From IMG/VR virus record IMGVR_UViG_3300028654_000001, positions 124,001 through 188,000 of that record: a stretch of DNA of 64,000 nt; one strand, 5' to 3'. Numbering within the stretch: the stretch's first letter is position 1; the number at the start of each line of letters is the position of its first letter. Positions 1 to 64,000 of this stretch are shown here, piece after piece. The notes under the pieces were generated by a model. That model searched no databases. It saw only the letters and a list, made by a program, of their open reading frames with translations, and had not been told where the DNA came from. The translations under genes were made by a program, and so were the position numbers.

Positions 1-75
1 GTCGTATAATAAGTAGGATGTTGACCCACACCAGTGATTTTGGTTGAACTAGACTACCTTACCAGCTACATTCGA

Positions 76-207
76 ATGGATCTGCATCAGTTATGCGAGA
101 GGTTAGGTGCCACTAAAAGTAAGGCAACCTCTCGCATACTAGCTAGGTCTTTGAAAATTGATATTAATCAATTAGCTAGCAGCTACCAATTGCACGAGTT
201 TAACTGA
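76..207 (+). CDS. putative 43-aa HTH-like micro-protein
   Basis: Manual translation MDLHQLCERLGATKSKATSRILARSLKIDINQLASSYQLHEFN; below the ORF-track cutoff; TTGAAC-N17-TACATT at 44-72 lies upstream. Confidence 0.3.
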   Translation: MDLHQLCERLGATKSKATSRILARSLKIDINQLASSYQLHEFN

Positions 208-283
208 GTTACCTGAAGTTCGAAACGTAGTTCTCGAGATCAATCCTGTAACTGGTTGGACTCTCTAGTTCTATAGGTGACTA
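208..283 (+). promoter_or_regulatory. CRISPR leader (candidate)
   Basis: Non-coding stretch before the first consensus repeat; degenerate repeats are at the opposite end. Confidence 0.5.
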
Positions 284-2719
284 CTGGGGATCCTTGATTG
301 GATCCCCGTTCATTGAAACTCTCGATACAATGCTCCCAGAGGAAGCCTCTCGGTCAGCTGGGGATCCTTGATTGGATCCCCGTTCATTGAAACAGCTTCG
401 CCACGATGACCGTTTGCGCCTCCCCGTCTTCTGGGGATCCTTGATTGGATCCCCGTTCATTGAAACCCGTAAAGGCGTCAACGTCATCTCGATTCCCATT
501 CTTGCTGGGGATCCTTGATTGGATCCCCGTTCATTGAAACCTTTCAGTGCCGGTTCTCAGAGATGGGGAGAAGGACCTGGGGATCCTTGATTGGATCCCC
601 GTTCATTGAAACGATTGTGTGCAGAACGTCGTCGAGCGCGGTGCGTCCTGGGGATCCTTGATTGGATCCCCGTTCATTGAAACACGGAAACTTGCGGAAG
701 GTCGAATAAAGGGTGAGAACTGGGGATCCTTGATTGGATCCCCGTTCATTGAAACAATGTTGCTGTTTTCCCATCGCCACTCGCAGCGGTCTGGGGATCC
801 TTGATTGGATCCCCGTTCATTGAAACCATCTCGTTGACCATGGTCCCACCCACTACGAGTGGCTGGGGATCCTTGATTGGATCCCCGTTCATTGAAACCA
901 CGCTCTGAGAGGGGCATTCGTTACAGCAATGATGGCTGGGGATCCTTGATTGGATCCCCGTTCATTGAAACAAACGAGTCACGGCAATTGCACCGCGTAC
1001 TGGCCCGAGGTCTGGGGATCCTTGATTGGATCCCCGTTCATTGAAACAGGAGCTCTGCGTCTTGACGTAGGAGGCCTTCAGGCTGGGGATCCTTGATTGG
1101 ATCCCCGTTCATTGAAACCAAGTCCTCAAGTTCCTGCGATTCGCTCCGATCATTCTCTGGGGATCCTTGATTGGATCCCCGTTCATTGAAACGTCAATAA
1201 CCTAATGATTCGGTTCGCAGGCTCTGGGCCTGGGGATCCTTGATTGGATCCCCGTTCATTGAAACGAAGAGTATCATCGCTCGAAGTTTCACCTGTAGCA
1301 GGCTGGGGATCCTTGATTGGATCCCCGTTCATTGAAACGATCCACTGAAGACCCTGACTCCTCGGACTTAGGGCTGGGGATCCTTGATTGGATCCCCGTT
1401 CATTGAAACGGAGCCCTACCTAGTCTGTTCAAGAGCGAGGGAGAGCTGGGGATCCTTGATTGGATCCCCGTTCATTGAAACTGGAACCTTCTTCTGCTCT
1501 ACCGACAGACCGTTGAGCAGCTGGGGATCCTTGATTGGATCCCCGTTCATTGAAACGGCCCTCTTGGGCTGACACCCGGACCCATAAAGATCTGGGGATC
1601 CTTGATTGGATCCCCGTTCATTGAAACTTGGGTTTGATTTTGACTATCCGCTCTCCATAGCAGCTGGGGATCCTTGATTGGATCCCCGTTCATTGAAACG
1701 AGACCAAGACAAGGATTATTCCTCCTCGTCCAGTCTGGGGATCCTTGATTGGATCCCCGTTCATTGAAACACGTCCATGAGTCGCTTGGTCTGATTGGCG
1801 CAAAGTAGCTGGGGATCCTTGATTGGATCCCCGTTCATTGAAACTGGTTGAGGTGAAATCGGTTCGGGCAGCTCGTTGGCTGGGGATCCTTGATTGGATC
1901 CCCGTTCATTGAAACACTCAGCTCCCGAACTCGTTCGAGTCGCTCACGGACTGGGGATCCTTGATTGGATCCCCGTTCATTGAAACGACAGTAGCAACGC
2001 GTCCGAGGGCGGGAACTCTTGGCTGGGGATCCTTGATTGGATCCCCGTTCATTGAAACCTAATGATCGTGCCGAGCACCACGCTCGCTTGGATCTGGGGA
2101 TCCTTGATTGGATCCCCGTTCATTGAAACAAACGAGTCGGTCAACGATGTAGTACCAGTGACTGGGGATCCTTGATTGGATCCCCGTTCATTGAAACGAG
2201 TACCGCTATGATGCAACCGAGTGCGGCAGCCGACTGGGGATCCTTGATTGGATCCCCGTTCATTGAAACAAACCATCTCGCACCGTGACAACAGCCGAAC
2301 TGAACAACGGCTGGGGATCTCTCTGATGAGGTCCCCGATCATTGAAACAAACTACCCCCGCCTCACCCTTTGCGATTCGCCACAAGGCGCTGGGGACCCA
2401 TGATTGGGTCCCCGATCATTGAAACAAACTGGGATAACTACCTTCAAATTCTTGAAACCTTCAGGTCTGGGGACCCATGATTGGGTCCCCGATCATTGAA
2501 ACCTGCGAGTTCGGAACTCTACGGCTGTGGGTGGCGATCCCTGGGGACCCAATCATGGATCCCCGATCATTGAAATAAAATTGTGAATTCTATTAGGCTT
2601 ATCTCACAAAGTTTTGGGGGTCCCTAATGGGGGTCCCCGATCATTGAAATGATATTGCTCCGACCCTACCACCAGCAGAATTTCTTTGGGATCCATGATT
2701 GGGTCCCGTTCATTTAAAC
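284..2719 (+). CRISPR. CRISPR array, 34 repeats / 33 spacers, class-1-type hairpin repeat
   Basis: 28 identical 36-nt repeats CTGGGGATCCTTGATTGGATCCCCGTTCATTGAAAC (284-2269) plus 6 variant repeats (2311-2719); spacers about 32-41 nt; 8-bp stem GGGGATCC/GGATCCCC; the 3' ATTGAAAC end and right-hand degeneration indicate + orientation. Confidence 0.99.
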
Positions 2720-2742
2720 AACCATAATCAATGGATTACACT

Positions 2743-3459
2743 TCAGTAGTGAAGCTTCTCGTTGAGCTCGTTGATGAGCTCCTGCTCACGAGGTGAGATA
2801 GTTACCCGTAGTCGGATACCAACCCGCCTTGCTGTTTCGAGTATTGCTGCATCAGTCATGGTCATAAAGTTGGTGGCCTGATCTTCAATCAAGGTCCAGT
2901 TAGGGGTGTTGTTGAGGAACCTGAATGCTATCAGCGTACAGTACTCGGCCTTCTCAGTGGTACTGAGGCTACTTTGAGTCTCAGGGATCTCTTTTGTACC
3001 AGGCTCTCGAGAGGGTCTGATCTCATCCCAACACTCTTCAATTGGTTCGTCAGCCATCAGAAAACACCTCGAGTCACTTGAGCTATGGGATCTTTCAACA
3101 GTAGTCATTTTTTTGTATCCAGGTCGTGACATTTCTCTTACCAGAGCCTCGTCGGAGTACCTCAGCTTCTGAGTCCTCCACGAGTCCTCAACTACGCGTT
3201 GACCTGCAGGCCTCCACCGAGCAGGTGTGTCAGGGTCACCATGGATGTCTTCAACCTCTGGAGGGATCAGGCACTTGGTGAAGAGCCAGTCCAAACAGAA
3301 CTCACATACACTGAACTTGTACTTAGTACAATCATCAAGGGCACCCGCTCCGTTCCCAGGTGTCGAGTGAAAGCTCCCTTGGACCTCAGCGTCGACAAGT
3401 CCTACTCGTGGAGTGTTCGGTTCTAGTTGTAATGAGTGTCCACATACATTACAGGTCAC
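2743..3459 (-). CDS. hypothetical, CxxC zinc-finger N-terminus plus internal IESYW-type tag (possible fusion)
   Basis: ORF track; CNVC...CEFC; internal MADEPIEECWDEIRP from 3057. Confidence 0.75.
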   Translation of the reverse strand: MTCNVCGHSLQLEPNTPRVGLVDAEVQGSFHSTPGNGAGALDDCTKYKFSVCEFCLDWLFTKCLIPPEVEDIHGDPDTPARWRPAGQRVVEDSWRTQKLRYSDEALVREMSRPGYKKMTTVERSHSSSDSRCFLMADEPIEECWDEIRPSREPGTKEIPETQSSLSTTEKAEYCTLIAFRFLNNTPNWTLIEDQATNFMTMTDAAILETARRVGIRLRVTISPREQELINELNEKLHY

Positions 3460-3826
3460 TTAGTAGCCTTTCAAATCGGGTTGGTCGAGAACCTCTATAA
3501 GTCTCAGGACTCTCGTTTAGATAGGTATCGAGAATATCCAGAGCTAGATCACTCCAGTACTTCCTAGAGTTCAACTTCCTCATGGTCGGATCAGGGTTGG
3601 CCCTGTTGAACTTCACTCCAGTACTCTTGCACCCCCAGATACCAGTGTAGGTGACAATATTCGGGTCAGATTTCATATTGCGAAGATAGGCGACAAACCA
3701 AACTCTCTGAGGGTTTCGACCTAAGTCTACTACGATAGTCACCTTGTACAGCTTGGAGGCCTCAGAATCTCTGACGATAATATCCCGAACTTGTTGAATT
3801 CGTTGGTCTAGAACTTCAAGAGGCAT
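3449..3826 (-). CDS. hypothetical with C-terminal PTRFER tag
   Basis: Ends RPTRFERLLSDL; overlaps neighbours by a few nt. Confidence 0.85.
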   Translation of the reverse strand: MPLEVLDQRIQQVRDIIVRDSEASKLYKVTIVVDLGRNPQRVWFVAYLRNMKSDPNIVTYTGIWGCKSTGVKFNRANPDPTMRKLNSRKYWSDLALDILDTYLNESPETYRGSRPTRFERLLSDL

Positions 3827-4322
3827 CACTCTCGTCCTTGATGATCCGCTCGAATCGCGTGGGCCTGGACTCTACAGGTGGACTACCCGTAGCTCTAACT
3901 AAGTGAGCATGACGTAGATCCATATATAGATAGCTTGTTGGTCCACAGTTATCGCAATAACAAGGACCTATGGGTATAATGTAGTTCTCTGCACTCAAGG
4001 GAGTCTCAGTGAGGAATCCCATACCCATAAATGGTTGCAAGTCAGGTGACTCGCTAATCTCGTTCATCATGGTGGTAGACTCCGATTGGATACGCTCGAA
4101 GTCTTCATCAGTATACACTCCCGGATCAGTGGTATCTAATACGTTGGTGGTTACTTGGAAAGGTCCGCAGCGAGTAGTAACCTCCACACGACCCTCTTGA
4201 ACCGTTGAGACTCTTGTAGCCAATTGATTACAGATGCAGCAACGAACGGCGTACTTCTCAAGGAGTTCCTTGGTGGTGAGGATCATCAAGTCAATCATCC
4301 GGATATTGGTAGTAGCCGACAA
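3816..4322 (-). CDS. Cys-rich hypothetical with C-terminal PTRFER tag
   Basis: CCICN...CYCDNC; ends RPTRFERIIKDESDAS. Confidence 0.85.
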   Translation of the reverse strand: MSATTNIRMIDLMILTTKELLEKYAVRCCICNQLATRVSTVQEGRVEVTTRCGPFQVTTNVLDTTDPGVYTDEDFERIQSESTTMMNEISESPDLQPFMGMGFLTETPLSAENYIIPIGPCYCDNCGPTSYLYMDLRHAHLVRATGSPPVESRPTRFERIIKDESDAS

Positions 4323-4824
4323 TGTTGATCAACTTTTCAATGAACTTGTAGGCACCAACAATAACGTCATCACTTTGGCTCACACTCTCAGGGCCACTTA
4401 TCTGATGGTCATCGGTGAAAGTGGTGATCACCTTCTCAAGGGATCTGAGTTGAGCCAGGGTAAGAGACTTTCGCACTCGAGGAACATTAACCCCGAAGTC
4501 CATGGGTTCTAGATCAGAGTTAACAATCGGAATCCCGAGCTCACGAGCTCGTTTGACCTCCCTCTTGACCCCCGATGAGGATTCCCAGCCCGGGACAAGC
4601 ACTAGGAGGTCACAGGTCTCTAGTAGGTCCAGAGCTGCCTCCAACCAGAACTCGTAGTCCTGAGTGTCAGCAAAGGGGCTCCAGAACACGTTTGGACAGA
4701 CCGGTACCCAGCCCGCCTTAAGTACGTCGGAGATCACCAGTCGAGCCTTGGAGATGTTCTCCTCAATCTCATCAGCAGAGCCACTATAAGCACCGGAGAC
4801 GAAAGCACGTCCTTTTGTCTTCAT
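4291..4824 (-). CDS. DUF4406/DUF1937-like (nucleoside 2-deoxyribosyltransferase-fold) protein
   Basis: FVSGAYSG...CPN...W...CDLLVLVPGWESSSGVKREVKRARELGIPI, recognised from memory. Confidence 0.75.
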   Translation of the reverse strand: MKTKGRAFVSGAYSGSADEIEENISKARLVISDVLKAGWVPVCPNVFWSPFADTQDYEFWLEAALDLLETCDLLVLVPGWESSSGVKREVKRARELGIPIVNSDLEPMDFGVNVPRVRKSLTLAQLRSLEKVITTFTDDHQISGPESVSQSDDVIVGAYKFIEKLINIVGYYQYPDD

Positions 4825-4970
4825 AGATCACCGAGCTCCAATACTCATACATTCAGTCACTGAGACGTGTTCTATGGGCCAAAAGAGAATGACGGTAAGA
4901 GTAGCTCTATCACTCGCATTGTCAACTCCTGAGACGTAGGGGTTCGACTAGCTTAGCAGGGTACCCTACC

Positions 4971-5261
4971 TCAAGAAGCCTTGGCCCCTTCGAAGGGCTT
5001 CATCTCCTGGCACTTGGTAGCGATCGGGGGCAGGTTCGGAAGCTGAGTCTGACATGCTTGATAGAGAGTGTACGCAAGATTAGTGAGTTGAGCTAACGCA
5101 ATGACTTGCCCTTCACTCTCGGTTTTTCTGGATTGCCCTTTGATTAAACTTATGAGGTGTAGATAGTAGTTGATCGCATCATCCCCTCTGATGAAGACCC
5201 CACGCCAATCATCACCAAACCTCATGCCACCGGTCTCTGGTCGTTCCTGTTCATCATTCAT
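4971..5261 (-). CDS. hypothetical phage protein (MRFGDDWRGVFIRGDDA motif)
   Basis: 3' part of the track ORF; start chosen at the ATG coupled to the upstream stop. Confidence 0.7.
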   Translation of the reverse strand: MNDEQERPETGGMRFGDDWRGVFIRGDDAINYYLHLISLIKGQSRKTESEGQVIALAQLTNLAYTLYQACQTQLPNLPPIATKCQEMKPFEGAKAS

Positions 5262-5760
5262 TTTCATCATCCTCGAGTATGCGGTCAAAACGAGTAGGCC
5301 TGACCTGCTCGGTAGCAGAGAGTCCAACGTTGGTAGCCCTGCGAACCATAGGGGCAATCTCAAGCTCTTGGTACTGTAGTGCCTCGTAGACCCCAGTGTG
5401 GGTATCACAGAAGAAGGGACCTTGATCGAAGGACCAGGATTGAACCTCAGCCCCAAAACCCAAGTTTGGGATCTCCTCACCTATGGCGGCCAGCTCACGC
5501 TGAATCCAACTTACAGTACGTCTACCAATATCCTCCATAGTCAAGTGATCACTTCTGAAAATCTCTGAGGAGGTCATTCGCTGACGGCTTAGTGCGGCGG
5601 TCGGTGTCCAAGCAAACTTGGACAGCTCACCCATCTTGATTCGTAAAATCTGGATGTCGGGAGCGAGGTCTCGATACCTCCGAGTAGCCATGGCTCCGCA
5701 AACACTGCAATGAGGAGCTATATCAACGAGTAGGTTGTAGAGTGCAAAGGTGTCAGGCAT
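5254..5760 (-). CDS. Cys-rich hypothetical with C-terminal PTRFDR tag
   Basis: CSVCG; ends RPTRFDRILEDDENE; resembles the 3816-4322 architecture. Confidence 0.85.
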   Translation of the reverse strand: MPDTFALYNLLVDIAPHCSVCGAMATRRYRDLAPDIQILRIKMGELSKFAWTPTAALSRQRMTSSEIFRSDHLTMEDIGRRTVSWIQRELAAIGEEIPNLGFGAEVQSWSFDQGPFFCDTHTGVYEALQYQELEIAPMVRRATNVGLSATEQVRPTRFDRILEDDENE

Positions 5761-5778
5761 GTTCGAGTCTTGGGTGTA

Positions 5779-5994
5779 CTAGTCTGTTTTCTGACACTTG
5801 GGGCATTGAGGTACCACCCCCTGACCCGAGTAATTATGGAGCTTACACACCCAACTACGCCAGGGAGCCCTCGCATTGACAGAGTTGTTGATGAAGTAGA
5901 CTAGAGCACATGCTTGATCAGAGTGGTTGCAATTGGCAGCTAGTTTTTTGATCTCATCAAGAAGATCCCTATCACTTACTTCTTTGGTTGGCAT
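5779..5994 (-). CDS. small Cys-rich hypothetical
   Basis: 3' part of the track ORF; CxxxxC and CPKC motifs. Confidence 0.6.
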   Translation of the reverse strand: MPTKEVSDRDLLDEIKKLAANCNHSDQACALVYFINNSVNARAPWRSWVCKLHNYSGQGVVPQCPKCQKTD

Positions 5995-6280
5995 GATCAT
6001 TCTCGTCGGGTGAGGGGCATTTGTATCCTGGGTAGTTGGCGTTTGGTGGCTCATTGCTGAGCCTGAGTAGGTAGAGGGTCTCACTAACCACTTGCTCGAG
6101 ATCTATGGAATCGAAAGGGAATGCACCAGGCTTGGTTCCCTCTCTGTCGAGTCTAGCACCCCAGTCTGGGGCCATTAGTCCTCGCTCGTCTAGGTCATTG
6201 ATGAGCTGGACACCTAGCAAGCGTAGTTGGGACCTCAGGATGATTCGAGCCGTTTCCAAGTCAATTGGCGGTGCTTCCAC
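5972..6280 (-). CDS. hypothetical protein
   Basis: ORF track; fits the minus-strand gene train. Confidence 0.6.
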   Translation of the reverse strand: MEAPPIDLETARIILRSQLRLLGVQLINDLDERGLMAPDWGARLDREGTKPGAFPFDSIDLEQVVSETLYLLRLSNEPPNANYPGYKCPSPDENDHANQRSK

Positions 6281-6361
6281 ACGTGTACCTTACCTGGATT
6301 TGGGCGGGAGTTCAACGAGTAAGTACTTGCTGAGTACCAGAACTTCAGATAATCTTCCTTG

Positions 6362-6640
6362 ATGCTCACTGCTTGGCTGGCCAGACGCCGAAAAGAGAAG
6401 GCAGCTAAACTGGAGAAGGACTGGCTCCTCAAGCGAGATGGTTTTATCTGCTACTGTAGAGAGTGCGGAGCTACTTTGAATAATGCCTGTCAGGTCATCG
6501 ACGAGGATCGATGTCAGTTCAGATGCCCGTGCGGGATGACCAGCATATTCGGGTTCCTTAACTATCCGGTCCCCATACTGTTCTCCTGCTCCCCCGACGA
6601 CCAATTCCCACCCAAAGATGTTGCTCCGATTCTCCCGTGA
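6362..6640 (+). CDS. zinc-ribbon protein
   Basis: CRECG...CPCG; TTGCTG-N17-TAATCT lies 6 nt before the ATG. Confidence 0.7.
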   Translation: MLTAWLARRRKEKAAKLEKDWLLKRDGFICYCRECGATLNNACQVIDEDRCQFRCPCGMTSIFGFLNYPVPILFSCSPDDQFPPKDVAPILP

Positions 6641-6642
6641 GC

Positions 6643-7161
6643 TCACTCATCACTAGGGCCGTACAACCCCTCAATAACCTTCTGGACGTGTATTCCATTC
6701 TCAGTCCTAGGAATGAAGAGTACGATCCGTAACCTATTGAATTTGTATAGAGTATACTGCTCGAGAGTGGTGTCAGCCTTTACAATGTCAGCCTTTGGGT
6801 CAAGGTTCTCCAGGTGATTCACCCGGTCTATGTGGTAGAGTGCCTTGTTTAGGTCAATCACGCTTGCAAATTTGATGATTGTACCCTCGAAGTTACATCG
6901 AACTGGCAACCCAGTAGACGATCCCTTGTAGCACCCAAATAGTTCAGGACTTGTTGGGTAGAATCTCCATTGAGATTCGTGACTCCAAGATTCGAATGCC
7001 CAAGGAGTACCTTCCTGACAGTTGGTAGTTATCCCATTGCTTTGGAGGGTAGTGCAGATGTCCTTAGGTGTGACTTCTATAGTATTAGAGTACCAGCTAA
7101 ATCCTAGGTTGGATAGGCCAATCAGGACGACTGCTAGTAGACTGAGTGCTTTGGTTGCCAT
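6643..7161 (-). CDS. secreted or membrane-anchored hypothetical
   Basis: N-terminal hydrophobic segment ALSLLAVVLIGL; start placed by the promoter motif. Confidence 0.8.
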   Translation of the reverse strand: MATKALSLLAVVLIGLSNLGFSWYSNTIEVTPKDICTTLQSNGITTNCQEGTPWAFESWSHESQWRFYPTSPELFGCYKGSSTGLPVRCNFEGTIIKFASVIDLNKALYHIDRVNHLENLDPKADIVKADTTLEQYTLYKFNRLRIVLFIPRTENGIHVQKVIEGLYGPSDE

Positions 7162-7169
7162 GTCACTCA

Positions 7170-7198
7170 ATACTACATATCGGGGGTTAGGATCTCAC
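7170..7198 (-). promoter_or_regulatory. class-I promoter motif
   Basis: GTGAGA-N17-TAGTAT, ATG 8 nt downstream. Confidence 0.75.
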
Positions 7199-7211
7199 TA
7201 CTTATTCTGGA

Positions 7212-7505
7212 TTAGGCCTCCCCGACAACCGACTTCCCACCAAAGATGTTGTCCCAGTTCTCCCGGTAGGCTCGACTGTTGACCAGGGGAGGTCTACCGA
7301 CGGGCTCCTCTGATATGATCCTGTGAAGAGGACCTTCAACCCTCTCAAGGTGGAGCTTGGCATCAAAAATACCACCAGGGACTGACTCCAAGTCCCGATA
7401 GAGCCTACCTGACTGGACCCCGTTCTCGTCAATATGAAGGGCCTTGCACCCACCCTCAATTTCTGGGCCTAAGACAACATAACCCTTGTCATCGTCATCT
7501 TTCAT
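7212..7505 (-). CDS. hypothetical protein
   Basis: ORF track; ends AYRENWDNIFGGK. Confidence 0.7.
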   Translation of the reverse strand: MKDDDDKGYVVLGPEIEGGCKALHIDENGVQSGRLYRDLESVPGGIFDAKLHLERVEGPLHRIISEEPVGRPPLVNSRAYRENWDNIFGGKSVVGEA

Positions 7506-7552
7506 TGGGATCCGCCACAACAACCCTACGTGAAACAAACAGAGTTGTCAAA

Positions 7553-7876
7553 TTACTTGACGAGTCGAAGTTTACGAGGTTGCTTGACTTCATTTACCCT
7601 CATCCTTCTCGGTCCCTCGTAGTCAGTGCAAACCTCGGAAGACTTCAGATCCCGTCTGACCCAAAGTTGATCAGCGGTGTTGACAGTAATCGATAAGACA
7701 TCGGTTTTATGAAACTTCCCATAGAAGCACCTCACTATGTGGTCCCTGAAGCACTTGCTAACCCAATGGAGGGCAAATTGCTCCTCATCTGGCGACTTAT
7801 CGATGCTCTTCTTAAGATCTTCACCTATGTTGACTCTATAGGGGTGGGGTCGCCACTTGCAGTCGTTGCAATTCAT
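7553..7876 (-). CDS. Cys-rich hypothetical ending in KLRLVK
   Basis: CNDC N-terminus; C-terminal LRLVK. Confidence 0.75.
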   Translation of the reverse strand: MNCNDCKWRPHPYRVNIGEDLKKSIDKSPDEEQFALHWVSKCFRDHIVRCFYGKFHKTDVLSITVNTADQLWVRRDLKSSEVCTDYEGPRRMRVNEVKQPRKLRLVK

Positions 7877-7885
7877 TTGGGTGAC

Positions 7886-8131
7886 TCAGGGCTCCTCGAA
7901 GATGTGGAGCTTGCCAACAGGAACGTCCTCACAACGCACCGTAGCCATCGTCTGGAGACTGGTACCCCAACCAGAGGTAGCGAAGCATATAGGTGCCCCA
8001 GGGTACTTCATGAAGGTAATGCTGTTAGGAGTCGGATTCCTTGACCTGTAGCTCAGGTAGGCCACTAGAATGGAAAGTGTCCCAACAATTACCAAACCAA
8101 CTATCAACTTTACTCTGAACATACTGATCAC
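7886..8131 (-). CDS. small membrane-anchored protein
   Basis: N-terminal hydrophobic helix LIVGLVIVGTLSILVAYL. Confidence 0.75.
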   Translation of the reverse strand: MISMFRVKLIVGLVIVGTLSILVAYLSYRSRNPTPNSITFMKYPGAPICFATSGWGTSLQTMATVRCEDVPVGKLHIFEEP

Positions 8132-8496
8132 ATCCCTAGGTTCTCCAACTCGAGTAAGATCTGGTCAGGCTCATTGGTTAACCTAGTGGCAGTTATACGC
8201 CTACGACTAAGACTCTGAAAGTAACTCCATAACGGACCTGAAGGTGTTTTACTTGCATCCGATCGTTTGATCATGAACAACATACCACAAGAGCACTTGA
8301 ACCATATCTCTTGTTCCACTACGGTGATTTCTCCGTGGCCTTGAAAACTATGGTTAGCAGCTGCACGCAATAAAATAGGAATAGTGGTGAAGGTTGGTAT
8401 CCCAAGATTAGCCTCAGGCACCTTGGGGGATGCTGGTGGGAGTCGACCAGGACGGATCACCATCCACATAGATTCGATGTCATCGTCCTGAGTCAC
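8128..8496 (-). CDS. hypothetical with N-terminal IESYW-type tag
   Basis: MTQDDDIESMWMVIRP; H...CSC zinc-like motif. Confidence 0.85.
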   Translation of the reverse strand: MTQDDDIESMWMVIRPGRLPPASPKVPEANLGIPTFTTIPILLRAAANHSFQGHGEITVVEQEIWFKCSCGMLFMIKRSDASKTPSGPLWSYFQSLSRRRITATRLTNEPDQILLELENLGM

Positions 8497-8603
8497 TTAC
8501 CCCCCAAGTACTCGAGTACGCAGCATCTGTAGTGGTGCGGATCATACCCAGCTTGAAAGCTGAACTGCCTATGACAGTAAGTGTCCTGTACAAGATAGAT
8601 CAT
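8493..8603 (-). CDS. 36-aa micro-ORF
   Basis: Manual translation MIYLVQDTYCHRQFSFQAGYDPHHYRCCVLEYLGGK; stop overlaps the GTG of the next gene. Confidence 0.45.
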   Translation of the reverse strand: MIYLVQDTYCHRQFSFQAGYDPHHYRCCVLEYLGGK

Positions 8604-8653
8604 TAGGCCTATACCTATGCCTAGTATCAAGAATACAAAAGGGTAGTACTTTA

Positions 8654-9430
8654 TCATGGATCAACCCCAATCGCGTGCTTGTGCATCGGAGACAGGTTAT
8701 CTTCCTGCTTGCATCGGTTGCAAGATCCCATTGTGAGAACAGCTTTGGTCAACTCCTCGTTAGAGCTATCGACGGTTCCAATCGGGTAACAGAGTCGACT
8801 CTCACCCGCGACAACTACCCCCTCATGAGTCACTGACGGAGTACAGAACCCTGCTAGCCCAATACATGCTCTAGCCCTCAAGAGCTTGATTGCCATAGGC
8901 ATCGACTTGTACGAACGAGTGAGGGATCTGAGGTTGAAGCTACTGGGGGCCGAGCGAGGACTTAATCCCTTGGGGTCAAACGTGGGTCTTGAGGCTCGAC
9001 CGATGGTGGACAAGACTTGAAGTTTGTCCACGTAGGTTATCTTCGGGTGCTCTAACTTCAGAGGCTTGCGTGGGTAGTACCGATCGTCATTAGTGACTTG
9101 AAAAAGGACATGCTTCCAATCATCTCGAAGGAGAGCATCCCTGAGTTCCTTGTTCTCTAGCCAGAGCCCATGAGTCAGAATACTAAGGATCCAACCTCTC
9201 CTAACTACCTGTGAAGCCATCTCGACGAGAAGTGGGTTATCCGTGCACTCCCCTCCTGATAGCATCATCATCACCGGGATCCCAGCCTTGATAACCTCAC
9301 ACTCTGCTCGTTCGGTGAAATCGAGTGCTCGCATGAACGTGTTCATATCCATGTGCTCTCCGGAAGGGAGAGCATCCTCGAGACAGTGGGTGCAGCCCAT
9401 CGAGCAGGAATTTGTTATTTTGATGATCAT
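8654..9430 (-). CDS. radical SAM domain protein
   Basis: CSMGCTHC (CxxxCxxC), LSGGECT motif, C-terminal C...CNRC cluster. Confidence 0.9.
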   Translation of the reverse strand: MIIKITNSCSMGCTHCLEDALPSGEHMDMNTFMRALDFTERAECEVIKAGIPVMMMLSGGECTDNPLLVEMASQVVRRGWILSILTHGLWLENKELRDALLRDDWKHVLFQVTNDDRYYPRKPLKLEHPKITYVDKLQVLSTIGRASRPTFDPKGLSPRSAPSSFNLRSLTRSYKSMPMAIKLLRARACIGLAGFCTPSVTHEGVVVAGESRLCYPIGTVDSSNEELTKAVLTMGSCNRCKQEDNLSPMHKHAIGVDP

Positions 9431-9435
9431 TTAGT

Positions 9436-9464
9436 GGTTTACAGGATAACCCCACCCGTTTCAA
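9436..9464 (-). promoter_or_regulatory. sigma70-like promoter, leaderless variant
   Basis: TTGAAA-N17-TAAACC, ATG 5 nt downstream. Confidence 0.6.
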
Positions 9465-9473
9465 CAAGCAAGA

Positions 9474-9821
9474 TCATTCGGTTTTAGTGGTTGAACGCCT
9501 CTTAACCATATCGATTCTGGCCTGAAGATTGTCAACAAGGGACTTCAACTCTGGGAAGGGGTCAGCTGTCTGCTCTTCTTCGGGAACCGTGGCCATGAAT
9601 CGATTGTACTCTATCACGTGGCCTTCAGTAATGTAGCCTATATCCCCCCAACTCTTGCTCGTTTCCTCCAAGTAGTCACATGCCAATTTGACCGGATGGA
9701 TCATGCTTGCAGCTATCTTGTTGCGCCCCCTTGAAGTCTTTATATTTGACTTAAGAATCTCTAGTGTACGTGGGTTTTTGTACCTAGATAGAAAGGCCTG
9801 AATCGCGACTTCTTGATTCAT
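9474..9821 (-). CDS. hypothetical protein
   Basis: ORF track; CGGTG-TACTCA 8 nt upstream of the ATG. Confidence 0.75.
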   Translation of the reverse strand: MNQEVAIQAFLSRYKNPRTLEILKSNIKTSRGRNKIAASMIHPVKLACDYLEETSKSWGDIGYITEGHVIEYNRFMATVPEEEQTADPFPELKSLVDNLQARIDMVKRRSTTKTE

Positions 9822-9845
9822 GTTAGGGGTGAGTACACCGATTGA

Positions 9846-10370
9846 TTAGTCGTTCTCGAGTATCCGTTCAAAGCGAGTCGGCCTTGGTCCAGTATACGAT
9901 TCAGAAAGCCTATTCGCCGGCATGTTATCAATCAACCGTCTCAAGTACCCCATCATAAACCCTACGGGTACGGTCATCTCGGATCCATTGAATTGGGGAG
10001 TGAGTTCCATGAGCGAGTAGCTTAGTGAAAGTACCCAAGTCAGGATTAGGTCTCCGGTGGTCGGGTGTTCAACATAGGTTGGCAAGGTGTGTTGCACCAC
10101 ATAGAGGGTGCCGTCCTGAGCTCCTGGGTTGTTAGACCACAGGACTAGATCTGCTAACAGACTCTGAACTTGATCTGCTATCACAAACCTTCTACCCTCG
10201 AAGGTCAGGCGGGGTAGCCGAAGGATATTCCCAATAGCGATCTCATGAGTAGTGGATACAGTTAGGTTTCGATTGATCCAAAGCACCTCATGGACCGTAG
10301 ATTCACGGGTGAAGTCTGCCACTTCCGAGTTCTGGCCACTGAGCACCCATAAACGGAGATTGACGGGCAC
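9846..10370 (-). CDS. hypothetical with C-terminal PTRFER tag
   Basis: Ends RPTRFERILEND. Confidence 0.85.
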   Translation of the reverse strand: MPVNLRLWVLSGQNSEVADFTRESTVHEVLWINRNLTVSTTHEIAIGNILRLPRLTFEGRRFVIADQVQSLLADLVLWSNNPGAQDGTLYVVQHTLPTYVEHPTTGDLILTWVLSLSYSLMELTPQFNGSEMTVPVGFMMGYLRRLIDNMPANRLSESYTGPRPTRFERILEND

Positions 10371-10808
10371 TCAATTACTCTTCCCACCGTCAATGACTCT
10401 GAAGGTTCGATGACGGATCCATTCCCTCTTACTCCCGAGTGGAGCTCTCCTGAACTCCCCATTACAGACATGACACTTACTGAACCACGACCTGGTCTTC
10501 AGTGATAGGGTATTGGTCAGAACCCCTTTGCATCCAGGCGCCGGACAGGGAGGCCCCACGATCTCAAAGAGAGGGTAAGGAACCTTCTCGGTGAACTCCT
10601 CCCCGTTGATCGCCGTGTCCGTGTAGTAGAACTCTTGTCCGCACTGAATACACGCATCCAACCTAACTAGCTTGAAGCTCTTTGGGTCTCTTCGAACCAA
10701 CAGAAGTCCAGTTTTACACACTGGGCATACCGATCGAAAGGCACTATCCCCATCAGCTCTTTCGAGCTCAGCGTGGACAACTCTGATGTGAGTCTTGGAA
10801 GGGTTCAC
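10371..10808 (-). CDS. double zinc-ribbon protein ending in FRVIDGGK
   Basis: CPVC..CIQC and CPAPGC..CHVC. Confidence 0.8.
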   Translation of the reverse strand: MNPSKTHIRVVHAELERADGDSAFRSVCPVCKTGLLLVRRDPKSFKLVRLDACIQCGQEFYYTDTAINGEEFTEKVPYPLFEIVGPPCPAPGCKGVLTNTLSLKTRSWFSKCHVCNGEFRRAPLGSKREWIRHRTFRVIDGGKSN

Positions 10809-10922
10809 TTGAGGGACCTCAGGAACTCGTAGATCTTAGTCAACAAGTCCATCTTGACACGGAAGGGTGGTGTTCGGGTTCTGGATGGGCATTAAAGCCC
10901 ACTACACCGAAACCCAATCGGA

Positions 10923-11174
10923 TCAGTTGGGCTTAGCTTCCTCGAATTGAGCGAGGACGGTGGTCAGCTCTCGAAGAGTCCCGTGAGCTTCTTCTGGGGC
11001 CTCTGGGGTTATCCAGTCCTGTAGTGCGGACAGGTGAAGCTTAGCCTTTTCGACTAGGGCTTGCCTGCGGGAACCTTCAGCCTGCGAGGCTTCCATGAGG
11101 AGTTTACTAGCTACATCGGCGTGGACTTCGGCTCTAGCTTGGGCAGGATCAATTGGATTTCTTGTCTGGGTCAT
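10923..11174 (-). CDS. hypothetical helical protein
   Basis: ORF track; 8 nt from the upstream gene. Confidence 0.7.
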   Translation of the reverse strand: MTQTRNPIDPAQARAEVHADVASKLLMEASQAEGSRRQALVEKAKLHLSALQDWITPEAPEEAHGTLRELTTVLAQFEEAKPN

Positions 11175-11182
11175 GATCAGGA

Positions 11183-11635
11183 TTACGTAGCAGCTTCAGT
11201 TTCCTCACCATCTTCGTTTGGTTTTGGTAGTTGTTCCGAGGACACCAACTCCTCAGCAAGATCACTCATGACCTCTTCACCAGTGATATAGGGTCTTCCG
11301 GTGATGTGTCCGATCAGTTCGGCCACAACTACGGCATCAGGGGTTCTAAGACCTAGTTTCTCCCCTACATAGGCCCAATGTAAGAGTTGACCGTTGTTCG
11401 TTATCAAAGCCGAGGGGCGTGGTTCTTGATTCAGTGACGTCACCAACCAACACTTCTCCGAAACCCCCATCAAGTCCTTAGCCCCATCACTAAAACTCGT
11501 GAGTTCCGTGAACATCAAGTCATATTTTGTACCATTTCCCGGACAGTAACTAACAAATGTACAAGCCCCACTTACCTCCTTGCGCTTGATTCCAGACTCA
11601 ACAGTAGGCATAGTTCGAACATCTAATAGTGGCAT
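11183..11635 (-). CDS. hypothetical protein
   Basis: ORF track; TTGAGT-N17-TAAACT lies 8 nt upstream of the ATG. Confidence 0.8.
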   Translation of the reverse strand: MPLLDVRTMPTVESGIKRKEVSGACTFVSYCPGNGTKYDLMFTELTSFSDGAKDLMGVSEKCWLVTSLNQEPRPSALITNNGQLLHWAYVGEKLGLRTPDAVVVAELIGHITGRPYITGEEVMSDLAEELVSSEQLPKPNEDGEETEAAT

Positions 11636-11772
11636 AACTCAAAAGTTTAGCATAAGTCGGTACTTAACTCAAGATCTCTGTGAGTCTATGGTGTACAAGA
11701 TCAGCGGAAATCTTGTCATCCCATCTGAATCTGCCACAGGTGACATAAACCTTTTATAGAAATACACCGAGT

Positions 11773-12420
11773 ATGGATGACCTGAGGATCATCAGCCAAG
11801 TGGCCAAGCGAGTGTCAGCTGCGAGCGTGCCACCTGGAAAGGGCTTCTATACGGGCAAGGACAATACCTTCCACGTGTTCCGAAGTTCAACTCACCTGCA
11901 GGTCCGAGATCTGACCCTCGCCGGCAAACGCGGTAAGACCGTGCCGGAGGTTACGATCATCCTGAACGACAACTACTACAAGGGTGACACTGATGAGTGG
12001 TTCGAGACTGTGATGGAGCAACTGGCCAAGTGTGACACTTGGGCTGATGTCAAGAAGGTGGCCGCTGATGCCAAAGAGGCCGCCCCCGATCACGCAGTAG
12101 TCCTTCACGAGCAGAGTATCAAGGCTATTGAAGTGGCCCCCGCAGGTTCTGAAATCAAGTTCAAGACCCTAGCAGGTGAAGAGATCACAGCTAGTCCTGT
12201 TGAGTTCTACGTCCTACATCGATTTTGGTTTGGTCGAGTTGAGGGTGACCCGAAGAAGCCTGGGTTTGCCCAAGACACTGGCTACTGGTCGAACAACAAG
12301 CAGAGTGCAGCCATATTCTACGCCTACCTGAAGGATAATATGTCCAAGGTAATGAAGATGGGCATCCGCGAGTTACGAGAGCTTTGGAGTGAGCTGAAGG
12401 TCAGCTACCGTTACCACTGA
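11773..12420 (+). CDS. hypothetical with N-terminal MxDLxIIxxVxxRV tag
   Basis: MDDLRIISQVAKRVSAA; 215-aa ORF. Confidence 0.85.
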   Translation: MDDLRIISQVAKRVSAASVPPGKGFYTGKDNTFHVFRSSTHLQVRDLTLAGKRGKTVPEVTIILNDNYYKGDTDEWFETVMEQLAKCDTWADVKKVAADAKEAAPDHAVVLHEQSIKAIEVAPAGSEIKFKTLAGEEITASPVEFYVLHRFWFGRVEGDPKKPGFAQDTGYWSNNKQSAAIFYAYLKDNMSKVMKMGIRELRELWSELKVSYRYH

Positions 12421-12426
12421 GGCCCC

Positions 12427-12705
12427 ATGAACGATCTAACCCTCATTGCTCGAGTTGTGGAACGTGTGGCGGCCGCCAACATGTGGGGTGTTGATGTCCG
12501 AGCCATCAACACGTGGCTGAAGAAGAATGTCACCTTTCCTGCGAAGGTCCTCCAGAACCGGGCAAACGTGGTCGACATCGGGACCGATGTGAAGAACGAC
12601 CTTGGGCCATACTCGGAGGCTTTCCAGAAGGCTTTCCCGGGAACCAAGGTGACTCAACCTGGGATGAAGAACTACCTACGCGTCGTGTTCCCCGTCAACA
12701 GGTGA
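12427..12705 (+). CDS. hypothetical with N-terminal MxDLxIIxRVxxRV tag
   Basis: MNDLTLIARVVERVAAA. Confidence 0.8.
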   Translation: MNDLTLIARVVERVAAANMWGVDVRAINTWLKKNVTFPAKVLQNRANVVDIGTDVKNDLGPYSEAFQKAFPGTKVTQPGMKNYLRVVFPVNR

Positions 12706-12711
12706 GTCTGA

Positions 12712-13698
12712 TCACTTCCAACCCTTTATGTAGTCATGAAATTGTCTGCATAGAGATTGGTGCCACGTCCAGAAAGTGTAGCGTTTGAAGTGCTCAAAAC
12801 CCAGTGCCTTGAAATGAGGTACCACGACATCCTCAACAAGAGCAATCACGTGCCGTCGCCCGAGTGATTTGTAGTAGTTTGCTGACACCTGAATCAACAA
12901 TGACAAGGCCTCAGGGTCTTCTTGAACCATGAAAACACAGAAGGCATTAGTCAGTTCACTTAGATTCAGACCATGGGATGATACTTCCAGCACTGAGTAC
13001 CCAACCAAAGTACCAGAACGGTAAACCAAAAAGAACTCCTGACGACGTTCAAGGCCAATCTTTTTGTAGTCATCAGAGATACAGTTGAAGTACTCTTTGG
13101 TATCCTTCCCTAATAGGGGTAGGGTTTCAGATGAAGAGTGCCTCACCTCCAGACAAGTAGAGGTTGGGACCTCGAAAGTTGGCCCCGATAGTCTCATGCA
13201 GTTGAAGTACTGAACTATGGACAGCTCTGGACGTGATACACTGGCGGCCAATGCCTCGTACAAGCGAGAAACACGTTTGTTCTCATGCCGGTAGGTTGCT
13301 CGTATCCATTCAATATTTGAACTCTGCTCAAAGTACTCGAGCAAGGCTAAGTTCAGCATCAGTGCATGAGAGACCTTCTCCCTCTTATAGGGTCGACTCG
13401 CCATGTGCTGAACCATCCACACCTTGTCATAGACCCGTACTGCAGAGAGGTGAGCATAAATGGAGGATCCACGAGTTACCACCAAACCCTTGAACACATT
13501 GTTCGTGTTCATCAGCTTCGATAGCGTTTTCTTTGCAGATTCGAAGTCGATCGTCTGACGCTTCTGTGGGTAGATGAACCCGGAATTCTCTAAAAAGCTC
13601 CATAGCTTCTCAACAGACATACCACTTAGGTCTCTTATTACCGGTTGTTCAACCTCATTTAGTTGATCACACACTACAGGTTGGGTATTGGTCATCAC
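12712..13698 (-). CDS. tandem GNAT-like acyltransferase-fold protein
   Basis: 328 aa; AHLSAVRVYDKVWMVQHMA and YKSLGRRHVIALVED...HFKALGF resemble myxobacterial GNAT-like domains (from memory). Confidence 0.6.
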   Translation of the reverse strand: MMTNTQPVVCDQLNEVEQPVIRDLSGMSVEKLWSFLENSGFIYPQKRQTIDFESAKKTLSKLMNTNNVFKGLVVTRGSSIYAHLSAVRVYDKVWMVQHMASRPYKREKVSHALMLNLALLEYFEQSSNIEWIRATYRHENKRVSRLYEALAASVSRPELSIVQYFNCMRLSGPTFEVPTSTCLEVRHSSSETLPLLGKDTKEYFNCISDDYKKIGLERRQEFFLVYRSGTLVGYSVLEVSSHGLNLSELTNAFCVFMVQEDPEALSLLIQVSANYYKSLGRRHVIALVEDVVVPHFKALGFEHFKRYTFWTWHQSLCRQFHDYIKGWK

Positions 13699-14129
13699 AC
13701 TTTACCGCCGTTAGTCAGGTCAACATTTAGACTCTCAACCCTAGTGCGAAGCTCTTCAATGGTCGGAACCACTCGTTGTAGGTGCTTCGGCTTTTCAATT
13801 CCGAGTACGTCTCCTATTCGGAGAAGGATATCAAGATCGGCTTTGCAGCGACCCCTCCAATCGAACTGGTCAAGTACAGCTCTTCGGACTTGTTCTCGAT
13901 AGGCCTCCTCCTCGTACTGTTCGATAGTGTAGAGAAGGGCTGCCGTGGAATAGGCATTGTGTTCTACTCCCGGGATGTTGGTCACATCGAATTGCTTTCC
14001 ACCGTTGATGGTCACATACAATCGACCAACCTTGGTGATGGTTGTCTTGACCACGCGCCCTTTGGGATCGTTGGTGTACGTGTCCGTATAGAGGGCTGGC
14101 ATCCCTACTTTCCAATCAGAGAGGGACAT
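13695..14129 (-). CDS. hypothetical beta-barrel protein
   Basis: TITKVGRLYVTI motif common in phage proteins; coupled on both sides. Confidence 0.75.
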   Translation of the reverse strand: MSLSDWKVGMPALYTDTYTNDPKGRVVKTTITKVGRLYVTINGGKQFDVTNIPGVEHNAYSTAALLYTIEQYEEEAYREQVRRAVLDQFDWRGRCKADLDILLRIGDVLGIEKPKHLQRVVPTIEELRTRVESLNVDLTNGGKV

Positions 14130-14500
14130 CAGTTTTCCTTAGCCTCGAGGGCTGTAACGAGAGTGTTCCGAATCGCATCGAAATCCTTGAGTGGGTGAAC
14201 CTTCATGTGTGATTCGAGGATCATTTCGAACGGGGCGTGGTTTGGATCATTCACCCATTTGACGACTGCACTCACCTTGTAGTAAGCCGTCTTGTCCCCC
14301 AGCTTCGTGTATAGATCGATGGTGAGAGGCACCTTATCATGAGTGCCAGTAATGTGGACCACTTCTCGTTCGTCAACGGTAATCCAGAAGTTGTTCAGAA
14401 GTGGTTTGAAGCACTCTCTGGCGGCAATAAGGGTCACGTTAAGAAAGTAGTTCTTAACTATATCTAACAGTGGGAGAGAGTAATCAAGCGGCATTGCCAT
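14129..14500 (-). CDS. hypothetical protein
   Basis: ORF track; coupled. Confidence 0.75.
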   Translation of the reverse strand: MAMPLDYSLPLLDIVKNYFLNVTLIAARECFKPLLNNFWITVDEREVVHITGTHDKVPLTIDLYTKLGDKTAYYKVSAVVKWVNDPNHAPFEMILESHMKVHPLKDFDAIRNTLVTALEAKEN

Positions 14501-14508
14501 AGTAAGTC

Positions 14509-14907
14509 TCAGGGGTTTGGGTTAGTAGTGAGGAGGGCTCGGACATGACGGGCTCGTGTTTCCCAGGCTTCTTCACTCACCCACCTGTGGTGAATGACAG
14601 AAGCCCCAGAGGAAGGCCCGTGCTTGATCTTAGGAGCATCGGCTACTCGCGCTTGTTGCTCCTTTGCATACTTCCTCCACTTGGCCTCAAATAGGGCTAA
14701 GGTAACTTCAACGTCCTTACCCCGAGCTATGCAGGCGTAGGTATCGGCTAGCATACCGTGAATGGGGGCTTCGGCTACATCCGTTCCCGACCATGACTTG
14801 TAAGCAGCGGTCTCAGCATCCCGTTCATAACGAGCAACTTGTAGGAGATACTCAGCATTCGCGGGTGGGGTAACCTCAGGTAGTGCCTCATATTCAGCTT
14901 GATTCAT
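14509..14907 (-). CDS. hypothetical protein
   Basis: ORF track; AAGGAG SD upstream. Confidence 0.8.
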   Translation of the reverse strand: MNQAEYEALPEVTPPANAEYLLQVARYERDAETAAYKSWSGTDVAEAPIHGMLADTYACIARGKDVEVTLALFEAKWRKYAKEQQARVADAPKIKHGPSSGASVIHHRWVSEEAWETRARHVRALLTTNPNP

Positions 14908-14953
14908 GATAGCTCCTTGAGATTACAACCAGGTAATAAGTTCAGTAAGGAAG

Positions 14954-15034
14954 TTATGGGTTTTTGACCGCTTCGGTACCGGTCATTCCATCGAGGGAGA
15001 GCCTCGATTCCCAGCTGTCTTTCCAGCCCGTCAC
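14954..15034 (-). CDS. 26-aa micro-ORF under a class-I promoter
   Basis: GTG 6 nt after the -10 element; MTGWKDSWESRLSLDGMTGTEAVKNP. Confidence 0.35.
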   Translation of the reverse strand: MTGWKDSWESRLSLDGMTGTEAVKNP

Positions 15035-15040
15035 GCCTTA

Positions 15041-15069
15041 ATATTACGGATGAGAGCTCTGAGTCTCAG
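15041..15069 (-). promoter_or_regulatory. class-I promoter motif
   Basis: CTGAGA-N17-TAATAT. Confidence 0.65.
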
Positions 15070-15139
15070 CACTTATTTTGAGAATTAATTACTCTTTCCC
15101 GTCAGGTACTAAATTCAAGTGAGAGTATAAGGATGAGCC

Positions 15140-15415
15140 TCACGCCTCCGGATTTTCGTACAGTTTAGCTTCACCCCACCTGTAATAGCAACGGACTTTT
15201 TTTCCGTCGGAGCCAGCCGAGCACTGAGTTATCTCAGATACCCCAGCTCGTACCTTCTTGACATCACACGGCCCGAACACTTCTCCAGCTATGAACTGAA
15301 TCAAACTTGGGTCAGCCCAAATCGATGCTACACGCATTATCAGGTGCTGGTGCCTTTCACGAAAGGTTGCCATCTCCTTGTGTGTGGGTTTCCTGTACTC
15401 CTCTTCATTTGGCAT
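15140..15415 (-). CDS. hypothetical protein
   Basis: ORF track; AGGAG SD upstream. Confidence 0.75.
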   Translation of the reverse strand: MPNEEEYRKPTHKEMATFRERHQHLIMRVASIWADPSLIQFIAGEVFGPCDVKKVRAGVSEITQCSAGSDGKKVRCYYRWGEAKLYENPEA

Positions 15416-15446
15416 AGATTGTCTCCTAAGTTCAGATACTTGGGTC

Positions 15447-15776
15447 TCACCAACAAGAACTTGATAGTGCGTCCCCTTTCCACCATATCGGGCTCTGGTG
15501 ACGACGGTTGAATAGAATGCTGTCTTGCACTTTACCGTCGATCACTGTCGAATTCGGCCAGTACTCCTTGAGCACCGCTTCAGCCTCCTCAAGGGTGGTG
15601 TTCTGCAAGGGAATGTAGGCTACCACCGAGACGTGCCCCAACCCGTGAGCCTCCTCCCACCAAGGTCCAAGGGGTGGAGTCTTGACCGGACGGGAATCAT
15701 AACCCTTCACTTCAAGTTCGAAGCACACCCAGTTACGCCCAGGAATGCAACTCTCAGCAGTACTGCAGATGTTCAT
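15447..15776 (-). CDS. hypothetical protein
   Basis: ORF track; ATGA coupling. Confidence 0.75.
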   Translation of the reverse strand: MNICSTAESCIPGRNWVCFELEVKGYDSRPVKTPPLGPWWEEAHGLGHVSVVAYIPLQNTTLEEAEAVLKEYWPNSTVIDGKVQDSILFNRRHQSPIWWKGDALSSSCW

Positions 15777-16228
15777 TGTACCTCAAGTTTCTTACCTCGA
15801 AACCATAGATCATCGACCACTCGTTCTGAGTGCGGGTGCCTGCCAGAGATCAGCTTCAAGTGGTAGTAGAGCTCTTCACCCATGGTAGTGATGTCGACAA
15901 GCTCCCAGACTCGAGGTCCATCCTTCCACCGGGACTTCAGCTCAGGTTCAGGTATCGGTTGGACTTCCTCAACCCCTTGGATGAGAGGGGCCACTACCTT
16001 AAGTCGATGCTCCAGAGTCCTTTGGAGGTCTTGGAACGCTTTGGACTTCAGCTCTTGGTAGAGTTCACTGGCGGTGAAGGCCTCCTCACTCTCAAAGGCC
16101 TCCTCACTCTTGGTGTACCAGTTTGCGAAACCCGTCTCGCCATTCCAGTAAACTGCAACAGCAACCTCTGACTTACCAACGAATTGAGAGAAGGAGACCT
16201 CCTCGAGTCGAAGTTGGCGGAGGTTCAT
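15773..16228 (-). CDS. hypothetical protein
   Basis: ORF track; ATGA coupling. Confidence 0.75.
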   Translation of the reverse strand: MNLRQLRLEEVSFSQFVGKSEVAVAVYWNGETGFANWYTKSEEAFESEEAFTASELYQELKSKAFQDLQRTLEHRLKVVAPLIQGVEEVQPIPEPELKSRWKDGPRVWELVDITTMGEELYYHLKLISGRHPHSERVVDDLWFRGKKLEVQ

Positions 16229-16611
16229 GAGGCCACCGCCTTATCTGAAGAATCATACCACTCCTCTTCTTCATCCTCCCATTTGGTGAGTAGATCGTTT
16301 GGATCTTTCATCCAACCCAGTAGCTCAGCAATCTGTTTGAGAGTCTGAGGACCTGACTTGAAGTTCCCTCTGCGTGTGATTCCTTTCGTGAACCACCGGC
16401 CGATGAACTGATCTAGGGAGGATGCATTCTCCACTTCGTACAGAATGAAGTGAGCATAAGATCCATCCTCGAGCCGCCAACTGAGTGCTGACCGGGGAAG
16501 GGGTAACTTTGAGTAGAACTTACTCGCAGCTTCCTCGATAGTCTCGGCCTGTACTTCAACCCATGGGGAAGCACTCGGCTTGATACTGCGACATTTGAAT
16601 ACTTCAGACAT
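16225..16611 (-). CDS. hypothetical protein
   Basis: ORF track; coupled. Confidence 0.75.
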   Translation of the reverse strand: MSEVFKCRSIKPSASPWVEVQAETIEEAASKFYSKLPLPRSALSWRLEDGSYAHFILYEVENASSLDQFIGRWFTKGITRRGNFKSGPQTLKQIAELLGWMKDPNDLLTKWEDEEEEWYDSSDKAVAS

Positions 16612-16618
16612 GAGGTTT

Positions 16619-16936
16619 CTATTGAACGACAGCGGGTGCCTTCAAGAACTCGATTTCGATGTTCTCGGTGGGGTCCCCATTGTGAAAGCGAGTGAATGGA
16701 TCTGACAGCCGATTGATATGCCGAGCATTGAGGGAAAAGGTGTACTGACCGTAGAATCCACGACCTACCCGAACCTTGAAGGATACCCGAACCTGATGGC
16801 TGTAGTCGGCGCCTAGCGGCCTGACCTCGGTTACCTCAAGAGTGGTACCCTTGGTGATCCCAAAGGCCTTGCACCCCTTGCGGACGTAGACAATGCAACC
16901 AGGGATAATCGTAGGGGAGGTGGTTGAAGTGGTCAT
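16619..16936 (-). CDS. hypothetical SH3-like protein, leaderless
   Basis: ATG 5 nt after the class-I -10 element. Confidence 0.8.
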   Translation of the reverse strand: MTTSTTSPTIIPGCIVYVRKGCKAFGITKGTTLEVTEVRPLGADYSHQVRVSFKVRVGRGFYGQYTFSLNARHINRLSDPFTRFHNGDPTENIEIEFLKAPAVVQ

Positions 16937-16941
16937 GCTCA

Positions 16942-16970
16942 ATACTACGTGTGAGAGGTTAGGATCTCAC
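16942..16970 (-). promoter_or_regulatory. class-I promoter motif
   Basis: GTGAGA-N17-TAGTAT-N5-ATG. Confidence 0.8.
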
Positions 16971-16987
16971 CAATTTATTGATTAACG

Positions 16988-17350
16988 TTAGTGGATGTTG
17001 TACTTTCTGTTGTTTTCACGCCATTCTACCCAATCTCCGTAGGTGGTGACATAGAACTTGTTGGCCGGTATATCATAGATTACCGTGGAAACATAGGGAT
17101 CTCCCATGTTGACGTAGTAGGCAACAGCTTCCCGGTGCTCCCCACCGTTGATCGTCTCTACCCCATGTCCCATGAGCCGGTTGTTGGCGAGCTGCATGGT
17201 CTCATCAGCGGCCAGGTCCGTGTGAAGGTTTATAGCCTTCTGGAAAGCTTCAGCCAATCCTTCAAGGGTCACTCGATCATCATGCCGAATTGCTTCAGCA
17301 AAAGCAGTTTGAAGGTTCTTCCGGTTGGCTATTGGAGATGGGCTAGGCAT
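16988..17350 (-). CDS. hypothetical phage protein
   Basis: GVETI...YYVNMGDPYVSTVIYD; SD upstream. Confidence 0.8.
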   Translation of the reverse strand: MPSPSPIANRKNLQTAFAEAIRHDDRVTLEGLAEAFQKAINLHTDLAADETMQLANNRLMGHGVETINGGEHREAVAYYVNMGDPYVSTVIYDIPANKFYVTTYGDWVEWRENNRKYNIH

Positions 17351-17385
17351 TAGGTGCTTCCTTTGTCAGTGCTCAACAACTTCTG

Positions 17386-17763
17386 TTACCCGTCCCGATC
17401 CATGTCCTCAGCGAGGGACTCTACCCGCTGTGCTTGCAGATTTGACTCGAGGGTGACCAGCTTCTCATCGTCGACGGTGTGCCATCGGAAGTACTTGTGC
17501 TGCTCAGGGTCGAGGGTGACATTCTCGAGCCCACAGATCGGAGTGAGACGGTCACCGTGCTTCTTGAAGATACCCCCGCGGCCCCAGCTCTCCACCAATC
17601 GGTCACCTTGATTCATTCGCTCAACAACCCACAACCGTGCCCTAAAGGACGTCGGGAATGGGCCGACCATGGTGTACTGCTCCTCATCAGGTTGGGGAAC
17701 CTTCGAGATGAAGTACTTGTTGTCGATGGTGAATCCAAGGTAGTTGTTCATGACTGCAGACAC
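17386..17763 (-). CDS. hypothetical protein
   Basis: ORF track. Confidence 0.75.
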   Translation of the reverse strand: MSAVMNNYLGFTIDNKYFISKVPQPDEEQYTMVGPFPTSFRARLWVVERMNQGDRLVESWGRGGIFKKHGDRLTPICGLENVTLDPEQHKYFRWHTVDDEKLVTLESNLQAQRVESLAEDMDRDG

Positions 17764-18056
17764 TTCCGCTGGTACTCCTCAAAGAGGGGCTTCAGAGCTT
17801 CATTGGTTTGATTGATGGCTTCGATTCGATCTCGGTTTCGGTCCTCTGGGTAGCAGTTGACTAAGAACCACTCTGGATCGGCCCAGAACTTCCCACCCTC
17901 ACCAAGCAAACCCATGAACCTGAACTCAGTCGAGTTCCACTTCCGGTCACTCCTCGCCACTTGAGTGAAGTATTCGATGAAGTCCTCACGTCTACCAGGG
18001 GGAGCTTCCGCGAGCTTCTCTAGGACGTCGTAGACACGAGCAAAGAGGTCTTTCAT
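17748..18056 (-). CDS. hypothetical phage protein
   Basis: TEFRFMGLLGEGGKFW motif; coupled. Confidence 0.8.
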   Translation of the reverse strand: MKDLFARVYDVLEKLAEAPPGRREDFIEYFTQVARSDRKWNSTEFRFMGLLGEGGKFWADPEWFLVNCYPEDRNRDRIEAINQTNEALKPLFEEYQRKCLQS

Positions 18057-18367
18057 TGATTACCCTCAGCAGTAACTTTCTTGGGTTTGGCAAACCGATC
18101 AAAGGAATCGACTACGTTGCCATCAGAACCAGTTATCGAGTATCGGCTAAGTCTCGAGTGGGTTTTGAGGCCGTGCTCATCCATCCAAGAGGTTAGTTCT
18201 TCAACGGTGGACCCTCGAGCAATTATCTCTTCGGTGCCACCATAAATTCCGATCCACCCAATGGTCATGAACTCTGGTGCTCTCAGCACCATCTCGAGTT
18301 TGAAGGGGAGACTAGGATCATCCTCGTGATCACTTTCACCTGTGTGCTTGATGAGTTTTACGGTCAT
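18053..18367 (-). CDS. hypothetical protein
   Basis: ORF track; coupled. Confidence 0.75.
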   Translation of the reverse strand: MTVKLIKHTGESDHEDDPSLPFKLEMVLRAPEFMTIGWIGIYGGTEEIIARGSTVEELTSWMDEHGLKTHSRLSRYSITGSDGNVVDSFDRFAKPKKVTAEGNQ

Positions 18368-18369
18368 GA

Positions 18370-18627
18370 CTACAACGCCTCTTCCAGGTAGCCGTCCCCA
18401 GCATCAAACATCTTGGTGATGCGTCTTCCAGAGCCATCGGTTAGGTATATGGTCTCTCCTCGTTCCATGGCCTTCTCAGCATCTTCACATCGTTTGGAGA
18501 ACTCGGATCCATCAAGGACAATTCCCTTGCCCTTTTTGAAGTCGAGAAGGATCCCTTCGGTCCAAGCCATGAAGTATTCTCGGTTGAGCTCAAAAACTTC
18601 TGGTTCTTTGGTTTTGGTTTTAGGCAT
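18370..18627 (-). CDS. hypothetical protein
   Basis: 3' part of the track ORF; start after the upstream stop at 18632. Confidence 0.7.
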   Translation of the reverse strand: MPKTKTKEPEVFELNREYFMAWTEGILLDFKKGKGIVLDGSEFSKRCEDAEKAMERGETIYLTDGSGRRITKMFDAGDGYLEEAL

Positions 18628-18631
18628 GGTT

Positions 18632-18889
18632 CTACCAAGTTTTTGCTCGTACAACCCAGCTCTTGGAGTCGAGCCAGGCTCGAAGCGTGTCCCAGGAGCA
18701 ATTATCAGACTTTGGATTCTCTCTGAAGTAGAGAGCATAGACATCGTCGAAGGTCATGTCCTTATCTCTGACCTTGAGCGGTGGTTGGGGATCGGATAGA
18801 TCAAGGATGCCCTCGGGGGTACGCTTCTCCAGGATGACTTTCTGGTTACCGGTGAAGGGTTGGGCACCTAGGTTTGGGTTTAATGTCAT
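18632..18889 (-). CDS. hypothetical protein
   Basis: ORF track; coupled. Confidence 0.7.
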   Translation of the reverse strand: MTLNPNLGAQPFTGNQKVILEKRTPEGILDLSDPQPPLKVRDKDMTFDDVYALYFRENPKSDNCSWDTLRAWLDSKSWVVRAKTW

Positions 18890-19203
18890 ATAGAATCTAG
18901 CTCAAGGGATAGTAGTGTCATCCGACTTCTGGATGACAGCGGTTGGGGGTCAAACATTGGATCGGCAAGGACTATTGAAGCCTCAGAGGTTGTGCTCCAC
19001 TGGTCCTCAAGTTCACGGGCAACTTGAAGGTAAAGGTGAGCTTCTTGGGGTGCTTGAAGAGCATTATCATAGGCTGCCAAGCATTGTCGGCGAGCCTCGA
19101 TGACTGGATCCTGATCCTCAAAGGGTGTTGCCTCTACGTTCAAATCCCAAGCTTCGGAGCTAAGGCTACGAGCTCGGATGATTAGTTGACTTAGCGACCT
19201 CAT
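18886..19203 (-). CDS. hypothetical helical protein, leaderless
   Basis: ATG 5 nt after the class-I -10 element. Confidence 0.8.
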   Translation of the reverse strand: MRSLSQLIIRARSLSSEAWDLNVEATPFEDQDPVIEARRQCLAAYDNALQAPQEAHLYLQVARELEDQWSTTSEASIVLADPMFDPQPLSSRSRMTLLSLELDSI

Positions 19204-19208
19204 AACCA

Positions 19209-19237
19209 GTACTACAAGTGATAGGGTTGGATCTCAC
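19209..19237 (-). promoter_or_regulatory. class-I promoter motif
   Basis: GTGAGA-N17-TAGTAC-N5-ATG. Confidence 0.8.
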
Positions 19238-19249
19238 CAAAAACCTTGA

Positions 19250-19852
19250 TTATTTGGTCCTAGTAACTTCTACCACCTTGGAGGGGCTTACGGTGACAGT
19301 GAACTTCTTAGGTTTATAGGTTCCGAGGTGAATAGTGTAGCTACCGGGCACGAACTTGTCCGAGAACGTCTCATCGCATATGGACCGATTGGTATTGACG
19401 CGCATACCCTTCCCATGGGCCAGAACGAAGTCGACTGCTACACTCTCTTGAGCCCTCTTCTCACGGTCCTCAACCGTATCCCACAAGTGATAGACCTTCT
19501 TGTCCTGATGGGCAGTCTTGAACTGAGCAGCCGCCTCACAGCAGGCAAGAATGAACTTAATTCGGTTGGTTACTAGATCTAGGTCATCGGATGCTTGACT
19601 CTGGTGACTAACTGTCACCCTTAGGGTGGATTGAAGAAACTCATTCCCAGCCGCATCCTTGATTAGTACCTTCCCAGCACCAAAGGTGACCGTCCACTCA
19701 GCGGTGATAGTGCAATCGGTACCAAACTTTTTGAGAGTAATGTAGGTTGGATAGTCTCGAATCTTCTCAGCTCCATCGATCACTAGTGTTTGGAGTGAGG
19801 TGGCAAGATCAACGTTCGCTTTGGCGAGGTTGTCGAGTTCGAGGTGGGTCAT
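19250..19852 (-). CDS. hypothetical protein, leaderless
   Basis: ATG (MTHLELDN) 5 nt after the class-I -10 element. Confidence 0.8.
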   Translation of the reverse strand: MTHLELDNLAKANVDLATSLQTLVIDGAEKIRDYPTYITLKKFGTDCTITAEWTVTFGAGKVLIKDAAGNEFLQSTLRVTVSHQSQASDDLDLVTNRIKFILACCEAAAQFKTAHQDKKVYHLWDTVEDREKRAQESVAVDFVLAHGKGMRVNTNRSICDETFSDKFVPGSYTIHLGTYKPKKFTVTVSPSKVVEVTRTK

Positions 19853-19857
19853 GTCCT

Positions 19858-19886
19858 GTATTACGTGCAAGTAAGGTTGATCTCAT
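19858..19886 (-). promoter_or_regulatory. class-I promoter motif
   Basis: ATGAGA-N17-TAATAC-N5-ATG. Confidence 0.8.
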
Positions 19887-19972
19887 CAAGTTACCCAATA
19901 AATTAGAACTCCAAAGAAAGTATGTTACGTTTTGGTTATAAGCTGTCACTTTTTACGCGTCAACTCAAGCCC

Positions 19973-20123
19973 TGTCATGGGGTGCTGAGGGGTGTCATGG
20001 GGTGCTGTGAGGCCTGCACGAAATAATACTTTCGGCCTGATTTACTTGGCAACCAGATTTCTTAGGGGTCCTAAAAATCAATGTGCCAAGGTGTGCCGAC
20101 AGGTGCCTGAAATTACTAGGCAC
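19973..20123. repeat. helically phased direct repeats
   Basis: TGTCATGGGGTGCTG at 19973 and 19993; GTGCC at 20083, 20093 and 20103; inverted GGCAC at 20119. Confidence 0.7.
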
Positions 20124-20184
20124 TCTCGATAGCGGGCAACACACCCTAAACCTCTGTATTAACCTTCAACCAATGTAACGAAAC

Positions 20185-20270
20185 GGCCGGCCCTGGGTTA
20201 CAGTCAACGGGAAATCCAAGTACGGATCCTTGGGTACAATAACGAGAACCGCAGATACCCAGGACAGGCC
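20185..20270 (-). ncRNA. candidate structured RNA / long hairpin
   Basis: GGCCGGCCCTGGGT pairs with ACCCAGGACAGGCC; internal CCAAG/CTTGG stem; arms related to 35604-35645. Confidence 0.35.
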
Positions 20271-20371
20271 GCTCATCCTTTTGGCAAAGATCGTCCACCG
20301 ACGTTTGTTTCAATTCACGCCTGTTAGGCGACTATGATCCTATACCCTAAGTAGCCGCAGAGGTCATCATT

Positions 20372-20429
20372 AAAAGAGAACGACCCCTAAGTTCGTGGAT
20401 TTTACCCTGACTTAGAGGTCGTTCAACCT
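20372..20429 (-). terminator. intrinsic terminator, family member 1
   Basis: Minus-strand GAACGACC-U-CUAAGU...ACUUAG-G-GGUCGUUC followed by UCUUUU. Confidence 0.7.
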
Positions 20430-20507
20430 TGCGCTGGGAGCCCTCCCTAACAAGGTATGCTCTCTAACTACAAGAAATCCACAAGAATGGCAAGCGAATA
20501 TTTCTTG

Positions 20508-20536
20508 TTGAGATCCCTCCACTTGAAACGTAGTAT
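20508..20536 (+). promoter_or_regulatory. class-I promoter motif
   Basis: TTGAGA-N17-TAGTAT-N5-ATG. Confidence 0.8.
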
Positions 20537-20541
20537 TGGAC

Positions 20542-20874
20542 ATGAAAATCAAACGAAAGCCACGACAGGTTCTGAGCCCTAAAGAAGGCGACCTTCGGGT
20601 GTGGTGGTGGGTGCCTCAGGTACCTACTAAGTCTTTCACTGTACCTGTTGATTCCATCGAGATGGGTGTATGGATAATGGATATCCTCGCCCAGTATGAT
20701 CTCTTTCAGTACGAGAATCGAATCAAGCCTGACTACAGCAATGCCGGCGGTATTCAACAGTGGTCATTGGACACTGATGGAGAAGGTACCCCAGGATGGG
20801 AAGAGTGGGCAGATCCCGAGACAGGTGAGGATGATCCTCGTAAGTACCTGGAAGATAAGAAAAAGACCAAATAA
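20542..20874 (+). CDS. P22 gp17-like (superinfection-exclusion gene product 17 family) protein
   Basis: LRVWWVPQVP...ILAQYDLFQYENRIKPDYSNAGG matches this family from memory. Confidence 0.8.
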   Translation: MKIKRKPRQVLSPKEGDLRVWWWVPQVPTKSFTVPVDSIEMGVWIMDILAQYDLFQYENRIKPDYSNAGGIQQWSLDTDGEGTPGWEEWADPETGEDDPRKYLEDKKKTK

Positions 20875-20917
20875 CGAAAGGCCTCCTCGGTGTGCGCTGG
20901 CTGCGCGTCAAGGCCAC

Positions 20918-20967
20918 AAAAGGGAACGACCCCCGGAGAAAGGAAAATCCGGAGGTCGCTCGACCTA
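20918..20967 (-). terminator. intrinsic terminator, family member 2
   Basis: GAGCGACC-U-CCGGA...UCCGG-G-GGUCGUUC then CCUUUU; downstream of the 21015-24138 minus-strand train. Confidence 0.75.
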
Positions 20968-21014
20968 TGCCCAAACAACTAACTAACCGATCTTTTGGAG
21001 ATCCGAGTCCCAAC

Positions 21015-21506
21015 CTACTTCAAGTTCAACTGTAAGTCAAGTTCTATTGAGGGGATTGTTACGGGTGGTGGCTCGCCCCAACCAGCATCCACGAAGTCCT
21101 GAACAAAGCTTGAGTCTGGAATGATAGGCTTACCTTTCGTGTTCATGTAGTACTCGCCAGTAACAATTCGGGCTATCGATAACTTGACTGCCTCTTTCAG
21201 GTGTTCGGTAGTCTGTAGTGTAACCCATAAACCCCCGCCCCAAGGCTTCACAAGGCTTCTATGTTGATCAGGAGGATCATAGTCCCCTCGTAAGTCCCAC
21301 TTGGCAAAGTACAACTCGAGGGTTGGTAGATAGACAACCGTGAACATCAAGTACACAGGCTTGGTCTCCACCTTCCCGAACTTAGAGGGCTCTAGTAAGT
21401 CACACAACTTGATCTCACTCGCCAAGCATACCCGGCAGGGTATGTTCTCATCAAGTTTGATCCCTCCTGATCCGATCCCACTCATATGTAAGTCTGCTGT
21501 GTTCAT
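21015..21506 (-). CDS. hypothetical protein
   Basis: ORF track; coupled. Confidence 0.75.
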   Translation of the reverse strand: MNTADLHMSGIGSGGIKLDENIPCRVCLASEIKLCDLLEPSKFGKVETKPVYLMFTVVYLPTLELYFAKWDLRGDYDPPDQHRSLVKPWGGGLWVTLQTTEHLKEAVKLSIARIVTGEYYMNTKGKPIIPDSSFVQDFVDAGWGEPPPVTIPSIELDLQLNLK

Positions 21507-21799
21507 TTTCTACCCTTCTGTGCTTCTTGGAATAAATCGAGTAGGAAGCGCCTGAATCTAGCCCCTTCTTCGTCTGAGATCTCCTCTTGCTCTTGATAGG
21601 AGTCGATTAGTCTGATGAGGCCGGCAAGCAACGGCTCATTCTTCAGAGCTGCCCGCTTGATACTTACGGCTTCCTGAACCCATTGAATGTTGTGTACGGC
21701 AAGAACATTACCGTTTTCATGGGCTTTTAGGCCACGTTCCCAGTCATCAACAGCAACTTCAGCGGCCTTCACAATTTCAGCATCATGGTTGTGTAACAT
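21503..21799 (-). CDS. hypothetical protein
   Basis: ORF track; coupled. Confidence 0.75.
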   Translation of the reverse strand: MLHNHDAEIVKAAEVAVDDWERGLKAHENGNVLAVHNIQWVQEAVSIKRAALKNEPLLAGLIRLIDSYQEQEEISDEEGARFRRFLLDLFQEAQKGRK

Positions 21800-22055
21800 T
21801 TAAAGTCTCCACGAAAGGGATCTCTGGGAAGTAGTAGATCGTGTCACGCCCCAAAGAATCCTCTTTGACGCCTCTAACAGCCTCACAGATGTCTTCTGAG
21901 TTGAGTTCTGTCGTACAGGCCACAGCGGCCATCAACTCACCTAGCGGGGCTACTACGGCCAAGCAAGCCTTACCATACATGTTGCGGCCAGAGTAGGATC
22001 GACACTGAAGACCATCGGCCTCGAGGAGTTGTTGGAGTAGATGTTTTTCACCCAT
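21783..22055 (-). CDS. hypothetical phage protein
   Basis: RSYSGRNMYGKACLAV...DSLGRDTIYYFP motif. Confidence 0.8.
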   Translation of the reverse strand: MGEKHLLQQLLEADGLQCRSYSGRNMYGKACLAVVAPLGELMAAVACTTELNSEDICEAVRGVKEDSLGRDTIYYFPEIPFVETLNVTQP

Positions 22056-22603
22056 TAGGTTCTCCGCTTGTTGGTTTGTTCAAGTTCCCTAGTATCCCCC
22101 TCAAGATCTGGATCTTCCTGCTGGCTTAGTACGGCCTCCCGAGTACCCAAAGACCAAAGAGCTACAATCCCACTCAAGTACCACTCAACTTGATCCCTTG
22201 AATCGTCAAGAATGTCCCCGCAACCGCTTAGAAGGGGTCCTACATAGACACTGGAACAATATGAGGGTACTCTTCTACAGATCTCTTGAAGTTTATCTTC
22301 AAACCCAGCACTTACTTTCTCAGAGGTTAGTACTGTTATACGGCCCTCTCGTTCTCCAATGAATAGGACATTGTGTAGTAATAGTCTAACATATAACTGC
22401 TCGATAATCCAAATGATTTTCTGGTCGTGGTCCTTAGTCCAGATAACAGCGAAGTCATGAAAACTCATCAACGGAACCCAGACAAAAGCTCGAAGAATAG
22501 AGTAGTGAGCCCCACTAGCCAGACCCTCAACTGATGAACTCTCATCATACAGGGTGTTGAAAAACTCAGAGTACTTATGCATGTAGGTAGCGACCTTATA
22601 CAA
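22055..22603 (-). CDS. hypothetical protein
   Basis: ORF track; coupled. Confidence 0.75.
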   Translation of the reverse strand: MYKVATYMHKYSEFFNTLYDESSSVEGLASGAHYSILRAFVWVPLMSFHDFAVIWTKDHDQKIIWIIEQLYVRLLLHNVLFIGEREGRITVLTSEKVSAGFEDKLQEICRRVPSYCSSVYVGPLLSGCGDILDDSRDQVEWYLSGIVALWSLGTREAVLSQQEDPDLEGDTRELEQTNKRRT

Positions 22604-22825
22604 TCAGGTCTCTGCTCGTGGGATTGACCAACTCACCTGTAATTGCCCTTCTTCGGGCTCCCAAACTGTGAGGGTCAGGTTCACACTATCCGCACTCTTC
22701 ACTTGGTAGGCCCCACCGGGGCTGAGCTCAATCTTCGGTGCAAAACCTTGAACGATGAGTCTCTTGGCCGCGGCCGTTGCCTTTTCTTGAGCTTTTTGAG
22801 CCATAACTAGACTGCTGTATGCCAT
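22604..22825 (-). CDS. hypothetical protein
   Basis: ORF track; abuts neighbours. Confidence 0.7.
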   Translation of the reverse strand: MAYSSLVMAQKAQEKATAAAKRLIVQGFAPKIELSPGGAYQVKSADSVNLTLTVWEPEEGQLQVSWSIPRAET

Positions 22826-22827
22826 GA

Positions 22828-23139
22828 TTACCCTCTACCTGTAAGCTTCTTGTACTCAGCAACGCAGTGTGTACAGCAGTGGTCTAGGTGTTGGTTTGTG
22901 ATCTTAACGTTGACATCCCAGCCGCCAGTGGCCTTTCGTTCTGTTCCAAACGGCTTGACGCTTCCACAAAGGCTTGCAGTGTCAATCCCACCTGACCTAA
23001 ACAACTTGGTAGCGACCTTTCGGATGTGCCACCGAGCGTTAGCCCCAGCAACTGTACTCTCACAGAAGCTGTACTCCGGAGTTTCATCTGGAGCATAAGT
23101 TCCTGGTTGAATTCGCGGGTTTTTGGTGAACTTGAACAT
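22828..23139 (-). CDS. hypothetical zinc-binding protein
   Basis: WHIR...SLCG...CCTHC; class-I promoter upstream. Confidence 0.8.
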   Translation of the reverse strand: MFKFTKNPRIQPGTYAPDETPEYSFCESTVAGANARWHIRKVATKLFRSGGIDTASLCGSVKPFGTERKATGGWDVNVKITNQHLDHCCTHCVAEYKKLTGRG

Positions 23140-23147
23140 GATGCTTA

Positions 23148-23176
23148 GTACTACACTTGAGAGTGCTAGATCTCAC
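23148..23176 (-). promoter_or_regulatory. class-I promoter motif
   Basis: GTGAGA-N17-TAGTAC-N8-ATG. Confidence 0.8.
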
Positions 23177-23397
23177 TACTTTGATCTAACCAAGAATACA
23201 CCCCAGAATACACGGCATCCGGAGTCCTCGAGGGCCTTTCCGACCACTTCGGCCGCCCGCTGCCTACGTGATAGCGTGGGGACGTAGGGATCCTCCTTAC
23301 GAGTACACTTCTCCTTGAGCTCTTCGTACGAGTTGAAGGAGGTACAAGCCTTGGTGCACCGGTCTAACTCAGCGATGGGTGGTAGGTCGACTGCCAT
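23176..23397 (-). CDS. hypothetical protein
   Basis: ORF track. Confidence 0.7.
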   Translation of the reverse strand: MAVDLPPIAELDRCTKACTSFNSYEELKEKCTRKEDPYVPTLSRRQRAAEVVGKALEDSGCRVFWGVFLVRSK

Positions 23398-23405
23398 GTT
23401 AGTTC

Positions 23406-23708
23406 CTAGGGTAGTAGGGTTCGGGTCTCGTTCTTTAGTCTTACAAGTTGAGCTCTTCGAAGAACTTTCGGGGTGGCCGGATAAAAGCGAACTCGGTCAG
23501 CTAGTTTTCCGGGTCGGTGCCCAGTTTCCTTGCTGAGAGTAATTCCATTGTTCAAGGTGAGGGTGCGCTGAGTAGTTGAAACTACAGTGAACTCCCATAC
23601 CAAGCCGGGCTCGAATCGAAAGAAAATATCCCTAATCTTGACATTTTTGAAGGCGTATACTTGATCTGGTGTCATTCTGCTATCGTCTTGGGGTTTACAC
23701 TCAGGCAA
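23406..23708 (-). CDS. hypothetical protein
   Basis: ORF track; start uncertain. Confidence 0.6.
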   Translation of the reverse strand: MPECKPQDDSRMTPDQVYAFKNVKIRDIFFRFEPGLVWEFTVVSTTQRTLTLNNGITLSKETGHRPGKLADRVRFYPATPKVLRRAQLVRLKNETRTLLP

Positions 23709-23875
23709 CCATTGTTCGGCAACTTTGACTCAAAGCTGGGACCAATGTGCTCATGGGTCTCATAAATGCGGAGTCTAGCCTCTTCAGGTGATTCCGCCTC
23801 AACCTCAACCTCATGATCTGAGCCTACCCCAATAGCACCAATCGGACGCCCATGGAATCTTAGAATGAACTTCAT
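23672..23875 (-). CDS. hypothetical protein
   Basis: EVEVEAESPEEARLRIYETHEH motif; ATGA coupling. Confidence 0.7.
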   Translation of the reverse strand: MKFILRFHGRPIGAIGVGSDHEVEVEAESPEEARLRIYETHEHIGPSFESKLPNNGCLSVNPKTIAE

Positions 23876-24138
23876 GGTTTCATCTTCGCTGGTATCGAGG
23901 GAAGGGTCTTCCTAGTCTGCTGCTGATGTCGTCGGTGCTCCGACAGCCACCCGCGGGCAAATGCCTTATCGGGCTCTCGGAGGACTTCAGTAGTACTAGC
24001 CAACTTGACCATGGCGTCTAGGCTACCTGCTCGCTGCTGCTCGGACATATCCCAGAATCGCTCTCGGCCAAGAGCTTCGTGGTCGTAAGGACCCGTTGCT
24101 TTAAGAAGGGGTCCACATTGGACTGATGAACGTGCCAT
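23872..24138 (-). CDS. hypothetical protein, leaderless
   Basis: ATG 5 nt after the class-I -10 element. Confidence 0.75.
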   Translation of the reverse strand: MARSSVQCGPLLKATGPYDHEALGRERFWDMSEQQRAGSLDAMVKLASTTEVLREPDKAFARGWLSEHRRHQQQTRKTLPSIPAKMKP

Positions 24139-24143
24139 GACCT

Positions 24144-24172
24144 AGACTACACATGAGGTAGGTAGATCTCAC
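24144..24172 (-). promoter_or_regulatory. class-I promoter motif
   Basis: GTGAGA-N17-TAGTCT-N5-ATG. Confidence 0.75.
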
Positions 24173-24180
24173 CAAAAAAA

Positions 24181-24321
24181 TCAACAACCATCTCCCTCCT
24201 CTAGTTCTGGTTGCTCCATGATGTTTGGCGAGTACTCCGAATCATCTGGCTCTAAGACCAAACCCACCGTCGTGGTTAGGATGAGGGATACGGCCAACGG
24301 GAAGAATACATCAATCAGCAT
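24181..24321 (-). CDS. 46-aa membrane micro-protein
   Basis: Manual translation MLIDVFFPLAVSLILTTTVGLVLEPDDSEYSPNIMEQPELEEGDGC: hydrophobic helix plus acidic tail. Confidence 0.5.
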   Translation of the reverse strand: MLIDVFFPLAVSLILTTTVGLVLEPDDSEYSPNIMEQPELEEGDGC

Positions 24322-24376
24322 TTCAGTGGCTTTCTGTCGAGTTCCTGGTTAGAGTCGTTCAACTCGAGAGACCCTA

Positions 24377-24946
24377 ATGACTATCGTCTACAATAACACC
24401 GTCTCGGATTACCCAACCCACTTCTTGTCGGCAGTCCCCCTCATTGTAGAAGCTCGAGAGAAGTTTATAGTCCCCTCAGAGAACTATACATACCCCACCG
24501 ATTACCGCTTGGGTAGCCCAACCGACTTCTACTATGCTGAGGTGTGGGTCGACGGGATGAACTGGCAACAGAGCTTTTGGGTGATTGAGAGTGCTTCATT
24601 CAATACCCCGCAAGTCTTCCCCCTCGTAGTCTTCGAGGATGACAGTGTTCGAATCAATTACCAAGATCTAAGACATTTGATGCTAGCCCTCATCACGTAC
24701 CGCCGGAGCGTTCTGTGGACTCACCAGGATGACCAGAGTCGGTATAGGGACATCATATGGCCCTACCTAAAGACACTTGGGATCGCCCCTACCGGAGAAT
24801 GGGGCCAACTCTGTGAGTTCGAACACGGATCTCAACCACTGGTTAAGTTCTTAGCAAACAAGGAGTTCCTTCCACCCCATAAGATGCAACCAGTGCTCGA
24901 GTATCACGGAAAAGGCTTCATGAAGCTAAGTGGAGCCGCCACTTAG
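24377..24946 (+). CDS. hypothetical protein
   Basis: 189-aa ORF with no competing long frame. Confidence 0.8.
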   Translation: MTIVYNNTVSDYPTHFLSAVPLIVEAREKFIVPSENYTYPTDYRLGSPTDFYYAEVWVDGMNWQQSFWVIESASFNTPQVFPLVVFEDDSVRINYQDLRHLMLALITYRRSVLWTHQDDQSRYRDIIWPYLKTLGIAPTGEWGQLCEFEHGSQPLVKFLANKEFLPPHKMQPVLEYHGKGFMKLSGAAT

Positions 24947-24956
24947 CTTCACGTGA

Positions 24957-25229
24957 CTAGCCGTCAGAGCCTCCTGAGGCGATGATGAGGAAGTAGGGAG
25001 TTCCTTCTTTCATCCCACAGAATTGCTCCAGTGCCCCATCGACTAACCTACGCTTGACACTCACGATGGGTCTGAAGTCAGTATCTGGATGATTCTCGAC
25101 AAGGACTTCAAGGTTCCCATGTCTACCTCGTATCTTGGTGAGATGGGAGATCAGATCATCAATTTTGTCGAGCTTCACTTTCCTGCTCCTGCGGCCTGGA
25201 GGAGGACCAAAACTTCCATATGGTTCCAT
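24957..25229 (-). CDS. hypothetical protein
   Basis: ORF track. Confidence 0.65.
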   Translation of the reverse strand: MEPYGSFGPPPGRRSRKVKLDKIDDLISHLTKIRGRHGNLEVLVENHPDTDFRPIVSVKRRLVDGALEQFCGMKEGTPYFLIIASGGSDG

Positions 25230-25717
25230 CTGCTCCCTGGGTCGAGTATCGAAACATAATCATGTTCCGTGACACTGATCACCGGGGGTCTCTTGTTGAG
25301 CATGTACTTGACGAGTTCGGTACATCCATTCTCACAAGCTTGGATCATGGCTAGAGGGTAGTCAGCATCGGATCGATGTTCTAGGTCCTGGAACATCTGG
25401 TACTGACCGTCTCGAGCAGCCATCTCGAGTGGAGAAAGAGGAGTACCTTTCCCTCCACCAAATACTGGAACAAAACCTCCCATGCGAGAGACCAAGAGAA
25501 TCTCTTCAGGGGTCCTGATAGCAGGGGCATCCTTGAGACGGGTGACGAGGATCGGGAACCCACGGCTGATAGCCCAGGCTAAGAAGATCCCTTCAGCGTT
25601 CGGGTGCTTCAAAGCCCCCTGAACAGCTTTCTTCGTACCCTTTTTCTCCTTTTCCACGTAGGAGGCGACGATCTCTTGCCAGGTAAGGTCCCTCCAGTCC
25701 TTAGGGCCAGGGGTCAT
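25175..25717 (-). CDS. protein with ankyrin-like C-terminal repeats
   Basis: TPLSPLEMAARDG...AMIQACENGCTELVKYML...HMEVLVLL. Confidence 0.6.
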   Translation of the reverse strand: MTPGPKDWRDLTWQEIVASYVEKEKKGTKKAVQGALKHPNAEGIFLAWAISRGFPILVTRLKDAPAIRTPEEILLVSRMGGFVPVFGGGKGTPLSPLEMAARDGQYQMFQDLEHRSDADYPLAMIQACENGCTELVKYMLNKRPPVISVTEHDYVSILDPGSRWNHMEVLVLLQAAGAGK

Positions 25718-26562
25718 AGAGCGATCTCAGGCCTGAGTTGAAGCTGTCCCTTTTTCACCACTTCGAAGAAGACGTAAGGCTCCTTCTTTGCGTAAGGCCG
25801 AGACCTCTCCTCTTCGAGCTCTCCAAGGAAGGCATAGAGCACTTCGCGATCGGTGGTAACCCAATGCTCGAACGAGTCATAGTTCTCAGTATGCTCAGGG
25901 TAACCGTGCCCAGGTGCCTCCCTAGAACGTTGGTCTCCTGGCACAAGTATGCTGTTCCTTGAGTAGATGAGCACTGCGTAGTGATGTCCCTCAGGGACAT
26001 CACCTGGACCTTTCACCCGAATCATCCCTTCAGAAGGTGTAGACCTAAGGTTGTTTGTGATTGCTCTATCAATGGCTGGACTAAAGTGATAGTAGTCCAT
26101 GTTGATGTCCCAAGGATTCTCGTAAAGAACTGGAGCTGGTCCATCCGGATCATCAATTACCCAGGCACGACTTATGATTCCTGGTCTGCTGACTCTGAAA
26201 CTGAGTTGGTACCCCTGAGTGTGACTGACGATGATCGGCCCACCAAAGTCCATGCTGGCTACAGGGGTGTCATCCTCCGGATGTATGAATAGACTTAGTC
26301 CATCAACTGTTACTGATTCCTTAGGCAGGTAACACCCTCTGAAGACAACAAACTTACGAGTCCAGATGCTGTACTCACCTCGTAGGTTGCGCTCCCTGCA
26401 ACTGATAGGCTCTGGCACTTTGATGCAGAGCCTATCATGGGATTCTCCAGCAAAAGTCAACCCAGCCCAAACGTAGGACTTGGGTGGATCTGGGTCTCGT
26501 CGGGAGCTTCGGTCAGGCCTGACATCACTCCAATACTCTTCGATGGGATCTTCATTGCTCAT
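25714..26562 (-). CDS. hypothetical with N-terminal IESYW-type tag
   Basis: MSNEDPIEEYWSDVRP. Confidence 0.85.
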   Translation of the reverse strand: MSNEDPIEEYWSDVRPDRSSRRDPDPPKSYVWAGLTFAGESHDRLCIKVPEPISCRERNLRGEYSIWTRKFVVFRGCYLPKESVTVDGLSLFIHPEDDTPVASMDFGGPIIVSHTQGYQLSFRVSRPGIISRAWVIDDPDGPAPVLYENPWDINMDYYHFSPAIDRAITNNLRSTPSEGMIRVKGPGDVPEGHHYAVLIYSRNSILVPGDQRSREAPGHGYPEHTENYDSFEHWVTTDREVLYAFLGELEEERSRPYAKKEPYVFFEVVKKGQLQLRPEIAL

Positions 26563-26577
26563 ATGGGGCCACCCAGG

Positions 26578-27045
26578 TCAGGGATCTCTCGCTCCAAAGC
26601 TCTCTCTATCGTGCACTAGAGTTGGTATTGATTCTGAAGTCTTGGTAAGCCAACATGCATTGAGGTATCCAAAACCCGTGATACGAAACCAAAGGTTGAG
26701 AGGTTCGTGTTTGGAAACCGTTCTCCTATAGAGGATTAGTCTAGCTATCGGCTCGTTTCCAACTTCTGATAGGTACAGGTGGAGGGCTTCAACCTCGTGC
26801 GACTCATTAGGTGCATAGTTGAGCTGGAAGACTTGGATCTCTTGTTCCCTTTCAGTCTCCTCAATGATAACTCTCATCGGGGCAGGGATCGGGATCATGA
26901 TGCGAGTCCCAACAGTCTTCCTCCTGGATATGAACCCTACCCAAGCGAAACCCCTTCCCTCTTGTTCGACCTTGGCGATCTCCTCTGCTGAGCGCCGGTT
27001 GGGTCTTATTAGCCCCCAATCAGATTCAATGCTGTCGTCGACCAT
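26578..27045 (-). CDS. hypothetical with N-terminal IESYW-type tag
   Basis: MVDDSIESDWGLIRP; body partly resembles the N-terminal half of 25714-26562. Confidence 0.85.
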   Translation of the reverse strand: MVDDSIESDWGLIRPNRRSAEEIAKVEQEGRGFAWVGFISRRKTVGTRIMIPIPAPMRVIIEETEREQEIQVFQLNYAPNESHEVEALHLYLSEVGNEPIARLILYRRTVSKHEPLNLWFRITGFGYLNACWLTKTSESIPTLVHDRESFGARDP

Positions 27046-27298
27046 GGATGTAGTCTTTCGGATCCCCTACGAAACCAGGTCCATCTATTGCCTGGAACTT
27101 CCCGTGCTCATCATTTACCCCAATGAATAGCTGACCGTGTGGGAGGTGGGTTGAAGAGAAAGCCTCGAGAGCCGGATTTGGCTCATCTAGATCCCTATCA
27201 ATCTCAAAGGACAACTGACACTTGTAACATCTGAGAATAGGCGTCTTACCAGGCTCAACTTGGATAAAAGTAACTGAATCTGCATCTTTTTTCGTCAA
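27026..27298 (-). CDS. small zinc-finger hypothetical
   Basis: CYKC...HLPH. Confidence 0.65.
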   Translation of the reverse strand: MTKKDADSVTFIQVEPGKTPILRCYKCQLSFEIDRDLDEPNPALEAFSSTHLPHGQLFIGVNDEHGKFQAIDGPGFVGDPKDYIHGRRQH

Positions 27299-27443
27299 AT
27301 TATAAAACCTCTCAGATATTCAGTGGTTTTTACCATGTAACTTGGACTTTATACCACTTCTCAATTAGTTTGGAAGACATTTTGATGTACCTTGAGTGAC
27401 AACCTGGGTTTGTTAGCTGTTATTTGGCTGGAATTACTTGAGT

Positions 27444-27659
27444 ATGGCCTCCAAAGAGGAACTCCTGAGAAGGATGAAAGTCAACCGTTGCGGCTCCTGC
27501 ACCCACTACCTAGGGCACCTTGACTCCGAACAACACTGCTATCTCGAGAAGGACACTTGGCAGTACATCACAACATGGCAATCGGATGCCCCTCGATGCC
27601 CCAAGTGGGAACACGTCGGGGGAGTCCTAACTCGCTTAGAGAAAGTTAGCAGACGATAA
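27444..27659 (+). CDS. small Cys-rich hypothetical
   Basis: CGSCTHY...C...CPKW. Confidence 0.7.
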   Translation: MASKEELLRRMKVNRCGSCTHYLGHLDSEQHCYLEKDTWQYITTWQSDAPRCPKWEHVGGVLTRLEKVSRR

Positions 27660-27676
27660 TCTAGGTTTTCCTTGAC
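27658..27676 (+). promoter_or_regulatory. duplicated 19-bp upstream element containing -35 TTGAC
   Basis: AATCTAGGTTTTCCTTGAC, identical to 28993-29011. Confidence 0.7.
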
Positions 27677-27748
27677 CGATCATTAGGACTCTGATTAGAT
27701 ACTCATGAATTGCTGGAGTTCTAATGAATACAAAATGAAGGACATTTA

Positions 27749-28153
27749 ATGACGAGTAAAAACGCAACTACTCTCACGGTAAACATGACTAGGGAGCCTG
27801 GTGAGAGGGGGTACGTCAAGGAATTGATTGAAAAGACGTGGGATTGGTCTATCAGCGATACAATTGCCTTTGCAAAGTCTCAGGGGAAGACCTTGAAAAG
27901 AGGACATGTCTACAATATCCGAACCCTAGTGAAGCATAAAGGTAAACCCACTAAACCAGCCCGCCTGGTTAGCTCAAAACCTCTCCTCACAGAAGATGGT
28001 TCCAGGTTGATTCCTGGGTACTCAACCGAACTCTACATCAAACCAACTGCCAACCCTGAGCAGGCAATGATCAATATCGTAGTTGAACTCGGTGCGTTGG
28101 GGGCCATGCAACTACTATACAAGACCCTTAGCAAAACCCGAAGACTGGGTTAA
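27749..28153 (+). CDS. putative DNA-binding protein, paralog 1 of 4
   Basis: MTREPGERGYVKELIEKT...IAFAKSQG...VYNIR...ELGALGA. Confidence 0.8.
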   Translation: MTSKNATTLTVNMTREPGERGYVKELIEKTWDWSISDTIAFAKSQGKTLKRGHVYNIRTLVKHKGKPTKPARLVSSKPLLTEDGSRLIPGYSTELYIKPTANPEQAMINIVVELGALGAMQLLYKTLSKTRRLG

Positions 28154-28168
28154 GAGATTGAGAACTCT

Positions 28169-28975
28169 ATGAGTAAGATGACAGGAAAACCTCTGGTTAA
28201 CTTGCATGAAGCTGGATTCAAGAGCCAACTAGCAGCGGACTACTTCCACGAAAGCATCCCCAAAACTGTACGGCTATATAGAAGTCGGGGAATCAAGGAT
28301 GCTGATAAGAAAATGGTGGTTAGGGGTAAGTATCTTATCCGAAAGTACCTAGAGATCATCCAGAATAAGGCCCGTCGCGGCGTCGGGGTGAGCCCGTGGC
28401 AGTTCAGTTACGATACTTTGGATCTGTCTGAAGAAGAAGCTCTGACCAGATCTTCTAGGTTGGGGGTAAGTATTAGCAACCCCTCATTAGTACATCACCG
28501 GAAGTTCATCATTAGGATGAGTAACCTCCCAGCAAGTATGCTGAGATCTCTCCGGAATAAACCAGAGAAAATCCGGAATGGTAAGCCCAAGCCTCAGACC
28601 TCTGTGAATACCTCTTCTCAGATCCAACCCTGCAATCTCGAAAGTTACCCCATCCTCACATCGGAGGACAAGAAGCGGTTCGCTCGTGAAACCCTTGGTA
28701 TGAATAAAGAAGAGGCCTTTCAACTAGCCCTGGCTCGAGGGTGGAACACTACCAGAAGGTACTTCTCCAAGCGGCGATTAATAGCCAGTAAAGAAGAAAT
28801 AGGGTTACGGTTTGTACCTGCAAGGCACACTTCACCAGTGGCTGTTGCGCCAAACTCACAGAATCCGTTGAGTATTCTCAGAGACTTGTACCGGAACTAC
28901 GGAGTTCCTCAACTCAAGGCTTGGGTTGATGACCTGATCCACGAGGCGGATAACGAACTAAACATCTTGTCATGA
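28169..28975 (+). CDS. putative DNA-binding protein, divergent multi-repeat paralog 2
   Basis: KKRFARETLGMNKEEAFQLALARG...; C-terminal LRDLYRNYGVPQLKAWVD. Confidence 0.75.
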   Translation: MSKMTGKPLVNLHEAGFKSQLAADYFHESIPKTVRLYRSRGIKDADKKMVVRGKYLIRKYLEIIQNKARRGVGVSPWQFSYDTLDLSEEEALTRSSRLGVSISNPSLVHHRKFIIRMSNLPASMLRSLRNKPEKIRNGKPKPQTSVNTSSQIQPCNLESYPILTSEDKKRFARETLGMNKEEAFQLALARGWNTTRRYFSKRRLIASKEEIGLRFVPARHTSPVAVAPNSQNPLSILRDLYRNYGVPQLKAWVDDLIHEADNELNILS

Positions 28976-28992
28976 ACGGATCAATGGTCAAC

Positions 28993-29011
28993 AATCTAGG
29001 TTTTCCTTGAC
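28993..29011 (+). promoter_or_regulatory. duplicated 19-bp upstream element
   Basis: AATCTAGGTTTTCCTTGAC. Confidence 0.7.
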
Positions 29012-29087
29012 TTCTAATGAACCGTCTGATTGAATCCTTGGTGATCCCCGTTGGTTACGGGTACTAACCGATTGAAAAGGAAGTCAA

Positions 29088-29513
29088 ATGGCAAAGAAGA
29101 TTCAAGTTCAGATGACCAACAAGCCCACGGAATCGGGCTATCGAAAGGAGTTGATCCGGAAGACCACTGCTTACCCTATTGAGGACGTCATCGCCTATGC
29201 CAAGGAGCTCGGCATCGAGTTGACGAAGAAGTACGTCTATACGACCCGTTGGTCACTCAAACACCCAAAGAAGTCGAAGAGAGCTTCGACGAAACGAGCT
29301 TTGAAGAAGGCTCCCGTTGTAGCCATCATAAAGGCAGAATCTACATCGGAATTCAAGAAGTCAGGTCGACAAGCGATACCCCCTCAAGGTGGGACTAACC
29401 ACCTGGTCTCTGAAAGGGCTATGGCCAAACTCATCCTCCAGTTGGGCACCCTCAGAGCTCGAGAGTTGATCGATCGAACAGAAGAGACCTTTCATAAAAA
29501 CCTAGGGATCTGA
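29088..29513 (+). CDS. putative DNA-binding protein, paralog 3
   Basis: MTNKPTESGYRKELIRKT...IAYAKELGIELTKKYVYTTR...LQLGTLRARELID. Confidence 0.85.
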   Translation: MAKKIQVQMTNKPTESGYRKELIRKTTAYPIEDVIAYAKELGIELTKKYVYTTRWSLKHPKKSKRASTKRALKKAPVVAIIKAESTSEFKKSGRQAIPPQGGTNHLVSERAMAKLILQLGTLRARELIDRTEETFHKNLGI

Positions 29514-29518
29514 GTCTC

Positions 29519-29923
29519 ATGCCCAAGAGAAAAGTTCAGATCGACATCCAAATGACTCGAAGACCCGGGGAATCTGGGTACAAGACCGAATTCATTCGGA
29601 AAACCTATCACTTGCCTGTGAAGGATATCCTAATCTTCGCCAGAGCGAGACATATAAAAGTCACCCCGGCAGAGATCTATACTACTCGATCCAACGATAG
29701 GAAAAAGGCTGCAGAGGGAAGGAGTCCTCAGCTCTTACCACCTTCAGCTCTGAAGTTACTCCCTGCAAAGGGTGCTCCGAAGACGGTTGTGAGGTTTGAC
29801 GCTTTTGAGAGCCCTCAACCTGAACGTGACTTCTTAAAACTTGTGCTTAGACTTGGAATCGTTCGATCCAAGGAAATAACTGACAACGCTCGAGAGCTCA
29901 TTCGAAAAGAGTTTGGGATCTGA
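29519..29923 (+). CDS. putative DNA-binding protein, paralog 4
   Basis: MTRRPGESGYKTEFIRKT...IYTTR...LRLGIVRSKEI. Confidence 0.85.
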   Translation: MPKRKVQIDIQMTRRPGESGYKTEFIRKTYHLPVKDILIFARARHIKVTPAEIYTTRSNDRKKAAEGRSPQLLPPSALKLLPAKGAPKTVVRFDAFESPQPERDFLKLVLRLGIVRSKEITDNARELIRKEFGI

Positions 29924-30172
29924 TACCCACTTGAGGCCCAAGCTCTAGGTTTGAGCCTTCTGAGCTTCCCGATTCCCGGCGGCGACCCCTTTATGACAGC
30001 GGGTCCCGTCGGGCTTGTTGTGGTCATAAATGGGTTTGGGGCTCGTGTGGACTGATGGCTCCCACTATCCCATCTTCCTACAGTTACAGTAAGGGCACGC
30101 CCACCGGCTACGTGAGGGCGGCCTGAGATCGATGTGGTAGGTCGAATCAATAAGTTGGAAGCTCATCATGAT

Positions 30173-30424
30173 TCAGAATTTTCTCACGGTTCTCGGAAGA
30201 GACTTTTTGTACTCCTCAACGCGTGACTGTCCCTTTGAGGTCACCGAAAGCAGCCCTTCTTGGCAATCAATGCAACCAGTCAAGGCCAAGCCAAGAAGAG
30301 CGCTGTCAAGCTCCTCACCAGTGTAGTTGTCGAAGGCCCTATCAATGTCTGACCGCACGGTGTTCTCACCCATTGCAATGAAGTACAGCACCTCATTGTT
30401 GATCTCTGCTTGTCGTTCGCTCAT
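30173..30424 (-). CDS. small winged-helix-like hypothetical
   Basis: ELDSALLGLALTGCI...LSVTSKG. Confidence 0.65.
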   Translation of the reverse strand: MSERQAEINNEVLYFIAMGENTVRSDIDRAFDNYTGEELDSALLGLALTGCIDCQEGLLSVTSKGQSRVEEYKKSLPRTVRKF

Positions 30425-30717
30425 GGGTTGTTCAATATCCTGTCAGCTTTGCCCGAGATGTAGAGGCTCTTTATCGCGATCCTGAGAGCATCAGGGCTGA
30501 GTACCTGCTGGGTTCGCTTACTGAACTCTGTCATCTTGGAGAAGTCAACGTCTGGCCACGAAGTGCCTATTTGATTGAGGTGAGGGAAGTCATTCAGGAT
30601 CGGAACTCCCATGTGGAAGAGAGCCACAGCAACCTGCTCTGACACTCGAGCCTTCTCGGTGTTGTTCACCAGGCACCAGGTTCCTTCACGGTCATAGGGT
30701 TGAGTCACGAAGAGCAT
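30421..30717 (-). CDS. hypothetical protein
   Basis: Start at the TAATG overlap with the upstream stop. Confidence 0.7.
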   Translation of the reverse strand: MLFVTQPYDREGTWCLVNNTEKARVSEQVAVALFHMGVPILNDFPHLNQIGTSWPDVDFSKMTEFSKRTQQVLSPDALRIAIKSLYISGKADRILNNP

Positions 30718-31238
30718 TAGGCGGCCTTCTTTCGGCGAGTATTCTTCGCTGGCTTCCGTAGGTATTCTATTTCCTTGATCCGAGCAGACACTGACGTTAG
30801 CCATGCCCGCTGAGAGATGGACGTCTTCATTCGATTCGACTTGGCGTACCTCAAAGCTCTCCTGACGGCCTCGAGCCAATCAGGTTGGATGTCACCTGGT
30901 AGGTTGCAGATGTTGCTGCTGCTACCAAACATAGTGTCCATCCTTCTTCCAATGTGACCGGATCTCATCGGAAAGTAGACACACCCATAACCCGTGTACT
31001 TCGAGCACGACTCTCGGTCTTCCCTAAGTTCAAGGCGGGTTTTCCATGGATCTGCTCGCCTCTCCTCGAGCCCAGGACTCGGAGGATAGTTAAGATCAAT
31101 ATCAACCAACTGGCCATTTTTCCATTCATACCCGCAACCAACCGTGAAGAACATCTGGTCTAAGACATCGTCTTCATTCAGGTAAAGGCTTGGCCACTCT
31201 ATGAGGGATTGGACTAGGGTGTCTCGATAGGTTGCCAT
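30717..31238 (-). CDS. hypothetical protein, leaderless
   Basis: ATG 5 nt after the class-I -10 element. Confidence 0.85.
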   Translation of the reverse strand: MATYRDTLVQSLIEWPSLYLNEDDVLDQMFFTVGCGYEWKNGQLVDIDLNYPPSPGLEERRADPWKTRLELREDRESCSKYTGYGCVYFPMRSGHIGRRMDTMFGSSSNICNLPGDIQPDWLEAVRRALRYAKSNRMKTSISQRAWLTSVSARIKEIEYLRKPAKNTRRKKAA

Positions 31239-31243
31239 GATTA

Positions 31244-31272
31244 GTACTACGTGTGAAAGGTCCGGATCTCAC
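31244..31272 (-). promoter_or_regulatory. class-I promoter motif
   Basis: GTGAGA-N17-TAGTAC-N5-ATG. Confidence 0.8.
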
Positions 31273-31281
31273 CTTAGATAG

Positions 31282-32226
31282 TTAGCTTCGAGCCTTATCT
31301 ACGATGTACTGATAGAGACTTGATCCATAACAGCCGTAGTTCTTGGCCAACCAGGTTTGGGCTTCTTCGAGGGTGACCGGATTCTCCGCTAGTCTCTGTT
31401 CGTACAGGACGTTTAGAGCTTCGTCCGTTCCCCAAATGTAATCCCGTTGGTCATCGTACATCGAGATCATTTCAGGGTAAACAACCAATCCGCTCTCGAG
31501 TTCGATCTTGGTGATGTACACCATGTGACCAAAGCCGTTCTTGTAGGATCCAACCTGAGTGCGAGTTCCTTTGGGTGCCGAGAGGCTGTCACTCTTGGTC
31601 AGACCTTCCAAAGGGGCGCGTGCTGTATTCATTGCCGCTTCAAGAGCTTGCTTGGCTGCTTGAGCCGCGTTGTCCTTGGCTGCCTTCTTGGTCTCTTCTT
31701 CCGTTGCCAGATCTTTAGCTTCTTGCTCGGTGGCATCTCGGTACCACATCTGAGTGTAGTACCCTTCATCCATCGGCAGACCAAATGAAAGTCCGTCTTC
31801 TTTGCAGTAATCGGTTTCCCAGCCTACAACTACCACTGGGATTCGCTTGCCTTGACTCTTGAGGTAACAGACCCGACCAACCGTGTCACCCTCATCACCT
31901 TCACGAGAGGAGCAGTACTTGCCTTCTTTGACACCCTCATGTTTAGGCTCCCGTCGACTCCGCCGACGGCCGCCGCTACCGGAAGATGATCTGCGAGTGG
32001 TGTTGGTTGGAGTTGATTGGCTTGAACTCGAACGAGGAGCACCCGTAGTTACTATGGAAGCATAGCAAAGACCATTGGATCCACGCCACACGATAGCAGC
32101 TACAGTCTCACTCTTGGTCTCCCCAGACCTCTTCGTTACGGTAACGGTTTGGCCAACCGTAAGGTTGCGCCCTGAGATACCCCAACTAGCATCACTCAGC
32201 TTCTTGTATGAGATTTCGTCGGCCAT
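31282..32226 (-). CDS. multi-domain hypothetical, leaderless
   Basis: N-terminal GQTVTVTKRSGETK domain, S/R-rich linker. Confidence 0.85.
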   Translation of the reverse strand: MADEISYKKLSDASWGISGRNLTVGQTVTVTKRSGETKSETVAAIVWRGSNGLCYASIVTTGAPRSSSSQSTPTNTTRRSSSGSGGRRRSRREPKHEGVKEGKYCSSREGDEGDTVGRVCYLKSQGKRIPVVVVGWETDYCKEDGLSFGLPMDEGYYTQMWYRDATEQEAKDLATEEETKKAAKDNAAQAAKQALEAAMNTARAPLEGLTKSDSLSAPKGTRTQVGSYKNGFGHMVYITKIELESGLVVYPEMISMYDDQRDYIWGTDEALNVLYEQRLAENPVTLEEAQTWLAKNYGCYGSSLYQYIVDKARS

Positions 32227-32231
32227 GCTCA

Positions 32232-32260
32232 ATATTACGCGTGAGGGGTTAGAATCTCAA
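32232..32260 (-). promoter_or_regulatory. class-I promoter motif
   Basis: TTGAGA-N17-TAATAT-N5-ATG. Confidence 0.8.
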
Positions 32261-32314
32261 CTTTTTCTTCAAAATATATGACTAGGCCATCAAGTCGGTG
32301 TACCCCTAGGTATC

Positions 32315-32590
32315 ATGGATGACCTAGACGATGATGACGATGACGACTTGGATGAAGACGACTTGGATGAAGACGATGACGAGGAAGACGATGAGGTCGA
32401 AGACTATGAACAGGACGTCCTTACCTTGCAGAGTAAGTGCCGAGAGTGCGCTCCTAACTACCCAGAGTGGCTCAAGAGGGATGTAGTCAAGTACATTAAT
32501 TCCTCCAGGTCAGACCTCAATAGACTATCGGAATTCCTTGGGGTTCATATGGGGGACCTTGTTGTTTGGAAGCGGAAGTTCGGGGTTTGA
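32315..32590 (+). CDS. protein with poly-acidic N-terminus
   Basis: First ~30 aa almost entirely Asp/Glu. Confidence 0.75.
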   Translation: MDDLDDDDDDDLDEDDLDEDDDEEDDEVEDYEQDVLTLQSKCRECAPNYPEWLKRDVVKYINSSRSDLNRLSEFLGVHMGDLVVWKRKFGV

Positions 32591-32602
32591 CCTCAACCGT
32601 TG

Positions 32603-33235
32603 CTACTCAGGCTTCACTAGCCGGAGAATAGGAGGCCCACTGATCCGCGCTGGTTGCTTGAAACACGCTGAAAAGCAACCAGCATTCCTATCGTTGGCTA
32701 GTACCCCACGAGACAGGTCGTTCAATCTCTTCAGGTTGACTCGGTACACCTTGTTGTCAGGATCAAGGCGGGAGGCCTCTTCCCAGGCCTCCTTGGCTCT
32801 CAGAGGTTCGTCTCTGTACAGGGTTAGACCTAGCTCGAACAACTCCAAAGCCCTGCCTGTATCCAGCTGAGGGGTCCCTATCAACACCGGTCGTAAGGAG
32901 GCTACCTTGAGAGGCCGGATTGATCGCTTTATGGTCGGACTGAACCGTTTCCAGATGCCTGGGACCTCACTAATCCTCTTTCCATGCTGGGCATTAGCAA
33001 CTTTGGCGATAAGCTCTCGAATGTTTGGTTTACTCTCAACGTCAGCATAACTACGCTCTACTCGGTCAATGACCTGACCTTCGTAGAGAACACAGGTAAC
33101 AATCAGCTTCTTGGGCTTCACTTCTTCCGTCTGAACGTGGACCCTAACATCAGCTATGCTAACGTTAGTATTCAGAACTACTATGTCCACTCCTTGATCG
33201 CTCGGAATCTGTACAAGGTTACCTGGGTTTGACAT
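32603..33235 (-). CDS. HVQTE-motif domain plus TPR-like protein
   Basis: VHVQTEE...SYAD...QH; LFELGLTLY...AKEAWEEASRLDPDNKVYRVNL; ends ILRLVKPE. Confidence 0.8.
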   Translation of the reverse strand: MSNPGNLVQIPSDQGVDIVVLNTNVSIADVRVHVQTEEVKPKKLIVTCVLYEGQVIDRVERSYADVESKPNIRELIAKVANAQHGKRISEVPGIWKRFSPTIKRSIRPLKVASLRPVLIGTPQLDTGRALELFELGLTLYRDEPLRAKEAWEEASRLDPDNKVYRVNLKRLNDLSRGVLANDRNAGCFSACFKQPARISGPPILRLVKPE

Positions 33236-33253
33236 AGTCCCTTCTTCAATGTA

Positions 33254-33282
33254 GTATTACGTATGAAGGGTACAATTCTCAA
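33254..33282 (-). promoter_or_regulatory. class-I promoter motif (leadered)
   Basis: TTGAGA-N17-TAATAC, then SD-like AAGAAGGGA before the ATG. Confidence 0.7.
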
Positions 33283-33480
33283 CTAAATACTTCAGAATTC
33301 TGGTTTTTGGTGAGAGCTCAGAGCCAATTGGTGTACATTGTGAAGTTTCTGGGTAATGCACAAGCTCTAAGGCTTACCTCAAGCAGGCGGAGATCATCGA
33401 GGGTCAGATCGAGGTTATGAAGAACACCCTCTACGCTCTTTTCGACCGAACTGTAATTAACTCAATGCTTCAGGAAAATG

Positions 33481-33509
33481 GTGAGATCCAAACGGCTCAA
33501 GCGTAGTAC
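33481..33509 (+). promoter_or_regulatory. class-I promoter motif
   Basis: GTGAGA-N17-TAGTAC-N5-ATG. Confidence 0.8.
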
Positions 33510-33514
33510 TGATC

Positions 33515-33682
33515 ATGAGTGGTTCATTGGTTACCCCAGATCAGAGGTCAGTGACGGAACAACTCAAGGACTTGATTGTCCTGGCTAATCAACATGGCCT
33601 GTATGACGCCGCTGATTGGGTTAAAACCCAATTGGAATCCGTGAGCCAAGTAGTAGAAAGTAGAACCAAGAGCCTAACATGA
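33515..33682 (+). CDS. 55-aa protein missed by the ORF track
   Basis: MSGSLVTPDQRSVTEQLKDLIVLANQHGLYDAADWVKTQLES...; ATGA coupling to the next gene. Confidence 0.75.
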   Translation: MSGSLVTPDQRSVTEQLKDLIVLANQHGLYDAADWVKTQLESVSQVVESRTKSLT

Positions 33683-33933
33683 ACTCCAAACAAGTAGCCC
33701 TCAAAGCCGCCAAACATCTCATGGATCTGGCAAGTATCCAAGATCAGGTAGCCAGGATATCTATAGGCTCTGATGGAAGGATTGATTCCAAGCGGTACGA
33801 TCGGAACAAGTTGGAGCTCACCGAGGTCTTCACCGAGGTCATCTTAGGTGTTCTGGACTCCAAAACAAGGTCCGCCGCCCTAGAGGCTTCAAAGAAAAAG
33901 TCCAATGGCACTACGCGCAAAAGTAAAGACTGA
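33679..33933 (+). CDS. hypothetical protein
   Basis: ORF track; coupled. Confidence 0.7.
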   Translation: MNSKQVALKAAKHLMDLASIQDQVARISIGSDGRIDSKRYDRNKLELTEVFTEVILGVLDSKTRSAALEASKKKSNGTTRKSKD

Positions 33934-33934
33934 G

Positions 33935-34066
33935 ATGAAAGGCAAAACATCCCGCTGGGTTACCCGCGAGGAGGCAAAGGTCGGCTCCAAGAAGGCTCGC
34001 CGACTTAACAGCAAGATTGAGGTCAAGGAGCGGTTGAAGGAAACTGACAAGAAGTCACAGACCTAG
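33935..34066 (+). CDS. 43-aa basic micro-protein
   Basis: MKGKTSRWVTREEAKVGSKKARRLNSKIEVKERLKETDKKSQT; 1 nt after the upstream stop. Confidence 0.55.
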   Translation: MKGKTSRWVTREEAKVGSKKARRLNSKIEVKERLKETDKKSQT

Positions 34067-34095
34067 CTGAGGTAACTGGTTTCCATATCACTAAT

Positions 34096-34172
34096 CCTAG
34101 ATGACAAGTTTCAACGACCCAAGGATCTCTACTTGGATGTCCCACGTAGGTAGTTCGAATCTACCGGCTAGT
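34096..34172 (+). ncRNA. tRNA-like element (degenerate)
   Basis: Perfect T-arm GGTAG-TTCGAAT-CTACC, CCAAG/CTTGG stem with 8-nt loop, partial acceptor pairing; no clean D-arm. Confidence 0.25.
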
Positions 34173-34290
34173 TACCTCAGCTAAGTCTGTGACTTGAAGG
34201 CAACAAGATGTGGGAAACTCCACTCGAGAGCCCTCTGAGCCCTCCTCTGTGGGGTTACCTTGGGCCTATTGACTTGGTACGTGAAACTTG

Positions 34291-34319
34291 GTGAGATCTA
34301 AACACCTCAAACGTAGTAC
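34291..34319 (+). promoter_or_regulatory. class-I promoter motif
   Basis: GTGAGA-N17-TAGTAC-N5-ATG. Confidence 0.8.
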
Positions 34320-34324
34320 TGTGC

Positions 34325-34585
34325 ATGAAGGCCAACCACACCCCTGTCAAGTACCGCCTCCGGCAACGAATCGGCAAGCTGCAAGGCAGGTTGGACGGGT
34401 GCTTCATTCGTAAGAGGGGCCGATTCTACGAGTTCTGCCGTGAATGTGAGAGAACCAACATTGAAGTCAACATGCACGACGGTCGGCACCGGCAGGGATG
34501 CTCCTTTGATGGACTCGAAGCTCAGATCGCCTACTACACGAGGCTCCTGAACGAGGTCACCGGCGGTCACCCCTGGAACGATTGA
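34325..34585 (+). CDS. zinc-finger hypothetical, leaderless
   Basis: CRECE...HRQGC. Confidence 0.8.
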   Translation: MKANHTPVKYRLRQRIGKLQGRLDGCFIRKRGRFYEFCRECERTNIEVNMHDGRHRQGCSFDGLEAQIAYYTRLLNEVTGGHPWND

Positions 34586-34607
34586 ACCGCTTGTGCGAAG
34601 GTCAGGT

Positions 34608-34823
34608 ATGCCGAACAAGCAAGTTGACTTCCGTGATGCTCACTACCAATGTGTCTCTTGCAACTTCCGGTGGACCGGAAGTCCAGGGGCCGTTACGTGC
34701 ATCAAATGCAACCACCTCTATGTAGATTGGTTAAATTACAAGACTTGTGCAGAAGCTTACCCAGCATTATGCCATGGGCCTATTGAGATGAATGCTTTTG
34801 GAGGATCAGCAGACCTCGCTTAG
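34608..34823 (+). CDS. zinc-ribbon protein
   Basis: CVSC...CIKCNHLYVDW. Confidence 0.7.
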   Translation: MPNKQVDFRDAHYQCVSCNFRWTGSPGAVTCIKCNHLYVDWLNYKTCAEAYPALCHGPIEMNAFGGSADLA

Positions 34824-34951
34824 GGCAGATAGACACGGCCCCATAGAATGGCAAAAAACTACAGGGTCGTGTCCACCCCCCTATTACGATCAAGTAGGGG
34901 TTTTGGTCAAGCTGTCGCACATATGGCCCGGTTTTTGCTGTTAAACTGAAC

Positions 34952-35302
34952 ATGCCGTCAAAGTCCCAGTTAGTGCGACGTAGCAATTCCAGCCTGACTA
35001 CCTCGAAGAGACTCAATCCACTCTATGTGGTCCCAGTCCCGAGGCTCTCTCCAGTCCTCCGTATCTGGGTGAACCCGGAGAACACAAGTGACATCCTAAC
35101 CTTCTCCATTATCTTCGGAGAGGGTAATGTAATCCTTTTACCGTATCCCAGTAAGGGAGTCATCGCATTGGAGTCAGGATGTGAGTACCGATTAAACCCT
35201 CGTATTCCGGTAGGTTATGTGTACGTCTCGAGCTCAGACGCCGGTGATGAAGATCTAGAACCGGGGTTTATACCCCCTGAAGGAGACTTATTTAGTCTGT
35301 AG
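34952..35302 (+). CDS. hypothetical protein
   Basis: ORF track; start uncertain. Confidence 0.45.
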   Translation: MPSKSQLVRRSNSSLTTSKRLNPLYVVPVPRLSPVLRIWVNPENTSDILTFSIIFGEGNVILLPYPSKGVIALESGCEYRLNPRIPVGYVYVSSSDAGDEDLEPGFIPPEGDLFSL

Positions 35303-35603
35303 CTTGAATACAGACTTCCTATTTTGGATCAGTTGACTCACGACAAATAACTCGTAGCAACTGATCCAATACCCACTCTGTTTCTCTGATATCTCGCTTT
35401 CAATCCGGTGTGGCCGGGGGCGAGGCACTACTATTCTTCTTGGCTAAGTCAGGAAACCCCTTGAACTTTGTTTCAGTTCGGTGTATACATAATGACAAGA
35501 CTTTCTCAAAATGCCAAAAGTTGGTGAGGTGGACAGGCCTTGTGATAGGTAGATCTCTGGCAGAGTTCTGTTGAAGATTCAACTCTTCAACCTTCCTATC
35601 ACA

Positions 35604-35645
35604 GGCCCGTCCCCTCGTTTTGGGTTGGCCAACCCTGGACAGGCC
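35604..35645 (-). ncRNA. hairpin related to 20185-20270
   Basis: GGCCCGTCC...GGACAGGCC enclosing GGGTT-GGCC-AACCC. Confidence 0.35.
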
Positions 35646-35726
35646 ATTTACACCAACCGTGCTTGTGTGTCAAGGATTAAGCAGGTTGCCCTAAAAATGC
35701 TACATTGTGGCATTTCCCTACAGTGC

Positions 35727-36042
35727 TTAGGCCCTAGCTAGGATACCCCGAACGTAAGCTTCACAAGACTTTTTGGCTTCCTCGAGTTCGTTGGTTGGAG
35801 TCTTGTAGGTGTTGGTTAGGGGGATCGGCGGGATAGACTTGTCATCTGAGGCAAGGCTCCCGTAGACCGCAGTCCAGTACCACCCATTGTACTCATTCCA
35901 TCCAGATGAGTTTGCGTACACCCGTCCAACATCAAAGCCATTGACCTTGAGAATAGCACCTCGAGGGGATTGGGTAATGCGTGCCCAACCCTTGCTCATT
36001 GGGCTGCTTTCTCCAAGTGAGCCGGTACTTCTTCTTTGCCAT
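35727..36042 (-). pseudogene. frameshifted paralog of the 36549-37103 C-terminal domain
   Basis: ATG at 36042 gives MAKKKYRLTWRKQPNEQGL; removing one G in GGGTTGGGCACG joins it to ARITQSPRGAILKVNG..., aligning with LVWRPERHEEGLARVIEPPRGANLFANG. Confidence 0.7.
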
Positions 36043-36047
36043 GCTAG

Positions 36048-36076
36048 ATAGTACGCGTAAGTGGCTCTGATCTCAT
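36048..36076 (-). promoter_or_regulatory. class-I promoter motif
   Basis: ATGAGA-N17-TACTAT-N5-ATG. Confidence 0.75.
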
Positions 36077-36164
36077 AAACTTTTTGTACCCCTGGGGTAT
36101 TTTGACTACAATACCCACGAATCTTGCTTGACAGGGTGGGTTTTATTCTGGTAACTTCGGCGGC

Positions 36165-36299
36165 ATGAGAGACCCTCAGTCCTGCAACTGCTTACTCAGA
36201 AGCGGGATGGTCTGTGTTTCTCAATCCATACCGAAGGATCTTGACTGCAGGTACCCGTGGCAGTTAAGCGGTAGTAAGACTCGGTCTGGAAATCCGTAG
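36165..36299 (+). CDS. 44-aa Cys-rich micro-protein
   Basis: TTGACA-N18-TAACTT-N7-ATG; MRDPQSCNCLLRSGMVCVSQSIPKDLDCRYPWQ... Confidence 0.5.
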   Translation: MRDPQSCNCLLRSGMVCVSQSIPKDLDCRYPWQLSGSKTRSGNP

Positions 36300-36384
36300 A
36301 GGTGATCGCTCAATGGCGATTCGGTAGGCTGGAGTTGTCATGAGCTCCAGCCCCCACCTCCTATTTTGTCCGAAAGGATCTACT

Positions 36385-36552
36385 ATGAGAGGTGATTGCC
36401 CGCATTGTGGAGGATCTGGAATTGAACCACACCCAGAAGATCCCAACTACGTCCGACCCAACCCATCTCACGAGTGGGACCCTCAACAGCCGGCTTGCCG
36501 TATCTGTGAAGGTCATGGGGAGGAACCGGACCCGTGCGAGTGGGACCCTTAG
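36385..36552 (+). CDS. CxxCxGxG zinc-finger micro-protein
   Basis: CPHCGGSG...CRICEGHG. Confidence 0.7.
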   Translation: MRGDCPHCGGSGIEPHPEDPNYVRPNPSHEWDPQQPACRICEGHGEEPDPCEWDP

Positions 36553-37103
36553 ACTTCTGAGGTCTGACTCGTTGATGTAGCAGCGAGGGCAGGTTTCTGA
36601 ACTGAAGCTGCCCTCGCTTCTTCGAGCTTCTTCTTGACCCAAGCCTTGCACTTAGCCTTGGCAACCTCGAGGTCATCGACCGGGTTTCTACAGGTGTTTG
36701 CTCTGGGGATCCTGAAGGGGAGCTTCTCCGATGGTTCGTTGCCAGCACTCCAGACCCAACCCTTATACTGCGGTGGCTCATCGGCGCCAGACGGGGGCAA
36801 TCGGTAGGAGATGATATTGGCAACCTCCACGCCGTTGGCGAATAGGTTAGCCCCTCGAGGAGGTTCAATGACTCGGGCCAGCCCTTCTTCGTGTCTCTCG
36901 GGTCTCCAAACCAGGAGGATCTTGACGAAGGTAGGAGCCCCTACTCCCCGCTTGCAAGTCCCGCATAGGTCAGGGTCATCCAAGTCGACCTCATCCTTAC
37001 TCACGGGGTGCTCTACATTAACGAGTAATCTCCCACAGAAGGTTCGATTGGCTGTTCGTGGGACGTGCTTCAAGTTCGGGTTGAGGGTCTTCGGCTGGGT
37101 CAT
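36549..37103 (-). CDS. hypothetical two-domain protein
   Basis: N-terminal H...CG...CGTC; C-terminal domain paralogous to 35727-36042. Confidence 0.8.
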   Translation of the reverse strand: MTQPKTLNPNLKHVPRTANRTFCGRLLVNVEHPVSKDEVDLDDPDLCGTCKRGVGAPTFVKILLVWRPERHEEGLARVIEPPRGANLFANGVEVANIISYRLPPSGADEPPQYKGWVWSAGNEPSEKLPFRIPRANTCRNPVDDLEVAKAKCKAWVKKKLEEARAASVQKPALAATSTSQTSEV

Positions 37104-37456
37104 GGATCACTCGAGAGGTTCAAGCCTTGGGCAATAAGCAGGGGGCTTATCGTCGCATCAAGACCAAAGGCATGTCGGTAGGGGACTCCACTAGGGTCCG
37201 ATCTCAGATTCGACCCTAGTTGTTCTTGAATCGTTGCCCGAAGTGCCACAAAAGGACGCTGAATACTCCAGCTCTCGCGTCCCTTATTTTTAACCATCTC
37301 GACAAAAGCTAGAACGGCTTCGTTTACAGTCGGTCTCCACGGACCATGCATGTTGTACAGCTTACCAGCATCATTGAGTATTCCTGACTTTACGCTATAG
37401 ATGTTCTTTGACCTTGGTCCGAGGTGACGCTGGGGCATAACTTGACGAGGATCCAT
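37100..37456 (-). CDS. hypothetical protein, leaderless
   Basis: ATG (MDPRQV) 5 nt after the class-I -10 element. Confidence 0.8.
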   Translation of the reverse strand: MDPRQVMPQRHLGPRSKNIYSVKSGILNDAGKLYNMHGPWRPTVNEAVLAFVEMVKNKGRESWSIQRPFVALRATIQEQLGSNLRSDPSGVPYRHAFGLDATISPLLIAQGLNLSSDP

Positions 37457-37461
37457 ACTTA

Positions 37462-37490
37462 GTACTACCAATGAGACCCTCTAATATCAC
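37462..37490 (-). promoter_or_regulatory. class-I promoter motif
   Basis: GTGATA-N17-TAGTAC-N5-ATG. Confidence 0.75.
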
Positions 37491-37574
37491 CATAGTATAT
37501 GCGGATTGTCAAGTATCTTACAGGCAAAACCAAGGTTGATCTCTCGTTGTCCTACCTGGTAGTACACAGAGGTA

Positions 37575-37907
37575 TCAGCTATCAGATAACTGCTCTTTCT
37601 TACTTTGACGATATGCTCTCTTGTACGCCCTAGATCTAGTGTTTGAGTCAACTGAGCATCTCCAATTACCATTATCCCTCGAAGTTATCTTTACCACACC
37701 ACAGTTAGTACAAGTGGCAGTTCTAGCTTCAGTGTCTATGTTTGATAAACGATGCTTCCACCGCTTGGTTTGAGATCCAGACTTTAGAGTACCTCGGCGA
37801 AGATATCTATAGTAGCAAGCTACACAAAACCCTCGAGCTCGGACGATCTTACCACACCCTGGGGTTTGGCACACTTCACTGGTTAGTTCAGTTGGTTCTG
37901 ATGGCAC
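37575..37907 (-). pseudogene. truncated HNH-endonuclease-like zinc-binding protein
   Basis: CQTPGC...ARGFCVACY and HRLSNID..ARTATCTNCG...WRC modules typical of phage HNH N-termini; stops before any HNH core. Confidence 0.55.
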
Positions 37908-38061
37908 TCAGTCTTCTTCCTCGAAGTCAAACTTCGATCGGGGTGAGGACTTGAGCTCTTCGTTCTTCGTCCGCCCCTCTTCTTAGCCCTTCGTCTGGGC
38001 TCCCCCATCTCTGGTTCAGGTTCAAAGCTAGTGGGGCCCTGGACGGCCTATATAAACATCA
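37908..38061 (-). pseudogene. decayed copy of the 39016-39195 small gene
   Basis: PTSFEPEPEMGEPRRRAKKRG in one frame, EELKSSPRSKFDFEEED in another; in-frame TAG near the start. Confidence 0.75.
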
Positions 38062-38118
38062 TAGGCTGATCGCTTGCAGTGGACAACAAAGGTGAGCACT
38101 AGAGTAGATACATCAAGG

Positions 38119-38787
38119 TCATAACGGAAAGTCTAGTGGTTCGTCAAGCATCCCAATTGTTGGGGTCTCTGGTGTCACCTGGGTGTTTTGGATTACCTCA
38201 GCGTTACCAGAGACTTGAACCCAATTGATTGTACCATTAAAGTCCAGGTTATTTGATATAGCTTGTAGTCCGACTACCAGGAACATTGGCAGGAATAAAC
38301 CGGACTCAACTCCAGGGGAGATCGCCCAAGGTTGAGCTACCGAATCTCCGACTTGAAGAGCAGCGGTCAGAGCACCTTGAATAGGGCTCTTCAAATTGTA
38401 CGAAAGTCTGATCTTGAGTTGAGTTCCTTGTAGGTTAGCTGGTCCGGAGGGGAGACCCTCTCCAAGTACAGTCCCAGCCCCATCAACGGATAGGTAACCG
38501 AAAGGTCTGTTGATATCATCAAGTGCAATCCCAACAAACTTTGTAGGGTTTGGCCAACAATCCACTAGGAAAGCTACAGAACGGTTTGATCCTGTAGCCC
38601 CTAGAGTGAGTAGGACCTCGAGAGTACCGATGTCAGACAGGGCTAGAGACTGAATAGAGTTAGCTTCAAACACCCCACTGATGAGGAGTCCTGGATTAAC
38701 CAGTGGTCGTACTAGATCCATACTCGACCTAGCATAGTTTATTATGGATACCAGACCAGTTGGATAGTAAATCTTGAATTCAGTCAT
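38119..38787 (-). CDS. beta-rich hypothetical (possible virion protein)
   Basis: 222 aa, MTEFKIYYPTG..., G/S/L/V-rich. Confidence 0.8.
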   Translation of the reverse strand: MTEFKIYYPTGLVSIINYARSSMDLVRPLVNPGLLISGVFEANSIQSLALSDIGTLEVLLTLGATGSNRSVAFLVDCWPNPTKFVGIALDDINRPFGYLSVDGAGTVLGEGLPSGPANLQGTQLKIRLSYNLKSPIQGALTAALQVGDSVAQPWAISPGVESGLFLPMFLVVGLQAISNNLDFNGTINWVQVSGNAEVIQNTQVTPETPTIGMLDEPLDFPL

Positions 38788-38808
38788 GGGTTACTCCTGC
38801 ACCAAACA

Positions 38809-38931
38809 TTAATCACCAACTGGTTGAGTCGGAAAGTTGGTGACACTCTGAACCTAGATGCTAGAATCACCTAACCCAACTGGGGAAGCTAGGGTTGTTG
38901 AAGCTTGATTTGAAAACCGCTCCGTAGTCAT
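38809..38931 (-). pseudogene. N-terminal fragment of the 40453-41979 gene
   Basis: MTTERFSNQASTTLASPVGLGDSSI*VQSVTNFPTQP vs MTTERFSNQASTTLATSVGSGDLSISVQVTTHFPNQP. Confidence 0.85.
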
Positions 38932-38967
38932 ACTTGGAACGGTTCAATAAGAGATTCACCAGGAACT

Positions 38968-39022
38968 AAGTTGAAGGGGACTGATTTTTTTAGTACTCAC
39001 CTGGGAATCAAAAAATCAGTCC
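38968..39022. terminator. 13-bp inverted repeat
   Basis: GGACTGATTTTTT...AAAAAATCAGTCC. Confidence 0.5.
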
Positions 39023-39195
39023 TCTTCTTCGAAGTCTTCGAAGTCAAGCTTTGATCGGATGGATGACTTGAGCTCCCCATCCTCCGTCTCACCCTTTTTC
39101 GGCCGCCCTCGCTTCCTTGCCCTTCGTCTGGGCTCTCCAGTCTCGGGTTCAGGTTCAAAGCTAGTAGGGCACTCTGAAGAAAAGGTGATGCTCAT
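39016..39195 (-). CDS. 59-aa basic/acidic small protein
   Basis: MSITFSSECPTSFEPEPETGEPRRRARKRGRPKKGETEDGELKSSIRSKLDFEDFEEED; AGGAGG-like SD. Confidence 0.75.
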   Translation of the reverse strand: MSITFSSECPTSFEPEPETGEPRRRARKRGRPKKGETEDGELKSSIRSKLDFEDFEEED

Positions 39196-39230
39196 AAGAG
39201 CCTCCTTCTCCTATCTACACCTCATAAAAC

Positions 39231-39280
39231 AAAAAGGGAACGACCCCGGGTAATGCCAAAACCCAGGGTCGTTCAACCTA
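39231..39280 (-). terminator. intrinsic terminator, family member 3
   Basis: GAACGACCC-U-GGGU...ACCC-G-GGGUCGUUC then CCUUUUU. Confidence 0.75.
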
Positions 39281-39538
39281 CTTAGAACAGTCCGCAAGAA
39301 ATGTGACGAAATGACTAACAATCACCAAACAAGACTGTAGCCTACACCACCCTCCAAATCGTGTCAACAGTCAAATTGGATGGTTGACTACCCATGGGTT
39401 CCTCTGTAACTTTATGATCACTCTTTCTTACTTTTTGGATGAGTTCGACTGCAGAGAAGCCCGCCGGTAGTAGTTCCCTGGTGGGCTTCGCCTATTAGGG
39501 CTTTGCACTCCAGAAGCGAAGTAGGTTCTTCACCTCTG

Positions 39539-39634
39539 TCAGATCTGTTGGGGACATGTCGTTGACCAGCAGCTAGTCCAGTAGCTAACCATTGATATCA
39601 GACCCGTAGGGTAGTAGATTTTTAGTTCTGTCAT
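39539..39634 (-). pseudogene. N-terminal fragment of the 38119-38787 gene
   Basis: MTELKIYYPTGLISMVSY vs MTEFKIYYPTGLVSIINY. Confidence 0.8.
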
Positions 39635-39707
39635 GATCACCCTATAGTTTTTGAAAGAAAATTGCGGCCTAGAACAGAGTCTGTGGCTCGGGTGATTGGT
39701 TGTGCTC

Positions 39708-40451
39708 TCACAAACTCACAACACGTGACTTAATGTCAGACGCCACCAACCGAGCCTGTCTATCGAGATCATACTGGCTTAGGTGTATATTACTTGTTAC
39801 TGTGGTGACGTCTAGAGATCCACCGACAATCGATGCATGGGCATCAGCGGCAACCATAGATGCTTGTGCTGCCCGTGCAGCTGGTAGGTAGGTTACATCC
39901 GGTCCAGGTGTATAGCTGTTGCAGAGCTGAATCACAGTCAGATGCAGTGAGGGTATCCCAAGTGCAGATCTGATCGTGGCAACACTGGTAGCAGTATCCG
40001 CCTGCCAAGTACTGGGTGTCCCCTCGTAGAGCATCGCCTCCCCTTGTGACCACACTAGGGTTATACTGCGAGGAGAAATCATGGCCGTCATCCGAGCCGA
40101 GATATATGCTGCCCAGGTGCTTACGACTTCTGCACGAAGATCAGCTGCGTTTATCCCGGGTCGACTGATGGTGCAAATGGACGGCCGAAGCCCAGTATAT
40201 CTCATTTGCGCCGCCAATGACGTAGCCAAATAACCACAAGGGAGCCCGGCTCCAGAAAGTCCCGGTGGGTACTCTTGCCCAGTATGCCACGAGTCGTCTA
40301 TTGAGTAGTTTTGTTGTGACCAGTTCCTATCGTGCTGCTCTCGACTCGGCCACTTCGTTAGCAAATCCCCATAAGGTCCGCAGTTAGACTGACCCACAAC
40401 AAAAACAACGTCACGGTAGTGGTATAGCTCTGAAGCTAGTGCAGTCATCAA
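39708..40451 (-). CDS. SASA/SGNH-family (sialate O-acetylesterase-like) esterase
   Basis: VVGQSN nucleophile motif, LVWSQGE, C-terminal NIH. Confidence 0.8.
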   Translation of the reverse strand: MMTALASELYHYRDVVFVVGQSNCGPYGDLLTKWPSREQHDRNWSQQNYSIDDSWHTGQEYPPGLSGAGLPCGYLATSLAAQMRYTGLRPSICTISRPGINAADLRAEVVSTWAAYISARMTAMISPRSITLVWSQGEAMLYEGTPSTWQADTATSVATIRSALGIPSLHLTVIQLCNSYTPGPDVTYLPAARAAQASMVAADAHASIVGGSLDVTTVTSNIHLSQYDLDRQARLVASDIKSRVVSL

Positions 40452-40452
40452 A

Positions 40453-41979
40453 TCACCAAGCTATCCCTGACATTGTTAGCCAGTGCTGCATTTGTGTGTC
40501 ATCTCCAACTGAGGCCTGAACGCACCATCCGTGCAACACACAGTTGAGATAGTAGCTACCGAACCCAATACCCCACGGATTAGTCAAGATAGCTTGCGCT
40601 ACTCCAGTCACCAAGGACCCAGCCACACCATCGACATAAAGAATCACAGTTGAATTTGTACGACTGACGCGCAGCTCATAATTATGCTTTCCAACGACGC
40701 ATAAACCAACGGGACCCCCGCCAGGTGCAGCCTGCGAGTAACCAACGTTACTCCCGGCTGAGTTGAATCCTGTGGCACAATGAATGCCTACATATTGATT
40801 GGTCCCTGGGCATAAGAACAATAGCTCCCCGGCACCACTAGCCGAAGAAAGTGTCATTGTCCAACGCAAGGTGAAATCTGAAGTAGCTCCCGCTGCTCCC
40901 GCTGCCACACCAGTTACAGCTAAAGCTGTAGTACACGTAACACCTTTCAAAGCGGATGAGTAGGTCCCCTGATGACCAGCAGCAAAAGATAAGTTACGAC
41001 TAGCACCAGATGCATCAGGCCACGTCGGAACCAGGGCACCATCTGCCAGCCCCAGAGTGTCAGCGTAATACAGCTGTTCAGGGCTATCTGCTAGTATAGC
41101 AGCTCTAGCCACAAGCAGCCCGTCCGGTGTCTGGTCATCTGCGGACACGTCTGTCGTGTAAATACGAACATGACCTCGCACATTGAACTTGTATAGTGGG
41201 TCACCACTAATCTGTAGCTCAAGTGAGTTACCATTGGCGACCCATATAGGGTTCCACGTAATGTCCGTGACTTCAAGGGGTATGCCAAGAGATTGCGAGG
41301 TCACAATGAGAGAAGCAGACCCGATTCGATGAGCTGTACAAACCAGTGTGCCAGTCAAGAATTTTTGACCGGCGGCCGAGCACATAAGGTCCACCTCAGC
41401 TCTCACCACTGTGGACGGAGGCACCGGAAACGGAAGACCAGGATTTGACCCAACAACTGTTGTTATAGATACAGGGCCAGATCCGGCGGCGATAAAGGTC
41501 GTGGCCAATGACGCCCCTGAGGGGGTCTCCCAATCAGCAGCAGTCCCACTCGTAGCAGTCAGGACCTGTCCAGGGGTTGGAGCTGCTGCTGAAGAGACTG
41601 AGACTACTGTAGTGGCCGTTCTAATTCCAGAGGCTGTTCGATCATTGGAGAGACGAGAGTCACTGGTCTGAACCGTGTTCTGAGGGATCTCAGCTTCGAT
41701 CTCGGTCCTCAACTCATCGATACCACCTGCGGTCAGCACCCCAATTACTACCGATCCTGCCGCATGAGAGGAATCTGTTGTTCCCTCTACCCCTCTAAGC
41801 ACAGTCCAAGTTGTTCCTGAGATCCCAGTCACCAGCATTAGTTCCTGACCTATTCTGATCCGAAACTCTGGTTGATTAGGGAAATGAGTTGTGACTTGAA
41901 CCGAGATGCTCAAGTCACCAGATCCAACTGAGGTAGCTAATGTGGTTGAGGCTTGATTGGAGAATCTCTCAGTCGTCAT
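40453..41979 (-). CDS. virion-associated/adhesin-like protein with LamG/lectin-like C-terminus
   Basis: 508 aa; N-terminal FRIRIGQELMLVTG..TWTVLRG repeat-like module, T/S/A-rich linker, C-terminal beta-sandwich (VILYVDG). Confidence 0.7.
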   Translation of the reverse strand: MTTERFSNQASTTLATSVGSGDLSISVQVTTHFPNQPEFRIRIGQELMLVTGISGTTWTVLRGVEGTTDSSHAAGSVVIGVLTAGGIDELRTEIEAEIPQNTVQTSDSRLSNDRTASGIRTATTVVSVSSAAAPTPGQVLTATSGTAADWETPSGASLATTFIAAGSGPVSITTVVGSNPGLPFPVPPSTVVRAEVDLMCSAAGQKFLTGTLVCTAHRIGSASLIVTSQSLGIPLEVTDITWNPIWVANGNSLELQISGDPLYKFNVRGHVRIYTTDVSADDQTPDGLLVARAAILADSPEQLYYADTLGLADGALVPTWPDASGASRNLSFAAGHQGTYSSALKGVTCTTALAVTGVAAGAAGATSDFTLRWTMTLSSASGAGELLFLCPGTNQYVGIHCATGFNSAGSNVGYSQAAPGGGPVGLCVVGKHNYELRVSRTNSTVILYVDGVAGSLVTGVAQAILTNPWGIGFGSYYLNCVLHGWCVQASVGDDTQMQHWLTMSGIAW

Positions 41980-42061
41980 GCTGAAGATTCTTTCATAGGA
42001 ACATTATTAGTACTCATCCCTGTGTAAACCACTTCAGTAGTGGTCCGGTGTAGTAGCTTGA

Positions 42062-42316
42062 GTGTCACACTTAGAAGACTACCGCCGAGAGATGCTTGAG
42101 CTCCACCTGGCTCGTGTAGAAGCTGGTGGGACCCTCACTCAAGATAAAGAGTCCGAGTTCGTTGAACGATTGGATCATCATTGGATGGCCATGTCCGAAG
42201 AGGACCAGAGTACAATCGAAGAGGCATTGGCGGGGTTGAAGGTATCGGGAGAACCTAAACTATTAGATCGGGAAGTTTTCATTGGGAGTCAGACAACTCC
42301 ACGAACCTCCCTTTGA
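42062..42316 (+). CDS. hypothetical protein
   Basis: CCGGTG-TAGTAG-N5-GTG start. Confidence 0.7.
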   Translation: MSHLEDYRREMLELHLARVEAGGTLTQDKESEFVERLDHHWMAMSEEDQSTIEEALAGLKVSGEPKLLDREVFIGSQTTPRTSL

Positions 42317-42323
42317 GGACCCT

Positions 42324-42584
42324 ATGGAACCGAAGAGAGACTTCCCAGACACTGATGAATACGGGAACCGAAAGGCCGTCTGCAAGCGGTGCCATGTCCC
42401 AATGCCGGACTGTGAGCCGATGTCAAGACGTGGTGAGTTCTATCATCCACGGGAAGACAAGGAGGGGAAGCCTCACTGGTGTCGAAACTCTGGCAAGACA
42501 TTCACCATGGATGACATGGAAGTTGAGCCCTTCCAACGAAAGGGTAGACGTAGGGCACAAAAGAGGCTAGGGATCAGAGCGTGA
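42324..42584 (+). CDS. zinc-ribbon protein
   Basis: CKRC...H...C. Confidence 0.75.
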   Translation: MEPKRDFPDTDEYGNRKAVCKRCHVPMPDCEPMSRRGEFYHPREDKEGKPHWCRNSGKTFTMDDMEVEPFQRKGRRRAQKRLGIRA

Positions 42585-42904
42585 TCCGATTAGAACTGAA
42601 GGTTGATACCTCAACACACTACTTCCAACCTACTTGGGTTAGACACGGGATATTCCTGAAGCTCAAGGGGGCCGAACAGGAACCCTACCCGAGACTTTGG
42701 GTTCAATGCCTCAAGATGTATGGATCGGCTGAGACAACCAAGGTACGGCTCATTCAGGTTCCTCGAGGTCCGGCAATCGTCATGAGCATGGCTGAGCTAG
42801 AAGAGAAGTATGAGTCCGCTGGATCTCGTACTATCTATGATCCAATCCCTGAAGTAGAAGATACTTCAGTCTTCAATGCGACTGAGTTCTATCAAGGTAA
42901 GTAA
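42581..42904 (+). CDS. hypothetical protein
   Basis: GTGA coupling. Confidence 0.75.
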   Translation: MIRLELKVDTSTHYFQPTWVRHGIFLKLKGAEQEPYPRLWVQCLKMYGSAETTKVRLIQVPRGPAIVMSMAELEEKYESAGSRTIYDPIPEVEDTSVFNATEFYQGK

Positions 42905-42906
42905 GT

Positions 42907-42933
42907 TCAGGTGATTTGAATCACCTGACTTTT
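42907..42933 (+). terminator. intrinsic terminator
   Basis: TCAGGTGATT-TG-AATCACCTGA followed by CTTTT. Confidence 0.6.
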
Positions 42934-43030
42934 GAGTGCATGAGTTGTGGAGCAAGCCAATCAGATAGCTGGACTCGAGTTTGCAGATTAGTAGGACCAG
43001 GGGCCTGTTGTTAGTTTATGAATTATTTAG

Positions 43031-43059
43031 GTGAGAATCAGAGGTCCCACCCGTAGTAT
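43031..43059 (+). promoter_or_regulatory. class-I promoter motif (leadered)
   Basis: GTGAGA-N17-TAGTAT. Confidence 0.7.
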
Positions 43060-43118
43060 CAGGTGTTCAGAATGCTAAAAACCTGATATAGGATGGATTT
43101 ATGCAGAGGACCCACTAA

Positions 43119-43688
43119 ATGGAACTACCAAAAGGCTACTCAGAAGAGTCCATTGCGCATCGAGCTCATGATGCTATCGCCCTGATACAGGCCAAGCTCA
43201 CCGGAATGGGCATTGAATCGAGCGTGAGTATCAACTGGTACTGGTACACGCTGATGATCAGCACCCCAGAGACCTACAGGGCAATTGAGGTTCGTGAGCA
43301 GGCAGAACCCGGTCTGACCCCGTCGAAGTTGCTCTACATCTTTGAGACCATTCGCGTCAACCGAGATGGGGAGATACTCTACCGTGGCCCAACCATTGAG
43401 GAAGATCTCCCAAACTTGGAAGAAGAGCTCATAGTCGAAGTCGAGAGGCAACACGATTGGGTAAAGAGTTCCATCCAGAGAAGAGAGGCTCTCAAAGAAG
43501 AAGAGGACACTCGGCGCCAGACACTCGAAAAACTCAACGAGGACTTCCCAAGATACCGGAAAGGGATCAGCTGCTACAACAAGATTGGTAAGGGAACTCG
43601 CTTCGCGGTGACCATTCAAGATCTTACTGAGGAGCAACTTCGAATAGTCCTCCAGATGTTCCCAGGAGAATCTAGTGAAGAAGTCTAA
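43119..43688 (+). CDS. hypothetical with coiled-coil segment
   Basis: 189-aa ORF; SD upstream. Confidence 0.8.
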   Translation: MELPKGYSEESIAHRAHDAIALIQAKLTGMGIESSVSINWYWYTLMISTPETYRAIEVREQAEPGLTPSKLLYIFETIRVNRDGEILYRGPTIEEDLPNLEEELIVEVERQHDWVKSSIQRREALKEEEDTRRQTLEKLNEDFPRYRKGISCYNKIGKGTRFAVTIQDLTEEQLRIVLQMFPGESSEEV

Positions 43689-44019
43689 AAAACATAGGGC
43701 AGCAATCAACCCCATCAACTACTTCAAGGAAGCTCTCGAGTCCCTCACCGGCAAGAAGCTCCCCATGCGGGTTCCTCGCTTCAAGGCTAGCCGTATGAGT
43801 GATGAGAACCAGTACAAGCTTCAGGAGTGGTGCGTCGATAATGCCCAACCCCCTTGGGCTACTGGTCTCTCAATGATTGAAGCGGCCGAACTCATTGTCC
43901 AGGGTGCCATCGAGAACGGTAATATCGAAGGACCACCACGTAATGCTAAGTTCAGCGGTGGTGGGGTCCTAAGTGAGAGGGAAGATGGGACCTTCACGAA
44001 CTACAGCAAGAATCTATAG
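43675..44019 (+). CDS. hypothetical protein
   Basis: ORF track. Confidence 0.7.
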   Translation: MKKSKKHRAAINPINYFKEALESLTGKKLPMRVPRFKASRMSDENQYKLQEWCVDNAQPPWATGLSMIEAAELIVQGAIENGNIEGPPRNAKFSGGGVLSEREDGTFTNYSKNL

Positions 44020-44066
44020 TACTTAACTAACTTAACTTGTAACTGTAAAACCAACAGGAAGAGAAA

Positions 44067-44924
44067 ATGATATCTAAATTGGTAGCAATTCTGGCACTAT
44101 TAGCAATTTCATGCGGAGCAACACACTCAGAATCTGAAGGAACTTCAGAAAACCAAAGCCTGGGCGAAGTTAGGGCAAGTATACAACTTTCGCCTGGAAT
44201 AACCATCACCCAAATTTCCTATGCACTATCGTGCACTCCAATACCGGTGCCAAGTCAAGTAGCCACTGGTGTTTGGCAAGTAACTGCAGATTCCACTGGT
44301 CAAGCAAAAGTAGATGGATCTATTGGCGGGCTTGACCCAAGTGATACTTGTACTCTTGTACTTACAGCACAGGATTCATGGGGCGCAGCCAATGGCAACA
44401 TTCAAAATTGCCGGGTTAAAGCCGACGGGTTGCCAGTCGGTGGGGGTAAGGTTCAAGTTAACCTAGTGTGTACCGATAATGATGTAGTCGGTTCAAACTC
44501 AGGGAACATTACGGCGGCTGTCACAGTAACCCAAGGGGCGCCTTACCAATGTAGTAGGGTTGCATGGTATTCGAGTTCAGAGTATATGTCGCCAATTCAG
44601 TACGTGGGTGATGCATTTGCTTTGGACATGGCAGTTACTGTTCCAACATCGCCGCAGACTGTCACCTGGACCAGCAACGATGGTGCCGCCTATTGGTACC
44701 AAGGGGCTATATACTCGAACGTCTTTACGCTAACCGGGAATCCTGCAACGGACCCAGCCACCTCTGGAAATCCAGGGAGCCCAGCTCAGGTGATGTACTG
44801 CTACACAAGTGGCAACTTCACCCTCACCCTAACAGTTCAAGATACAACTCCAGGGCTGCTAATTAATGGTCAGCCTGGTTTTTGTCCGGCTTTCAGCAAT
44901 ACCTTCCAGATTACCTGTAATTAG
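44067..44924 (+). CDS. secreted lipoprotein-like, Cys-rich Ig-like protein
   Basis: Signal peptide MISKLVAILALLAISC (lipobox-like), T/S/G-rich beta repeats, paired Cys. Confidence 0.8.
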   Translation: MISKLVAILALLAISCGATHSESEGTSENQSLGEVRASIQLSPGITITQISYALSCTPIPVPSQVATGVWQVTADSTGQAKVDGSIGGLDPSDTCTLVLTAQDSWGAANGNIQNCRVKADGLPVGGGKVQVNLVCTDNDVVGSNSGNITAAVTVTQGAPYQCSRVAWYSSSEYMSPIQYVGDAFALDMAVTVPTSPQTVTWTSNDGAAYWYQGAIYSNVFTLTGNPATDPATSGNPGSPAQVMYCYTSGNFTLTLTVQDTTPGLLINGQPGFCPAFSNTFQITCN

Positions 44925-44940
44925 TCAATCTCCGGAACGA

Positions 44941-44981
44941 AAACGATGTTGGGTAATGAAGAGTTATCCAACATCGTTTTT
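44941..44981 (+). terminator. intrinsic terminator
   Basis: AAACGATGTTGG...CCAACATCGTTT plus T-tract. Confidence 0.75.
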
Positions 44982-45060
44982 GCGTTTCAATAATCTGATT
45001 CATACTCAAGTTAACTGTGCTACGAAGCCATAGTTAATCTTCTTTTGACCCTGCTTCTAT

Positions 45061-45399
45061 ATGAAGCTTTCGTCAGATCCGGCTCAAAGAGTAGTCCGAA
45101 GGGTACTCAATGCCAACAAGAGCCCCATGGTGTCTGTTCTCTACGGAACCATGGGGCTCAAAAATAGTTATCAGGGTCCATTCTCTGAGACTACTAAGTG
45201 TGTGAAGTGTGGTAAGACTGCCCGCATTGCGATGGTAGTCATGGAAGAGGGGACTGGTCAGGATGAGGGTCCCTATGTAGCGGACGTTCACCAAAACGAG
45301 CTAGGAAAGTTTTGGGTTCATGATGTGATATCCGCCGCCACTTACCTGTGTACTGACGGGGACTGTGCAACGGCCACGACGCTCTGGAACCAGAGTTAG
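45061..45399 (+). CDS. Cys-rich hypothetical with RVVRRV N-terminal segment
   Basis: PAQRVVRRVLNA; CVKC...C..GDC. Confidence 0.75.
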   Translation: MKLSSDPAQRVVRRVLNANKSPMVSVLYGTMGLKNSYQGPFSETTKCVKCGKTARIAMVVMEEGTGQDEGPYVADVHQNELGKFWVHDVISAATYLCTDGDCATATTLWNQS

Positions 45400-45405
45400 C
45401 TAGCA

Positions 45406-45864
45406 TTACCACTTGACATCTTCAAGTGCTGCTTCTGCCCAATACCCTCCTGGGCCTGCCCAAATAACCTTAGGTGGGTCTGGGCGGTGAAAAATAGAAC
45501 TACCCATAGCTTTCCAAGCTGTAGATCCTTCGTTAACGTGGTGAGCTATCACCTTGTAAGTCTTTCCAGCTGGTTTCTCAGGTTTACCAACCACCTTAAC
45601 GAGGGTTCCCTTAGGGATAAGGATCTCTTTCCCCTTAAGATTAGGGATAGGCTCTCCAACTCCATACTTAGGTGGTTTTACACCACGACGTCGATCTTCA
45701 TCCCCTACTAACCAACCTTCATTATAGTCAGAATCAACCCACTCAGATAACTTTGGGTCTGGATCTTTTCCTTGAAGGCCATCCATATACCCCTCGTGAG
45801 TCCAATTACTAGTTCTAGATACTACCCTTCGAACTACTCTGGTTATGATTCCTAGATCGTTCAT
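45406..45864 (-). CDS. hypothetical, tagged paralog of 59738-60172
   Basis: MNDLGIITRVVRRVVS plus IPKGT.VKVVGK..KPAG...GGYWAEA. Confidence 0.85.
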   Translation of the reverse strand: MNDLGIITRVVRRVVSRTSNWTHEGYMDGLQGKDPDPKLSEWVDSDYNEGWLVGDEDRRRGVKPPKYGVGEPIPNLKGKEILIPKGTLVKVVGKPEKPAGKTYKVIAHHVNEGSTAWKAMGSSIFHRPDPPKVIWAGPGGYWAEAALEDVKW

Positions 45865-45964
45865 ACTCGATACTAGTTCATAAGTAAGTTATACCCCTGA
45901 TTGTTTCATTGGAAAGGTACTACCATTCAGGGGTACTCCAAACCGAGACGCTCTGAAACCAGAG

Positions 45965-46687
45965 TTAGATCTTAGTATCCATCCAAACACAAGTCTTCCC
46001 AGGTACCATCCCCTGCTTGGTGAAGAACTGGACTGCTCCACTTGTAGGGCATGCCCAAGCATAGAGGTAGGTCACACCCTGCTTCTTGAGTTCGTCAACA
46101 ACGCCTCGATACAATCTGACTGCTAGACTCGAACCCCGCCACTTCTCAGCTACAGCAATGTACACAAGACAGGCTTGAGTTGGATCATCACAGTGATCAG
46201 GATCTCCAGTTTGACCCAAGCAGAAGCCTTGAATCTCACCTTCCTTATCACACGCCAAGAAAACAACAGCACAGGGATTCTCAAGTGTAACCCTGAGTTC
46301 ATCTTCGCTCATGAATTCCACTTGGGAGCTTACTTTTATCTCAGGGATAGTAATCCCAAAAGAGTGGATACTCTCAGCATCTTTCGCGGTTGCTCGATGA
46401 ATTGTAAGGTCGAAGTCGTCTTCTGATCTGATCCTAGTATTCTGAGCTAACCTGTCTTTTACTGTGCCCTTAGACCGATTCTTGTTATACTCGAGGATAT
46501 CCTCGTAGACCTCTCGTGGCATCATTAGGTGCACGACACCATTATCATCCGTGAGTGCTACAGCACCGTCAGGATCGTTCTCATCCATGAGTCGGGCCTG
46601 AATGCACTTACCCGAAAAGGCAAACGGGATGCGGTCGAGTTCCTCAAAGGCAGCCTTGACGGCGGCTAGGTCAATATCATCAGCCAT
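45965..46687 (-). CDS. GNAT N-acetyltransferase with extra N-terminal domain
   Basis: YIAVAEKWRGSSLA acetyl-CoA-binding motif; AVQFFTKQGM. Confidence 0.8.
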   Translation of the reverse strand: MADDIDLAAVKAAFEELDRIPFAFSGKCIQARLMDENDPDGAVALTDDNGVVHLMMPREVYEDILEYNKNRSKGTVKDRLAQNTRIRSEDDFDLTIHRATAKDAESIHSFGITIPEIKVSSQVEFMSEDELRVTLENPCAVVFLACDKEGEIQGFCLGQTGDPDHCDDPTQACLVYIAVAEKWRGSSLAVRLYRGVVDELKKQGVTYLYAWACPTSGAVQFFTKQGMVPGKTCVWMDTKI

Positions 46688-46709
46688 GAGCTAAGCTACA
46701 CCGGAGACG

Positions 46710-47192
46710 TCAGATCACTTCTTCTCGGTGAAACCTATCTGGGGGCCATTGCTTGGACTTGGTGTGGTCCTCCTCGCACTCCTCAAGAAGTAGATCCCTT
46801 ATGCGTGAATCAGCAAAGTACAGACTAGTATCCCAGGGTGGTGTTCCTTCCAGGTAATTAGTCCACTGAGATTTCGAGACTGGATCGAACTTTCCCTCAA
46901 TCCAATACTCCACCTCGTCCCCTTCGAAGCTGGTATGCTCCACCACCTGTCCAGTCCAGATATAGAGCCCGTCAGAGGGGATCTGAACCTCCATATCTTC
47001 TTCGAAGTGGTCCTGCATGTACCCATCTTCATAAAGGAAGTCGAGCCCTGGTCCGATATACAACAAAACCTTGGGCATCCCAAATACGATCACAACAAGG
47101 GCCTTCTCAGGAGGCAAATCTCTCCTACCCTTGTAAACCAAACCTCTCACCGAGATGAAAGGCTCTGTTTCATCAGAGGGGTAGAAACTCAA
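46710..47192 (-). CDS. hypothetical with variant C-terminal tag
   Basis: Ends PPDRFHREEVI. Confidence 0.8.
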   Translation of the reverse strand: MSFYPSDETEPFISVRGLVYKGRRDLPPEKALVVIVFGMPKVLLYIGPGLDFLYEDGYMQDHFEEDMEVQIPSDGLYIWTGQVVEHTSFEGDEVEYWIEGKFDPVSKSQWTNYLEGTPPWDTSLYFADSRIRDLLLEECEEDHTKSKQWPPDRFHREEVI

Positions 47193-47631
47193 TGGGTACG
47201 CTCAAATCCCTTCCGTGAGTAGTGAGCTCCACGCCCATGAAACCCATCTCGTGGATGGTCGCCAAAGGCAGCAATTTCTTCAAGTTGTCAAGGCTTTTTT
47301 GGATTGAGGTCCTAGTACTCTCTGTGAGTCCTTCAACCAAAGGGCTGATAATAGAGAACTCCATTATTGGAAAGGGGTGGTCATTGTCAGCTTCAACCCG
47401 AATCTTGTTCAAGACACCAATCTGATCACCCCCAACGAATACCCTAGCCTTGGGGACACATCGAGCAGGCTTACCCGAGGGTGTGTCAGTCAGTAAGCTT
47501 CCCTGTTGAACAAATACCAACAGGTCATCTTCGGATACCTCTACTACCTGTTGAAACACTTTTGATAACTGAGCTTCTGTACGTCGTACAACGAACACTT
47601 TATCAAACTCTCCGACTTCGATTGTTGGCAT
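47173..47631 (-). CDS. hypothetical protein
   Basis: ORF track. Confidence 0.75.
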   Translation of the reverse strand: MPTIEVGEFDKVFVVRRTEAQLSKVFQQVVEVSEDDLLVFVQQGSLLTDTPSGKPARCVPKARVFVGGDQIGVLNKIRVEADNDHPFPIMEFSIISPLVEGLTESTRTSIQKSLDNLKKLLPLATIHEMGFMGVELTTHGRDLSVPIEFLPL

Positions 47632-47659
47632 GGGTCTCCTTGAGGGTAGCTACACCAAA

Positions 47660-47953
47660 TCAGCTAGGTCGATCCATAATGGTTGCAATGTTTTCTGGCC
47701 CGAACTCTACAAGCTCTCCGCACTCAGGAGCCCCTACGAAGAATGAAACGTTATCCAGGGTACCTTTGAATCGAGGTCCTGGTAGAACTTCCATAACCTT
47801 AACCCACATCCGGTCACAGCTCCCCGATGGGTAGTGGAAGTGAAGCTTGACGTAATCCCCTACTTGTAGTGCCTCCCGTTCAGTACGCTGAACAATATGG
47901 AAGGTTGTAGGATACTTCTGATTCATCTCTTCAACATTGGCTAGCGTGTACAT
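47660..47953 (-). CDS. DUF2314-like protein
   Basis: GDYVKLHF...DRMWVKV...GTLDN...VEFGPENI (from memory). Confidence 0.65.
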   Translation of the reverse strand: MYTLANVEEMNQKYPTTFHIVQRTEREALQVGDYVKLHFHYPSGSCDRMWVKVMEVLPGPRFKGTLDNVSFFVGAPECGELVEFGPENIATIMDRPS

Positions 47954-48393
47954 TAGATCACTGGCTCCCTCTCGAATCGAGTTGGGTGGGTGATGTCAAG
48001 AGACTTCAAATTGACTGGAGATACGAGCTTGTATCTCGGGTTGAACTCTGGAAGGTTCATCTCCACGTGGTGTCCACGGAAGTAGATGGTAACGTGCCAT
48101 ATCAAATGAGAGTGGAGGTCATCACCCAGGATGATCTGAACATTATCCTCGAAGGGGAATTCCAATACCCAGGAAGTGGCCATCCGATTCCTTTTTGGAA
48201 TTAGACGGTACAGCCCTGGCTCTAACCGATCTACTCGGCGTCCCTCAATATACTCTTCCTTAATGTGGCACTTGACAACTGCGTAGTTTGGGACATCAAT
48301 GACCAGAGCCTCTTGGTACTTAAGAGGGTTGAACTCTAGCTTGAACTTCATGCATGTGATGTCCTTGCCAGTCCGGTTGAACTTGATGATCAT
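47953..48393 (-). CDS. hypothetical with C-terminal PTRFER tag
   Basis: Ends HPTRFEREPVI; TTGACA-N17-TATGGT 8 nt upstream. Confidence 0.8.
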   Translation of the reverse strand: MIIKFNRTGKDITCMKFKLEFNPLKYQEALVIDVPNYAVVKCHIKEEYIEGRRVDRLEPGLYRLIPKRNRMATSWVLEFPFEDNVQIILGDDLHSHLIWHVTIYFRGHHVEMNLPEFNPRYKLVSPVNLKSLDITHPTRFEREPVI

Positions 48394-48496
48394 CCACAAG
48401 AACCATAAACCACGGTAATCTAGCTGTCAACGAATAACCAGGTTGTATCGGCCGTATAGCCTATTGTGAACTCCTCAAGATACGTTGGGTAACCAT

Positions 48497-48847
48497 TCAG
48501 TCAAGCCATCCTCGCTTTCGGCGGTAGGCCTTCTGAACGCTTCCGTATACCACCGTAAAGGTCCACTCATATGAAGAGAAAATACCCCCTGTGATGAACA
48601 GCCACCAGACCCAGCGGTGCAGCTTGTACCACCTGGGTCTGAACACAACACAGGTCTCTCCCTCGTAGTCAGATGCAGAAGCTCCGTCGACTGGTTCCTC
48701 GAGCAAGTACAAGGCCTCTTCAGAGATAGAGTAACCTTCGATCTTGGTCGGATTGATGTGGTCACATACACCGCCCTTGGGTGGCTCCTTCCCTGGTTTA
48801 CGCGGCGGGCGGAGACCTTCCCAGTAGGACTCGATGTCATCAGTCAT
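48497..48847 (-). CDS. membrane protein with N-terminal IESYW tag
   Basis: MTDDIESYWEGLRP; hydrophobic WVWWLFITGGIFSSY. Confidence 0.85.
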   Translation of the reverse strand: MTDDIESYWEGLRPPRKPGKEPPKGGVCDHINPTKIEGYSISEEALYLLEEPVDGASASDYEGETCVVFRPRWYKLHRWVWWLFITGGIFSSYEWTFTVVYGSVQKAYRRKRGWLD

Positions 48848-49182
48848 CAAAGCACATCCGGCCACATACGGGAAATTTCGTCAAGACGATTGAGCACCTC
48901 CTTGTTTTCATGAGGTTTATCGAAGTCATAATCAGTCAAGATTCCCTGAAAGTGCTCTCTGATTGTCCCGAAGCTGACTTCAACTCCAAAAGTGTTAAAT
49001 ACCGTAGAGATGTACTCCCGGATCTTCAAGTCAGCCGCAAAGGTGGGTACCAAAACCCTTCGGCTAATCCTAATCAAAGCCTTCAGCAAGACCATGGAAT
49101 TGATAGACTTTTCGACTATCAACTGAGGACGAACCACCTCCCAATAGGACTCGATGCTATCAGTCCTTGATCCTGTAGCCAT
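48847..49182 (-). CDS. hypothetical with N-terminal IESYW tag
   Basis: MATGSRTDSIESYWEVVRP. Confidence 0.85.
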   Translation of the reverse strand: MATGSRTDSIESYWEVVRPQLIVEKSINSMVLLKALIRISRRVLVPTFAADLKIREYISTVFNTFGVEVSFGTIREHFQGILTDYDFDKPHENKEVLNRLDEISRMWPDVL

Positions 49183-49258
49183 CTAACCAACCTAAATCTT
49201 TGTAATTAGGGCGAACCACTTCCCAATAGGACTCGATGCTGTCTTCAGGTTTAGTCAC
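49160..49258 (-). CDS. 32-aa tag-only micro-protein
   Basis: GTG 1 nt after the upstream stop; MTKPEDSIESYWEVVRPNYKDLGWLDGYRIKD. Confidence 0.6.
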   Translation of the reverse strand: MTKPEDSIESYWEVVRPNYKDLGWLDGYRIKD

Positions 49259-49259
49259 T

Positions 49260-50735
49260 CTAGGCTGGATCCTCTAAAGAGAAGTCATCCTCAGAAGGCT
49301 CCTGGTTCCTACCCTCTATTGAATCCCTCGGAGGCTGGTAGGCACGTCTCTCGGTTGGGTAGAGCTCCTCTGGGCGAGGGAACGTGCCTGGGGCACTCAT
49401 AGGTAGGAACTCCACTCGGAAGTTAAGTAGTACTCTCCTACGCCAGTCATCCTCCCCATAGTGGTTGAAGGTTCTCCTTCCTAACTCATCAAGAGAGGTC
49501 TGTAGATTAGTGAGAACCCGCCTGTTGAGGGGTTCTGCCATGTTATCGGATGTCTCAATGATTCCATTGAGCAGTAGGGCAACTCGCCTGAGGTTGATAC
49601 GGGTGTCATACTCCCGCTCATCATCGGAACGTCTCTCAGGTAACTCTAGGTCTGCTGTATTATGGCCTAGAAACATGGTACCAGCAGCAGCCATTCGTCT
49701 CTCATGTTGGGGTACCTCGTTCCTATTGATCTCCGACAATCTTGTTAGAGCATGACCATCATTCTCGCTTGTGAAGTATCTGCGAATCTCATCCTGAGTT
49801 GGTAGGTGTCCTACCATCCCCATGTACTGCTCAGTGTACGCTAGGATCCTACGATCTGCAGCAGTACTGTCATGGGCATGAGTCCCCTGTCGATGAACAC
49901 TCCCTCGACGAATATGGTAGGTCACCTCAAAGGTGTTGAGGGTATCTTGCCACCAATTAGTACGCATGTTGTGGGCAGCACCTTGAGCTTCAACCCAAGT
50001 GAACAACTCGGTGATGATCGAATCAATGTGCTCATCGTCCCCAACCCTGTCGACGAGTTCTTGAAGGTTGCTCAGTAGTAGGGCCAATCTTCGCATATCA
50101 AGAATGGATTGGCTTTGGGACTCGCCCACTTCCTGAGGGGCTGCTACTTCTTGGGGTAAACTTGGAGACTGGATATCATCATCGAGACCCCCTACACGAA
50201 CAATCAAGTCTAGGATTCGTTCCTGAACCCTCATGCTCGAGATGAAGTGCCCACGCATAATGGATATCGGTGGGTATGAGCGGTTCTCCTTGCAGTACTC
50301 TAGAACGTAGTCACTGATCTGCTTATCTATCTCAGAAATGTTTTGAGTAGGAGTGTTTTGGTGCAGCCTTCTCAAGTACGCCCAGAGCTCACCCCCAGTC
50401 AGTGTTCGACTGTACAACTGACCCTGCACCACTCGGTCTAGCAGACTAACACACCCAGGTTTTGACCACTCTTCGAAGGTTATACGAATATCCTCGTAGT
50501 CAGGGTACTCATCCGTATTCCGGTGTTGCCGATTCAAATGAGTAATGATCTGGTTAGCATTCTCAGTCTGGGAAATGTACTCAGGGGGCGGATTTGCAAA
50601 CACTCGAGTCAGAATGTTGAGTATCTGTTGCCCACTAGGGTTCCATTGGTCCCGAGCCTCTTGGGGTACCCCTGGGGAGGATCGCAGTCCCTGTCGATGA
50701 TCCCAGTAGGATTCAACTTCATTATCGTCTGGCAT
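49260..50735 (-). CDS. large helical repeat protein with N-terminal IESYW-type tag
   Basis: MPDDNEVESYWD; internal repeat MRRLALLLSNL / LRRVALLLNGI. Confidence 0.85.
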   Translation of the reverse strand: MPDDNEVESYWDHRQGLRSSPGVPQEARDQWNPSGQQILNILTRVFANPPPEYISQTENANQIITHLNRQHRNTDEYPDYEDIRITFEEWSKPGCVSLLDRVVQGQLYSRTLTGGELWAYLRRLHQNTPTQNISEIDKQISDYVLEYCKENRSYPPISIMRGHFISSMRVQERILDLIVRVGGLDDDIQSPSLPQEVAAPQEVGESQSQSILDMRRLALLLSNLQELVDRVGDDEHIDSIITELFTWVEAQGAAHNMRTNWWQDTLNTFEVTYHIRRGSVHRQGTHAHDSTAADRRILAYTEQYMGMVGHLPTQDEIRRYFTSENDGHALTRLSEINRNEVPQHERRMAAAGTMFLGHNTADLELPERRSDDEREYDTRINLRRVALLLNGIIETSDNMAEPLNRRVLTNLQTSLDELGRRTFNHYGEDDWRRRVLLNFRVEFLPMSAPGTFPRPEELYPTERRAYQPPRDSIEGRNQEPSEDDFSLEDPA

Positions 50736-51213
50736 GATCATCCTCAGAATTAGACAAGAGATCACTCATCTCTTGAAAGTAACTCAAGCGTGGATCTTCA
50801 GGCCCAATGTTGAGGTCTTGGACTCTACTATCAATCACGTCTATCAACCTGGTGAAGTTGTAGCGGATCCCAGCTGAGTTCAAGAGATTACGTAATCGAA
50901 CCGTTGTATATACAAGCTCTCGAAAGAGAGACCCGTTTGATCTCTCTGTCCCGCTTAAGTGGTGCGAGTAGGGTGGGTCTGTAACGACGGAAGTGAAGGT
51001 TACGTTTGATTCTTCAACTTCAACAGGGGAGTCATCACCATAATCAATGGTGTAACGAGTCACGTAGGGGGTTGACTCCTCATCGGACTCAACTGGGTCT
51101 TCTAAAGCAACCACGTCGACAATAGGCACATTGGTTAGGGTACTCAGATCCCGCTGGGGTCGAAGTCCTTCCCAAAAGGACTCGATGTCATCAGTGTCAG
51201 TTGAGGTACCCAT
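50722..51213 (-). CDS. hypothetical with N-terminal IESYW tag
   Basis: MGTSTDTDDIESFWEGLRP. Confidence 0.85.
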   Translation of the reverse strand: MGTSTDTDDIESFWEGLRPQRDLSTLTNVPIVDVVALEDPVESDEESTPYVTRYTIDYGDDSPVEVEESNVTFTSVVTDPPYSHHLSGTERSNGSLFRELVYTTVRLRNLLNSAGIRYNFTRLIDVIDSRVQDLNIGPEDPRLSYFQEMSDLLSNSEDDHARR

Positions 51214-51297
51214 GCCTTCTTCTTGGCCGGCTTCGGGCCTACTGCATAGTACACCGGAAGATTGACTTTACAAGCCATTTTGGTGTAACTAAGGCCT

Positions 51298-51660
51298 ATG
51301 CCAACCGAGGAAAAGAATCTTGAGCTGACACTCTTAGGAATCAAGGTGGCTCGAAGGCCATTTGATCAGTCACGACCCGGGCTCTATTGGTACACAACCC
51401 GTGGCGGCTACAACATGAATATTTTCAAGAATCTGGCTAATATTGACAACCAGAAACCCTATGAGTGGTATTGCAGTACCGTTGGTTGCTCCTTCACAGC
51501 TAGTGGTAAAGAGTCATCGTTAGATGAAGCTATTAAAGAAGCTCATGTGCGTCTTGCTAACCACATTCTAGAGAAGTCCAATGTGGAGCAGACTGCCATA
51601 AACTTTCTCCCGAATAGTACCTCACGACCAACTCGATTTGAACGAGAACCGGTACTGTAG
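51298..51660 (+). CDS. hypothetical with C-terminal PTRFER tag
   Basis: Ends SRPTRFEREPVL; TTGACT-N18-TAACTA-N6-ATG. Confidence 0.85.
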   Translation: MPTEEKNLELTLLGIKVARRPFDQSRPGLYWYTTRGGYNMNIFKNLANIDNQKPYEWYCSTVGCSFTASGKESSLDEAIKEAHVRLANHILEKSNVEQTAINFLPNSTSRPTRFEREPVL

Positions 51661-51778
51661 TAGGCCCTACCTAGAAGTTCAGCTTATTGCAGTTGCAAGA
51701 TGACCCCTTAACAATCACCCCACTCCGTTGACCTCATCAACCTTTTTCTGAAGTTTCTTCAGTTTATTAACGGTTGAA

Positions 51779-52309
51779 CTAAAGGTACCGGATCATCTTC
51801 GTGAGAAGATCGAAGATCATCGGAGACTCAAAGGAAACCAGGATCACGTCATCCAAAGTTTCGTCCGTTTTCAGGAAAGCCTTGCACTCTCTTACTGCTA
51901 TCTCACAGGCTTTGTCTATTGGGTAACCGTAAGCTCCAGCACTGATGCTTGGGAAAGCAATCGAAGTACCGTACTGAGCTGCAAGCTTCAAACACTCTCG
52001 GTAACAAGAGGCTAAAAGATCAGCCTCTTGGTTAAACCCGCCCTTCCAGATGGGACCAACGGTATGAATCACGTGCCTGCAAGGCAGGCTGAAGGCTGGG
52101 GTGATGCGTGCTTCTCCGGTTGGGCACCTTACCCCAGGCTTCACTGGTATGACCGCCTTGCAAGCTTCTAGGAGCCTTGGACCTGCTGCAGCATGGATTG
52201 CATGGTCTACTCCACCACCTCCAAGCATTGCCTCATTGGCAGCATTGACAATAGTATCGACGTTAAGTTTTGTGATGTCAGCTTCGAGAGCCCTGAGTAT
52301 ACTAGGCAT
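51779..52309 (-). CDS. macro-domain O-acetyl-ADP-ribose deacetylase / ADP-ribosyl hydrolase (YmdB-like)
   Basis: DITKLNVDTIVNAANEAMLGGGGVDHAIHAAAGP...HVIHTVGP...FPSISAGAYGYP. Confidence 0.95.
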   Translation of the reverse strand: MPSILRALEADITKLNVDTIVNAANEAMLGGGGVDHAIHAAAGPRLLEACKAVIPVKPGVRCPTGEARITPAFSLPCRHVIHTVGPIWKGGFNQEADLLASCYRECLKLAAQYGTSIAFPSISAGAYGYPIDKACEIAVRECKAFLKTDETLDDVILVSFESPMIFDLLTKMIRYL

Positions 52310-52345
52310 TGAAACCTTCTAGGCATACTACCTAATGAAAGTCAA

Positions 52346-53242
52346 CTAGACCTTCTTCCATCTCGTTCCAGATGGGAAGAAAGACGGGTTTTTTGGATCA
52401 TTATCTGATTCAGTTAACTTGGTCTCGGATACAGGAGGGGGCTCCTCAACGACCTCATCCGTAGCTCTCCTCAGTACGTCAAAGATGTCCTCCTCTTCAG
52501 GTTCAGTGGTTTCAACTTCCACTACAGGAGGGGGCTCCTCAATCATCATCTCACTGATAATGTCGTCAACCTCTAGCTCTGTCGGCTCTGGTTGACGTAT
52601 AGAGACTACTTTGGAAAGTCGGTCGTAGGTAAACCTGCCAGATTGGGTCAGGAGTGACCTTAGTAGAGGCTTGGGGTCTTTGCCGCCTGGTACTTGATCT
52701 CGTACTCTAAGTATGGAGAACAACTCATCAAGACTCTTAGGCCCGGAAGTTAGGACCTTTTCAGCTTCTGTAATGATGCGAACGTGTTTTGACTCGTACT
52801 TGGCTCTTTCCTTTTTGGCAGCCTTCAGCCCAGGCTTAGCCGTTGGGTCGATCTTCGTGTAGACCCGAGTCCTTCGAGGTCTTTTAGCTTCATTCTTTGA
52901 ACCCTTTGGGCAATTTGCCAAGAACTCAAAGACAACAGCTTCGAATCGTAGTGGGTAGGTCAGGTCACGTCTGGTGGCATCGTTGACGCAGCACCCAGGT
53001 ACTAACTCCTGAAGGTCCTTTAACCTAGCAAGTTGACGTGTTGTGATGTGGAGTCTTACTCTGGTTTCCTCAATAACTTCTACGATACCAACAGCTAGAG
53101 CTGGGTGAAGACGTAGCTGCTCAGCTAAGAAGCCTCTAGCTAATCGTTCAGTTAGTTGTGTACGAGTTAGCCGTAAGTCTGCAGCTAAAACACTGAATTG
53201 TCTATGTTCTTGATCGCTTAGATTACCGCGGATGGTAGGCAT
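52346..53242 (-). CDS. putative DNA-binding protein (RHH-like N-terminus, winged-helix middle, acidic tail)
   Basis: HRQFSVLAADLRLTRTQL; KVLTSGPKSLDELFSIL...LLRSLL. Confidence 0.65.
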   Translation of the reverse strand: MPTIRGNLSDQEHRQFSVLAADLRLTRTQLTERLARGFLAEQLRLHPALAVGIVEVIEETRVRLHITTRQLARLKDLQELVPGCCVNDATRRDLTYPLRFEAVVFEFLANCPKGSKNEAKRPRRTRVYTKIDPTAKPGLKAAKKERAKYESKHVRIITEAEKVLTSGPKSLDELFSILRVRDQVPGGKDPKPLLRSLLTQSGRFTYDRLSKVVSIRQPEPTELEVDDIISEMMIEEPPPVVEVETTEPEEEDIFDVLRRATDEVVEEPPPVSETKLTESDNDPKNPSFFPSGTRWKKV

Positions 53243-53269
53243 AGGGGTAACTACACCAGCGCAATGACG

Positions 53270-53881
53270 CTACCCATACAAAACTCTACCACCGTGTTTT
53301 CCACGAAGGATTCTGTTGGTTAGCGTACTTGACGGGATGCCAAGTTTCCGCCCCCACCTTGCCGCTGTCATTCGGACCCCTTGGAAAGTAATCAAGCATG
53401 ACTTGCGACGGTTATTTGCGCTCTCTTCCATTGTTACCCATAAGGTATTTTTCTTAGTATACCCCTTAGTGACATTCTTGCGTCCCAGTCGCTTACCTTC
53501 GGGCCTTTTTCCCATGTCTTCGATGAAATTTTCGAATTGGTACCACCTCCTGCAGACAGTGATTCCAACCCCACCGTACCGAGGCCAGTTAGCATCGTTC
53601 TGGTTTCTGCACCGTGATAGCATCGAAGACCAGACTTTGTACTCAGGCGCCCTTTTACGTCGGGAGTACCCATGGCGTACTGGTCTACCTCTACCTTCTT
53701 TTAAAAGGCATCCGCATGACCGGCTACGGTTAGACTTGATCGAAGATTCCTGAACGTAACGGACAGTACCGCATTGGCACCGGCACCGAACAAACTTACG
53801 ATTCCGACCGCTCAGTGACTTGACACAAGTTGGCCCAATGACTTTCCAACGAGATATCGTCATTCCTCTTCTTTGTGGCAA
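53270..53881 (-). CDS. phage HNH-type homing-endonuclease-like protein
   Basis: VRCRCQCG...SRSCGC; EYKVWSSMLSRC...YGGVGITVC..W..FENFIEDMG.RP; C-terminal TxAxWxRKLGI HTH. Confidence 0.85.
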   Translation of the reverse strand: MPQRRGMTISRWKVIGPTCVKSLSGRNRKFVRCRCQCGTVRYVQESSIKSNRSRSCGCLLKEGRGRPVRHGYSRRKRAPEYKVWSSMLSRCRNQNDANWPRYGGVGITVCRRWYQFENFIEDMGKRPEGKRLGRKNVTKGYTKKNTLWVTMEESANNRRKSCLITFQGVRMTAARWGRKLGIPSSTLTNRILRGKHGGRVLYG

Positions 53882-54936
53882 GCTTGGTAAGCCAAGATAT
53901 TGAGCTTGTTAGTGACATTCTTCAGGTTAGTCTCAGCCTTTTTCCTGGCTAAGTGGCGCTTAGTAGCCTCCCCAACGAAGATCATATCCATCTCAGCAAA
54001 ATAGATCTTACAGGTCCAGGTGTCATCTTTTTGCTGTTCAGTCAGCCGTATGCCAACACCATCGAAGGTAGCCTTGTCGGCAACCGTCTGAACCATTTGG
54101 TAACCCAACCAGCTCAGGTAGATGGGTTTGATCACCAAAGGCTTCACCTTGACTGGTTTCTTAGCCTTGACTGGTTTCTTAGCCTTGACTGGCTTAATCT
54201 TGGCACTGCTTGGTTGGACCACCGCCGATGCGGGATTCTTCTTGGCTTTCTTCTTCTTTTCCTGCACAGGCTTCCAGGCTTGACCAAAGTACGGACTGTC
54301 CTCAGTCAAACTAACACTATCTCGGGTAGGTCTCTCAAACAACGGGCGGTGCTGAGATAGCTGAAACCTGATGTAGTGAACCTCATCATCGGATGCTGGC
54401 ATCAACCCAGCCTCCTTCAGTCTCGTATGGACCTCCACCAGTGACAGAGTTTCATTTCCGATCACTCGCTGAATATTCCGTATGAAGTTCGACGGACTTG
54501 CCGGATTGCCTCCAATGCTCTCCTCAGGTTTAGTAACAGGCAGCTCGGGTTCAATGTCCAGTACCCTAGGGTTATCCTCAACCTCTATGGTTACGGTGTC
54601 TTGTGGAGCAGAAACCAAAACAAGAGTTGGAGTCTGAGCTTGAAGCTCTTCTGTTTCGGGGTTTGAGTCCATTGAGTTGATCATCTGTTGAATCTCTTTC
54701 CGTCTTTTACGCTTGGCTTCGGCATCCTCGATCCGAAGCCGCTCAGCTTCCAAGCTAGCAGTTTCATGGTCTTCAAATAGGACATCTCTACTAGCAACGA
54801 AACAATAGCGCTCTTTGACCAACTCTACAACTACTGGATTACGTGGGACAACTTTCAGCTCTTCCCCATCCGTACCATCCCGGAGGATGTTCACCTGGTC
54901 GACTGTCCCTGGTCCCGCGAGGTAACAAGATTGCAT
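53860..54936 (-). CDS. multi-domain protein with winged-helix and K/A/P-rich linker
   Basis: LSLVEVHTRLKEAGL; KPVKAK x3. Confidence 0.8.
   Translation of the reverse strand: MQSCYLAGPGTVDQVNILRDGTDGEELKVVPRNPVVVELVKERYCFVASRDVLFEDHETASLEAERLRIEDAEAKRKRRKEIQQMINSMDSNPETEELQAQTPTLVLVSAPQDTVTIEVEDNPRVLDIEPELPVTKPEESIGGNPASPSNFIRNIQRVIGNETLSLVEVHTRLKEAGLMPASDDEVHYIRFQLSQHRPLFERPTRDSVSLTEDSPYFGQAWKPVQEKKKKAKKNPASAVVQPSSAKIKPVKAKKPVKAKKPVKVKPLVIKPIYLSWLGYQMVQTVADKATFDGVGIRLTEQQKDDTWTCKIYFAEMDMIFVGEATKRHLARKKAETNLKNVTNKLNILAYQACHKEEE
54147..54195 (-). repeat. 18-nt tandem coding repeat (KPVKAK)
   Basis: CCTTGACTGGTTTCTTAG x2.7 on the + strand. Confidence 0.9.
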
Positions 54937-54942
54937 GATGCA

Positions 54943-54971
54943 GTACTACGCATGGGAGCAGCAAAACTCAA
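54943..54971 (-). promoter_or_regulatory. class-I promoter motif
   Basis: TTGAGT-N17-TAGTAC-N6-ATG. Confidence 0.75.
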
Positions 54972-55153
54972 CTATTTTGTTGAAATAGTTTGTGGCCCCA
55001 ACCTACCTACAAGGGTTGAATTATACCCAGTTTTCTCAACATTGGGTACCCAAAATCGAACAAGTGGCCTACTAGGGTTATTCCAATCTTGTGGTGAAAA
55101 TTGAAATAAGGATCTATCAGGAAAGGTGTTGCTACAACGCCCTGAAATAAGAC

Positions 55154-55465
55154 CTACCGACCTGGTGGCCTGAGTCTTTTTGGACCCAAGGTACCAAGAA
55201 ACCCCTTGAGGTCTTCTCGCTCTGCTTCGGTTACCCTGAGTTGACCCGAACTGACTAGATTCGCCGCTCCAGGATCTAACCCTAGTCGTTTGTGGGTCCA
55301 CTCAGCCCAATCACGCTGCCTCTTCGTCAGCTTCTGGAACTTTCCTGCAAGGAGATCCCCCAACATCCGGGAGAAAGCTGCCTCTTCTTCCCCCTCAAGC
55401 TTTTCGCTCTCAACAAGGTCCTCCAACAGTTTCAAGTCCGGAAGGGTGACTTTGAACTCTAACAT
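55154..55465 (-). CDS. hypothetical protein
   Basis: GGTG-TATTAC-N6-ATG; LTKRQRDWAE motif. Confidence 0.75.
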   Translation of the reverse strand: MLEFKVTLPDLKLLEDLVESEKLEGEEEAAFSRMLGDLLAGKFQKLTKRQRDWAEWTHKRLGLDPGAANLVSSGQLRVTEAEREDLKGFLGTLGPKRLRPPGR

Positions 55466-55555
55466 CTGAAAGTAATACACCCCAACTCAAGTCTGGAATT
55501 CAATACTTAGTAGATTTTGGCAGGTTGTCCAACCATCCCCGGTGTACTGAGAGTC

Positions 55556-55756
55556 ATGCCATCAGATACCAAGAAAAACAAGCACGAGCATACGTTCAAA
55601 GATGGAGCAACCTTGAATTTAACTGCTAGTTCCAAGGGTCTGAAGATTGGTTGGCAGGAAGTTGGTAAGAGTAAGCATCCTGCAGTTACCTTGACTTGGA
55701 AGACAGTGAATCGTCTGAGTCGTCACCGCATGAAGCCAAAGACCGTTGTGGGGTGA
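55556..55756 (+). CDS. small basic hypothetical
   Basis: CCGGTG-TACTGA-N5-ATG. Confidence 0.7.
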   Translation: MPSDTKKNKHEHTFKDGATLNLTASSKGLKIGWQEVGKSKHPAVTLTWKTVNRLSRHRMKPKTVVG

Positions 55757-55757
55757 T

Positions 55758-56177
55758 ATGTCCGATATCATCTGGATGCCCGTCACCAGAATTCTATCAA
55801 CAGACCTTATGGTGTTGGGGGTAAAGTATCTCTTCGATTGGGATCGAAGGGTCTGGGTAGAGCATCAAGATGGTTGCTATGATGGTATACAATGGCACAC
55901 CATGTTCCTCTGTCGCGAAGTCGACGGTAAGAGTCAGTTCTGGCTTGAGGTTGTCCCAGCTACCGCCAAGTTACTGAGTGACTGTGGTCTTCGTGATGAG
56001 CATCTACTCAGAGCTATTGAACCAATACCACCTTGGCCGTCCAAGGTGGTGATGTTCTACATGGAGACCCAAGTAGCCGCTGCTCTGGTTGAATACCAAC
56101 CCGTGAAGAGTGTCTCGCCCTCTTGGTGGTTCAAGGATCTCCCTCCAACTCGGTTCGAGCGCGAAGATGTTATCTAG
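55758..56177 (+). CDS. hypothetical with C-terminal PTRFER tag
   Basis: Ends PPTRFEREDVI. Confidence 0.85.
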   Translation: MSDIIWMPVTRILSTDLMVLGVKYLFDWDRRVWVEHQDGCYDGIQWHTMFLCREVDGKSQFWLEVVPATAKLLSDCGLRDEHLLRAIEPIPPWPSKVVMFYMETQVAAALVEYQPVKSVSPSWWFKDLPPTRFEREDVI

Positions 56178-56791
56178 GCAGCAGTGGGGGGTGAGAACTC
56201 AGCCTTCCACCGAGTGAGTAACCTACTGCAGGCCTCACGATCTTCAGGGTCAGGCTTCTTGAAGAACTTGGTACTTGAGGTTACAGGCCACTCTTCAAGC
56301 TCGCAGCTGTCACTCAAGCGATATAGGAGGAGCTCACCTTTCCAGAACAGACCCTCATTTGATACATAGTAGCTACCATCACGAAGTGACAGACCCTCGT
56401 CAAGTGCAAAGGTCTCGTACCAACTTCGACTCAGCCTTCTGCAGATATCTGAATCTTCTTTCATCTCACGAACTTCTTGGAGTCGTTCGAACCCGAACGG
56501 GCCTTTATCCTTATCAACGAAGGCGATCTCTAGATTACCTCTAAAGATGACCCCACCCCTGGTAACGCTGTACCCCGAATCATACAGTCGATTTATAGCA
56601 CCAGTCCCGAATTTCTCCCTTGGTGGTAGGTCCTCGGGATCTTTGATGGTTTCCTTCTCCTTGGGTGGAGACGAGGGCTTATTGAAGGCCTCACTGAGCT
56701 CAATTCCCTTCTTATGACCAAGCCGGTAGACAAGGAGGTAAGATGCTAGTAGGAGTAACCCAACAGTAACTGATAGTGGAAACATAATCAC
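56174..56791 (-). CDS. membrane-anchored hypothetical
   Basis: N-terminal TM VTVGLLLLASYLLVY. Confidence 0.8.
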   Translation of the reverse strand: MIMFPLSVTVGLLLLASYLLVYRLGHKKGIELSEAFNKPSSPPKEKETIKDPEDLPPREKFGTGAINRLYDSGYSVTRGGVIFRGNLEIAFVDKDKGPFGFERLQEVREMKEDSDICRRLSRSWYETFALDEGLSLRDGSYYVSNEGLFWKGELLLYRLSDSCELEEWPVTSSTKFFKKPDPEDREACSRLLTRWKAEFSPPTAA

Positions 56792-57579
56792 TCCGGTAGT
56801 TCAAGCATCCAACTCTCCCAACCTGGGAGCGATAGGAACAAGTGGAGACCCAACAGCTCTTCGGCTGCTGGTACCTCCCAATCATGCACGCAAATGGGTT
56901 GGTTACGATCGAGATCGAACAGGGTTCGATTGCTCTTTGGGGACCTCTCCACCTTCGTTCGAGAGGTCAACAAGTAGCGACGGCCAGTGTCCTGGCCCAC
57001 GGTGACAAATTGGTTTGTCCTTCTAAAGTCTTCCAGCTGCCCCGGGTTCAAGAAGGTCTCTAGAACCTTCGTAGCTCGAATCTCAGCCTTGACGAATTCA
57101 GGGACGGGACAACCTCTATCAGGGACGGCTACGGTCGTAGCGGCTACAGCAAGGGCTGGCAACCTGATGGCATCCCAGTACTCTTCGATGCTCGCGGGTG
57201 AGGCACTAGGAGCCCTCGCGGGTAGTGGGTTGATCTTGTATTCTTGGAGGGTCCCGTTGGATAGCTTCACTACCGATACTTGATTTCTACCGGGCTTCAG
57301 TCTGGAAGTAAGGTGCTTAGCCACCTTGGTGATAGGTGCTTGCAGTTGGACAGTCACCCCCCTCTCTGTCCTACAGATTGACTCTAGAATCTGTGGGAAA
57401 GATTCAGGTGTTGCCCATGGTTTGAAGATCATCCCGCCCCTCAGAGCTCTTTTCCGGAAGGATTCCATAACCCTCAGCTCCTCGTTTGACAGGCTGTACA
57501 TGCGAAGGGAGGTCTCCGTTTGACTTACTGCTTCCAGTTGCAGATCTCCGTGAAAACTCGGAATGTACCACATCACCAT
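56788..57579 (-). CDS. hypothetical with internal IEEYW tag
   Basis: MWYIPSFHGD N-terminus; internal SIEEYWDAIRLP. Confidence 0.85.
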   Translation of the reverse strand: MVMWYIPSFHGDLQLEAVSQTETSLRMYSLSNEELRVMESFRKRALRGGMIFKPWATPESFPQILESICRTERGVTVQLQAPITKVAKHLTSRLKPGRNQVSVVKLSNGTLQEYKINPLPARAPSASPASIEEYWDAIRLPALAVAATTVAVPDRGCPVPEFVKAEIRATKVLETFLNPGQLEDFRRTNQFVTVGQDTGRRYLLTSRTKVERSPKSNRTLFDLDRNQPICVHDWEVPAAEELLGLHLFLSLPGWESWMLELPE

Positions 57580-58054
57580 CTTGATTTCTTTCCTCTAGGT
57601 TGCAAAATAACTTATCCACGCGGGCCTTGAGTATACCCTTTCTTTCAGGGAACTCAGTCAAATCCTGCAAAGCTATCAGGTCTTTCAGCTCCTGGGCTTC
57701 TGCTGCAGCTAACTGGGATCGTTGGGCTTCAAGGTGGATCTGGGATAGGGTGCTCATCTGAACATCCATATTCCGTTTTTGTTGTCTTGGATCTTGATAC
57801 TGGGTGACCCCGTTAAAGGTGATATCTCCAACAAACTCAACACCCCCATCATCACCCTCTTCAAAGCGAGCTCGCTTGATATCGTCCCTCGGAACACGCG
57901 GGGAGGCCTCGGCTCTCATAAGGGACTTTGCCACTTCACATAGACTGGCTACTGAAGCGAATCGAGTCCGCTTATCTGAGTTCAGCTTCTCAATCATCAG
58001 TTGACGGAGAGCATCGAGTGCGGTCTTCAAGTAACCACTTTCCTCAACTTCCAT
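57404..58054 (-). CDS. hypothetical helical protein
   Basis: ORF track; tail overlaps the next gene by 176 nt. Confidence 0.7.
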   Translation of the reverse strand: MEVEESGYLKTALDALRQLMIEKLNSDKRTRFASVASLCEVAKSLMRAEASPRVPRDDIKRARFEEGDDGGVEFVGDITFNGVTQYQDPRQQKRNMDVQMSTLSQIHLEAQRSQLAAAEAQELKDLIALQDLTEFPERKGILKARVDKLFCNLEERNQDGDVVHSEFSRRSATGSSKSNGDLPSHVQPVKRGAEGYGILPEKSSEGRDDLQTMGNT

Positions 58055-58160
58055 GAAGTCCAGCTCAGAATCAGCTTTTTTGTACACCGGTTACCCATTA
58101 CACCGAATGCCCCAAGAACGCAAGATATTGGGCTTCGGTGTAAACAGCCTGCTGTAAACA

Positions 58161-58751
58161 ATGGAGGACGACTTCGAAGAGTACTGGGCGGCTATCAGGC
58201 CTGAACGAAAACCGTCTATGAAGGATCTCCGGGACGAGCTCCTCAAGATTGCCAAACTTCGTGAAGAAGAGTGGGACTTGATGACCCATAGGAACTACCC
58301 TTCACCTCCCGAGAGCTTGTTCGAGGAGTCGCGTGAGGAACCCTTCTTCAATGGTCCAGGCGAGAGTATTCCGGCAGATTTACCACTGGTTGTCAATATT
58401 GGGAACCCTGATCTGGGAGATGTAGCAACCAGAGAGTACATCGAGTCTATTCTCCACACTTACTCTGAGGTGCATCAATTTCATATAGATGGAGGCGGAT
58501 CTGTTCGAGTTGACTACCCTCCATCAATTATTGGCGACGGTCCGATCTCTGGGGGTGGATCGCTTCTCATCACTACAGGTGAGGGTTTACAAGCTTCTAG
58601 CTGGGGTAGTACCAATGAGCTCAGGCTTGAACTACAGAATAACTCAGAATTCAGAGTTTTACAGGATCGAGTTACCAGACTCGAACAAGAAAATCGAGAA
58701 CTGCGATCTCGTGTGAATACCCTAGCATTAGCCATAAGGAATCGACGATGA
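58161..58751 (+). CDS. hypothetical with N-terminal IESYW-type tag and C-terminal coiled coil
   Basis: MEDDFEEYWAAIRP; LQDRVTRLEQENRELRSRV. Confidence 0.85.
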   Translation: MEDDFEEYWAAIRPERKPSMKDLRDELLKIAKLREEEWDLMTHRNYPSPPESLFEESREEPFFNGPGESIPADLPLVVNIGNPDLGDVATREYIESILHTYSEVHQFHIDGGGSVRVDYPPSIIGDGPISGGGSLLITTGEGLQASSWGSTNELRLELQNNSEFRVLQDRVTRLEQENRELRSRVNTLALAIRNRR

Positions 58752-58966
58752 CCAAACAAGTACTGTGGCCTGCTAAGCAGGATTTTGAATCACCCTACGG
58801 GTGCGACCTTCCTGAACGAGATGAACCGGGAGGCCTACGAAGAACCGGAGCTACGGTGTGCAAGCACGGAGTTTACCCGTGTGGTACCTGCGGAACTACC
58901 ACGCATCTGGATACCGTCCACACGACTGTCAAGGGGGAAGGGATAGTCGGAAGCATTCCCCGATAG
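58748..58966 (+). CDS. small Cys/His-rich hypothetical
   Basis: CKHGVYPCGTC; ATGA coupling. Confidence 0.7.
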   Translation: MTKQVLWPAKQDFESPYGCDLPERDEPGGLRRTGATVCKHGVYPCGTCGTTTHLDTVHTTVKGEGIVGSIPR

Positions 58967-59021
58967 ACCACCTCGATCTATCTCCAGCAGAAACCATCAG
59001 GGTGGTGGGCAACTGGTGGCA

Positions 59022-59741
59022 TCACATTCCCCAGAAGTTGATGTCCATGATTCCGCCACGTTTGCTGAGCTTAATGCCAAATGGCCTCTCACAAATGATG
59101 ATATTCTTGCTGTTCACCACGTAGAGAGCATAGGCTGACTTCAGGAACTTGACAGCTGCCGCTAGGATCTCCGAGTCGTGCTCGCTGTACTTGACCCCTT
59201 CGAGACCCTGGCAGAAGTGGTAGTGGGCAATGAAGGGCAGTGAGGACATCGCTGACAGGATGGACACCTTTGCTGAGTCACATAGCGGTCGGCACATCTC
59301 AAATGGCATGTCCGAGATCAGCAGAGGAGACATCCAATTAACCATTCTGCTCATGACCATTTGATGATTGGCAGCCCCAATTGCCTGAATGATTGCAGGT
59401 TCGACACTGATGGATAGCTTATTAGCTATGGTATCCGGAGTCCCCTGCACACTCTGATCTTTCATGGCTTCGTAAGCACTAAGTGGATTGGACTTCCAAG
59501 TGATCTGATACCCAGAGTCCAGAATGTCCCTCATGAGAACAACAGCCGCTTCCTCTGCTAGCTGGATGTCTTCGGTATCAAGAACCTCAGAGGTGGCGTA
59601 ACCCATGAACTCGGCTCTGACTACCTCCAAGCGTGCTTCCTCCGAAGCAGGTAGGTTGGGTCGGTAGTCTCCAATGACGTTTGGGTACTGCTGAGAGTAA
59701 GGGAGATTGTAGGGTTTCACTTTAATAGTAACGTTTTTCAT
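59022..59741 (-). CDS. hypothetical protein
   Basis: 239-aa ORF; coupled. Confidence 0.8.
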   Translation of the reverse strand: MKNVTIKVKPYNLPYSQQYPNVIGDYRPNLPASEEARLEVVRAEFMGYATSEVLDTEDIQLAEEAAVVLMRDILDSGYQITWKSNPLSAYEAMKDQSVQGTPDTIANKLSISVEPAIIQAIGAANHQMVMSRMVNWMSPLLISDMPFEMCRPLCDSAKVSILSAMSSLPFIAHYHFCQGLEGVKYSEHDSEILAAAVKFLKSAYALYVVNSKNIIICERPFGIKLSKRGGIMDINFWGM

Positions 59742-60172
59742 GAGTTTGCCTTCAGGATATCATTCAAGTCGGCTTCTGCCCAGTAGCCACCAGCACCTGG
59801 CCACACAACCTTCGGAGATGTGGGTCGGACGTAATCCTTCCGAAATGCACTCCCTTGAGTATAGAAGGTGCTTCCAGCGTTAACGTGATCTACCGTAATA
59901 CTGTAAGTCCTACCAGCGGGCTTCGGGTCTTTCCCTACCACCTTGACAATGGTCCCCTTGGGAATGACAATGGTCTGCCCCTTCTTGATTGGAAGGTCCT
60001 CTTCCCGGTAGTACCCTAGGAACTGAGGGGGCCGCGTGCCAACTTTGAGCTCGTCTCTGTCATACAAGCCTACGAGGTAACCCTCTTCATACTCAGGGCT
60101 GGTCTGCTCTGGGTCTTGATCTTTCCCGTAGAAGGCATCCATGTAACCTTGGTGAATTGGGCTTGTGTACAT
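59738..60172 (-). CDS. hypothetical, untagged leaderless paralog of 45406-45864
   Basis: IPKGTIVKVVGKDPKPAG...GGYWAEA. Confidence 0.85.
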   Translation of the reverse strand: MYTSPIHQGYMDAFYGKDQDPEQTSPEYEEGYLVGLYDRDELKVGTRPPQFLGYYREEDLPIKKGQTIVIPKGTIVKVVGKDPKPAGRTYSITVDHVNAGSTFYTQGSAFRKDYVRPTSPKVVWPGAGGYWAEADLNDILKANS

Positions 60173-60177
60173 GCCTA

Positions 60178-60206
60178 GTATTACGCACCAGAGTCCTGAT
60201 TCTCAC
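60178..60206 (-). promoter_or_regulatory. class-I promoter motif
   Basis: GTGAGA-N17-TAATAC-N5-ATG. Confidence 0.8.
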
Positions 60207-60213
60207 TTAACTC

Positions 60214-60462
60214 ATGAGTTTTCCTATCAATAACTCTCCAAAACTCTCCAAAATGATACCCGAGCCGGTAGGTTGGACTAGCATCCGGAGGGCATGGGAA
60301 GCCCATAGTGCTCCGATCTCGGCCCAGGCGGTAGATCGAGATAGCCCAGTTGGATTCAGGACACCCTGGGGAATGACTGTCTTCATGGTGACCAGGCCCG
60401 AATGTATTCGCGTTGACTCTGAGCTTCCAGCTCCTCTAGTTTTAACCGATGAGGGCATGTGA
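60214..60462 (+). CDS. hypothetical protein
   Basis: ORF track. Confidence 0.5.
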   Translation: MSFPINNSPKLSKMIPEPVGWTSIRRAWEAHSAPISAQAVDRDSPVGFRTPWGMTVFMVTRPECIRVDSELPAPLVLTDEGM

Positions 60463-60568
60463 GTCTCTCTCCTTCGGTACAGTTCGTCTTTCTGCAGTCG
60501 AACTCGCAGTACCGTATATCTTCAGGTACCTCTTGGGTCGTGAACCACCTTTTGAACCATTGGAACAT
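60383..60568 (-). CDS. small Cys-rich hypothetical
   Basis: EVPEDIRYCEFDCRKTNC...CPHRL. Confidence 0.55.
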   Translation of the reverse strand: MFQWFKRWFTTQEVPEDIRYCEFDCRKTNCTEGERLTCPHRLKLEELEAQSQREYIRAWSP

Positions 60569-61155
60569 AATGATCTCCAATCTCGGGTGAGGTAACGTTC
60601 GAGACCCTCTACCCTACCAGGGTGGTTTTCATAAACACCCTCTTCACCGGCTAACTTATACCGGAAGAACACTTCATAACGAGAGTTCAAGATCCCTACC
60701 AACCAATGGGGAACGGGTTTCCAGGTGGGCTCTGGACCTAGCTCGAGAAGATAAAGTTGAGTCTCTTTCCGAACTCGGTTCCGAGACTTATCCGATAATC
60801 CAGAGGGGTTGAGAAGCCGATCAACTGCACCCCTGTGAGCTAGGTCATGGGATTCTTTTGTGAGCCGCATTTTCCACGTAAGGGGTGTTGGCTGCACTCC
60901 TGGAACCCCACACCATCTCCATACTGATGGGATTATAGGTAGGATTTCGTAGTCCAAACCCAAGTTTCTATCAGTCTGGTGCGGAACCTTGTAGAAGTGC
61001 CGATAGTACATCATTCCGGTGGTGAAGTCGACCAACCATCGCTCGAGACCCTCGTTTACGATGAACACAGCTGACCGACGGCTGGTATCAATCCTGTGCT
61101 TCCAGACCCTAAGTCCAGCAAGCAGCACCCCACCGAGGATGCAGGCAGTGATCAT
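60442..61155 (-). CDS. membrane-anchored hypothetical
   Basis: MITACILGGVLLAGL; ATGA coupling with the upstream gene. Confidence 0.7.
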   Translation of the reverse strand: MITACILGGVLLAGLRVWKHRIDTSRRSAVFIVNEGLERWLVDFTTGMMYYRHFYKVPHQTDRNLGLDYEILPIIPSVWRWCGVPGVQPTPLTWKMRLTKESHDLAHRGAVDRLLNPSGLSDKSRNRVRKETQLYLLELGPEPTWKPVPHWLVGILNSRYEVFFRYKLAGEEGVYENHPGRVEGLERYLTRDWRSLCSNGSKGGSRPKRYLKIYGTASSTAERRTVPKERDSHALIG

Positions 61156-61421
61156 GCGGCGACCGTTCCCGGATGATCCTTGAGCCACTCATTGGCTTCA
61201 CCCTCGTCACAGAAGTTGGCGTAGGCAAACCCGCTCTGGTCACCAAAGACACAGAAAGTCTCGTATCCTTCGTCCCACTCCACATACCGGCCCTCGCCGG
61301 CAATGGGCTTCAAGTCCTTCAGCTTCGATTCCTCACGAAGTTCTTGGATGCTCTCCCCGGCCTTTTTGTAGGAACGCCCTCTCCAAGCTCTCTTTTCAGG
61401 GTTGTGGGTTCTACTTGCCAT
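61152..61421 (-). CDS. hypothetical protein
   Basis: VFGDQSGFAYANF motif. Confidence 0.75.
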   Translation of the reverse strand: MASRTHNPEKRAWRGRSYKKAGESIQELREESKLKDLKPIAGEGRYVEWDEGYETFCVFGDQSGFAYANFCDEGEANEWLKDHPGTVAA

Positions 61422-61761
61422 GATGATTCCTTGACACTTTCTTGTAATTTGCTACTAAACGAAGATGAAGTCTAGTCATCCTATCCCCGTTGCTACAGCC
61501 AAACCGCTTGGCCGTATACTGAGCGGCGATACTTGAAGGACACCCGCTAGCAGAGATCAGGTGGCACTCGCACCCTGACGTCCAAGCTATCGGGGTCGGG
61601 ATTTCACACTTGGGGTCTCCGTCAAAGACAACCCCACTGAAAGCCAGACCAGGCCTTCCGTCGTCCAGTATCCACTGTTTTCCAGTCCAACGCTCAACTC
61701 GTTGCGCATTAGCTGGGGGGCGGCCGATCCAGTGACTTTGATTGATTTTCAGTGCGTGCAT
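61411..61761 (-). CDS. hypothetical protein
   Basis: AGAGGA SD before the ATG. Confidence 0.65.
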   Translation of the reverse strand: MHALKINQSHWIGRPPANAQRVERWTGKQWILDDGRPGLAFSGVVFDGDPKCEIPTPIAWTSGCECHLISASGCPSSIAAQYTAKRFGCSNGDRMTRLHLRLVANYKKVSRNHHGK

Positions 61762-61798
61762 GGATCCTCTAGAGGTCAAACTTATGAGGTTCTGTTAG

Positions 61799-61827
61799 GT
61801 ATTACAAGCCACTCACACGAAACTCAC
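61799..61827 (-). promoter_or_regulatory. class-I promoter motif (leadered)
   Basis: GTGAGT-N17-TAATAC. Confidence 0.7.
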
Positions 61828-61907
61828 CAAAGTATTTAGGATCACAAACCAGAGTCAATCCTACTGAAGTTACTTGTAAGAATTGTATTACTTAGAAGGT
61901 GTTTATC

Positions 61908-62327
61908 ATGCCTCAAGGAAGATCTTCCTATAAAAGGCGGGGGCGGTCAGTCCCCCTTAGAGCTCGAGTTATCGACTTAGATCCAGCCGGCTGTGGTGAG
62001 GTTCAGGTGGGTAGTGTGGTGATCCATCAGGATAATCGGGGGGAGCATATCGCGATCCTACTCGACCTGGATGCTCAGTACGCGATGGCACTATTCTTCA
62101 GCTCAGTGGCCTATGGGCTTTGCTCCCGTGAGGCCGCTCTTGAAGAATTAGCTTTAGCCGGATTCGTTTATACCAAGCAGACCTTCTTGTGCTTGGTTCA
62201 CCGCCAGGCCAATGAGTTCTACCCTCACCAGGGGCTTGAGTTCCCAGCTCATAGAGTTCAAGCTCTCCGAAAGGAATTCGGGATTGACCGAGAGGCAATC
62301 AGTGGGGTTAGGCCTCTTCAGCCTTGA
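61908..62327 (+). CDS. hypothetical protein
   Basis: ORF track; SD upstream. Confidence 0.75.
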   Translation: MPQGRSSYKRRGRSVPLRARVIDLDPAGCGEVQVGSVVIHQDNRGEHIAILLDLDAQYAMALFFSSVAYGLCSREAALEELALAGFVYTKQTFLCLVHRQANEFYPHQGLEFPAHRVQALRKEFGIDREAISGVRPLQP

Positions 62328-62850
62328 TGCGTGCTAAGTAGGCCGCGGCATTCTCAGGGGGTTCAGCTTCGTGGCTCTCGGAGATTACCTTCTTAGCCAT
62401 AATGAGGGCCTCATTTTGGGTATCATATGGGATATCATCCCATAATGAGGTTCCGTCAATCTCATCAACGGTCTGAATGTAGATCTTACCTTGGTCATCG
62501 TGGACAAGCCGTACTTCAACGTCAATGGCCGCTGGGTGTCCCTGATCTATCTGTTCTTGGTTGCAAGCATAAACGTAAGACCCAACTGTCGACCATTCAC
62601 TCTCGATGATGACGGGTTCAGAGCCCTCTTCCTCAATAGTCTCCTCTTGGTACTCTAGGCTGGACTCTGGGACGAACAGACCCCGTTGCGGGCCGTTGTC
62701 GGTCTCTATGGTTTCCTCCAGTTCAACAACATAGAACCAGAGGGGTACCAGGAACTGGATACCGAGAACGGTTCCAGGAAATAGTTGCCCTCCGTTGATA
62801 ACATTCACGGGCTCATCAATTTCAAACTTTGGGTCGGCCATTAAATCCAT
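62308..62850 (-). CDS. acidic two-domain hypothetical (SH3-like N-terminus)
   Basis: PKFEIDEPV...PGTV...YVVELE. Confidence 0.75.
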   Translation of the reverse strand: MDLMADPKFEIDEPVNVINGGQLFPGTVLGIQFLVPLWFYVVELEETIETDNGPQRGLFVPESSLEYQEETIEEEGSEPVIIESEWSTVGSYVYACNQEQIDQGHPAAIDVEVRLVHDDQGKIYIQTVDEIDGTSLWDDIPYDTQNEALIMAKKVISESHEAEPPENAAAYLARIKAEEA

Positions 62851-63070
62851 ATTACGAATGAGGAGGAAGCATCTCAACCACTTTTTGATCTTTGATCGCG
62901 TTTTCGTCTCCAAGGACTAATGTCAATGAAGGGCCAAAGTGGTATGGCCCCCTCTTCAATACCAACCCTCTCCGCGAATATGCAAGCATTCTCAGAGTAT
63001 ACTTCGTTCACAACCCTTGAAAACTTAGTGTTATCACTGCGTTGGAAGTTAATCTTGAAGGTTCTTATCC

Positions 63071-63292
63071 TCAACATTTGACAATCCTAGAGAATACAAA
63101 TCCGTCGGTTGATTCTGACAGTAGGAGCTTTTGACCAACAACCAGCTCAGGGTACTTCCGAACATCATCCTCAGTTATGGTGAAACTATATACATTATCC
63201 TCTTGGTTATCGGCTAAGCCCTGAAGGGCTCTGTCCCAAAATTCTGGGACATACCCTGGCTCACCTTCGAACTTACCTGACTCGCTACTCAT
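63071..63292 (-). CDS. hypothetical phage protein
   Basis: GKFEGEPGYVPEFWD...STDGFV motif; AGGAG SD. Confidence 0.8.
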   Translation of the reverse strand: MSSESGKFEGEPGYVPEFWDRALQGLADNQEDNVYSFTITEDDVRKYPELVVGQKLLLSESTDGFVFSRIVKC

Positions 63293-63309
63293 TTCTAGCT
63301 CCTACCCAA

Positions 63310-63338
63310 GTATTACGTGTAGAAGATACTTTTCTCAA
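63310..63338 (-). promoter_or_regulatory. class-I promoter motif (leadered)
   Basis: TTGAGA-N17-TAATAC. Confidence 0.7.
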
Positions 63339-63372
63339 CATTTTTCTCAACTTACCGGTGTTATGAGACACC

Positions 63373-63603
63373 ATGGCTGACCTAGACGATGACGAAGATG
63401 TGGTACTCAAGGTTGGTGATCGGGTAAACCTCAACACAGAGGAGGGTCCCGATATGGTGGTCTCCAAAATAGAGATTGTTAATGGAGTATCAGCAGTATC
63501 CTGTATTTGGTTTGAAGATCATAGACCTGGCGGGAATGAGAGCCCAATCTGGGTTCTAAAAAAAGAAGTCTTCCCTCTTGAGGTATTGAGTATCCTAGAT
63601 TAG
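63373..63603 (+). CDS. YodC/DUF2158-like protein
   Basis: LKVGDRVNL..GPDMVV...CIWF...KEVFPLEVL. Confidence 0.8.
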   Translation: MADLDDDEDVVLKVGDRVNLNTEEGPDMVVSKIEIVNGVSAVSCIWFEDHRPGGNESPIWVLKKEVFPLEVLSILD

Positions 63604-63945
63604 TTAGGGTTTCCATCCTTTCGGCGGTTTCCACCCGGCGGCGAGCGCTGTCTTAGCTACAGCCTTGATCCTTGTGAGAGCTGTTCGAGCCCCTGATTGA
63701 CTCTCCCACCAGAAACCGGTAGAATCATGGCCTTGAGTGTCCTGATCTCCTTCTTTGATGACCTGGAAACCGGCCTTCTCATAGGCCCAGTATTCACGGG
63801 AGTCTTGATCCTTCGGGACCTTATTAGAGGGCTCCCTCTTTGATTGACCAAGAAAACCTCCTGTATCAAATATATCATCATCCAATTGCCATTGGATTCG
63901 GAACTCTGCCTGTCGGTCCTCAACAACAACTAACTTATCAGCCAT
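63604..63945 (-). CDS. hypothetical protein, leaderless
   Basis: ATG 5 nt after the -10 element; ends AGWKPPKGWKP. Confidence 0.8.
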   Translation of the reverse strand: MADKLVVVEDRQAEFRIQWQLDDDIFDTGGFLGQSKREPSNKVPKDQDSREYWAYEKAGFQVIKEGDQDTQGHDSTGFWWESQSGARTALTRIKAVAKTALAAGWKPPKGWKP

Positions 63946-63950
63946 AACCA

Positions 63951-63979
63951 GTATTACACGCTAGAAGCACGATCCCCAC
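63951..63979 (-). promoter_or_regulatory. class-I promoter motif (variant -35)
   Basis: GTGGGG-N17-TAATAC-N5-ATG. Confidence 0.7.
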
Positions 63980-64000
63980 CAAAGTTTGCCAATAAAGTGT

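Follow-up and report, generated by a model that had tools for sequence, protein, structure and literature searches.

A probable phage-encoded, type I-C-like Cascade without Cas3 beside two long CRISPR arrays of a huge phage

Introduction

Since 2020, some phages have been known to encode CRISPR systems that have neither Cas3 nor genes for spacer acquisition, and how these systems work is unexplained. The locus described here raises this problem in a form that can be tested, as it combines a complete genome, two long evolving arrays and a PAM of 5'-TTC/TTN. It also supplies a target in nature, a phage of 47 kb that occurs in the same rhizosphere samples, and a conserved pair of a helicase and a 250-aa protein in divergent phage lineages. 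The window, meaning the whole 64,000-nt stretch of DNA that was analyzed, covers bases 124,001-188,000 of the 512,571-bp genome of a soil phage (window coordinates are genome coordinates minus 124,000) and opens with the leader of a large CRISPR array. The question is whether this array serves machinery of the phage itself or that of its host. An earlier note on the window had described a class-1-type array carried by a huge phage, and both points are borne out, the latter by a genome of 512,571 bp with terminal repeats. It had also suggested that the array was an orphan, which is taken up below.

Structure of array 1

A fuzzy search with the consensus CTGGGGATCCTTGATTGGATCCCCGTTCATTGAAAC identified 34 repeats of 36 nt each at window positions 284-2720 (array 1). 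The 34 repeats, the 33 spacers, their coordinates and the ATTGAAAC end are all as the earlier note had them. None of the 33 spacers is repeated, their lengths are 32-43 nt (mode 35-36), and their GC content is 54%, compared with 49% for the genome. Most of the array is a young part on the plus strand (284..2269) with 28 identical 36-nt repeats and 27 spacers, in which the predicted hairpin has the arms GGGGATCC and GGATCCCC and is followed by the tail GTTCATTGAAAC. The remaining six repeats form an old end (2313..2720, plus strand), with five spacers between them and one before; these repeats are degenerate, differing by 4-12 substitutions, and their decay grows rightward. This position of the degenerate repeats places the leader on the left (1-283) and indicates transcription on the plus strand. 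Every repeat variant in array 1 is predicted to fold into an 8-10 bp hairpin that leaves the 12-nt tail unpaired (dG -15 to -21 kcal/mol, z -2.5 to -5), and in the old-end variant CTGGGGACCCATGATTGGGTCCCCGATCATTGAAAC the hairpin is preserved through paired changes. No CRISPR direct-repeat family in Rfam was matched, the sole match being a meaningless miRNA on the leader hairpin. Three repeat families are present in the phage genome, and among them the upper stem and loop vary while the stem base and the 12-nt tail are constant, as recognition by Cas5d requires (PMC5965381).

A cas operon and a second array left of the window

A cas operon, divergent from the leader of array 1, begins 95 bp beyond the left edge of the window. 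Its first three genes, which lie between 95 bp and 3.4 kb from that edge, are cas5c (genome 123,255-123,905), cas8c (121,597-123,258; Cas8c/Csd1) and cas7c (120,562-121,500; Cas7/Csd2), all on the minus strand and all with matches in Pfam, NCBIfam and PADLOC. They are followed on the same strand by a gene for a ResIII helicase (118,102-120,501), which gave only ResIII/DEAD matches in these three collections, and by ORFs of 250 aa (117,353-118,105), 79 aa (117,110-117,349) and 175 aa (116,601-117,128). Past the operon lies array 2, with about 36 repeats (genome about 113,694-116,366). The Cas proteins are divergent, scoring under the NCBIfam equivalog cut-offs, and the Cas5 protein matches the I-C Cascade structures 7KHA and 8DEX at 1e-19. 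In the six-frame searches, Cas7 served as a positive control and was found once in the genome, left of the window. The suggestion of an orphan array is refuted by these genes, and by the criterion that the earlier note itself had set; its caveat that such genes could be sited to the left was correct.

The same note had expected processing by an enzyme of the Cas6/Csb2 kind. The genes found point elsewhere: the six-frame search detected no Cas6 in the whole genome, and the cas5c-cas8c-cas7c operon adjoining the leader implies a Cas5c-type enzyme instead. The catalytic triad of Cas5d in B. halodurans is Y46, K116 and H117, to which we take certain residues of D. vulgaris Cas5c to be equivalent. 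When the phage Cas5 is compared with D. vulgaris Cas5c, the G-K-H of the latter pairs with P-K-F, so that the Lys is kept and the His is replaced by Phe, and the His found in D. vulgaris at the position equivalent to Tyr46 pairs with Cys. Two of the three Cas5d catalytic positions thus appear altered in the phage protein, and for this reason processing by Cas5c is putative. An invariant His46-Lys47 pair is located two residues from the altered Tyr/His position.

The leader of array 1 (1..283, plus strand), at the opposite end of the array from the degenerate repeats, is also the divergent intergenic region facing the cas operon. It aligns with the leader of array 2 and with both leaders of a related phage. 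A palindrome, TATGCGAGAGG (92-102) and CCTCTCGCATA (128-138), is invariant in all four of these leaders (92..138, plus strand), and its inner arm carries a compensating change (GGTTAGG..CAACC versus GGCTAGG..CTAGCC). It may be an operator for the 79-aa protein, which is winged-helix-like, or a site of the integration-host-factor type. The box GGTCTTTGAAAATTGAT (146..163, plus strand) is near-invariant in the four leaders and could be the -35 region of the array promoter; a simple sigma-70 scan of the leader returned no full promoter.

Missing acquisition genes and a possible role of the host

Across the whole genome in six frames, we found no match at E<=1 to Cas1, Cas2 or Cas4 (PF01867, PF09827 and PF01930), for which control genomes scored. 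At the same threshold, neither Cas3_HD (PF18019) nor cas3_core (TIGR01587) was detected anywhere in the 512-kb genome. The 13 ORFs of the window that were scanned by Pfam or PADLOC gave no Cas match, and the earlier note's claim that the downstream 61 kb contains no cas genes holds for everything covered by these ORFs and the six-frame searches.

The borrowing of host Cas proteins, which the note had proposed, fails for the effector, as the phage has its own, and is possible only for spacer acquisition (Cas1/Cas2/Cas4) and for a Cas3-type nuclease. A stronger version would hold that the array is effectively an orphan, with crRNAs loaded into a host effector that works with host Cas3, and with phage cas genes that are irrelevant or decaying. 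The missing Cas1/2/4 and Cas3 genes speak for such a dependence, as does the ATTGAAAC tail, which is found in many bacterial class-1 repeats. Al-Shayeb et al. suggest the use of host Cas proteins where phage repeats resemble those of the host (PMC7162821). However, the array 1 repeat had no host match in 185,579 species genomes or the JGI metagenome collection. Searches with the full repeat and with relaxed two-copy tail patterns in the species genomes, IMG/VR and the JGI metagenomes, which are incomplete collections, returned only this genome and repeats that are not CRISPR. Among the latter, L015 and L019 are AT-rich satellites and L011 is a 41-nt tandem repeat in Jeotgalicoccus. The repeat tail is therefore without a bacterial or metagenomic array match in the scanned collections, and the operon that adjoins the leader is intact and under purifying selection (see below). 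Already contradicted for the effector, this version seems to us very improbable.

Spacer targets and PAM

Seven protospacers were found in the same rhizosphere metagenomes; they are not copies of the array, since their flanks are unrelated. All seven have 5'-TT at positions -3/-2, with flanks of TTC in three, TTG in three and TTT in one, which answers the earlier note's call for a PAM. One of the spacers with a target is spacer 2 (394..430, plus strand), which matches 37/37 nt in two co-occurring phages of 42 and 47 kb in IMG/VR (IMGVR_UViG_3300028563_000033 and IMGVR_UViG_3300028654_000026), with a 5'-TTC flank. This protospacer lies inside an ORF adjoining a RecE-like exonuclease gene, and four rhizosphere runs yielded contigs with the same flanks, one of them 40,240 bp long and covered at a depth of 24.6. 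The earlier idea that the spacers are aimed at competing elements is thus upheld by exact matches to phages. For spacer 12 (1119..1156, plus strand), protospacers were present in two short contigs of run X4, which match 1118-1156 and 1118-1154 at 0-1 mismatch; their flanks are otherwise unrelated to the array, and TTC stands on the 5' side. Four further protospacers were not found in IMG/VR, and a BLAST search of both arrays against 50,697 GenBank phages returned no protospacer.

The first spacer of array 2 also exactly matches co-occurring DNA. Exact matches of leader-proximal spacers, namely this one and spacer 2 of array 1, indicate recent acquisition. The perfectly matched target phage is present at about 25x where the huge phage is at about 60x, and its persistence suggests that interference is not absolute or that the two phages rarely meet.

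Conservation of the module

A 297-kb phage contig carries the same operon between two arrays, with proteins that are 65-94% identical and spacers that are entirely different. For cas5c-cas8c-cas7c, identity is 80-93% in a relative that has none of these spacers and 34-58% in distant relatives, and this conservation indicates that the Cascade genes are under purifying selection. No spacer is common to this phage and the relative L012, and the spacers of either phage have no match beyond 20 nt in either genome. The order cas5-cas8c-cas7-helicase-~250 aa recurs in the loci L028, L031 and L032, where Cas7 is about 45% and the 250-aa protein 25-35% identical; in L029, the contig ends inside the helicase gene. 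Arrays are long in these relatives too, with 32 repeats at L028 and more than 40 at L029. The related-locus search of IMG/VR returned no relatives of the helicase, and it had no tblastn match in the 50,697 GenBank phage records, among which all matches to Cas7 were under 30% identity.

These comparisons bear on the possibility that the locus is a recently captured and decaying piece of a bacterial type I-C system, without use to the phage and stripped of cas3 and cas4-cas1-cas2. Decay would fit the heterogeneity of array 2, in which one spacer and some repeat tails are duplicated and units are deleted between samples, and it would fit the apparently changed catalytic positions of Cas5. But the genes recur together, those for the non-Cas helicase and the 250-aa protein among them, in six or more divergent phage-like contigs that bear long arrays. 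The 28 identical repeats of array 1 and the recent acquisition to which the leader-proximal spacers point likewise count against decay, which we regard as highly unlikely.

A probable phage-encoded Cascade and its proposed effector

We consider it probable that the array supplies the guides with which an I-C-variant Cascade, made by the phage, is directed against competing elements. Arrays 1 and 2 would be two guide-RNA libraries of the phage's own CRISPR-Cas system, a putative type I-C derivative made up of cas5c-cas8c-cas7c, the ResIII-type helicase, the coupled 250-aa protein and the small DNA-binding-like protein. Each array would be transcribed from its own conserved leader, and the hairpin with its 12-nt single-stranded tail would be bound and cut, most likely by the Cas5c homolog, to give a crRNA with the 11-nt 5' tag UUCAUUGAAAC. 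A Cascade of Cas5c, Cas7c and Cas8c would assemble on this crRNA and find DNA protospacers with a 5'-TTC/TTN flank. Instead of Cas3, the R-loop may then recruit the helicase together with the 250-aa protein, and the helicase could stall or displace the proteins that replicate and transcribe the target. The presumed targets are smaller competing phages in the same cells, so that the outcome for the huge phage would be superinfection exclusion. Because the phage is without Cas1-Cas2-Cas4, new spacers probably come from a host system of the type I-C-like kind that provides these proteins in trans. Among the points against the guide reading, only three of the seven PAMs are TTC, the other four being TTG or TTT, and the search for a host with a compatible repeat or leader, as a donor for acquisition in trans, came up empty. 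The arrays are large and their composition varies between samples, and large arrays that grow without cas1-cas2 bear on how mobile elements gain spacers in trans.

The effector step turns on the proteins encoded beyond cas7c. The helicase belongs to the ResIII/restriction-helicase group and its ATPase motifs are intact. In every locus examined it is translationally coupled to the 250-aa protein, and in most loci a small winged-helix-like protein comes next after this pair. Profile searches of PDB, Pfam, PHROGs and PADLOC returned nothing significant for the 250-, 79- and 175-aa proteins. The C-terminal 320 aa of the helicase and the 250-aa protein are without an assignable fold, and AlphaFold2 models of the helicase and the 250-aa protein from three-sequence alignments had a pLDDT of 38. 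No nuclease of the HD, HNH, PD-(D/E)xK or other families was detected in any conserved protein at E<=0.01, and we favor helicase-driven interference without Cas3-like shredding for this reason. As this mode rests on the non-detection of a nuclease, we hold it tentatively, as quite possible and somewhat short of probable.

The same phage Cascade could instead be nucleolytic, if the helicase, once loaded at the R-loop, worked with an unrecognized nuclease, hidden in its helical C-terminal region or in the 250-aa partner, or passed the target on to a nuclease of the host. It would then be a functional analog of Cas3 or of the Res subunit of type III restriction enzymes. The grouping of the helicase with restriction helicases, its constant coupling to the 250-aa protein and the presence of two conserved proteins without an assigned fold are consistent with this, and DinG-HNH and Cas8-HNH variants show that helicase and Cascade modules can regain nucleases (PMC10910872). 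However, the absence of nuclease matches argues against it, the 250-aa family has a single invariant acidic residue, and its fold neighbors are Rossmann methyltransferases rather than nucleases. A nucleolytic Cascade is possible, though on the unlikely side.

A broader reading takes the Cascade, the ResIII helicase, the 250-aa protein and the small winged-helix protein together as a distinct subtype of type I that is particular to huge phages and as yet unclassified. In place of a nuclease, its effector would be a translocase guided by crRNA, and a partner resembling Rossmann methyltransferases would help to silence, mark or evict the target DNA. The arrays of 30-40 repeats would be filled by integrases of the host that accept a foreign leader, or by an unrecognized acquisition activity of the conserved accessory proteins. 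We put this forward as a possible but rather unlikely proposal. Should the helicase module interfere without cutting, programmable tools for DNA binding and translocation could be drawn from it in compact form.

Comparison with known systems

The closest description is that of a “type I-C variant with a helicase instead of Cas3”, which Al-Shayeb et al. 2020 (PMC7162821) gave for a pair of huge phages. Likened by description, the two share a huge-phage carrier, Cas5d-like, Cas8c and Cas7 proteins without Cas6, Cas1 or Cas2, a non-Cas3 helicase in the operon, active-site residues in Cas5 that appear partly altered here, and a second, type V system elsewhere in the genome. The type V proteins differ, being CasPhi (Cas12j) of ~750 aa in the published phages and a 542-aa Cas12f/TnpB-like protein here (PADLOC Cas12f, 5.7e-13; Pfam Cas12f1-like_TNB, 6e-5), whose ORF adjoins a mini-array of four 36-nt repeats (genome 284,981-285,290). 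A co-resident CasPhi is thus probably not a defining trait of the huge-phage I-C variant. The arrays here, with 34 and about 36 repeats, are far above the phage median of six given by Al-Shayeb et al. (PMC7162821), whose paper is silent on coupled 250-aa and 79-aa proteins, on two flanking arrays and on a PAM. The coupling of the helicase to the 250-aa protein, the large and sample-variable arrays, the seven protospacers with TT and the exact phage match of spacer 2 are new.

With the canonical type I-C systems (Dvulg) of Desulfovibrio vulgaris and Bacillus halodurans, the locus shares the order Cas5c-Cas8c-Cas7c, the lack of Cas6, a hairpin repeat with 12 nt ending in ATTGAAAC after the stem, spacers about 35 nt long and a 5'-TTC PAM. 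It differs in having neither Cas3 (HD and helicase) nor Cas4-Cas1-Cas2, in a repeat of 36 nt rather than about 32 nt, and in two Cas5d catalytic positions that appear changed. The canonical repeat tail is GYGGATTGAAAC, compared with GTTCATTGAAAC in the phage. According to the I-C rule, a stem with a single-stranded 3' tail yields an 11-nt 5' tag ending in AUUGAAAC (PMC5965381), and the array 1 repeat, with its predicted stem and the 12 nt that follow, appears to fit this rule. Orphan or mini viral arrays that use host Cas proteins are similar as arrays carried by a virus with spacers against competing viruses, but they are short, have repeats identical to those of the host and sit on elements without cas genes, whereas effector genes are present here and no host repeat was matched.

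The likeness to type IV-A systems with CasDinG would be functional only. These also combine a Cascade-like complex, carried by a mobile element, with a helicase rather than a nuclease; they lack adaptation genes, obtain their spacers in trans and serve in conflicts between mobile elements (bioRxiv 10.1101/2023.06.23.546257, PMC11519345). Their Csf proteins are unrelated to the Cas5c, Cas7c and Cas8c described here, and an SF2 DinG helicase on a plasmid takes the place of our ResIII-type helicase on a phage. If the helicase module described here interferes without cutting, it would represent a second, independent translocase route for Cascade-like complexes besides type IV-A.

Structure of array 1 and its genome

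Fuzzy matching of the consensus CTGGGGATCCTTGATTGGATCCCCGTTCATTGAAAC placed 34 repeats and 33 spacers at window positions 284-2720 (array 1), and two further scans agreed, so that the counts, coordinates and description in an earlier note were borne out. Repeats 1-28 are identical. Between 4 and 12 substitutions are found in each of the final six (2313-2720), so the array is oldest at its right end and the leader (1-283) lies to its left. No two spacers are alike; they are 32-43 nt long, mostly 35-38 nt, with a GC content of 54% vs 49% for the genome. Every repeat variant is predicted to form a hairpin of 8-10 bp followed by an unpaired 12-nt tail, and the fuzzy search found no further copies of the repeat elsewhere in the whole genome. 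The sequence AAAC "begins" five spacers (972-975, 2130-2133, 2270-2273, 2349-2352, and 2426-2429).

The genome is a single 512,571-bp contig (source contig Ga0265322_10000002; an IMG/VR virus record with terminal repeats) that is present in at least 10 rhizosphere metagenome runs; the window spans its positions 124,001-188,000. The 127-bp terminal direct repeat, the basis for calling the genome complete, sits within a long tandem repeat (1-260 and 512,000-512,571) that codes, on the reverse strand, for a collagen-like Gly-X-Y-type repeat, and circular closure thus rests on repetitive sequence. Elsewhere in the genome (284,981-286,967; positions 8981-10967 of the stretch L014), a minus-strand 542-aa ORF matches the PADLOC Cas12f model (5.7e-13) and, below the cut-off, Pfam Cas12f1-like_TNB (6e-5); immediately 3' of it, a 36-nt repeat, CTGACAACCGCTGCTGGCCTGAGCACCAACCGTAAG, occurs four times, set apart by unequal spacers. 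This is a possible second CRISPR system, in which the ORF may encode either a compact type V effector or a nuclease of the TnpB kind. At 1071-3446 and 11,795-12,769 (both minus strand), the same stretch encodes a ClpX-like AAA+ protein split by a Hint/LAGLIDADG intein and, nearby, a ThyX thymidylate synthase, which are typical huge-phage cargo.

A cas operon and a second array left of the window

The earlier note had suggested that array 1 might be an orphan, a reading refuted by that note's own criterion, as a cas5c-cas8c-cas7c operon lies immediately left of the window. The 20 kb upstream (L009) contain seven minus-strand genes diverging from the array 1 leader. These encode Cas5c (216 aa; genome 123,255-123,905; start codon 95 bp left of window base 1), which matches Cas5c/Cas5d models and D. 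vulgaris Cas5c (7KHA, 1e-19); Cas8c/Csd1 (553 aa; 121,597-123,258), which matches Pfam and PADLOC models; Cas7c/Csd2 (312 aa; 120,562-121,500; Pfam 2e-47); an SF2 helicase (799 aa; 118,102-120,501) that matches solely ResIII/DEAD and restriction-helicase models; ORF250 (250 aa; 117,353-118,105), the start of which overlaps the helicase stop by 4 nt; ORF79 (79 aa; 117,110-117,349), with no significant family matches; and ORF175 (175 aa; 116,601-117,128), with no family matches.

A k-mer scan of the genome revealed array 2, with about 36 repeats, directly downstream of the operon (about 113,694-116,366, minus strand). Its seven leader-proximal repeats are GTGGGGATCATCAAAAGATCCCCACGTTCATTGAAAC, and the remainder are GTGAGGGGAGCCGAAGAGCTCCCCGTTCATTGAAAC with loop and stem variants; the array mixes loop orientations (GCCGAAGGGC vs GCCCTTCGGC) and two stem families. 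One 35-nt spacer (CTCTGGGGCTCC...) is present twice, in neighbouring units (L009 11,043-11,149, minus). The leaders of arrays 1 and 2 share an invariant palindrome with 11-bp arms, TATGCGAGAGG...CCTCTCGCATA, and a box, GGTC(T/C)TTGAAAATTGAT (window 92-163 and L009 12,470-12,560, minus). These elements may be an operator for the small winged-helix-like protein (ORF79) or a leader-recognition site for an integrase. The operon and the second array with matching leader elements indicate that array 1 makes up half of a CRISPR-Cas locus of 13 kb.

Six-frame family searches covering the entire genome gave no match at E<=1 to Cas1, Cas2, Cas4, the Cas3 HD domain, Cas6 or the Cas3 core helicase. In control genomes these searches did score, and Cas7 was detected exactly once, at the expected place, serving as a positive control. 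There were no Cas matches among the 13 window ORFs scanned: Pfam was applied to ten, most of the largest among them, and PADLOC to four located next to the array. A 258-aa ORF (8654-9430, minus) has a weak radical-SAM match below the cut-off (8.5e-5), and nine of the ten other largest window ORFs scanned are without a Pfam family.

Conservation of the locus

Two relatives of the helicase were found at 64-65% identity. One is on a 297-kb contig of a related phage (L012), where all seven genes recur in unchanged order between two arrays (upstream repeat CTGGGGATCCCTGATGGGGATCCCGTTCATTGAAAC, downstream GTGAGGGGAGCCGAAGGGCTCCCCGATCATTGAAAC), each with the palindrome and box in its leader. Protein identities are 94% for ORF79, 93% for Cas5, 88% for Cas7 and ORF175, 80% for Cas8c, 77% for ORF250, and 65% for the helicase. 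The two phages have no spacers in common, and none of their spacers targets either genome.

Among more distant loci, L028 (32 repeats) has the order cas5-cas8c-cas7-helicase-~245 aa-~74 aa, while L031 (only five repeats) and L032 have the first five genes, ending with a ~250-aa-family ORF, with no small ORF called next. L029 (more than 40 repeats, with several stem variants and one common tail) is covered as far as its helicase gene, within which the contig stops. Cas7 identity is about 45% in L028 and L029. A profile search of 1.84 billion proteins yielded 71 representatives of the 250-aa family, and in each of the six readable loci its ORF comes straight after a large ORF that occupies the place of the helicase, and the two overlap by 4 nt as they do here. 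This recurrence indicates that the helicase and 250-aa protein, usually with a small protein, are a stable module replacing Cas3 in these I-C Cascades. On one metagenome contig (L033, 8281-10,981), ORFs of 243 aa and 77 aa come after a 575-aa ORF that aligns to the helicase in the latter's C-terminal part only; the 8 kb upstream contain no Cascade genes, which hints that the module also exists without Cascade.

Targets and PAM

We compared Logan contigs of four rhizosphere runs with both arrays. Some contigs match one spacer only and then run into unrelated sequence, and represent protospacers in co-occurring DNA. Spacer 2 of array 1 (window 394-430) was matched in all four runs and spacer 12 in run X4, both with a 5' TTC flank. 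Five array 2 spacers were also matched, the leader-proximal one in all four runs and the others in one to three, with flanks of TTC (n=1), TTG (n=3) and TTT (n=1). Five of the seven protospacers are on short contigs. The PAM derivation proposed in the earlier note thus gave TT at -3/-2 in 7/7 protospacers (chance ~4e-9 at 25% T per position), with TTC in three; the type I-C PAM is TTC.

The spacer 2 protospacer occurs once in a 40,240-bp contig at a depth of 24.6, beside the huge phage at about 60 (contig depths are approximate). The IMG/VR comparison, also proposed earlier, matched this spacer (37/37, TTC-flanked) to two phages of 42.3 and 47.4 kb, and no protospacers were found in GenBank phages. 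The protospacer lies within an ORF of 185 aa that comes shortly after a RecE/exonuclease-VIII-like gene; in target phage IMGVR_UViG_3300028654_000026 (positions 6387-6944 of the stretch L027), the crRNA would pair with the coding (mRNA-like) strand of this ORF. Despite its perfect, TTC-flanked match, the target phage is found alongside the huge phage in 4/4 runs examined. Array 2 itself varies by sample, with six repeat-spacer units missing in X1 and X3 contigs and one more missing in X3.

Proposed mechanism

Cas5d recognises the stem base and single-stranded 3' tail of the repeat (PMC5965381). Both are kept across our repeats while the upper stem and loop vary freely, so cleavage is predicted one base after the stem, which would leave an 11-nt tag, UUCAUUGAAAC. 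A caveat is that, in the alignment to D. vulgaris Cas5c, G-K-H pairs with P-K-F and an upstream His with Cys; residues His46-Lys47 and Lys122 do not vary within the family. The same remark on Cas5 residues was made by Al-Shayeb et al. for their variant (PMC7162821).

Gene content and protospacer flanks point to a Cas5c-Cas7c-Cas8c Cascade that would recognise targets with a TTC/TTN PAM. The helicase keeps motifs I-III (GTGLGKS, DEKHH, TAT) and is not Cas3-like. The 250-aa protein shows the pattern ExxGxSG / GVDxD / FNxDxT, and the fold neighbours of its ESM-Atlas model (pTM 0.64) are Rossmann methyltransferases (TM 0.5-0.65), a likeness we treat as a lead only. As no nuclease family was detectable in any conserved protein of the locus, we tentatively favour helicase-dependent, nuclease-independent interference, by analogy with type IV-A CasDinG; ranked next, and somewhat less probable, is that a hidden or borrowed nuclease performs it.

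That the spacers are unique, leader-polarised and consistent with the PAM implies an integrase like that of type I-C. Because the phage lacks one of its own, the simplest source would be host Cas1-Cas2-Cas4 acting in trans; repeat-pattern searches of genome and metagenome collections found no compatible host array. At repeat-spacer junctions in both arrays, those of the five AAAC spacers of array 1 among them, the repeat tail is often duplicated, which suggests imprecise integration, by which the guide register would shift. In array 2 (L009 about 11,885-11,893 and 11,729-11,755, minus), a AAACAAACC block precedes a spacer and those 9 nt are missing from its protospacer, and CATTGAAAC occurs three times in tandem.

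Comparison with known systems

We found no descriptions of the coupled 250-aa and small winged-helix-like proteins, of two flanking arrays with conserved leaders, of arrays with five to six times as many repeats as the phage median, or of a PAM and concrete phage target for such a system. The absence of Cas3 and of the adaptation module sets the locus apart from canonical type I-C systems, and the presence of effector genes excludes it from the orphan viral arrays. The nearest description is the huge-phage type I-C variant of Al-Shayeb et al. (PMC7162821), which the present locus fits.

Follow-up and report, generated by a model that had tools for sequence, protein, structure and literature searches.

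Terminal peptide motifs in the 64-kb window

The window analysed here, a stretch of 64,000 nucleotides, is part of a 512,571-bp rhizosphere huge-phage contig. Ten of its ORFs start with an acidic-aromatic peptide of approximately 18 residues, [DE][DE]xIE[SE][YF]W[ED]G[ILV]RPxRxP (the N-tag), of which one is a 32-aa remnant and one carries a half-tag; one further copy is truly internal. Seven other ORFs end in a different peptide, PTRFER plus a short tail and then the stop (the C-tag). The tagged ORFs are as follows.

2743-3057 (−): N-tagged ORF, 104 aa (MADEPIEECWDEIRPSREP, tag 2995-3054); the true gene inside the longer mechanical ORF 2743-3459.
3449-3829 (−): C-tagged ORF, ending in RPTRFERLLSDL and a stop.
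3816-4322 (−): C-tagged ORF, ending in RPTRFERIIKDESDAS and a stop; paralogue of 5254-5760.
5254-5760 (−): C-tagged ORF, ending in RPTRFDRILEDDENE and a double stop.
8128-8496 (−): N-tagged ORF, 122 aa; tag VTQDDDIESMWMVIRPGRLP at 8431-8490 (HMM score 35 bits); just downstream of a radical-SAM-like ORF (8654-9430).
9846-10370 (−): C-tagged ORF, ending in RPTRFERILEND and a stop.
25714-26562 (−): N-tagged ORF, 282 aa; tag at 26497-26556 (NEDPIEEYWSDVRPDR).
26578-27045 (−): N-tagged ORF, 155 aa; tag at 26983-27042 (VDDSIESDWGLIRPNR); paralogue of 25714-26562 (24% identity).
47953-48399 (−): C-tagged ORF, ending in HPTRFEREPVI and a stop; directly downstream of the N-tag gene cluster.
48497-48847 (−): N-tagged ORF, 116 aa; near-consensus tag MTDDIESYWEGLRPPRKP at 48788-48847 (44 bits).
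48847-49182 (−): N-tagged ORF, 111 aa; tag at 49108-49167 (TDSIESYWEVVRPQ).
49160-49258 (−): 32-aa ORF with an intact tag (49190-49249).
49260-50735 (−): 491-aa ORF with a conserved half-tag (MPDDNEVESYWDHRQGLR, 50670-50729); the body holds short HTH-like repeats.
50722-51213 (−): N-tagged ORF, 163 aa; tag at 51139-51198 (DTDDIESFWEGLRPQR).
51298-51660 (+): C-tagged ORF, ending in RPTRFEREPVL and a double stop; divergent from the N-tag gene cluster.
55746-56177 (+): C-tagged ORF, ending in PPTRFEREDVI and a stop, the same ending as the tail of a RecA-core ATPase described below.
56788-57579 (−): 263-aa ORF with the internal copy (ASIEEYWDAIRLP, 57142-57201), sitting in a Pro/Ala/Ser linker between two domains.
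58161-58751 (+): N-tagged ORF, 196 aa; tag MEDDFEEYWAAIRPERKP at 58161-58220; coiled-coil-like C-terminus.

The initial annotation had listed 11 N-tag copies, nine at or near the N-terminus and two internal, and this observation is confirmed: all 11 exist. Eight (8128-8496, 25714-26562, 26578-27045, 48497-48847, 48847-49182, 49160-49258, 50722-51213 and 58161-58751) match the strict pattern [DE]x[IVLF]E[SED][YFMDW]Wxx[IVL]RP within 3-25 residues of the preceding stop. The remaining entries require correction. In 49260-50735 the acidic-IESYW half is kept but a 3-residue insertion displaces GxRP; this half-tag is conserved in the orthologue from the related locus L011, and the tag HMM scores only 3 bits. 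The copy in 2743-3459, listed as internal, is N-terminal, since an independent gene caller calls the 104-aa ORF 2743-3057, which starts MADEPIEECW, and its orthologue in locus L002 starts 7 residues after a stop. Only the copy in 56788-57579 is truly internal (residue ~131), reading IRL instead of IRP, while its L022 orthologue has IRP. Finally, 49160-49258 is a truncated remnant of a 69-79-aa tagged gene that is present in relatives (L011:3430-3636, P0043 and P0050).

Two hundred shuffles gave 0.0 N-tag and 0.01 C-tag matches, against 8 and 7 observed. Codons vary synonymously (ATC/ATT, GAA/GAG, five Arg codons, three Pro codons), so the conserved entity is a peptide and not DNA. The bodies are unrelated by BLASTP, except the adjacent paralogues 25714/26578, start sites agree with independent gene calls of 163, 491, 111, 116 and 196 aa, and stop-codon recoding is not indicated. 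The claim that some bodies are membrane proteins is not supported, as no N-tagged protein has a TM-like segment at the threshold used. The claim that no ORF carries both tags holds in the window, and also across all clade loci (0 observed against about 3 expected, P~0.04). What had been missed is that PTRFER is itself a strictly C-terminal tag of the same kind.

Distribution and modularity of the two tags

The N-tag recurs elsewhere in the genome and in related contigs of 145-510 kb. A profile search of 1.84 billion proteins found 47 tagged clusters, with the Ile of the tag at residue 5-11 in 42 of 47, and at least 27 unrelated body clusters of 63-590 aa that share nothing but the tag. No genuine copy was found in 185,579 bacterial and archaeal genomes, or in 115 kb of three outgroup huge phages. 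The C-tag is more abundant, marking at least 46 other unrelated body clusters, and sits 10-15 aa before the stop in 29 of 31 copies, with 4 to 9 residues between the tag and the stop. The two tags always co-occur in the same genomes, with about 20-25 N-tags against about 50-100 C-tags, and together they mark roughly a hundred unrelated small proteins; however, most loci were fetched through the tags themselves, which biases any density estimate.

The N-tag is amphipathic, with a helical hydrophobic moment at the 96th percentile, and is followed by a Pro/Glu/Arg-rich linker. For the 163-aa protein of 50722-51213, AF2 models residues 7-16 as a helix and residues 21-51 as a disordered linker, although the AF2 models were of low confidence. 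The cargo is mostly acidic (median pI of bodies 5.1), soluble and unannotated. Evidence for modular addition comes from 25714-26562, whose C-terminal domain (residues ~178-277) exists as a stand-alone, untagged 113-aa protein in LR756511.1, and from P0031, which is a chimera of two tagged genes. The internal copy and double-tagged proteins, in which copies occur in tandem, suggest that the N-tag works away from a free N-terminus.

Tag-like sequences in PolA and a RecA-core ATPase

Both motifs also have counterparts in enzymes of the same clade. A clade-specific 17-aa surface insertion after the ExoI motif of the PolA exonuclease domain is N-tag-like, with the consensus GPYEEYWDGPRP in about 65 closer homologues, and is absent from about 40 more distant ones. 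Its tag-likeness falls with PolA divergence, and C-tags near PolA occur only in the most tag-like sub-clade. However, the PolA insertion of the source genome is degenerate (VPV-EHWNDTRPD), and the insertion is phylogenetically broader than the tags, since loci L066 and L067 have it but no tags near PolA; the resemblance could therefore be convergent, or the loop could be ancestral. A RecA-core ATPase carries the tail EPEFDRS[KL]I[PK]TRFEREDVI, which is invariant in 14 homologues down to 38% identity. Most replisome-module proteins (DnaB-like helicase, primase, SNF2, AAA+) are untagged, as are the recognisable DNA-acting enzymes of the window (HNH endonuclease, restriction endonuclease).

A putative docking system and its alternatives

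The initial annotation proposed that an acidic-aromatic amphipathic helix plus RP addresses a cargo set to a common destination, whether capsid, membrane compartment or host hub. This interpretation is partly supported. The motif is a transferable, protein-level, amphipathic peptide on many unrelated bodies, confined to one phage clade, and the two outcomes named beforehand as refuting it that could be checked were not observed: there is enrichment outside the window, and the tagged proteins do not share full-length homology. The destination is not established, and the absence of genuine copies from prokaryotic genomes argues against mimicry of a host motif.

Our preferred reading, held with no more than even confidence, is that the N-tag is a clade-specific short linear docking motif, comprising an N-capped acidic amphipathic helix (DD-I-E-S-[YF]-W-[ED]-G), an extended [ILV]-R-P-x-R-x-P element and a flexible Pro/Glu/Arg-rich tether. 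In this view it would attach at least 27 unrelated, mostly acidic, soluble small proteins to one common, most likely phage-encoded partner, while PTRFER(IL…|E[PD]V[IL])-COOH would do the same from the C-terminus for an even larger set, one tag per protein being sufficient. Because tag-like versions are built into two DNA-metabolism enzymes, the most likely shared destination would be the replication/recombination machinery or site of the phage, meaning a hub protein or a replication compartment, onto which the accessory proteins would hitch by carrying the same peptides. Our analysis shows the motif, its positional constraint, selection at the peptide level, modularity, clade restriction and the enzyme-embedded copies; that the peptide binds a partner at all, that this partner is phage-encoded, and that it is linked to replication are inferred, no receptor having been identified. 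Overall, these peptides look like an undescribed docking or address system.

An unlikely but possible alternative is a capsid targeting sequence of the T4 type, which would bind the scaffold, portal or shell interior such that tagged proteins are packaged and injected, the tag perhaps being cleaved by the prohead protease. The strict N-terminal position, the short acidic-aromatic peptide and the unrelated cargo are consistent with this, and the cargo genes sit among anti-defence-type accessory genes (Macro, Sie-like, GNAT and restriction endonuclease), a role that injected internal proteins such as T4 IPI* often have; jumbo phage heads, moreover, carry dozens of proteins. However, tag-like copies lie inside the PolA exonuclease domain and in an interdomain linker, where cleavage would destroy the protein, no conserved [LI]xE-type cleavage motif follows the tag, and the cargo is acidic. 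A strictly C-terminal second tag has no known precedent in capsid targeting sequences, and the tagged genes lie in accessory rather than structural regions, with no structural genes near the tagged clusters except one tail-fibre-like ORF.

Somewhat less likely, the peptides may be degrons for timed proteolysis by a ClpXP-, Lon- or FtsH-type machine or, in reverse, the variable bodies may bind targets while the tag recruits a common effector in the manner of an F-box or SOCS-box. Degrons are typically terminal, come in N- and C-terminal classes, as among ClpX recognition classes, and need an adjacent unstructured segment; both features are seen here, and the bodies are diverse, fast-evolving and tandemly arrayed in accessory regions. 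Against this, an essential PolA and a RecA-core ATPase carry conserved copies, double tags and internal copies occur, and the motif resembles no known bacterial degron and is absent from cellular proteomes.

It is doubtful that the two tags bind each other, like the docking domains at the N- and C-termini of PKS/NRPS subunits, with N-tagged acidic proteins pairing with C-tagged proteins. Their character is complementary (the N-tag has net charge −4, the C-tag core RPTRFER is basic, and both are amphipathic), they co-occur in the same genomes and they are never on the same protein. However, N-tagged and C-tagged genes are not significantly adjacent (P = 0.09), all tags are near-identical such that pairing would lack specificity, two-turn helices alone bind weakly, and the numbers are unequal.

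It is also improbable that the tag has no address function and is merely the only surviving conserved segment of one rapidly diverging paralogous family. There are tandem arrays and local paralogues (25714/26578), and the remnant 49160-49258 and chimeric genes show active duplication and recombination, but the body clusters share nothing but the tag, the tag is added to a domain that stands alone untagged in another phage, tag-like copies occur in PolA and in an interdomain linker, and an independent C-terminal tag behaves the same way on 46 body clusters; a tag held constant while everything else decays itself implies a function. A nucleic-acid or translation-level signal (a downstream box, a recombination site or a nascent-chain arrest peptide) is the least likely, for although the distance from the start or stop codon is fixed and there is a loose resemblance to W…RP arrest peptides such as SecM and TnaC, all synonymous codons are used, so there is no DNA conservation, internal and tandem copies exist, and the C-tag-to-stop distance varies.

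Several described systems share individual features with these tags. The T4 capsid targeting sequence of internal proteins IPI-III and Alt is likewise a short N-terminal peptide of about 10-18 aa with aromatic and acidic residues, shared by unrelated phage proteins and sufficient in principle as an address, but its sequence differs, and here there is no [LI]xE protease site, copies occur inside enzymes, a companion C-terminal tag exists, there are about 100 clients rather than a handful, and there is no link to structural genes. Sliding-clamp-binding peptides (the PIP box Qxx[ILM]xx[FY][FY], bacterial QL[SD]LF, and the T4 gp45-binding tails of gp43, gp55 and gp33) lie at protein termini or in loops, flanked by basic residues, and are shared by a polymerase and many unrelated clients, and the core I-x-x-[YF]-W fits their hydrophobic-x-x-aromatic-aromatic pattern. 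However, the N-tag has no conserved Gln, its invariant Glu and G-[ILV]-R-P extension are not part of any known clamp motif, PolA-type polymerases do not normally use clamps, and no clamp gene was identified here. The peroxisomal PTS1 (C-terminal) and PTS2 (N-terminal) signals are two alternative terminal peptides, mutually exclusive on unrelated cargo, but belong to a eukaryotic organelle system with receptors Pex5 and Pex7, whereas no compartment or receptor is known here. Protein import into the chimallivirus phage nucleus through the PicA/Imp1 pathway addresses a similar need, as jumbo phages must sort DNA polymerase, RecA-like and many accessory proteins to a replication compartment, but it is reported to have no conserved signal sequence, with recognition using surface patches (PMC11087766), in contrast to the clear linear motif seen here, if this clade builds a compartment at all. 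The acidic-aromatic C-terminal tails of T7 gp4 and gp2.5 and of bacterial SSB (DDDIPF, which DDDIESFW resembles) use an acidic cluster plus Ile and an aromatic residue as a common currency for replisome contacts, but need a free C-terminal carboxylate and sit on the hub, whereas the N-tag is N-terminal or internal and sits on the putative clients. Encapsulin cargo-loading peptides are also short, terminal and tethered by a flexible linker, loading unrelated cargo into an HK97-fold shell, but their consensus is different, their cargo genes neighbour the shell gene, and there are only a few clients.

Validation of the tagged ORFs and their genome

The observation of the initial annotation, an N-terminal acidic-aromatic peptide shared by eleven diverse ORFs, holds with four corrections of detail. 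All eleven listed copies are present, eight of which match the strict pattern [DE]x[IVLF]E[SED][YFMDW]Wxx[IVL]RP within 3-25 residues of the preceding stop, and ten of the eleven are N-terminal. The corrections concern the following ORFs:

49260-50735: the copy is a half-tag, MPDDNEVESYWDHRQGLR, which is conserved in its orthologue but scores only 3 bits with a tag HMM.
2743-3459: the copy, listed as internal, is N-terminal; an independent gene caller on a public assembly calls a 104-aa ORF that starts MADEPIEECW, and the orthologue in a related contig starts 7 residues after a stop.
56788-57579: this is the only truly internal copy.
49160-49258: this 32-aa ORF is the stump of a 69-79-aa tagged gene seen in relatives, and overlaps the next tagged gene, 48847-49182.

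Two hundred shuffles of the window gave 0.0 strict matches to the N-terminal tag (N-tag), against 8 observed. The codons beneath the motif vary synonymously, with five Arg codons and three Pro codons in use; the conserved entity is therefore a peptide, and not a DNA or RNA signal. Stop-codon recoding that would create false termini is not indicated: removing any one stop codon does not specifically heal the ORFs, which already fill 89% of the window. The termini are therefore real, and independent gene calls reproduce tagged ORFs of 163, 491, 111, 116 and 196 aa.

The window belongs to IMGVR_UViG_3300028654_000001, a contig of 512,571 bp that is found in several rhizosphere and soil metagenomes, as DNA only. 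GC content is 49.6%, and no tRNA genes lie in the window. The nearest GenBank relatives are uncultured huge phages, at 25-40% protein identity.

Anatomy, distribution and cargo of the N-terminal tag

From 67 non-identical copies, the profile of the N-tag is x-[DE]-D-[DS]-I-E-[SED]-[YF]-W-[ED]-G-[ILV]-R-P-x-R-x-P, in which I (64/67), E (65/67), W (67/67), R (66/67) and P (65/67) are near-invariant. Its helical hydrophobic moment is at the 96th percentile of window 12-mers. AlphaFold2 models residues 7-16 of one tagged family as a helix followed by about 30 disordered residues and then the body, albeit with low overall confidence (mean pLDDT 55). The 20 residues after the tag are enriched in Pro (16%), Arg (12%) and Glu (11%). 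Together, this is the architecture of a short linear motif on a flexible tether.

Searches with degenerate DNA patterns for the tag revealed further N-terminal copies elsewhere in the same genome (loci L004, L010, L016 and L030) and in related contigs of 39-407 kb. A profile of 28 tags was then searched against 1.84 billion representative proteins, returning 48 hits at E<=1e-3, of which 47 are genuine. The tag's Ile is at residue 5-11 in 42 of these 47, and the rest look like over-extended start calls. The proteins are 63-590 aa long, their bodies fall into at least 27 clusters unrelated by BLASTP, and all come from metagenomic contigs, the largest of them about 300 kb. By contrast, a scan of one genome from each of 185,579 bacterial and archaeal species found only two chance matches (…ISP and …FSP, both internal), which argues against mimicry of a host motif, and no copy occurs in 115 kb sampled from three outgroup huge phages. 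A word-indexed homology search with the tag region returned only orthologues, and a language-model atlas search with the tag peptide gave scores at noise level (0.47). Calibration of the scan patterns on the window suggests that the genome holds roughly 20-25 N-tags, about 45% of them in this window, and on the order of 50-100 copies of the C-terminal tag (C-tag) described below. These estimates are rough. Most loci were fetched through the tags themselves, which biases densities outside the window and the PolA loci.

Pfam and PHROGs searches of tagged proteins returned only weak, short HTH-repeat hits, DUF7448 and, as described below, a RecA core. None of the N-tagged proteins has a TM-like segment at the threshold used. 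Their bodies are acidic even without tag and linker, with a median pI of 5.1 (86% below 7) against 6.2 for window ORFs (P~9e-4), whereas C-tag cargo is not (6.3); the two tags therefore mark compositionally different protein sets. Four lines of evidence show that the tag is modular. First, the C-terminal domain of the 25714-26562 protein exists as a stand-alone, untagged 113-aa protein in LR756511.1. Second, one database protein (P0031) joins the N-terminal half of the 50722-51213-type protein to the C-terminal repeats of the 49260-50735-type protein, indicating recombination between neighboring tagged genes. Third, some database proteins (P0004, P0005 and P0009) carry two N-tags, either in tandem 24 residues apart or at residues 7 and 140. 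Fourth, the window ORF 56788-57579 carries the tag in an interdomain linker. The double-tagged proteins, with the truncated mini-ORF 49160-49258, show ongoing duplication and decay of tag-bearing genes.

A C-terminal tag and tag-like segments within replication enzymes

The PTRFER string, which the initial annotation mentioned as never sharing an ORF with the N-tag, is itself a positional tag. In 29 of 31 first-pass copies it lies 10-15 residues before a stop, in two sub-types, PTRFER-[IVL][LIV]-x(2-6) and PTRFER-[END][PD]-V-[IL], and all six Arg codons are used. A local HMM finds about 70 distinct copies in the loci of this clade, on 46 unrelated body clusters out of 61, and the C-tag co-occurs with the N-tag in every tag-bearing contig examined. 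No protein has both tags, with 0 observed against about 3 expected in the loci (P~0.04), and none of the 47 global N-tagged representatives has the C-tag. N-tagged and C-tagged genes are not significantly adjacent (P = 0.09), and a mean-distance test gave P = 0.7.

Tag-like segments were also found within enzymes. In a related 407-kb phage, the N-tag HMM hits a 1043-aa family-A DNA polymerase (PolA) at residues 188-204 with 27 bits, within an insertion directly after the ExoI motif DLETxGLD. Among 120 PolA homologues, about 65 closer ones carry this 17-residue insertion, with consensus …IRGPYEEYWDGPRPDR…, while about 40 more distant ones have a short 27-residue connection without it. The tag-likeness of the insertion declines with PolA divergence (mean HMM scores of 12.8, 10.4, 3.4 and below 0), and in the source genome itself the insertion is degenerate. 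The resemblance is statistically clear in one lineage, but could be ancestral or convergent. An AlphaFold2 model of the N-terminal 450 aa of PolA had a mean pLDDT of 36 and is unusable, and a PDB sequence search with the exonuclease region found nothing, only the polymerase domain aligning to solved structures.

The PolA neighborhood is a syntenic replisome module comprising a SNF2 helicase, a DnaB-like helicase, a primase zinc ribbon, PolA, an AAA+ ATPase and a thymidylate synthase. Many PolAs of the clade carry inteins; in the source genome's own module (locus L055, source positions 285846-309991), Intein/LAGLIDADG insertions occur in the SNF2 helicase and the AAA+ ATPase, and probably in PolA, which has 1416 aa against about 1000 aa in relatives (L055 positions 3337-6435, 9899-14149 and 15566-18511). 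In the tag-bearing sub-clade the module includes a 219-aa RecA-core ATPase, whose tail, …EPEFDRS[KL]I[PK]TRFEREDVI-stop, is invariant in all 14 homologues found, down to 38% identity, and is far more conserved than the ATPase core. The same ending is carried by unrelated small proteins, including window ORF 55746-56177. A tblastn search with this ATPase against GenBank phages gave no match. The PolA-anchored loci were not selected through the tags, and thus give an unbiased look: C-tags occur in the close, insertion-bearing genomes (L050, L051, L055, and weakly L054), but in neither of two divergent insertion-bearing genomes (L066, L067) nor in four insertion-less genomes (L063-L065, L056). 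A perfect phyletic link between the PolA insertion and the tags was not found, because the insertion is broader than the tags.

Interpretation and relation to known addressing systems

These data demonstrate two clade-specific terminal peptide motifs under strong peptide-level selection, appended modularly to about a hundred unrelated proteins, with tag-like versions embedded in two replication/recombination enzymes. That both are docking peptides which bind a common partner or partners is inferred from sequence. So too is a phage-encoded origin of that partner, which we consider most likely because the motif is absent from cellular genomes and restricted to one phage clade. Also by inference, the link to PolA and the RecA-core ATPase makes the replication machinery or replication site the leading candidate destination. 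We regard this reading as about as likely as not. The initial annotation's proposal, a peptide that addresses a cargo set to a capsid, membrane compartment or host hub, is thus only partly supported. A more tentative possibility within our reading is a real sorting system with two alternative linear signals, one N-terminal and one C-terminal, which would direct about 10% of the proteome, including the DNA polymerase and a RecA-like ATPase, to a replication compartment or replisome hub through dedicated phage-encoded receptors. If so, it would be the first linear-signal protein-sorting system known in a phage beyond the T4 capsid targeting sequence, and the counterpart that has been sought without success in nucleus-forming phages. 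In a search for receptors, the only ankyrin-like candidate was a 52-aa ORF with one weak motif.

Five alternatives remain. A T4-type capsid signal is unlikely, being disfavored by the enzyme-internal copies, the missing cleavage motif, the C-terminal companion tag and the acidic cargo. A degron or adaptor box is more doubtful still, pairing of the N-tag with the C-tag is improbable, and a decaying paralogue family is very unlikely. A DNA-level or translation-level signal is all but dismissed by the synonymous codon variation.

In the way it would work, the system resembles several that are already described, but it is a member of none of these families. As in the T4 capsid targeting sequence, a short peptide is shared at the extreme N-terminus of unrelated proteins; however, the columns after the tag read R-P-x-R-[ED]-P, with no [LI]-x-E prohead-protease motif (a test that applies only to T4-like protease specificity), and copies inside PolA and in an interdomain linker could not be cleaved harmlessly. 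The core I-x-x-[YF]-W, with Y/F in 62 of 67 copies, fits the hydrophobic-x-x-aromatic-aromatic pattern of PIP-box and other clamp-binding peptides, but the conserved Gln three residues before the hydrophobic residue is absent, that position being D, E, T, P or A, and never predominantly Q. No clamp was identified: the unannotated ORFs beside PolA (221 aa and 397 aa) gave no Pfam or PDB match, although an AAA+ ATPase is present. As with the peroxisomal PTS1 and PTS2 signals, alternative N-terminal and C-terminal peptides lie on unrelated cargo and are mutually exclusive. The system also resembles encapsulin cargo-loading peptides and the acidic-aromatic tails of T7 replisome proteins in the way it would work, but no shell gene was identified. 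In chimalliviruses, recognition is through surface patches and no linear import signal is stated to exist (PMC11087766), whereas a linear motif is present here. Neither motif string occurs in 8.4 million full-text papers and preprints, and literature searches with motif strings gave nothing relevant.

Shared terminal peptides are how cells and a few viruses address proteins, as with signal peptides, PTS1/2, the T4 capsid targeting sequence and clamp-binding motifs. For large phages with complex intracellular organization, no linear sorting or docking signal is known, and searches in nucleus-forming phages found none (PMC11087766). Two sharply defined peptides that mark roughly a hundred dark-matter proteins of one genome, plus two replication enzymes, thus offer a handle to group and study otherwise unannotatable huge-phage genes, a directly testable 20-mer bait for the receptor and hence the organizing hub or compartment of an uncultured phage, and, if portable, a ready-made tagging system.

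Neighboring genes of the tagged clusters

The window is an accessory region, in which the following features were located:

284-2530: CRISPR array, directly beside the first tagged ORF.
4291-4824: DUF1937/DUF4406/DUF7768 (nucleoside deoxyribosyltransferase-like) protein.
8654-9430: radical-SAM-like ORF.
45965-46687: GNAT acetyltransferase.
51779-52309: Macro domain protein.

It also holds a superinfection-exclusion gp17-like protein, HNH and restriction endonucleases, a ProQ-C-like protein and one tail-fibre-like ORF, and everything else is unannotated. The Macro, GNAT and deoxyribosyltransferase-like proteins flank the tagged clusters and give the region an anti-defence or host-takeover flavor. 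The CRISPR array comprises 28 identical 36-nt repeats (CTGGGGATCCTTGATTGGATCCCCGTTCATTGAAAC, with a palindromic core and a 3' ATTGAAAC) spaced 68-76 nt apart at 284-2272, followed by three to six degenerate repeats to about 2530; no cas family was found among the window ORFs. The radical-SAM-like ORF, which is below the Pfam cut-off and matches a PHROG Fe-S oxidoreductase, lies immediately upstream of the N-tagged ORF 8128-8496, with a 54-aa ORF between them. A RiPP-leader role for 8128-8496 was considered and dropped, because the tagged proteins are far too large and diverse and the radical SAM is not generally adjacent to the tags.

Related tag-bearing contigs carry further gene types. In a 304-kb huge-phage contig (locus L060, 13127-17883), an ABC transporter ATPase, a permease and an NMT1/OmpA-like substrate-binding protein are encoded, which look like auxiliary transport genes. 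In another tag-bearing contig (locus L062), a TnpB/Cas12f-like ORF, identified by a faint hit, and a resolvase/MerR-HTH ORF (1781-2953 and 4096-4515) are mobile-element genes among the tagged arrays.

Follow-up and report, generated by a model that had tools for sequence, protein, structure and literature searches.

Dozens of unrelated proteins encoded by a 512,571-bp rhizosphere megaphage (IMGVR_UViG_3300028654_000001 / Ga0265322_10000002) and its relatives end in the same short peptide (core TRFER), which behaves like a portable address label or docking handle; its receptor was not identified. The initial annotation, made on a window of 64,000 nucleotides of this genome (positions 124,001 to 188,000 of the record), described a C-terminal PTRFER tag on eight proteins. 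That observation is confirmed, and the phenomenon is larger than first described: in this genome and its relatives we found 136 distinct tagged proteins in about 78 body families. The tail exists in two forms, that is, ...TRFER-[IV]L-x-acidic (type 1) and ...TRFER-E-[DPE]-V-[IL]-COOH (type 2), the latter always exactly 4 residues from the end. A second, N-terminal tag (DDIESYWEGLRP) exists on other proteins.

A six-frame scan of the window finds P[TD]RF[EDH]R exactly 8 times; all 8 matches are at the genes first described and lie 4–9 residues before a stop, after 114–164 open codons, at the end of ORFs of 120–174 aa. In 300 first-order Markov simulations of the window the mean number of matches is 0.01 and the maximum is 1; the DNA pattern for the first four tails occurs 4 times, compared with 0 in 100 dinucleotide shuffles. 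Four of the genes carry type 1 tails, all on the minus strand: 3449..3829 (126 aa; tail RPTRFERLLSDL encoded at 3452–3487, stop TAA), with an orthologue in another locus (L004) that keeps the tail; 3816..4322 (168 aa, with CxxC motifs; tail RPTRFERIIKDESDAS encoded at 3819–3866, stop TGA); 5254..5760 (168 aa; tail RPTRFDRILEDDENE encoded at 5257–5301, stop TGA); and 9846..10370 (174 aa; tail RPTRFERILEND encoded at 9849–9884, stop TAA), a 74%-identical orthologue of which, on a 145-kb relative, keeps the tail. The other four carry type 2 tails: 46710..47192 (minus strand, 160 aa) has the degenerate tail PPDRFHREEVI encoded at 46713–46745 (stop TGA), a variant kept by its orthologue, although untagged paralogues exist in other genomes; 47953..48399 (minus strand, 148 aa) ends in HPTRFEREPVI encoded at 47956–47988 (stop TAA); 51298..51660 (plus strand, 120 aa) ends in RPTRFEREPVL encoded at 51625–51657 (stop TAG); and 55746..56177 (plus strand, 143 aa) ends in PPTRFEREDVI encoded at 56142–56174 (stop TAG). 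Pfam and PHROGs searches with the 8 proteins gave nothing useful.

Several details of the initial annotation require correction. The longest ORFs start at 3829, 48399, and 55746 instead of 3826, 48393, and 55758 (which start codon is used was not decided). The genes at 3816–4322 and 5254–5760 are distant paralogues, so the eight proteins described as otherwise unrelated really represent about seven families. The eight are also a small sample: at least 34 tagged proteins are encoded by the roughly 157 kb of this genome that we examined (about 31% of the genome, in a sample that is biased toward tagged regions). Finally, the invariant core is TRFER; the preceding Pro is frequent but not obligatory.

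Two outcomes had been named in advance as fatal to the idea of a shared tag, namely that the carriers are full-length homologues of one family or that the motif is not enriched at C-termini; neither was observed. The bodies range from 50 to 384 aa, and the approximately 78 families include a RecA-core ATPase, capsid-protein-derived proteins, proteins with hydrophobic N-termini, and zinc-ribbon proteins. Using an HMM of the tail, 123 of 129 hits of at least 10 bits in the DNA of the clade lie within 12 aa of a stop; in control DNA that had been selected with the same DNA pattern, 3 of 89 do. Chance matches to the same DNA pattern in cellular genomes are internal, almost never terminal: about 65 chance hits in 185,579 genomes and about 55 in metagenomes are internal. 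When a tail profile was used to search 1.84 billion proteins, 10 hits were obtained with E ≤ 0.001; nine of these end at the C-terminus, and in the tenth (protein P0041) the match reaches residue 72 of 73 and the sequence ends in the full tail. A search with the tail using a protein language model gave no lead.

The tail is selected at the level of the peptide. In 97 unique tails, all 4 Pro, all 6 Arg, both Phe, and both Glu codons are used, and all three stop codons follow; the synonymous variation first described in the window is confirmed. Pairs of proteins with 28% body identity keep 82% tail identity. In the RecA-core ATPase family the last 18 residues are nearly invariant down to 38% body identity, and two further families each keep their own tail variant. 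The tail is also modular: one paralogue family carries both tail types, and the tail is present or absent among paralogues.

The sequence context suggests that the tail is exposed. Pro and Glu are enriched in the 20 residues that precede it; in the AlphaFold2 model of the ATPase, the core of the protein has pLDDT values around 90, but the last 25 residues have values of 50–60 and almost no secondary structure. All 64 type 2 tails end exactly 4 residues after FER, which suggests that the free carboxyl end is read; type 1 tails do not have a fixed distance to the end, and some copies are internal, 20–65 residues from the end.

The tag is restricted to this lineage in the databases searched, with one exception. 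The hits in IMG/VR come only from this clade, and none of 50,697 GenBank phage records contains it (tblastn with a tail gave no match; megablast against GenBank phages also gave none). Outside the clade, the tag occurs only in two integrated, satellite-like islands of one bacterial MAG (MFD01476.bin.3.99); all 5 hits in that MAG are located in the islands, and its host genes do not carry the type 2 tail. The islands encode VapE-like and P4 cII-like proteins and are next to host FeoAB, CoaBC, and YebC genes; one island protein ends in DDKFPF, similar to an SSB tail. A look-alike search with CoaBC was uninformative for the taxonomy of the host. Comparison of the CRISPR spacers of the window with all of the collected loci, including the islands, gave only self matches; no RNA sequencing run was listed. 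The tails are encoded at the 3′ ends of closely packed genes, some overlapping the next start.

A possible link to the phage head is provided by two tagged families that contain N-arm/E-loop and P-domain/spine-helix segments of the phage G/Tunturi_5 type HK97 capsid protein. However, these pieces are fragments and are permuted, and the AlphaFold2 model of the capsid-derived family was too poor to use (mean pLDDT 42; no fold search was run). In one alignment (A4), the tail of one capsid-derived family lines up with the first A-domain strand of true capsid proteins, suggesting homology with that strand or with the ERRFD spine-helix motif; the tail HMM does not score capsid proteins, so we retain this only as a weak lead. 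A search for a canonical capsid gene in the source genome returned only other phages and leaves the presence of such a gene undecided. The RecA-core ATPase and the proteins with hydrophobic N-termini are not obvious head components, and the tail-fibre-like protein encoded at 40453–41979 is untagged.

No receptor was found. Among 80 proteins of the window scanned with Pfam, none has a TPR, PDZ, FHA, or protease domain; because about 69% of the genome was not seen, this result does not settle whether the phage encodes a TPR or PDZ receptor. A classical AAA ATPase (Cdc48/p97-like; L009:7122-8321, where L009 is the locus label) is located inside the most tag-dense cluster and was considered as the receptor; the candidate is weak because its N-domain is of a type that is widespread in phages that lack the tag.

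The initial annotation interpreted the tag as a phage-wide docking or sorting code that routes diverse effectors to one receptor; this interpretation is partly supported. Our data establish that a portable short linear motif, that is, a flexible Pro/Glu-rich linker, an invariant T-R-F-E-R core, and one of two endings (a hydrophobic pair followed by acidic residues, or E-[D/P/E]-V-[I/L] with the free carboxyl end), has been attached to about 78 unrelated protein families of one megaphage lineage, on both strands and across the genome and clade, and is kept by selection on the peptide. They do not establish that the tag docks to one receptor, that the carriers are effectors (several look like DNA-metabolism or head-related proteins), or that it is purely a phage code, given its use by the two islands. 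We infer that the tail works in trans, as a handle that tethers these proteins to one common, lineage-specific partner; we favor this explanation with moderate confidence, and consider a docking or sorting tag of some kind to be likely. Our preferred version, which is also inferred and more tentative, is that the partner is encoded by the phage and belongs to a phage-built assembly, most likely the procapsid or its packaged protein load; in this view, the satellite-like islands in a candidate host copy the tag to get their own proteins to the same place.

The main alternative, which we consider less likely but possible, is that the tail binds a conserved host machine (e.g., a replisome component, a chaperone, or the N-domain of a protease or unfoldase), so that any mobile element living in that host can use it to place its proteins there. 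Two unrelated kinds of element, the megaphage clade and the integrated islands, share only the tail, and this sharing fits a host hub equally well; the tagging of a RecA-core ATPase and the SSB-like end of one island protein, which shows that these elements use hub-type tails, are also consistent with it. However, the host genes of the MAG lack the type 2 tail, the absence of the tag from other phages in IMG/VR and GenBank is odd for a conserved host hub, and the sequence matches no bacterial hub motif of which we are aware. A degradation signal or timer, in which the C-terminal tail and the separate N-terminal tag are degrons read by a host or phage AAA+ protease and give many phage proteins a limited lifetime, is unlikely: the terminal position and hydrophobic end of type 2 tails, the occurrence of both N- and C-terminal tag classes (which resembles the N- and C-terminal recognition motifs of ClpX), and the AAA ATPase in the tag-dense cluster speak for it, but six to ten near-invariant residues with family-specific conserved flanks are more than degrons usually need, some copies are internal, and the N-domain of that ATPase is not specific to tagged phages.

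We regard as very unlikely a role in cis, with the tail as a strand, helix, or oligomerization segment that packs on its own body or on a neighboring subunit and is inherited from a common ancestor, possibly a capsid-protein segment. The family-specific sub-variants and alignment A4 speak for such a role; however, the bodies have different folds, the tail is unstructured in the one good model, the tail HMM does not recognize capsid proteins, and the tail is gained and lost among paralogues. The possibility that the conserved stretch is a DNA or RNA element at gene ends (a terminator, the ribosome-binding site of the next gene, or a recombination site) and that the peptide is a by-product is suggested by the location of the tails in closely packed genes but is refuted by the codon data: the peptide is invariant despite free synonymous variation, including CGN/AGR switches for Arg, and any of the three stop codons can follow.

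Shared terminal peptides that sort proteins have precedents, including signal peptides. In encapsulin cargo loading, a short C-terminal peptide after a flexible linker marks unrelated proteins for an HK97-fold shell, and heterologous proteins fused to the peptide are loaded (PMC8346489, PMC11866011); the megaphage tag shares the C-terminal position, the linker, and the otherwise unrelated carriers. It differs in sequence (no GSL-type motif is present) and in having dozens of carriers per genome instead of one to a few. Two tagged proteins contain capsid-protein fragments but no intact shell gene is adjacent to the carriers, an observation that leaves the expected proximity of cargo and shell genes unsettled; binding has not been shown, and loading was not tested. 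For the T4 capsid targeting sequence and the packaged or ejected proteins of giant phages (phiKZ, SPN3US), a shared terminal peptide sends several unrelated phage proteins into the prohead, and giant phage heads hold around 50 proteins (PMC3012670, PMC7411985, PMC10052503). The T4 signal is a roughly 10-residue N-terminal peptide that is removed by the prohead protease after Glu at an (L/I)-x-E site; the main tag described here is C-terminal, no cleavage of it is known, and its carriers include non-structural types. We recognized no T4- or phiKZ-type protease site next to the tag, although the sequences were inspected only by eye and no proteomic data were available.

Clamp-binding motifs (QL[SD]LF), the SSB C-terminal tail (DDDIPF), and the ClpX-tethering tail of SspB (LRVVK) are also short terminal peptides on flexible tethers by which many different client proteins bind one hub; the consensus of the megaphage tag ([P/R]-T-R-F-E-R followed by IL..acidic or EDVI) does not match these motifs, and its carriers are far more numerous and mostly ORFans. 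The ends of the tails (VI/VL or acidic) also do not match the C-terminal degrons exemplified by ssrA (LAA) and MuA (RRKKAI). In sortase- and exosortase-type sorting signals (LPXTG, PEP-CTERM, GlyGly-CTERM) the motif is followed by a transmembrane helix and a basic cluster; here, only 4–9 mostly acidic or short hydrophobic residues follow the core. The type 2 tails share with TPR-clamp ligands (the EEVD tails of Hsp70/Hsp90), PDZ ligands, and PTS1 a fixed distance to the free carboxyl end, and recognition of that end is likely; type 1 tails do not have this fixed distance. Small proteins of integrated islands that share only a C-terminal peptide with proteins of a phage are exemplified by SaPI1 CpmB, which copies the capsid-binding C-terminus of the 80-alpha scaffold; neither a helper relationship nor capsid binding is shown here.

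A tag shared by about 78 unrelated families, with at least 34 carriers in a third of one phage genome, has not been described as far as we could find, and a full-text search for the motif gave nothing. A more far-reaching possibility, which our evidence does not rule out but which we consider doubtful, is that this lineage runs a linear, transplantable protein-sorting code, with the C-terminal TRFER tag in two dialects and a mirror-like N-terminal DDIESYWEGLRP tag, that would direct a sizeable share of the phage's proteins into a phage-built structure, either the giant procapsid or another compartment; integrated satellite-like elements of the host would have copied the code to smuggle in their own proteins, and the code would be a phage counterpart of signals such as PTS1 or an NLS. 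If the tag is a docking code, it provides a handle on the function of a large block of megaphage ‘dark matter’ genes, a direct way to fish for the hub by peptide pull-down or a co-folding screen, and a small, transplantable tag for loading or recruiting proteins. The shared use of the tag by integrated islands also points to a candidate host and to possible satellites of a megaphage.

The eight ORFs exist as described in the initial annotation, that is, as genes on both strands whose products end in a shared PTRFER tag, and the observation holds; it is statistically overwhelming and much broader than first reported. A six-frame scan of the window for P[TD]RF[EDH]R finds 8 matches in 64 kb, and every one of these lies 4-9 residues before a stop codon, at the end of 114-164 open codons. 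First-order Markov simulations of the window give 0.01 matches on average; for the DNA pattern of the first four tails, shuffled sequences give 0 matches as compared with 4 observed. In the codon alignment, the Pro, Thr, Arg, Phe and Glu codons all differ between copies, including CGN/AGG switches, and the downstream DNA is unrelated; the conserved object is therefore the peptide, not the DNA. The bodies of the eight proteins have no Pfam family and no significant mutual BLAST similarity, except for a weak link between 3816-4322 and 5254-5760 that proves to be a real, distant paralogy once relatives are added. Two dialects are visible: the tails in the 3.4-10.4 kb cluster read RPTRF(E/D)R-[IL][IL]-x-acidic (type 1), whereas those in the 46-56 kb cluster read PTRFER-E-[P/D/E]-V-[I/L]-stop (type 2).

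The tagged protein at 9846-10370 is encoded by IMGVR_UViG_3300028654_000001, a 512,571-bp viral contig (also recorded as Ga0265322_10000002), and a 74%-identical orthologue is located on a 145-kb relative. The DNA is found in rhizosphere and soil metagenomes; no GenBank phage matches at the DNA level. The window is mostly small ORFans on the minus strand, with few recognizable domains (Macro, GNAT, a superinfection-exclusion GP17-like protein, a ProQ-C-like domain, a radical-SAM enzyme, a SASA esterase and a tail-fibre-like N-terminus). A CRISPR array at 284-2502, directly upstream of the first cluster of tagged genes, has 28 identical 36-nt repeats (CTGGGGATCCTTGATTGGATCCCCGTTCATTGAAAC) with unique spacers of about 35-40 nt, plus two degenerate repeats; among the loci compared, the spacers matched only the same genome. 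Two further groups of proteins in the window share N-terminal motifs: a paralogue set at 11773-12420, 12427-12705, 45061-45399 and 45406-45864 (with a member also at 7946-8464 of locus L026) has an N-terminus of the form M-[N/D]-D-L-x-[I/L]-I-[A/T/S]-[R/Q]-V-[V/A]-[R/K/E]-R-V, and three tandem paralogues of 134-141 aa at 27749-28153, 29088-29513 and 29519-29923 share an N-terminal QMT-x-[R/K]-P-x-ESGY motif. In addition, a 358-aa protein (53860-54936) has a Lys-rich KAKKPV repeat that is histone-H1-like in composition, and a small protein (32315-32590) consists largely of Asp/Glu runs; both coincide with short tandem DNA repeats (at 54147-54192 and 32326-32409, respectively).

To determine how widely the tag occurs, we first ran degenerate DNA patterns for the two tail types over 2.9 million viral contigs. 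These returned 22 and 24 stretches; all 22 type-2 stretches come from the source genome and six related contigs, and the type-1 pattern adds a few hits on other contigs. In those loci the peptide is again terminal. The initial annotation had named a lack of enrichment at C-termini as grounds for abandoning its proposal. With an HMM built from these tails, in clade DNA, 129 ORFs score at least 10 bits, of which 123 have the hit within 12 residues of the stop, whereas in control DNA (871 kb of cellular and other sequence that was fetched because it contains the same DNA pattern) only 3 of 89 hits are terminal. Other searches agree. The type-2 DNA pattern identifies 70 loci in 185,579 species genomes, about the chance number, and all are internal matches inside ordinary genes except two loci. 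In 241 million metagenome records, the same pattern identifies 43 terminal copies, all on contigs of 47-53% GC; about 55 further matches are on contigs of 31-73% GC (nearly all above 55%), and all of these are internal or on negligible ORFs except L181, a clade tail whose ORF is cut by the contig start. A 32-column tail profile searched against 1.84 billion representative proteins gives 10 hits at E <= 0.001, all of them small ORFans whose sequences end in the tail (for one, P0041, the profile match reaches residue 72 of 73). A tblastn search with a tail against 50,697 GenBank phage records and a full-text literature search for the motif both returned nothing.

We collected 136 distinct tagged ORFs of 50-384 aa. 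These fall into 81 single-linkage families, of which about 78 remain after three chance hits from control loci are removed; the other outcome that had been named in advance as refuting the proposal, that the tagged proteins are full-length homologs of one family, was therefore not observed. The invariant core is [T/S]-R-F-[E/D]-[R/K]; Pro or Arg usually precedes it, and many type-1 tails extend upstream as Y-x-G-P-R-P, although these counts are partly biased by how the tails were found. The 64 unique type-2 tails always end exactly four residues after FER as E-[D/P/E]-V-[I/L]. Type-1 tails continue with [I/V]-L and then 2-9 mostly acidic residues; a few type-1 copies are internal, 20-65 residues from the end, and one protein has two copies. 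All four Pro, all six Arg, both Phe and both Glu codons are used, and all three stop codons follow. Pro and Glu are enriched in the 20 residues before the core (10.5% against 6.6% and 9.7% against 5.9%, respectively). The roughly 157 kb of the source genome that we examined, a sample that is biased toward tagged regions, encodes 34 distinct tagged proteins; in one stretch, about 9-10 of 17 consecutive genes carry a tail or a degenerate version of it.

The tail is under stronger constraint than the bodies. Across 63 homologous pairs, tail identity stays high while the body diverges: at body identities of 28%, 37% and 63%, the tail identities are 82%, 91% and 92%, respectively. One tagged family is a minimal RecA/RadB-type ATPase core, for which a profile search against PDB sequences matches RecA, RadB and Rad51 paralogues over profile positions 1-174. 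Its 14 members diverge to 38% identity, but the last 18 residues are almost invariant; AlphaFold2 models the core with pLDDT around 90, whereas the last 25 residues have pLDDT 50-60 and almost no secondary structure. Two other families each keep their own tail variant through 41-79% body identity. One paralogue family contains both type-1 and type-2 tails, and several tagged proteins have untagged paralogues that simply stop earlier (e.g., window gene 47173-47631). The tail therefore behaves as a separable module on a tether.

Most of the carriers are ORFans. The recognizable ones include the RecA-core ATPase, which is encoded next to an untagged ThyX (a TnpB/Cas12f-like transposon protein, with a PHROG transposase match and a Cas12f1-like TNB domain, is encoded nearby in the source genome, at 7669-9297 of locus L193), proteins with hydrophobic N-terminal segments, and many small proteins that begin with CxxC pairs. 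Two further tagged families (2331-3080 and 4197-5237 of L009, a locus of the source genome outside the window) contain pieces of an HK97-fold major capsid protein of the phage G (PDB 6wkk)/Tunturi_5 type: one has the N-arm/E-loop part (hhalign probability 99.1%), and the other has the C-terminal P-domain strands followed by the P-domain strand and spine helix, which is a permuted order (97.5%). No A-domain was recognized in these proteins. A related 485-kb GenBank phage has the normal full-length capsid protein and no tags nearby; we did not establish whether the source genome also has a normal capsid gene. The label of 'effectors' that the initial annotation gave to the carriers is therefore too narrow.

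The only cellular genome with terminal tags is a soil MAG labelled 'uncultured delta proteobacterium MFD01476.bin.3.99', in which five proteins end in PTRFERE[D/P/E]VI. These proteins are located in two islands of small ORFans (8350-20408 of locus L120 and 7167-19518 of locus L121) that carry a VapE-like primase/helicase domain protein, a P4 cII-like protein and a Mu-type transposase fragment, and that are embedded in 413-kb and 571-kb contigs next to FeoAB, CoaBC, YebC and a glycosyl hydrolase. One island protein (L120:13704-14168) ends in DDKFPF, like an SSB tail. The islands share nothing with the megaphage except the tail, but they do share two genes with another small tagged contig. This gives a candidate host and suggests satellite-like elements; however, a host-encoded receptor explains the distribution equally well.

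A second shared tag was found independently at the N-terminus of other proteins. At least 24 distinct proteins of the clade carry [D/E]-[D/S]-I-E-[S/E]-[Y/F]-W-[E/D]-x-[L/I/V]-R-P, and in 20 of them the motif begins within 3-15 residues of the first start codon. The window has 9 clear copies, seven on the minus strand at 8452-8481, 26518-26547, 27004-27033, 48809-48838, 49129-49158, 49211-49240 and 51160-51189, one on the plus strand at 58170-58199, and one that is internal, on the minus strand, at 57163-57192, plus one divergent copy at about 50717. None of the 24 proteins also has the C-terminal tag. Both tags have a hydrophobic face with i, i+3/i+4 spacing, an acidic outer end and an Arg-Pro at the end nearest the body, so they look like rough mirror images; we have no evidence as to whether they share a partner. 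In one 191-aa family (L009:8626-9201 and, in loci L036 and L042, 1507-2082 and 118-693), an internal type-1 C-tag is directly followed by an N-tag-like segment (RPTRFERILRENE-IWEDYRP...) in a single protein, which looks like a fusion of a C-tagged and an N-tagged protein.

The interpretation in the initial annotation, a docking or sorting code that routes many proteins to one receptor, is partly supported. Our analyses demonstrate selection on the peptide, its terminal position, its modularity, its flexible context and its restriction to this lineage; that the tail acts in trans as a docking or sorting handle for a common partner is inferred. A partner that co-evolves with the phage lineage is favored by the absence of the tag from all other phages searched and from the host-like MAG's own genes, by the satellite-like islands that, in this view, have copied it, and by the derivation of two carrier families from the capsid protein; these points are also compatible with procapsid loading. 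Precedents exist: T4 has a capsid targeting sequence, giant phages have protein-rich heads, and encapsulin cargo peptides bind an HK97-fold shell through a short C-terminal peptide on a linker.

However, the tagged RecA-core ATPase and the proteins with hydrophobic N-termini are not expected head contents, no protease site is evident on inspection by eye, and no receptor was found in the window. A single-domain classical AAA ATPase (L009:7122-8321; best PDB matches Cdc48/p97) with a 190-aa N-domain and a poly-acidic C-terminus is encoded within the most tag-dense gene cluster, but its N-domain type is common in phages without the tag. Docking to a host hub, a degron and a cis-acting structural element are rivals that our data do not exclude, whereas a nucleic acid signal is excluded. 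Shared terminal targeting or docking peptides are a familiar kind of device; the tag described here, although its receptor has not been identified, is to our knowledge undescribed, and the scale on which this lineage uses it is unusual for a phage.
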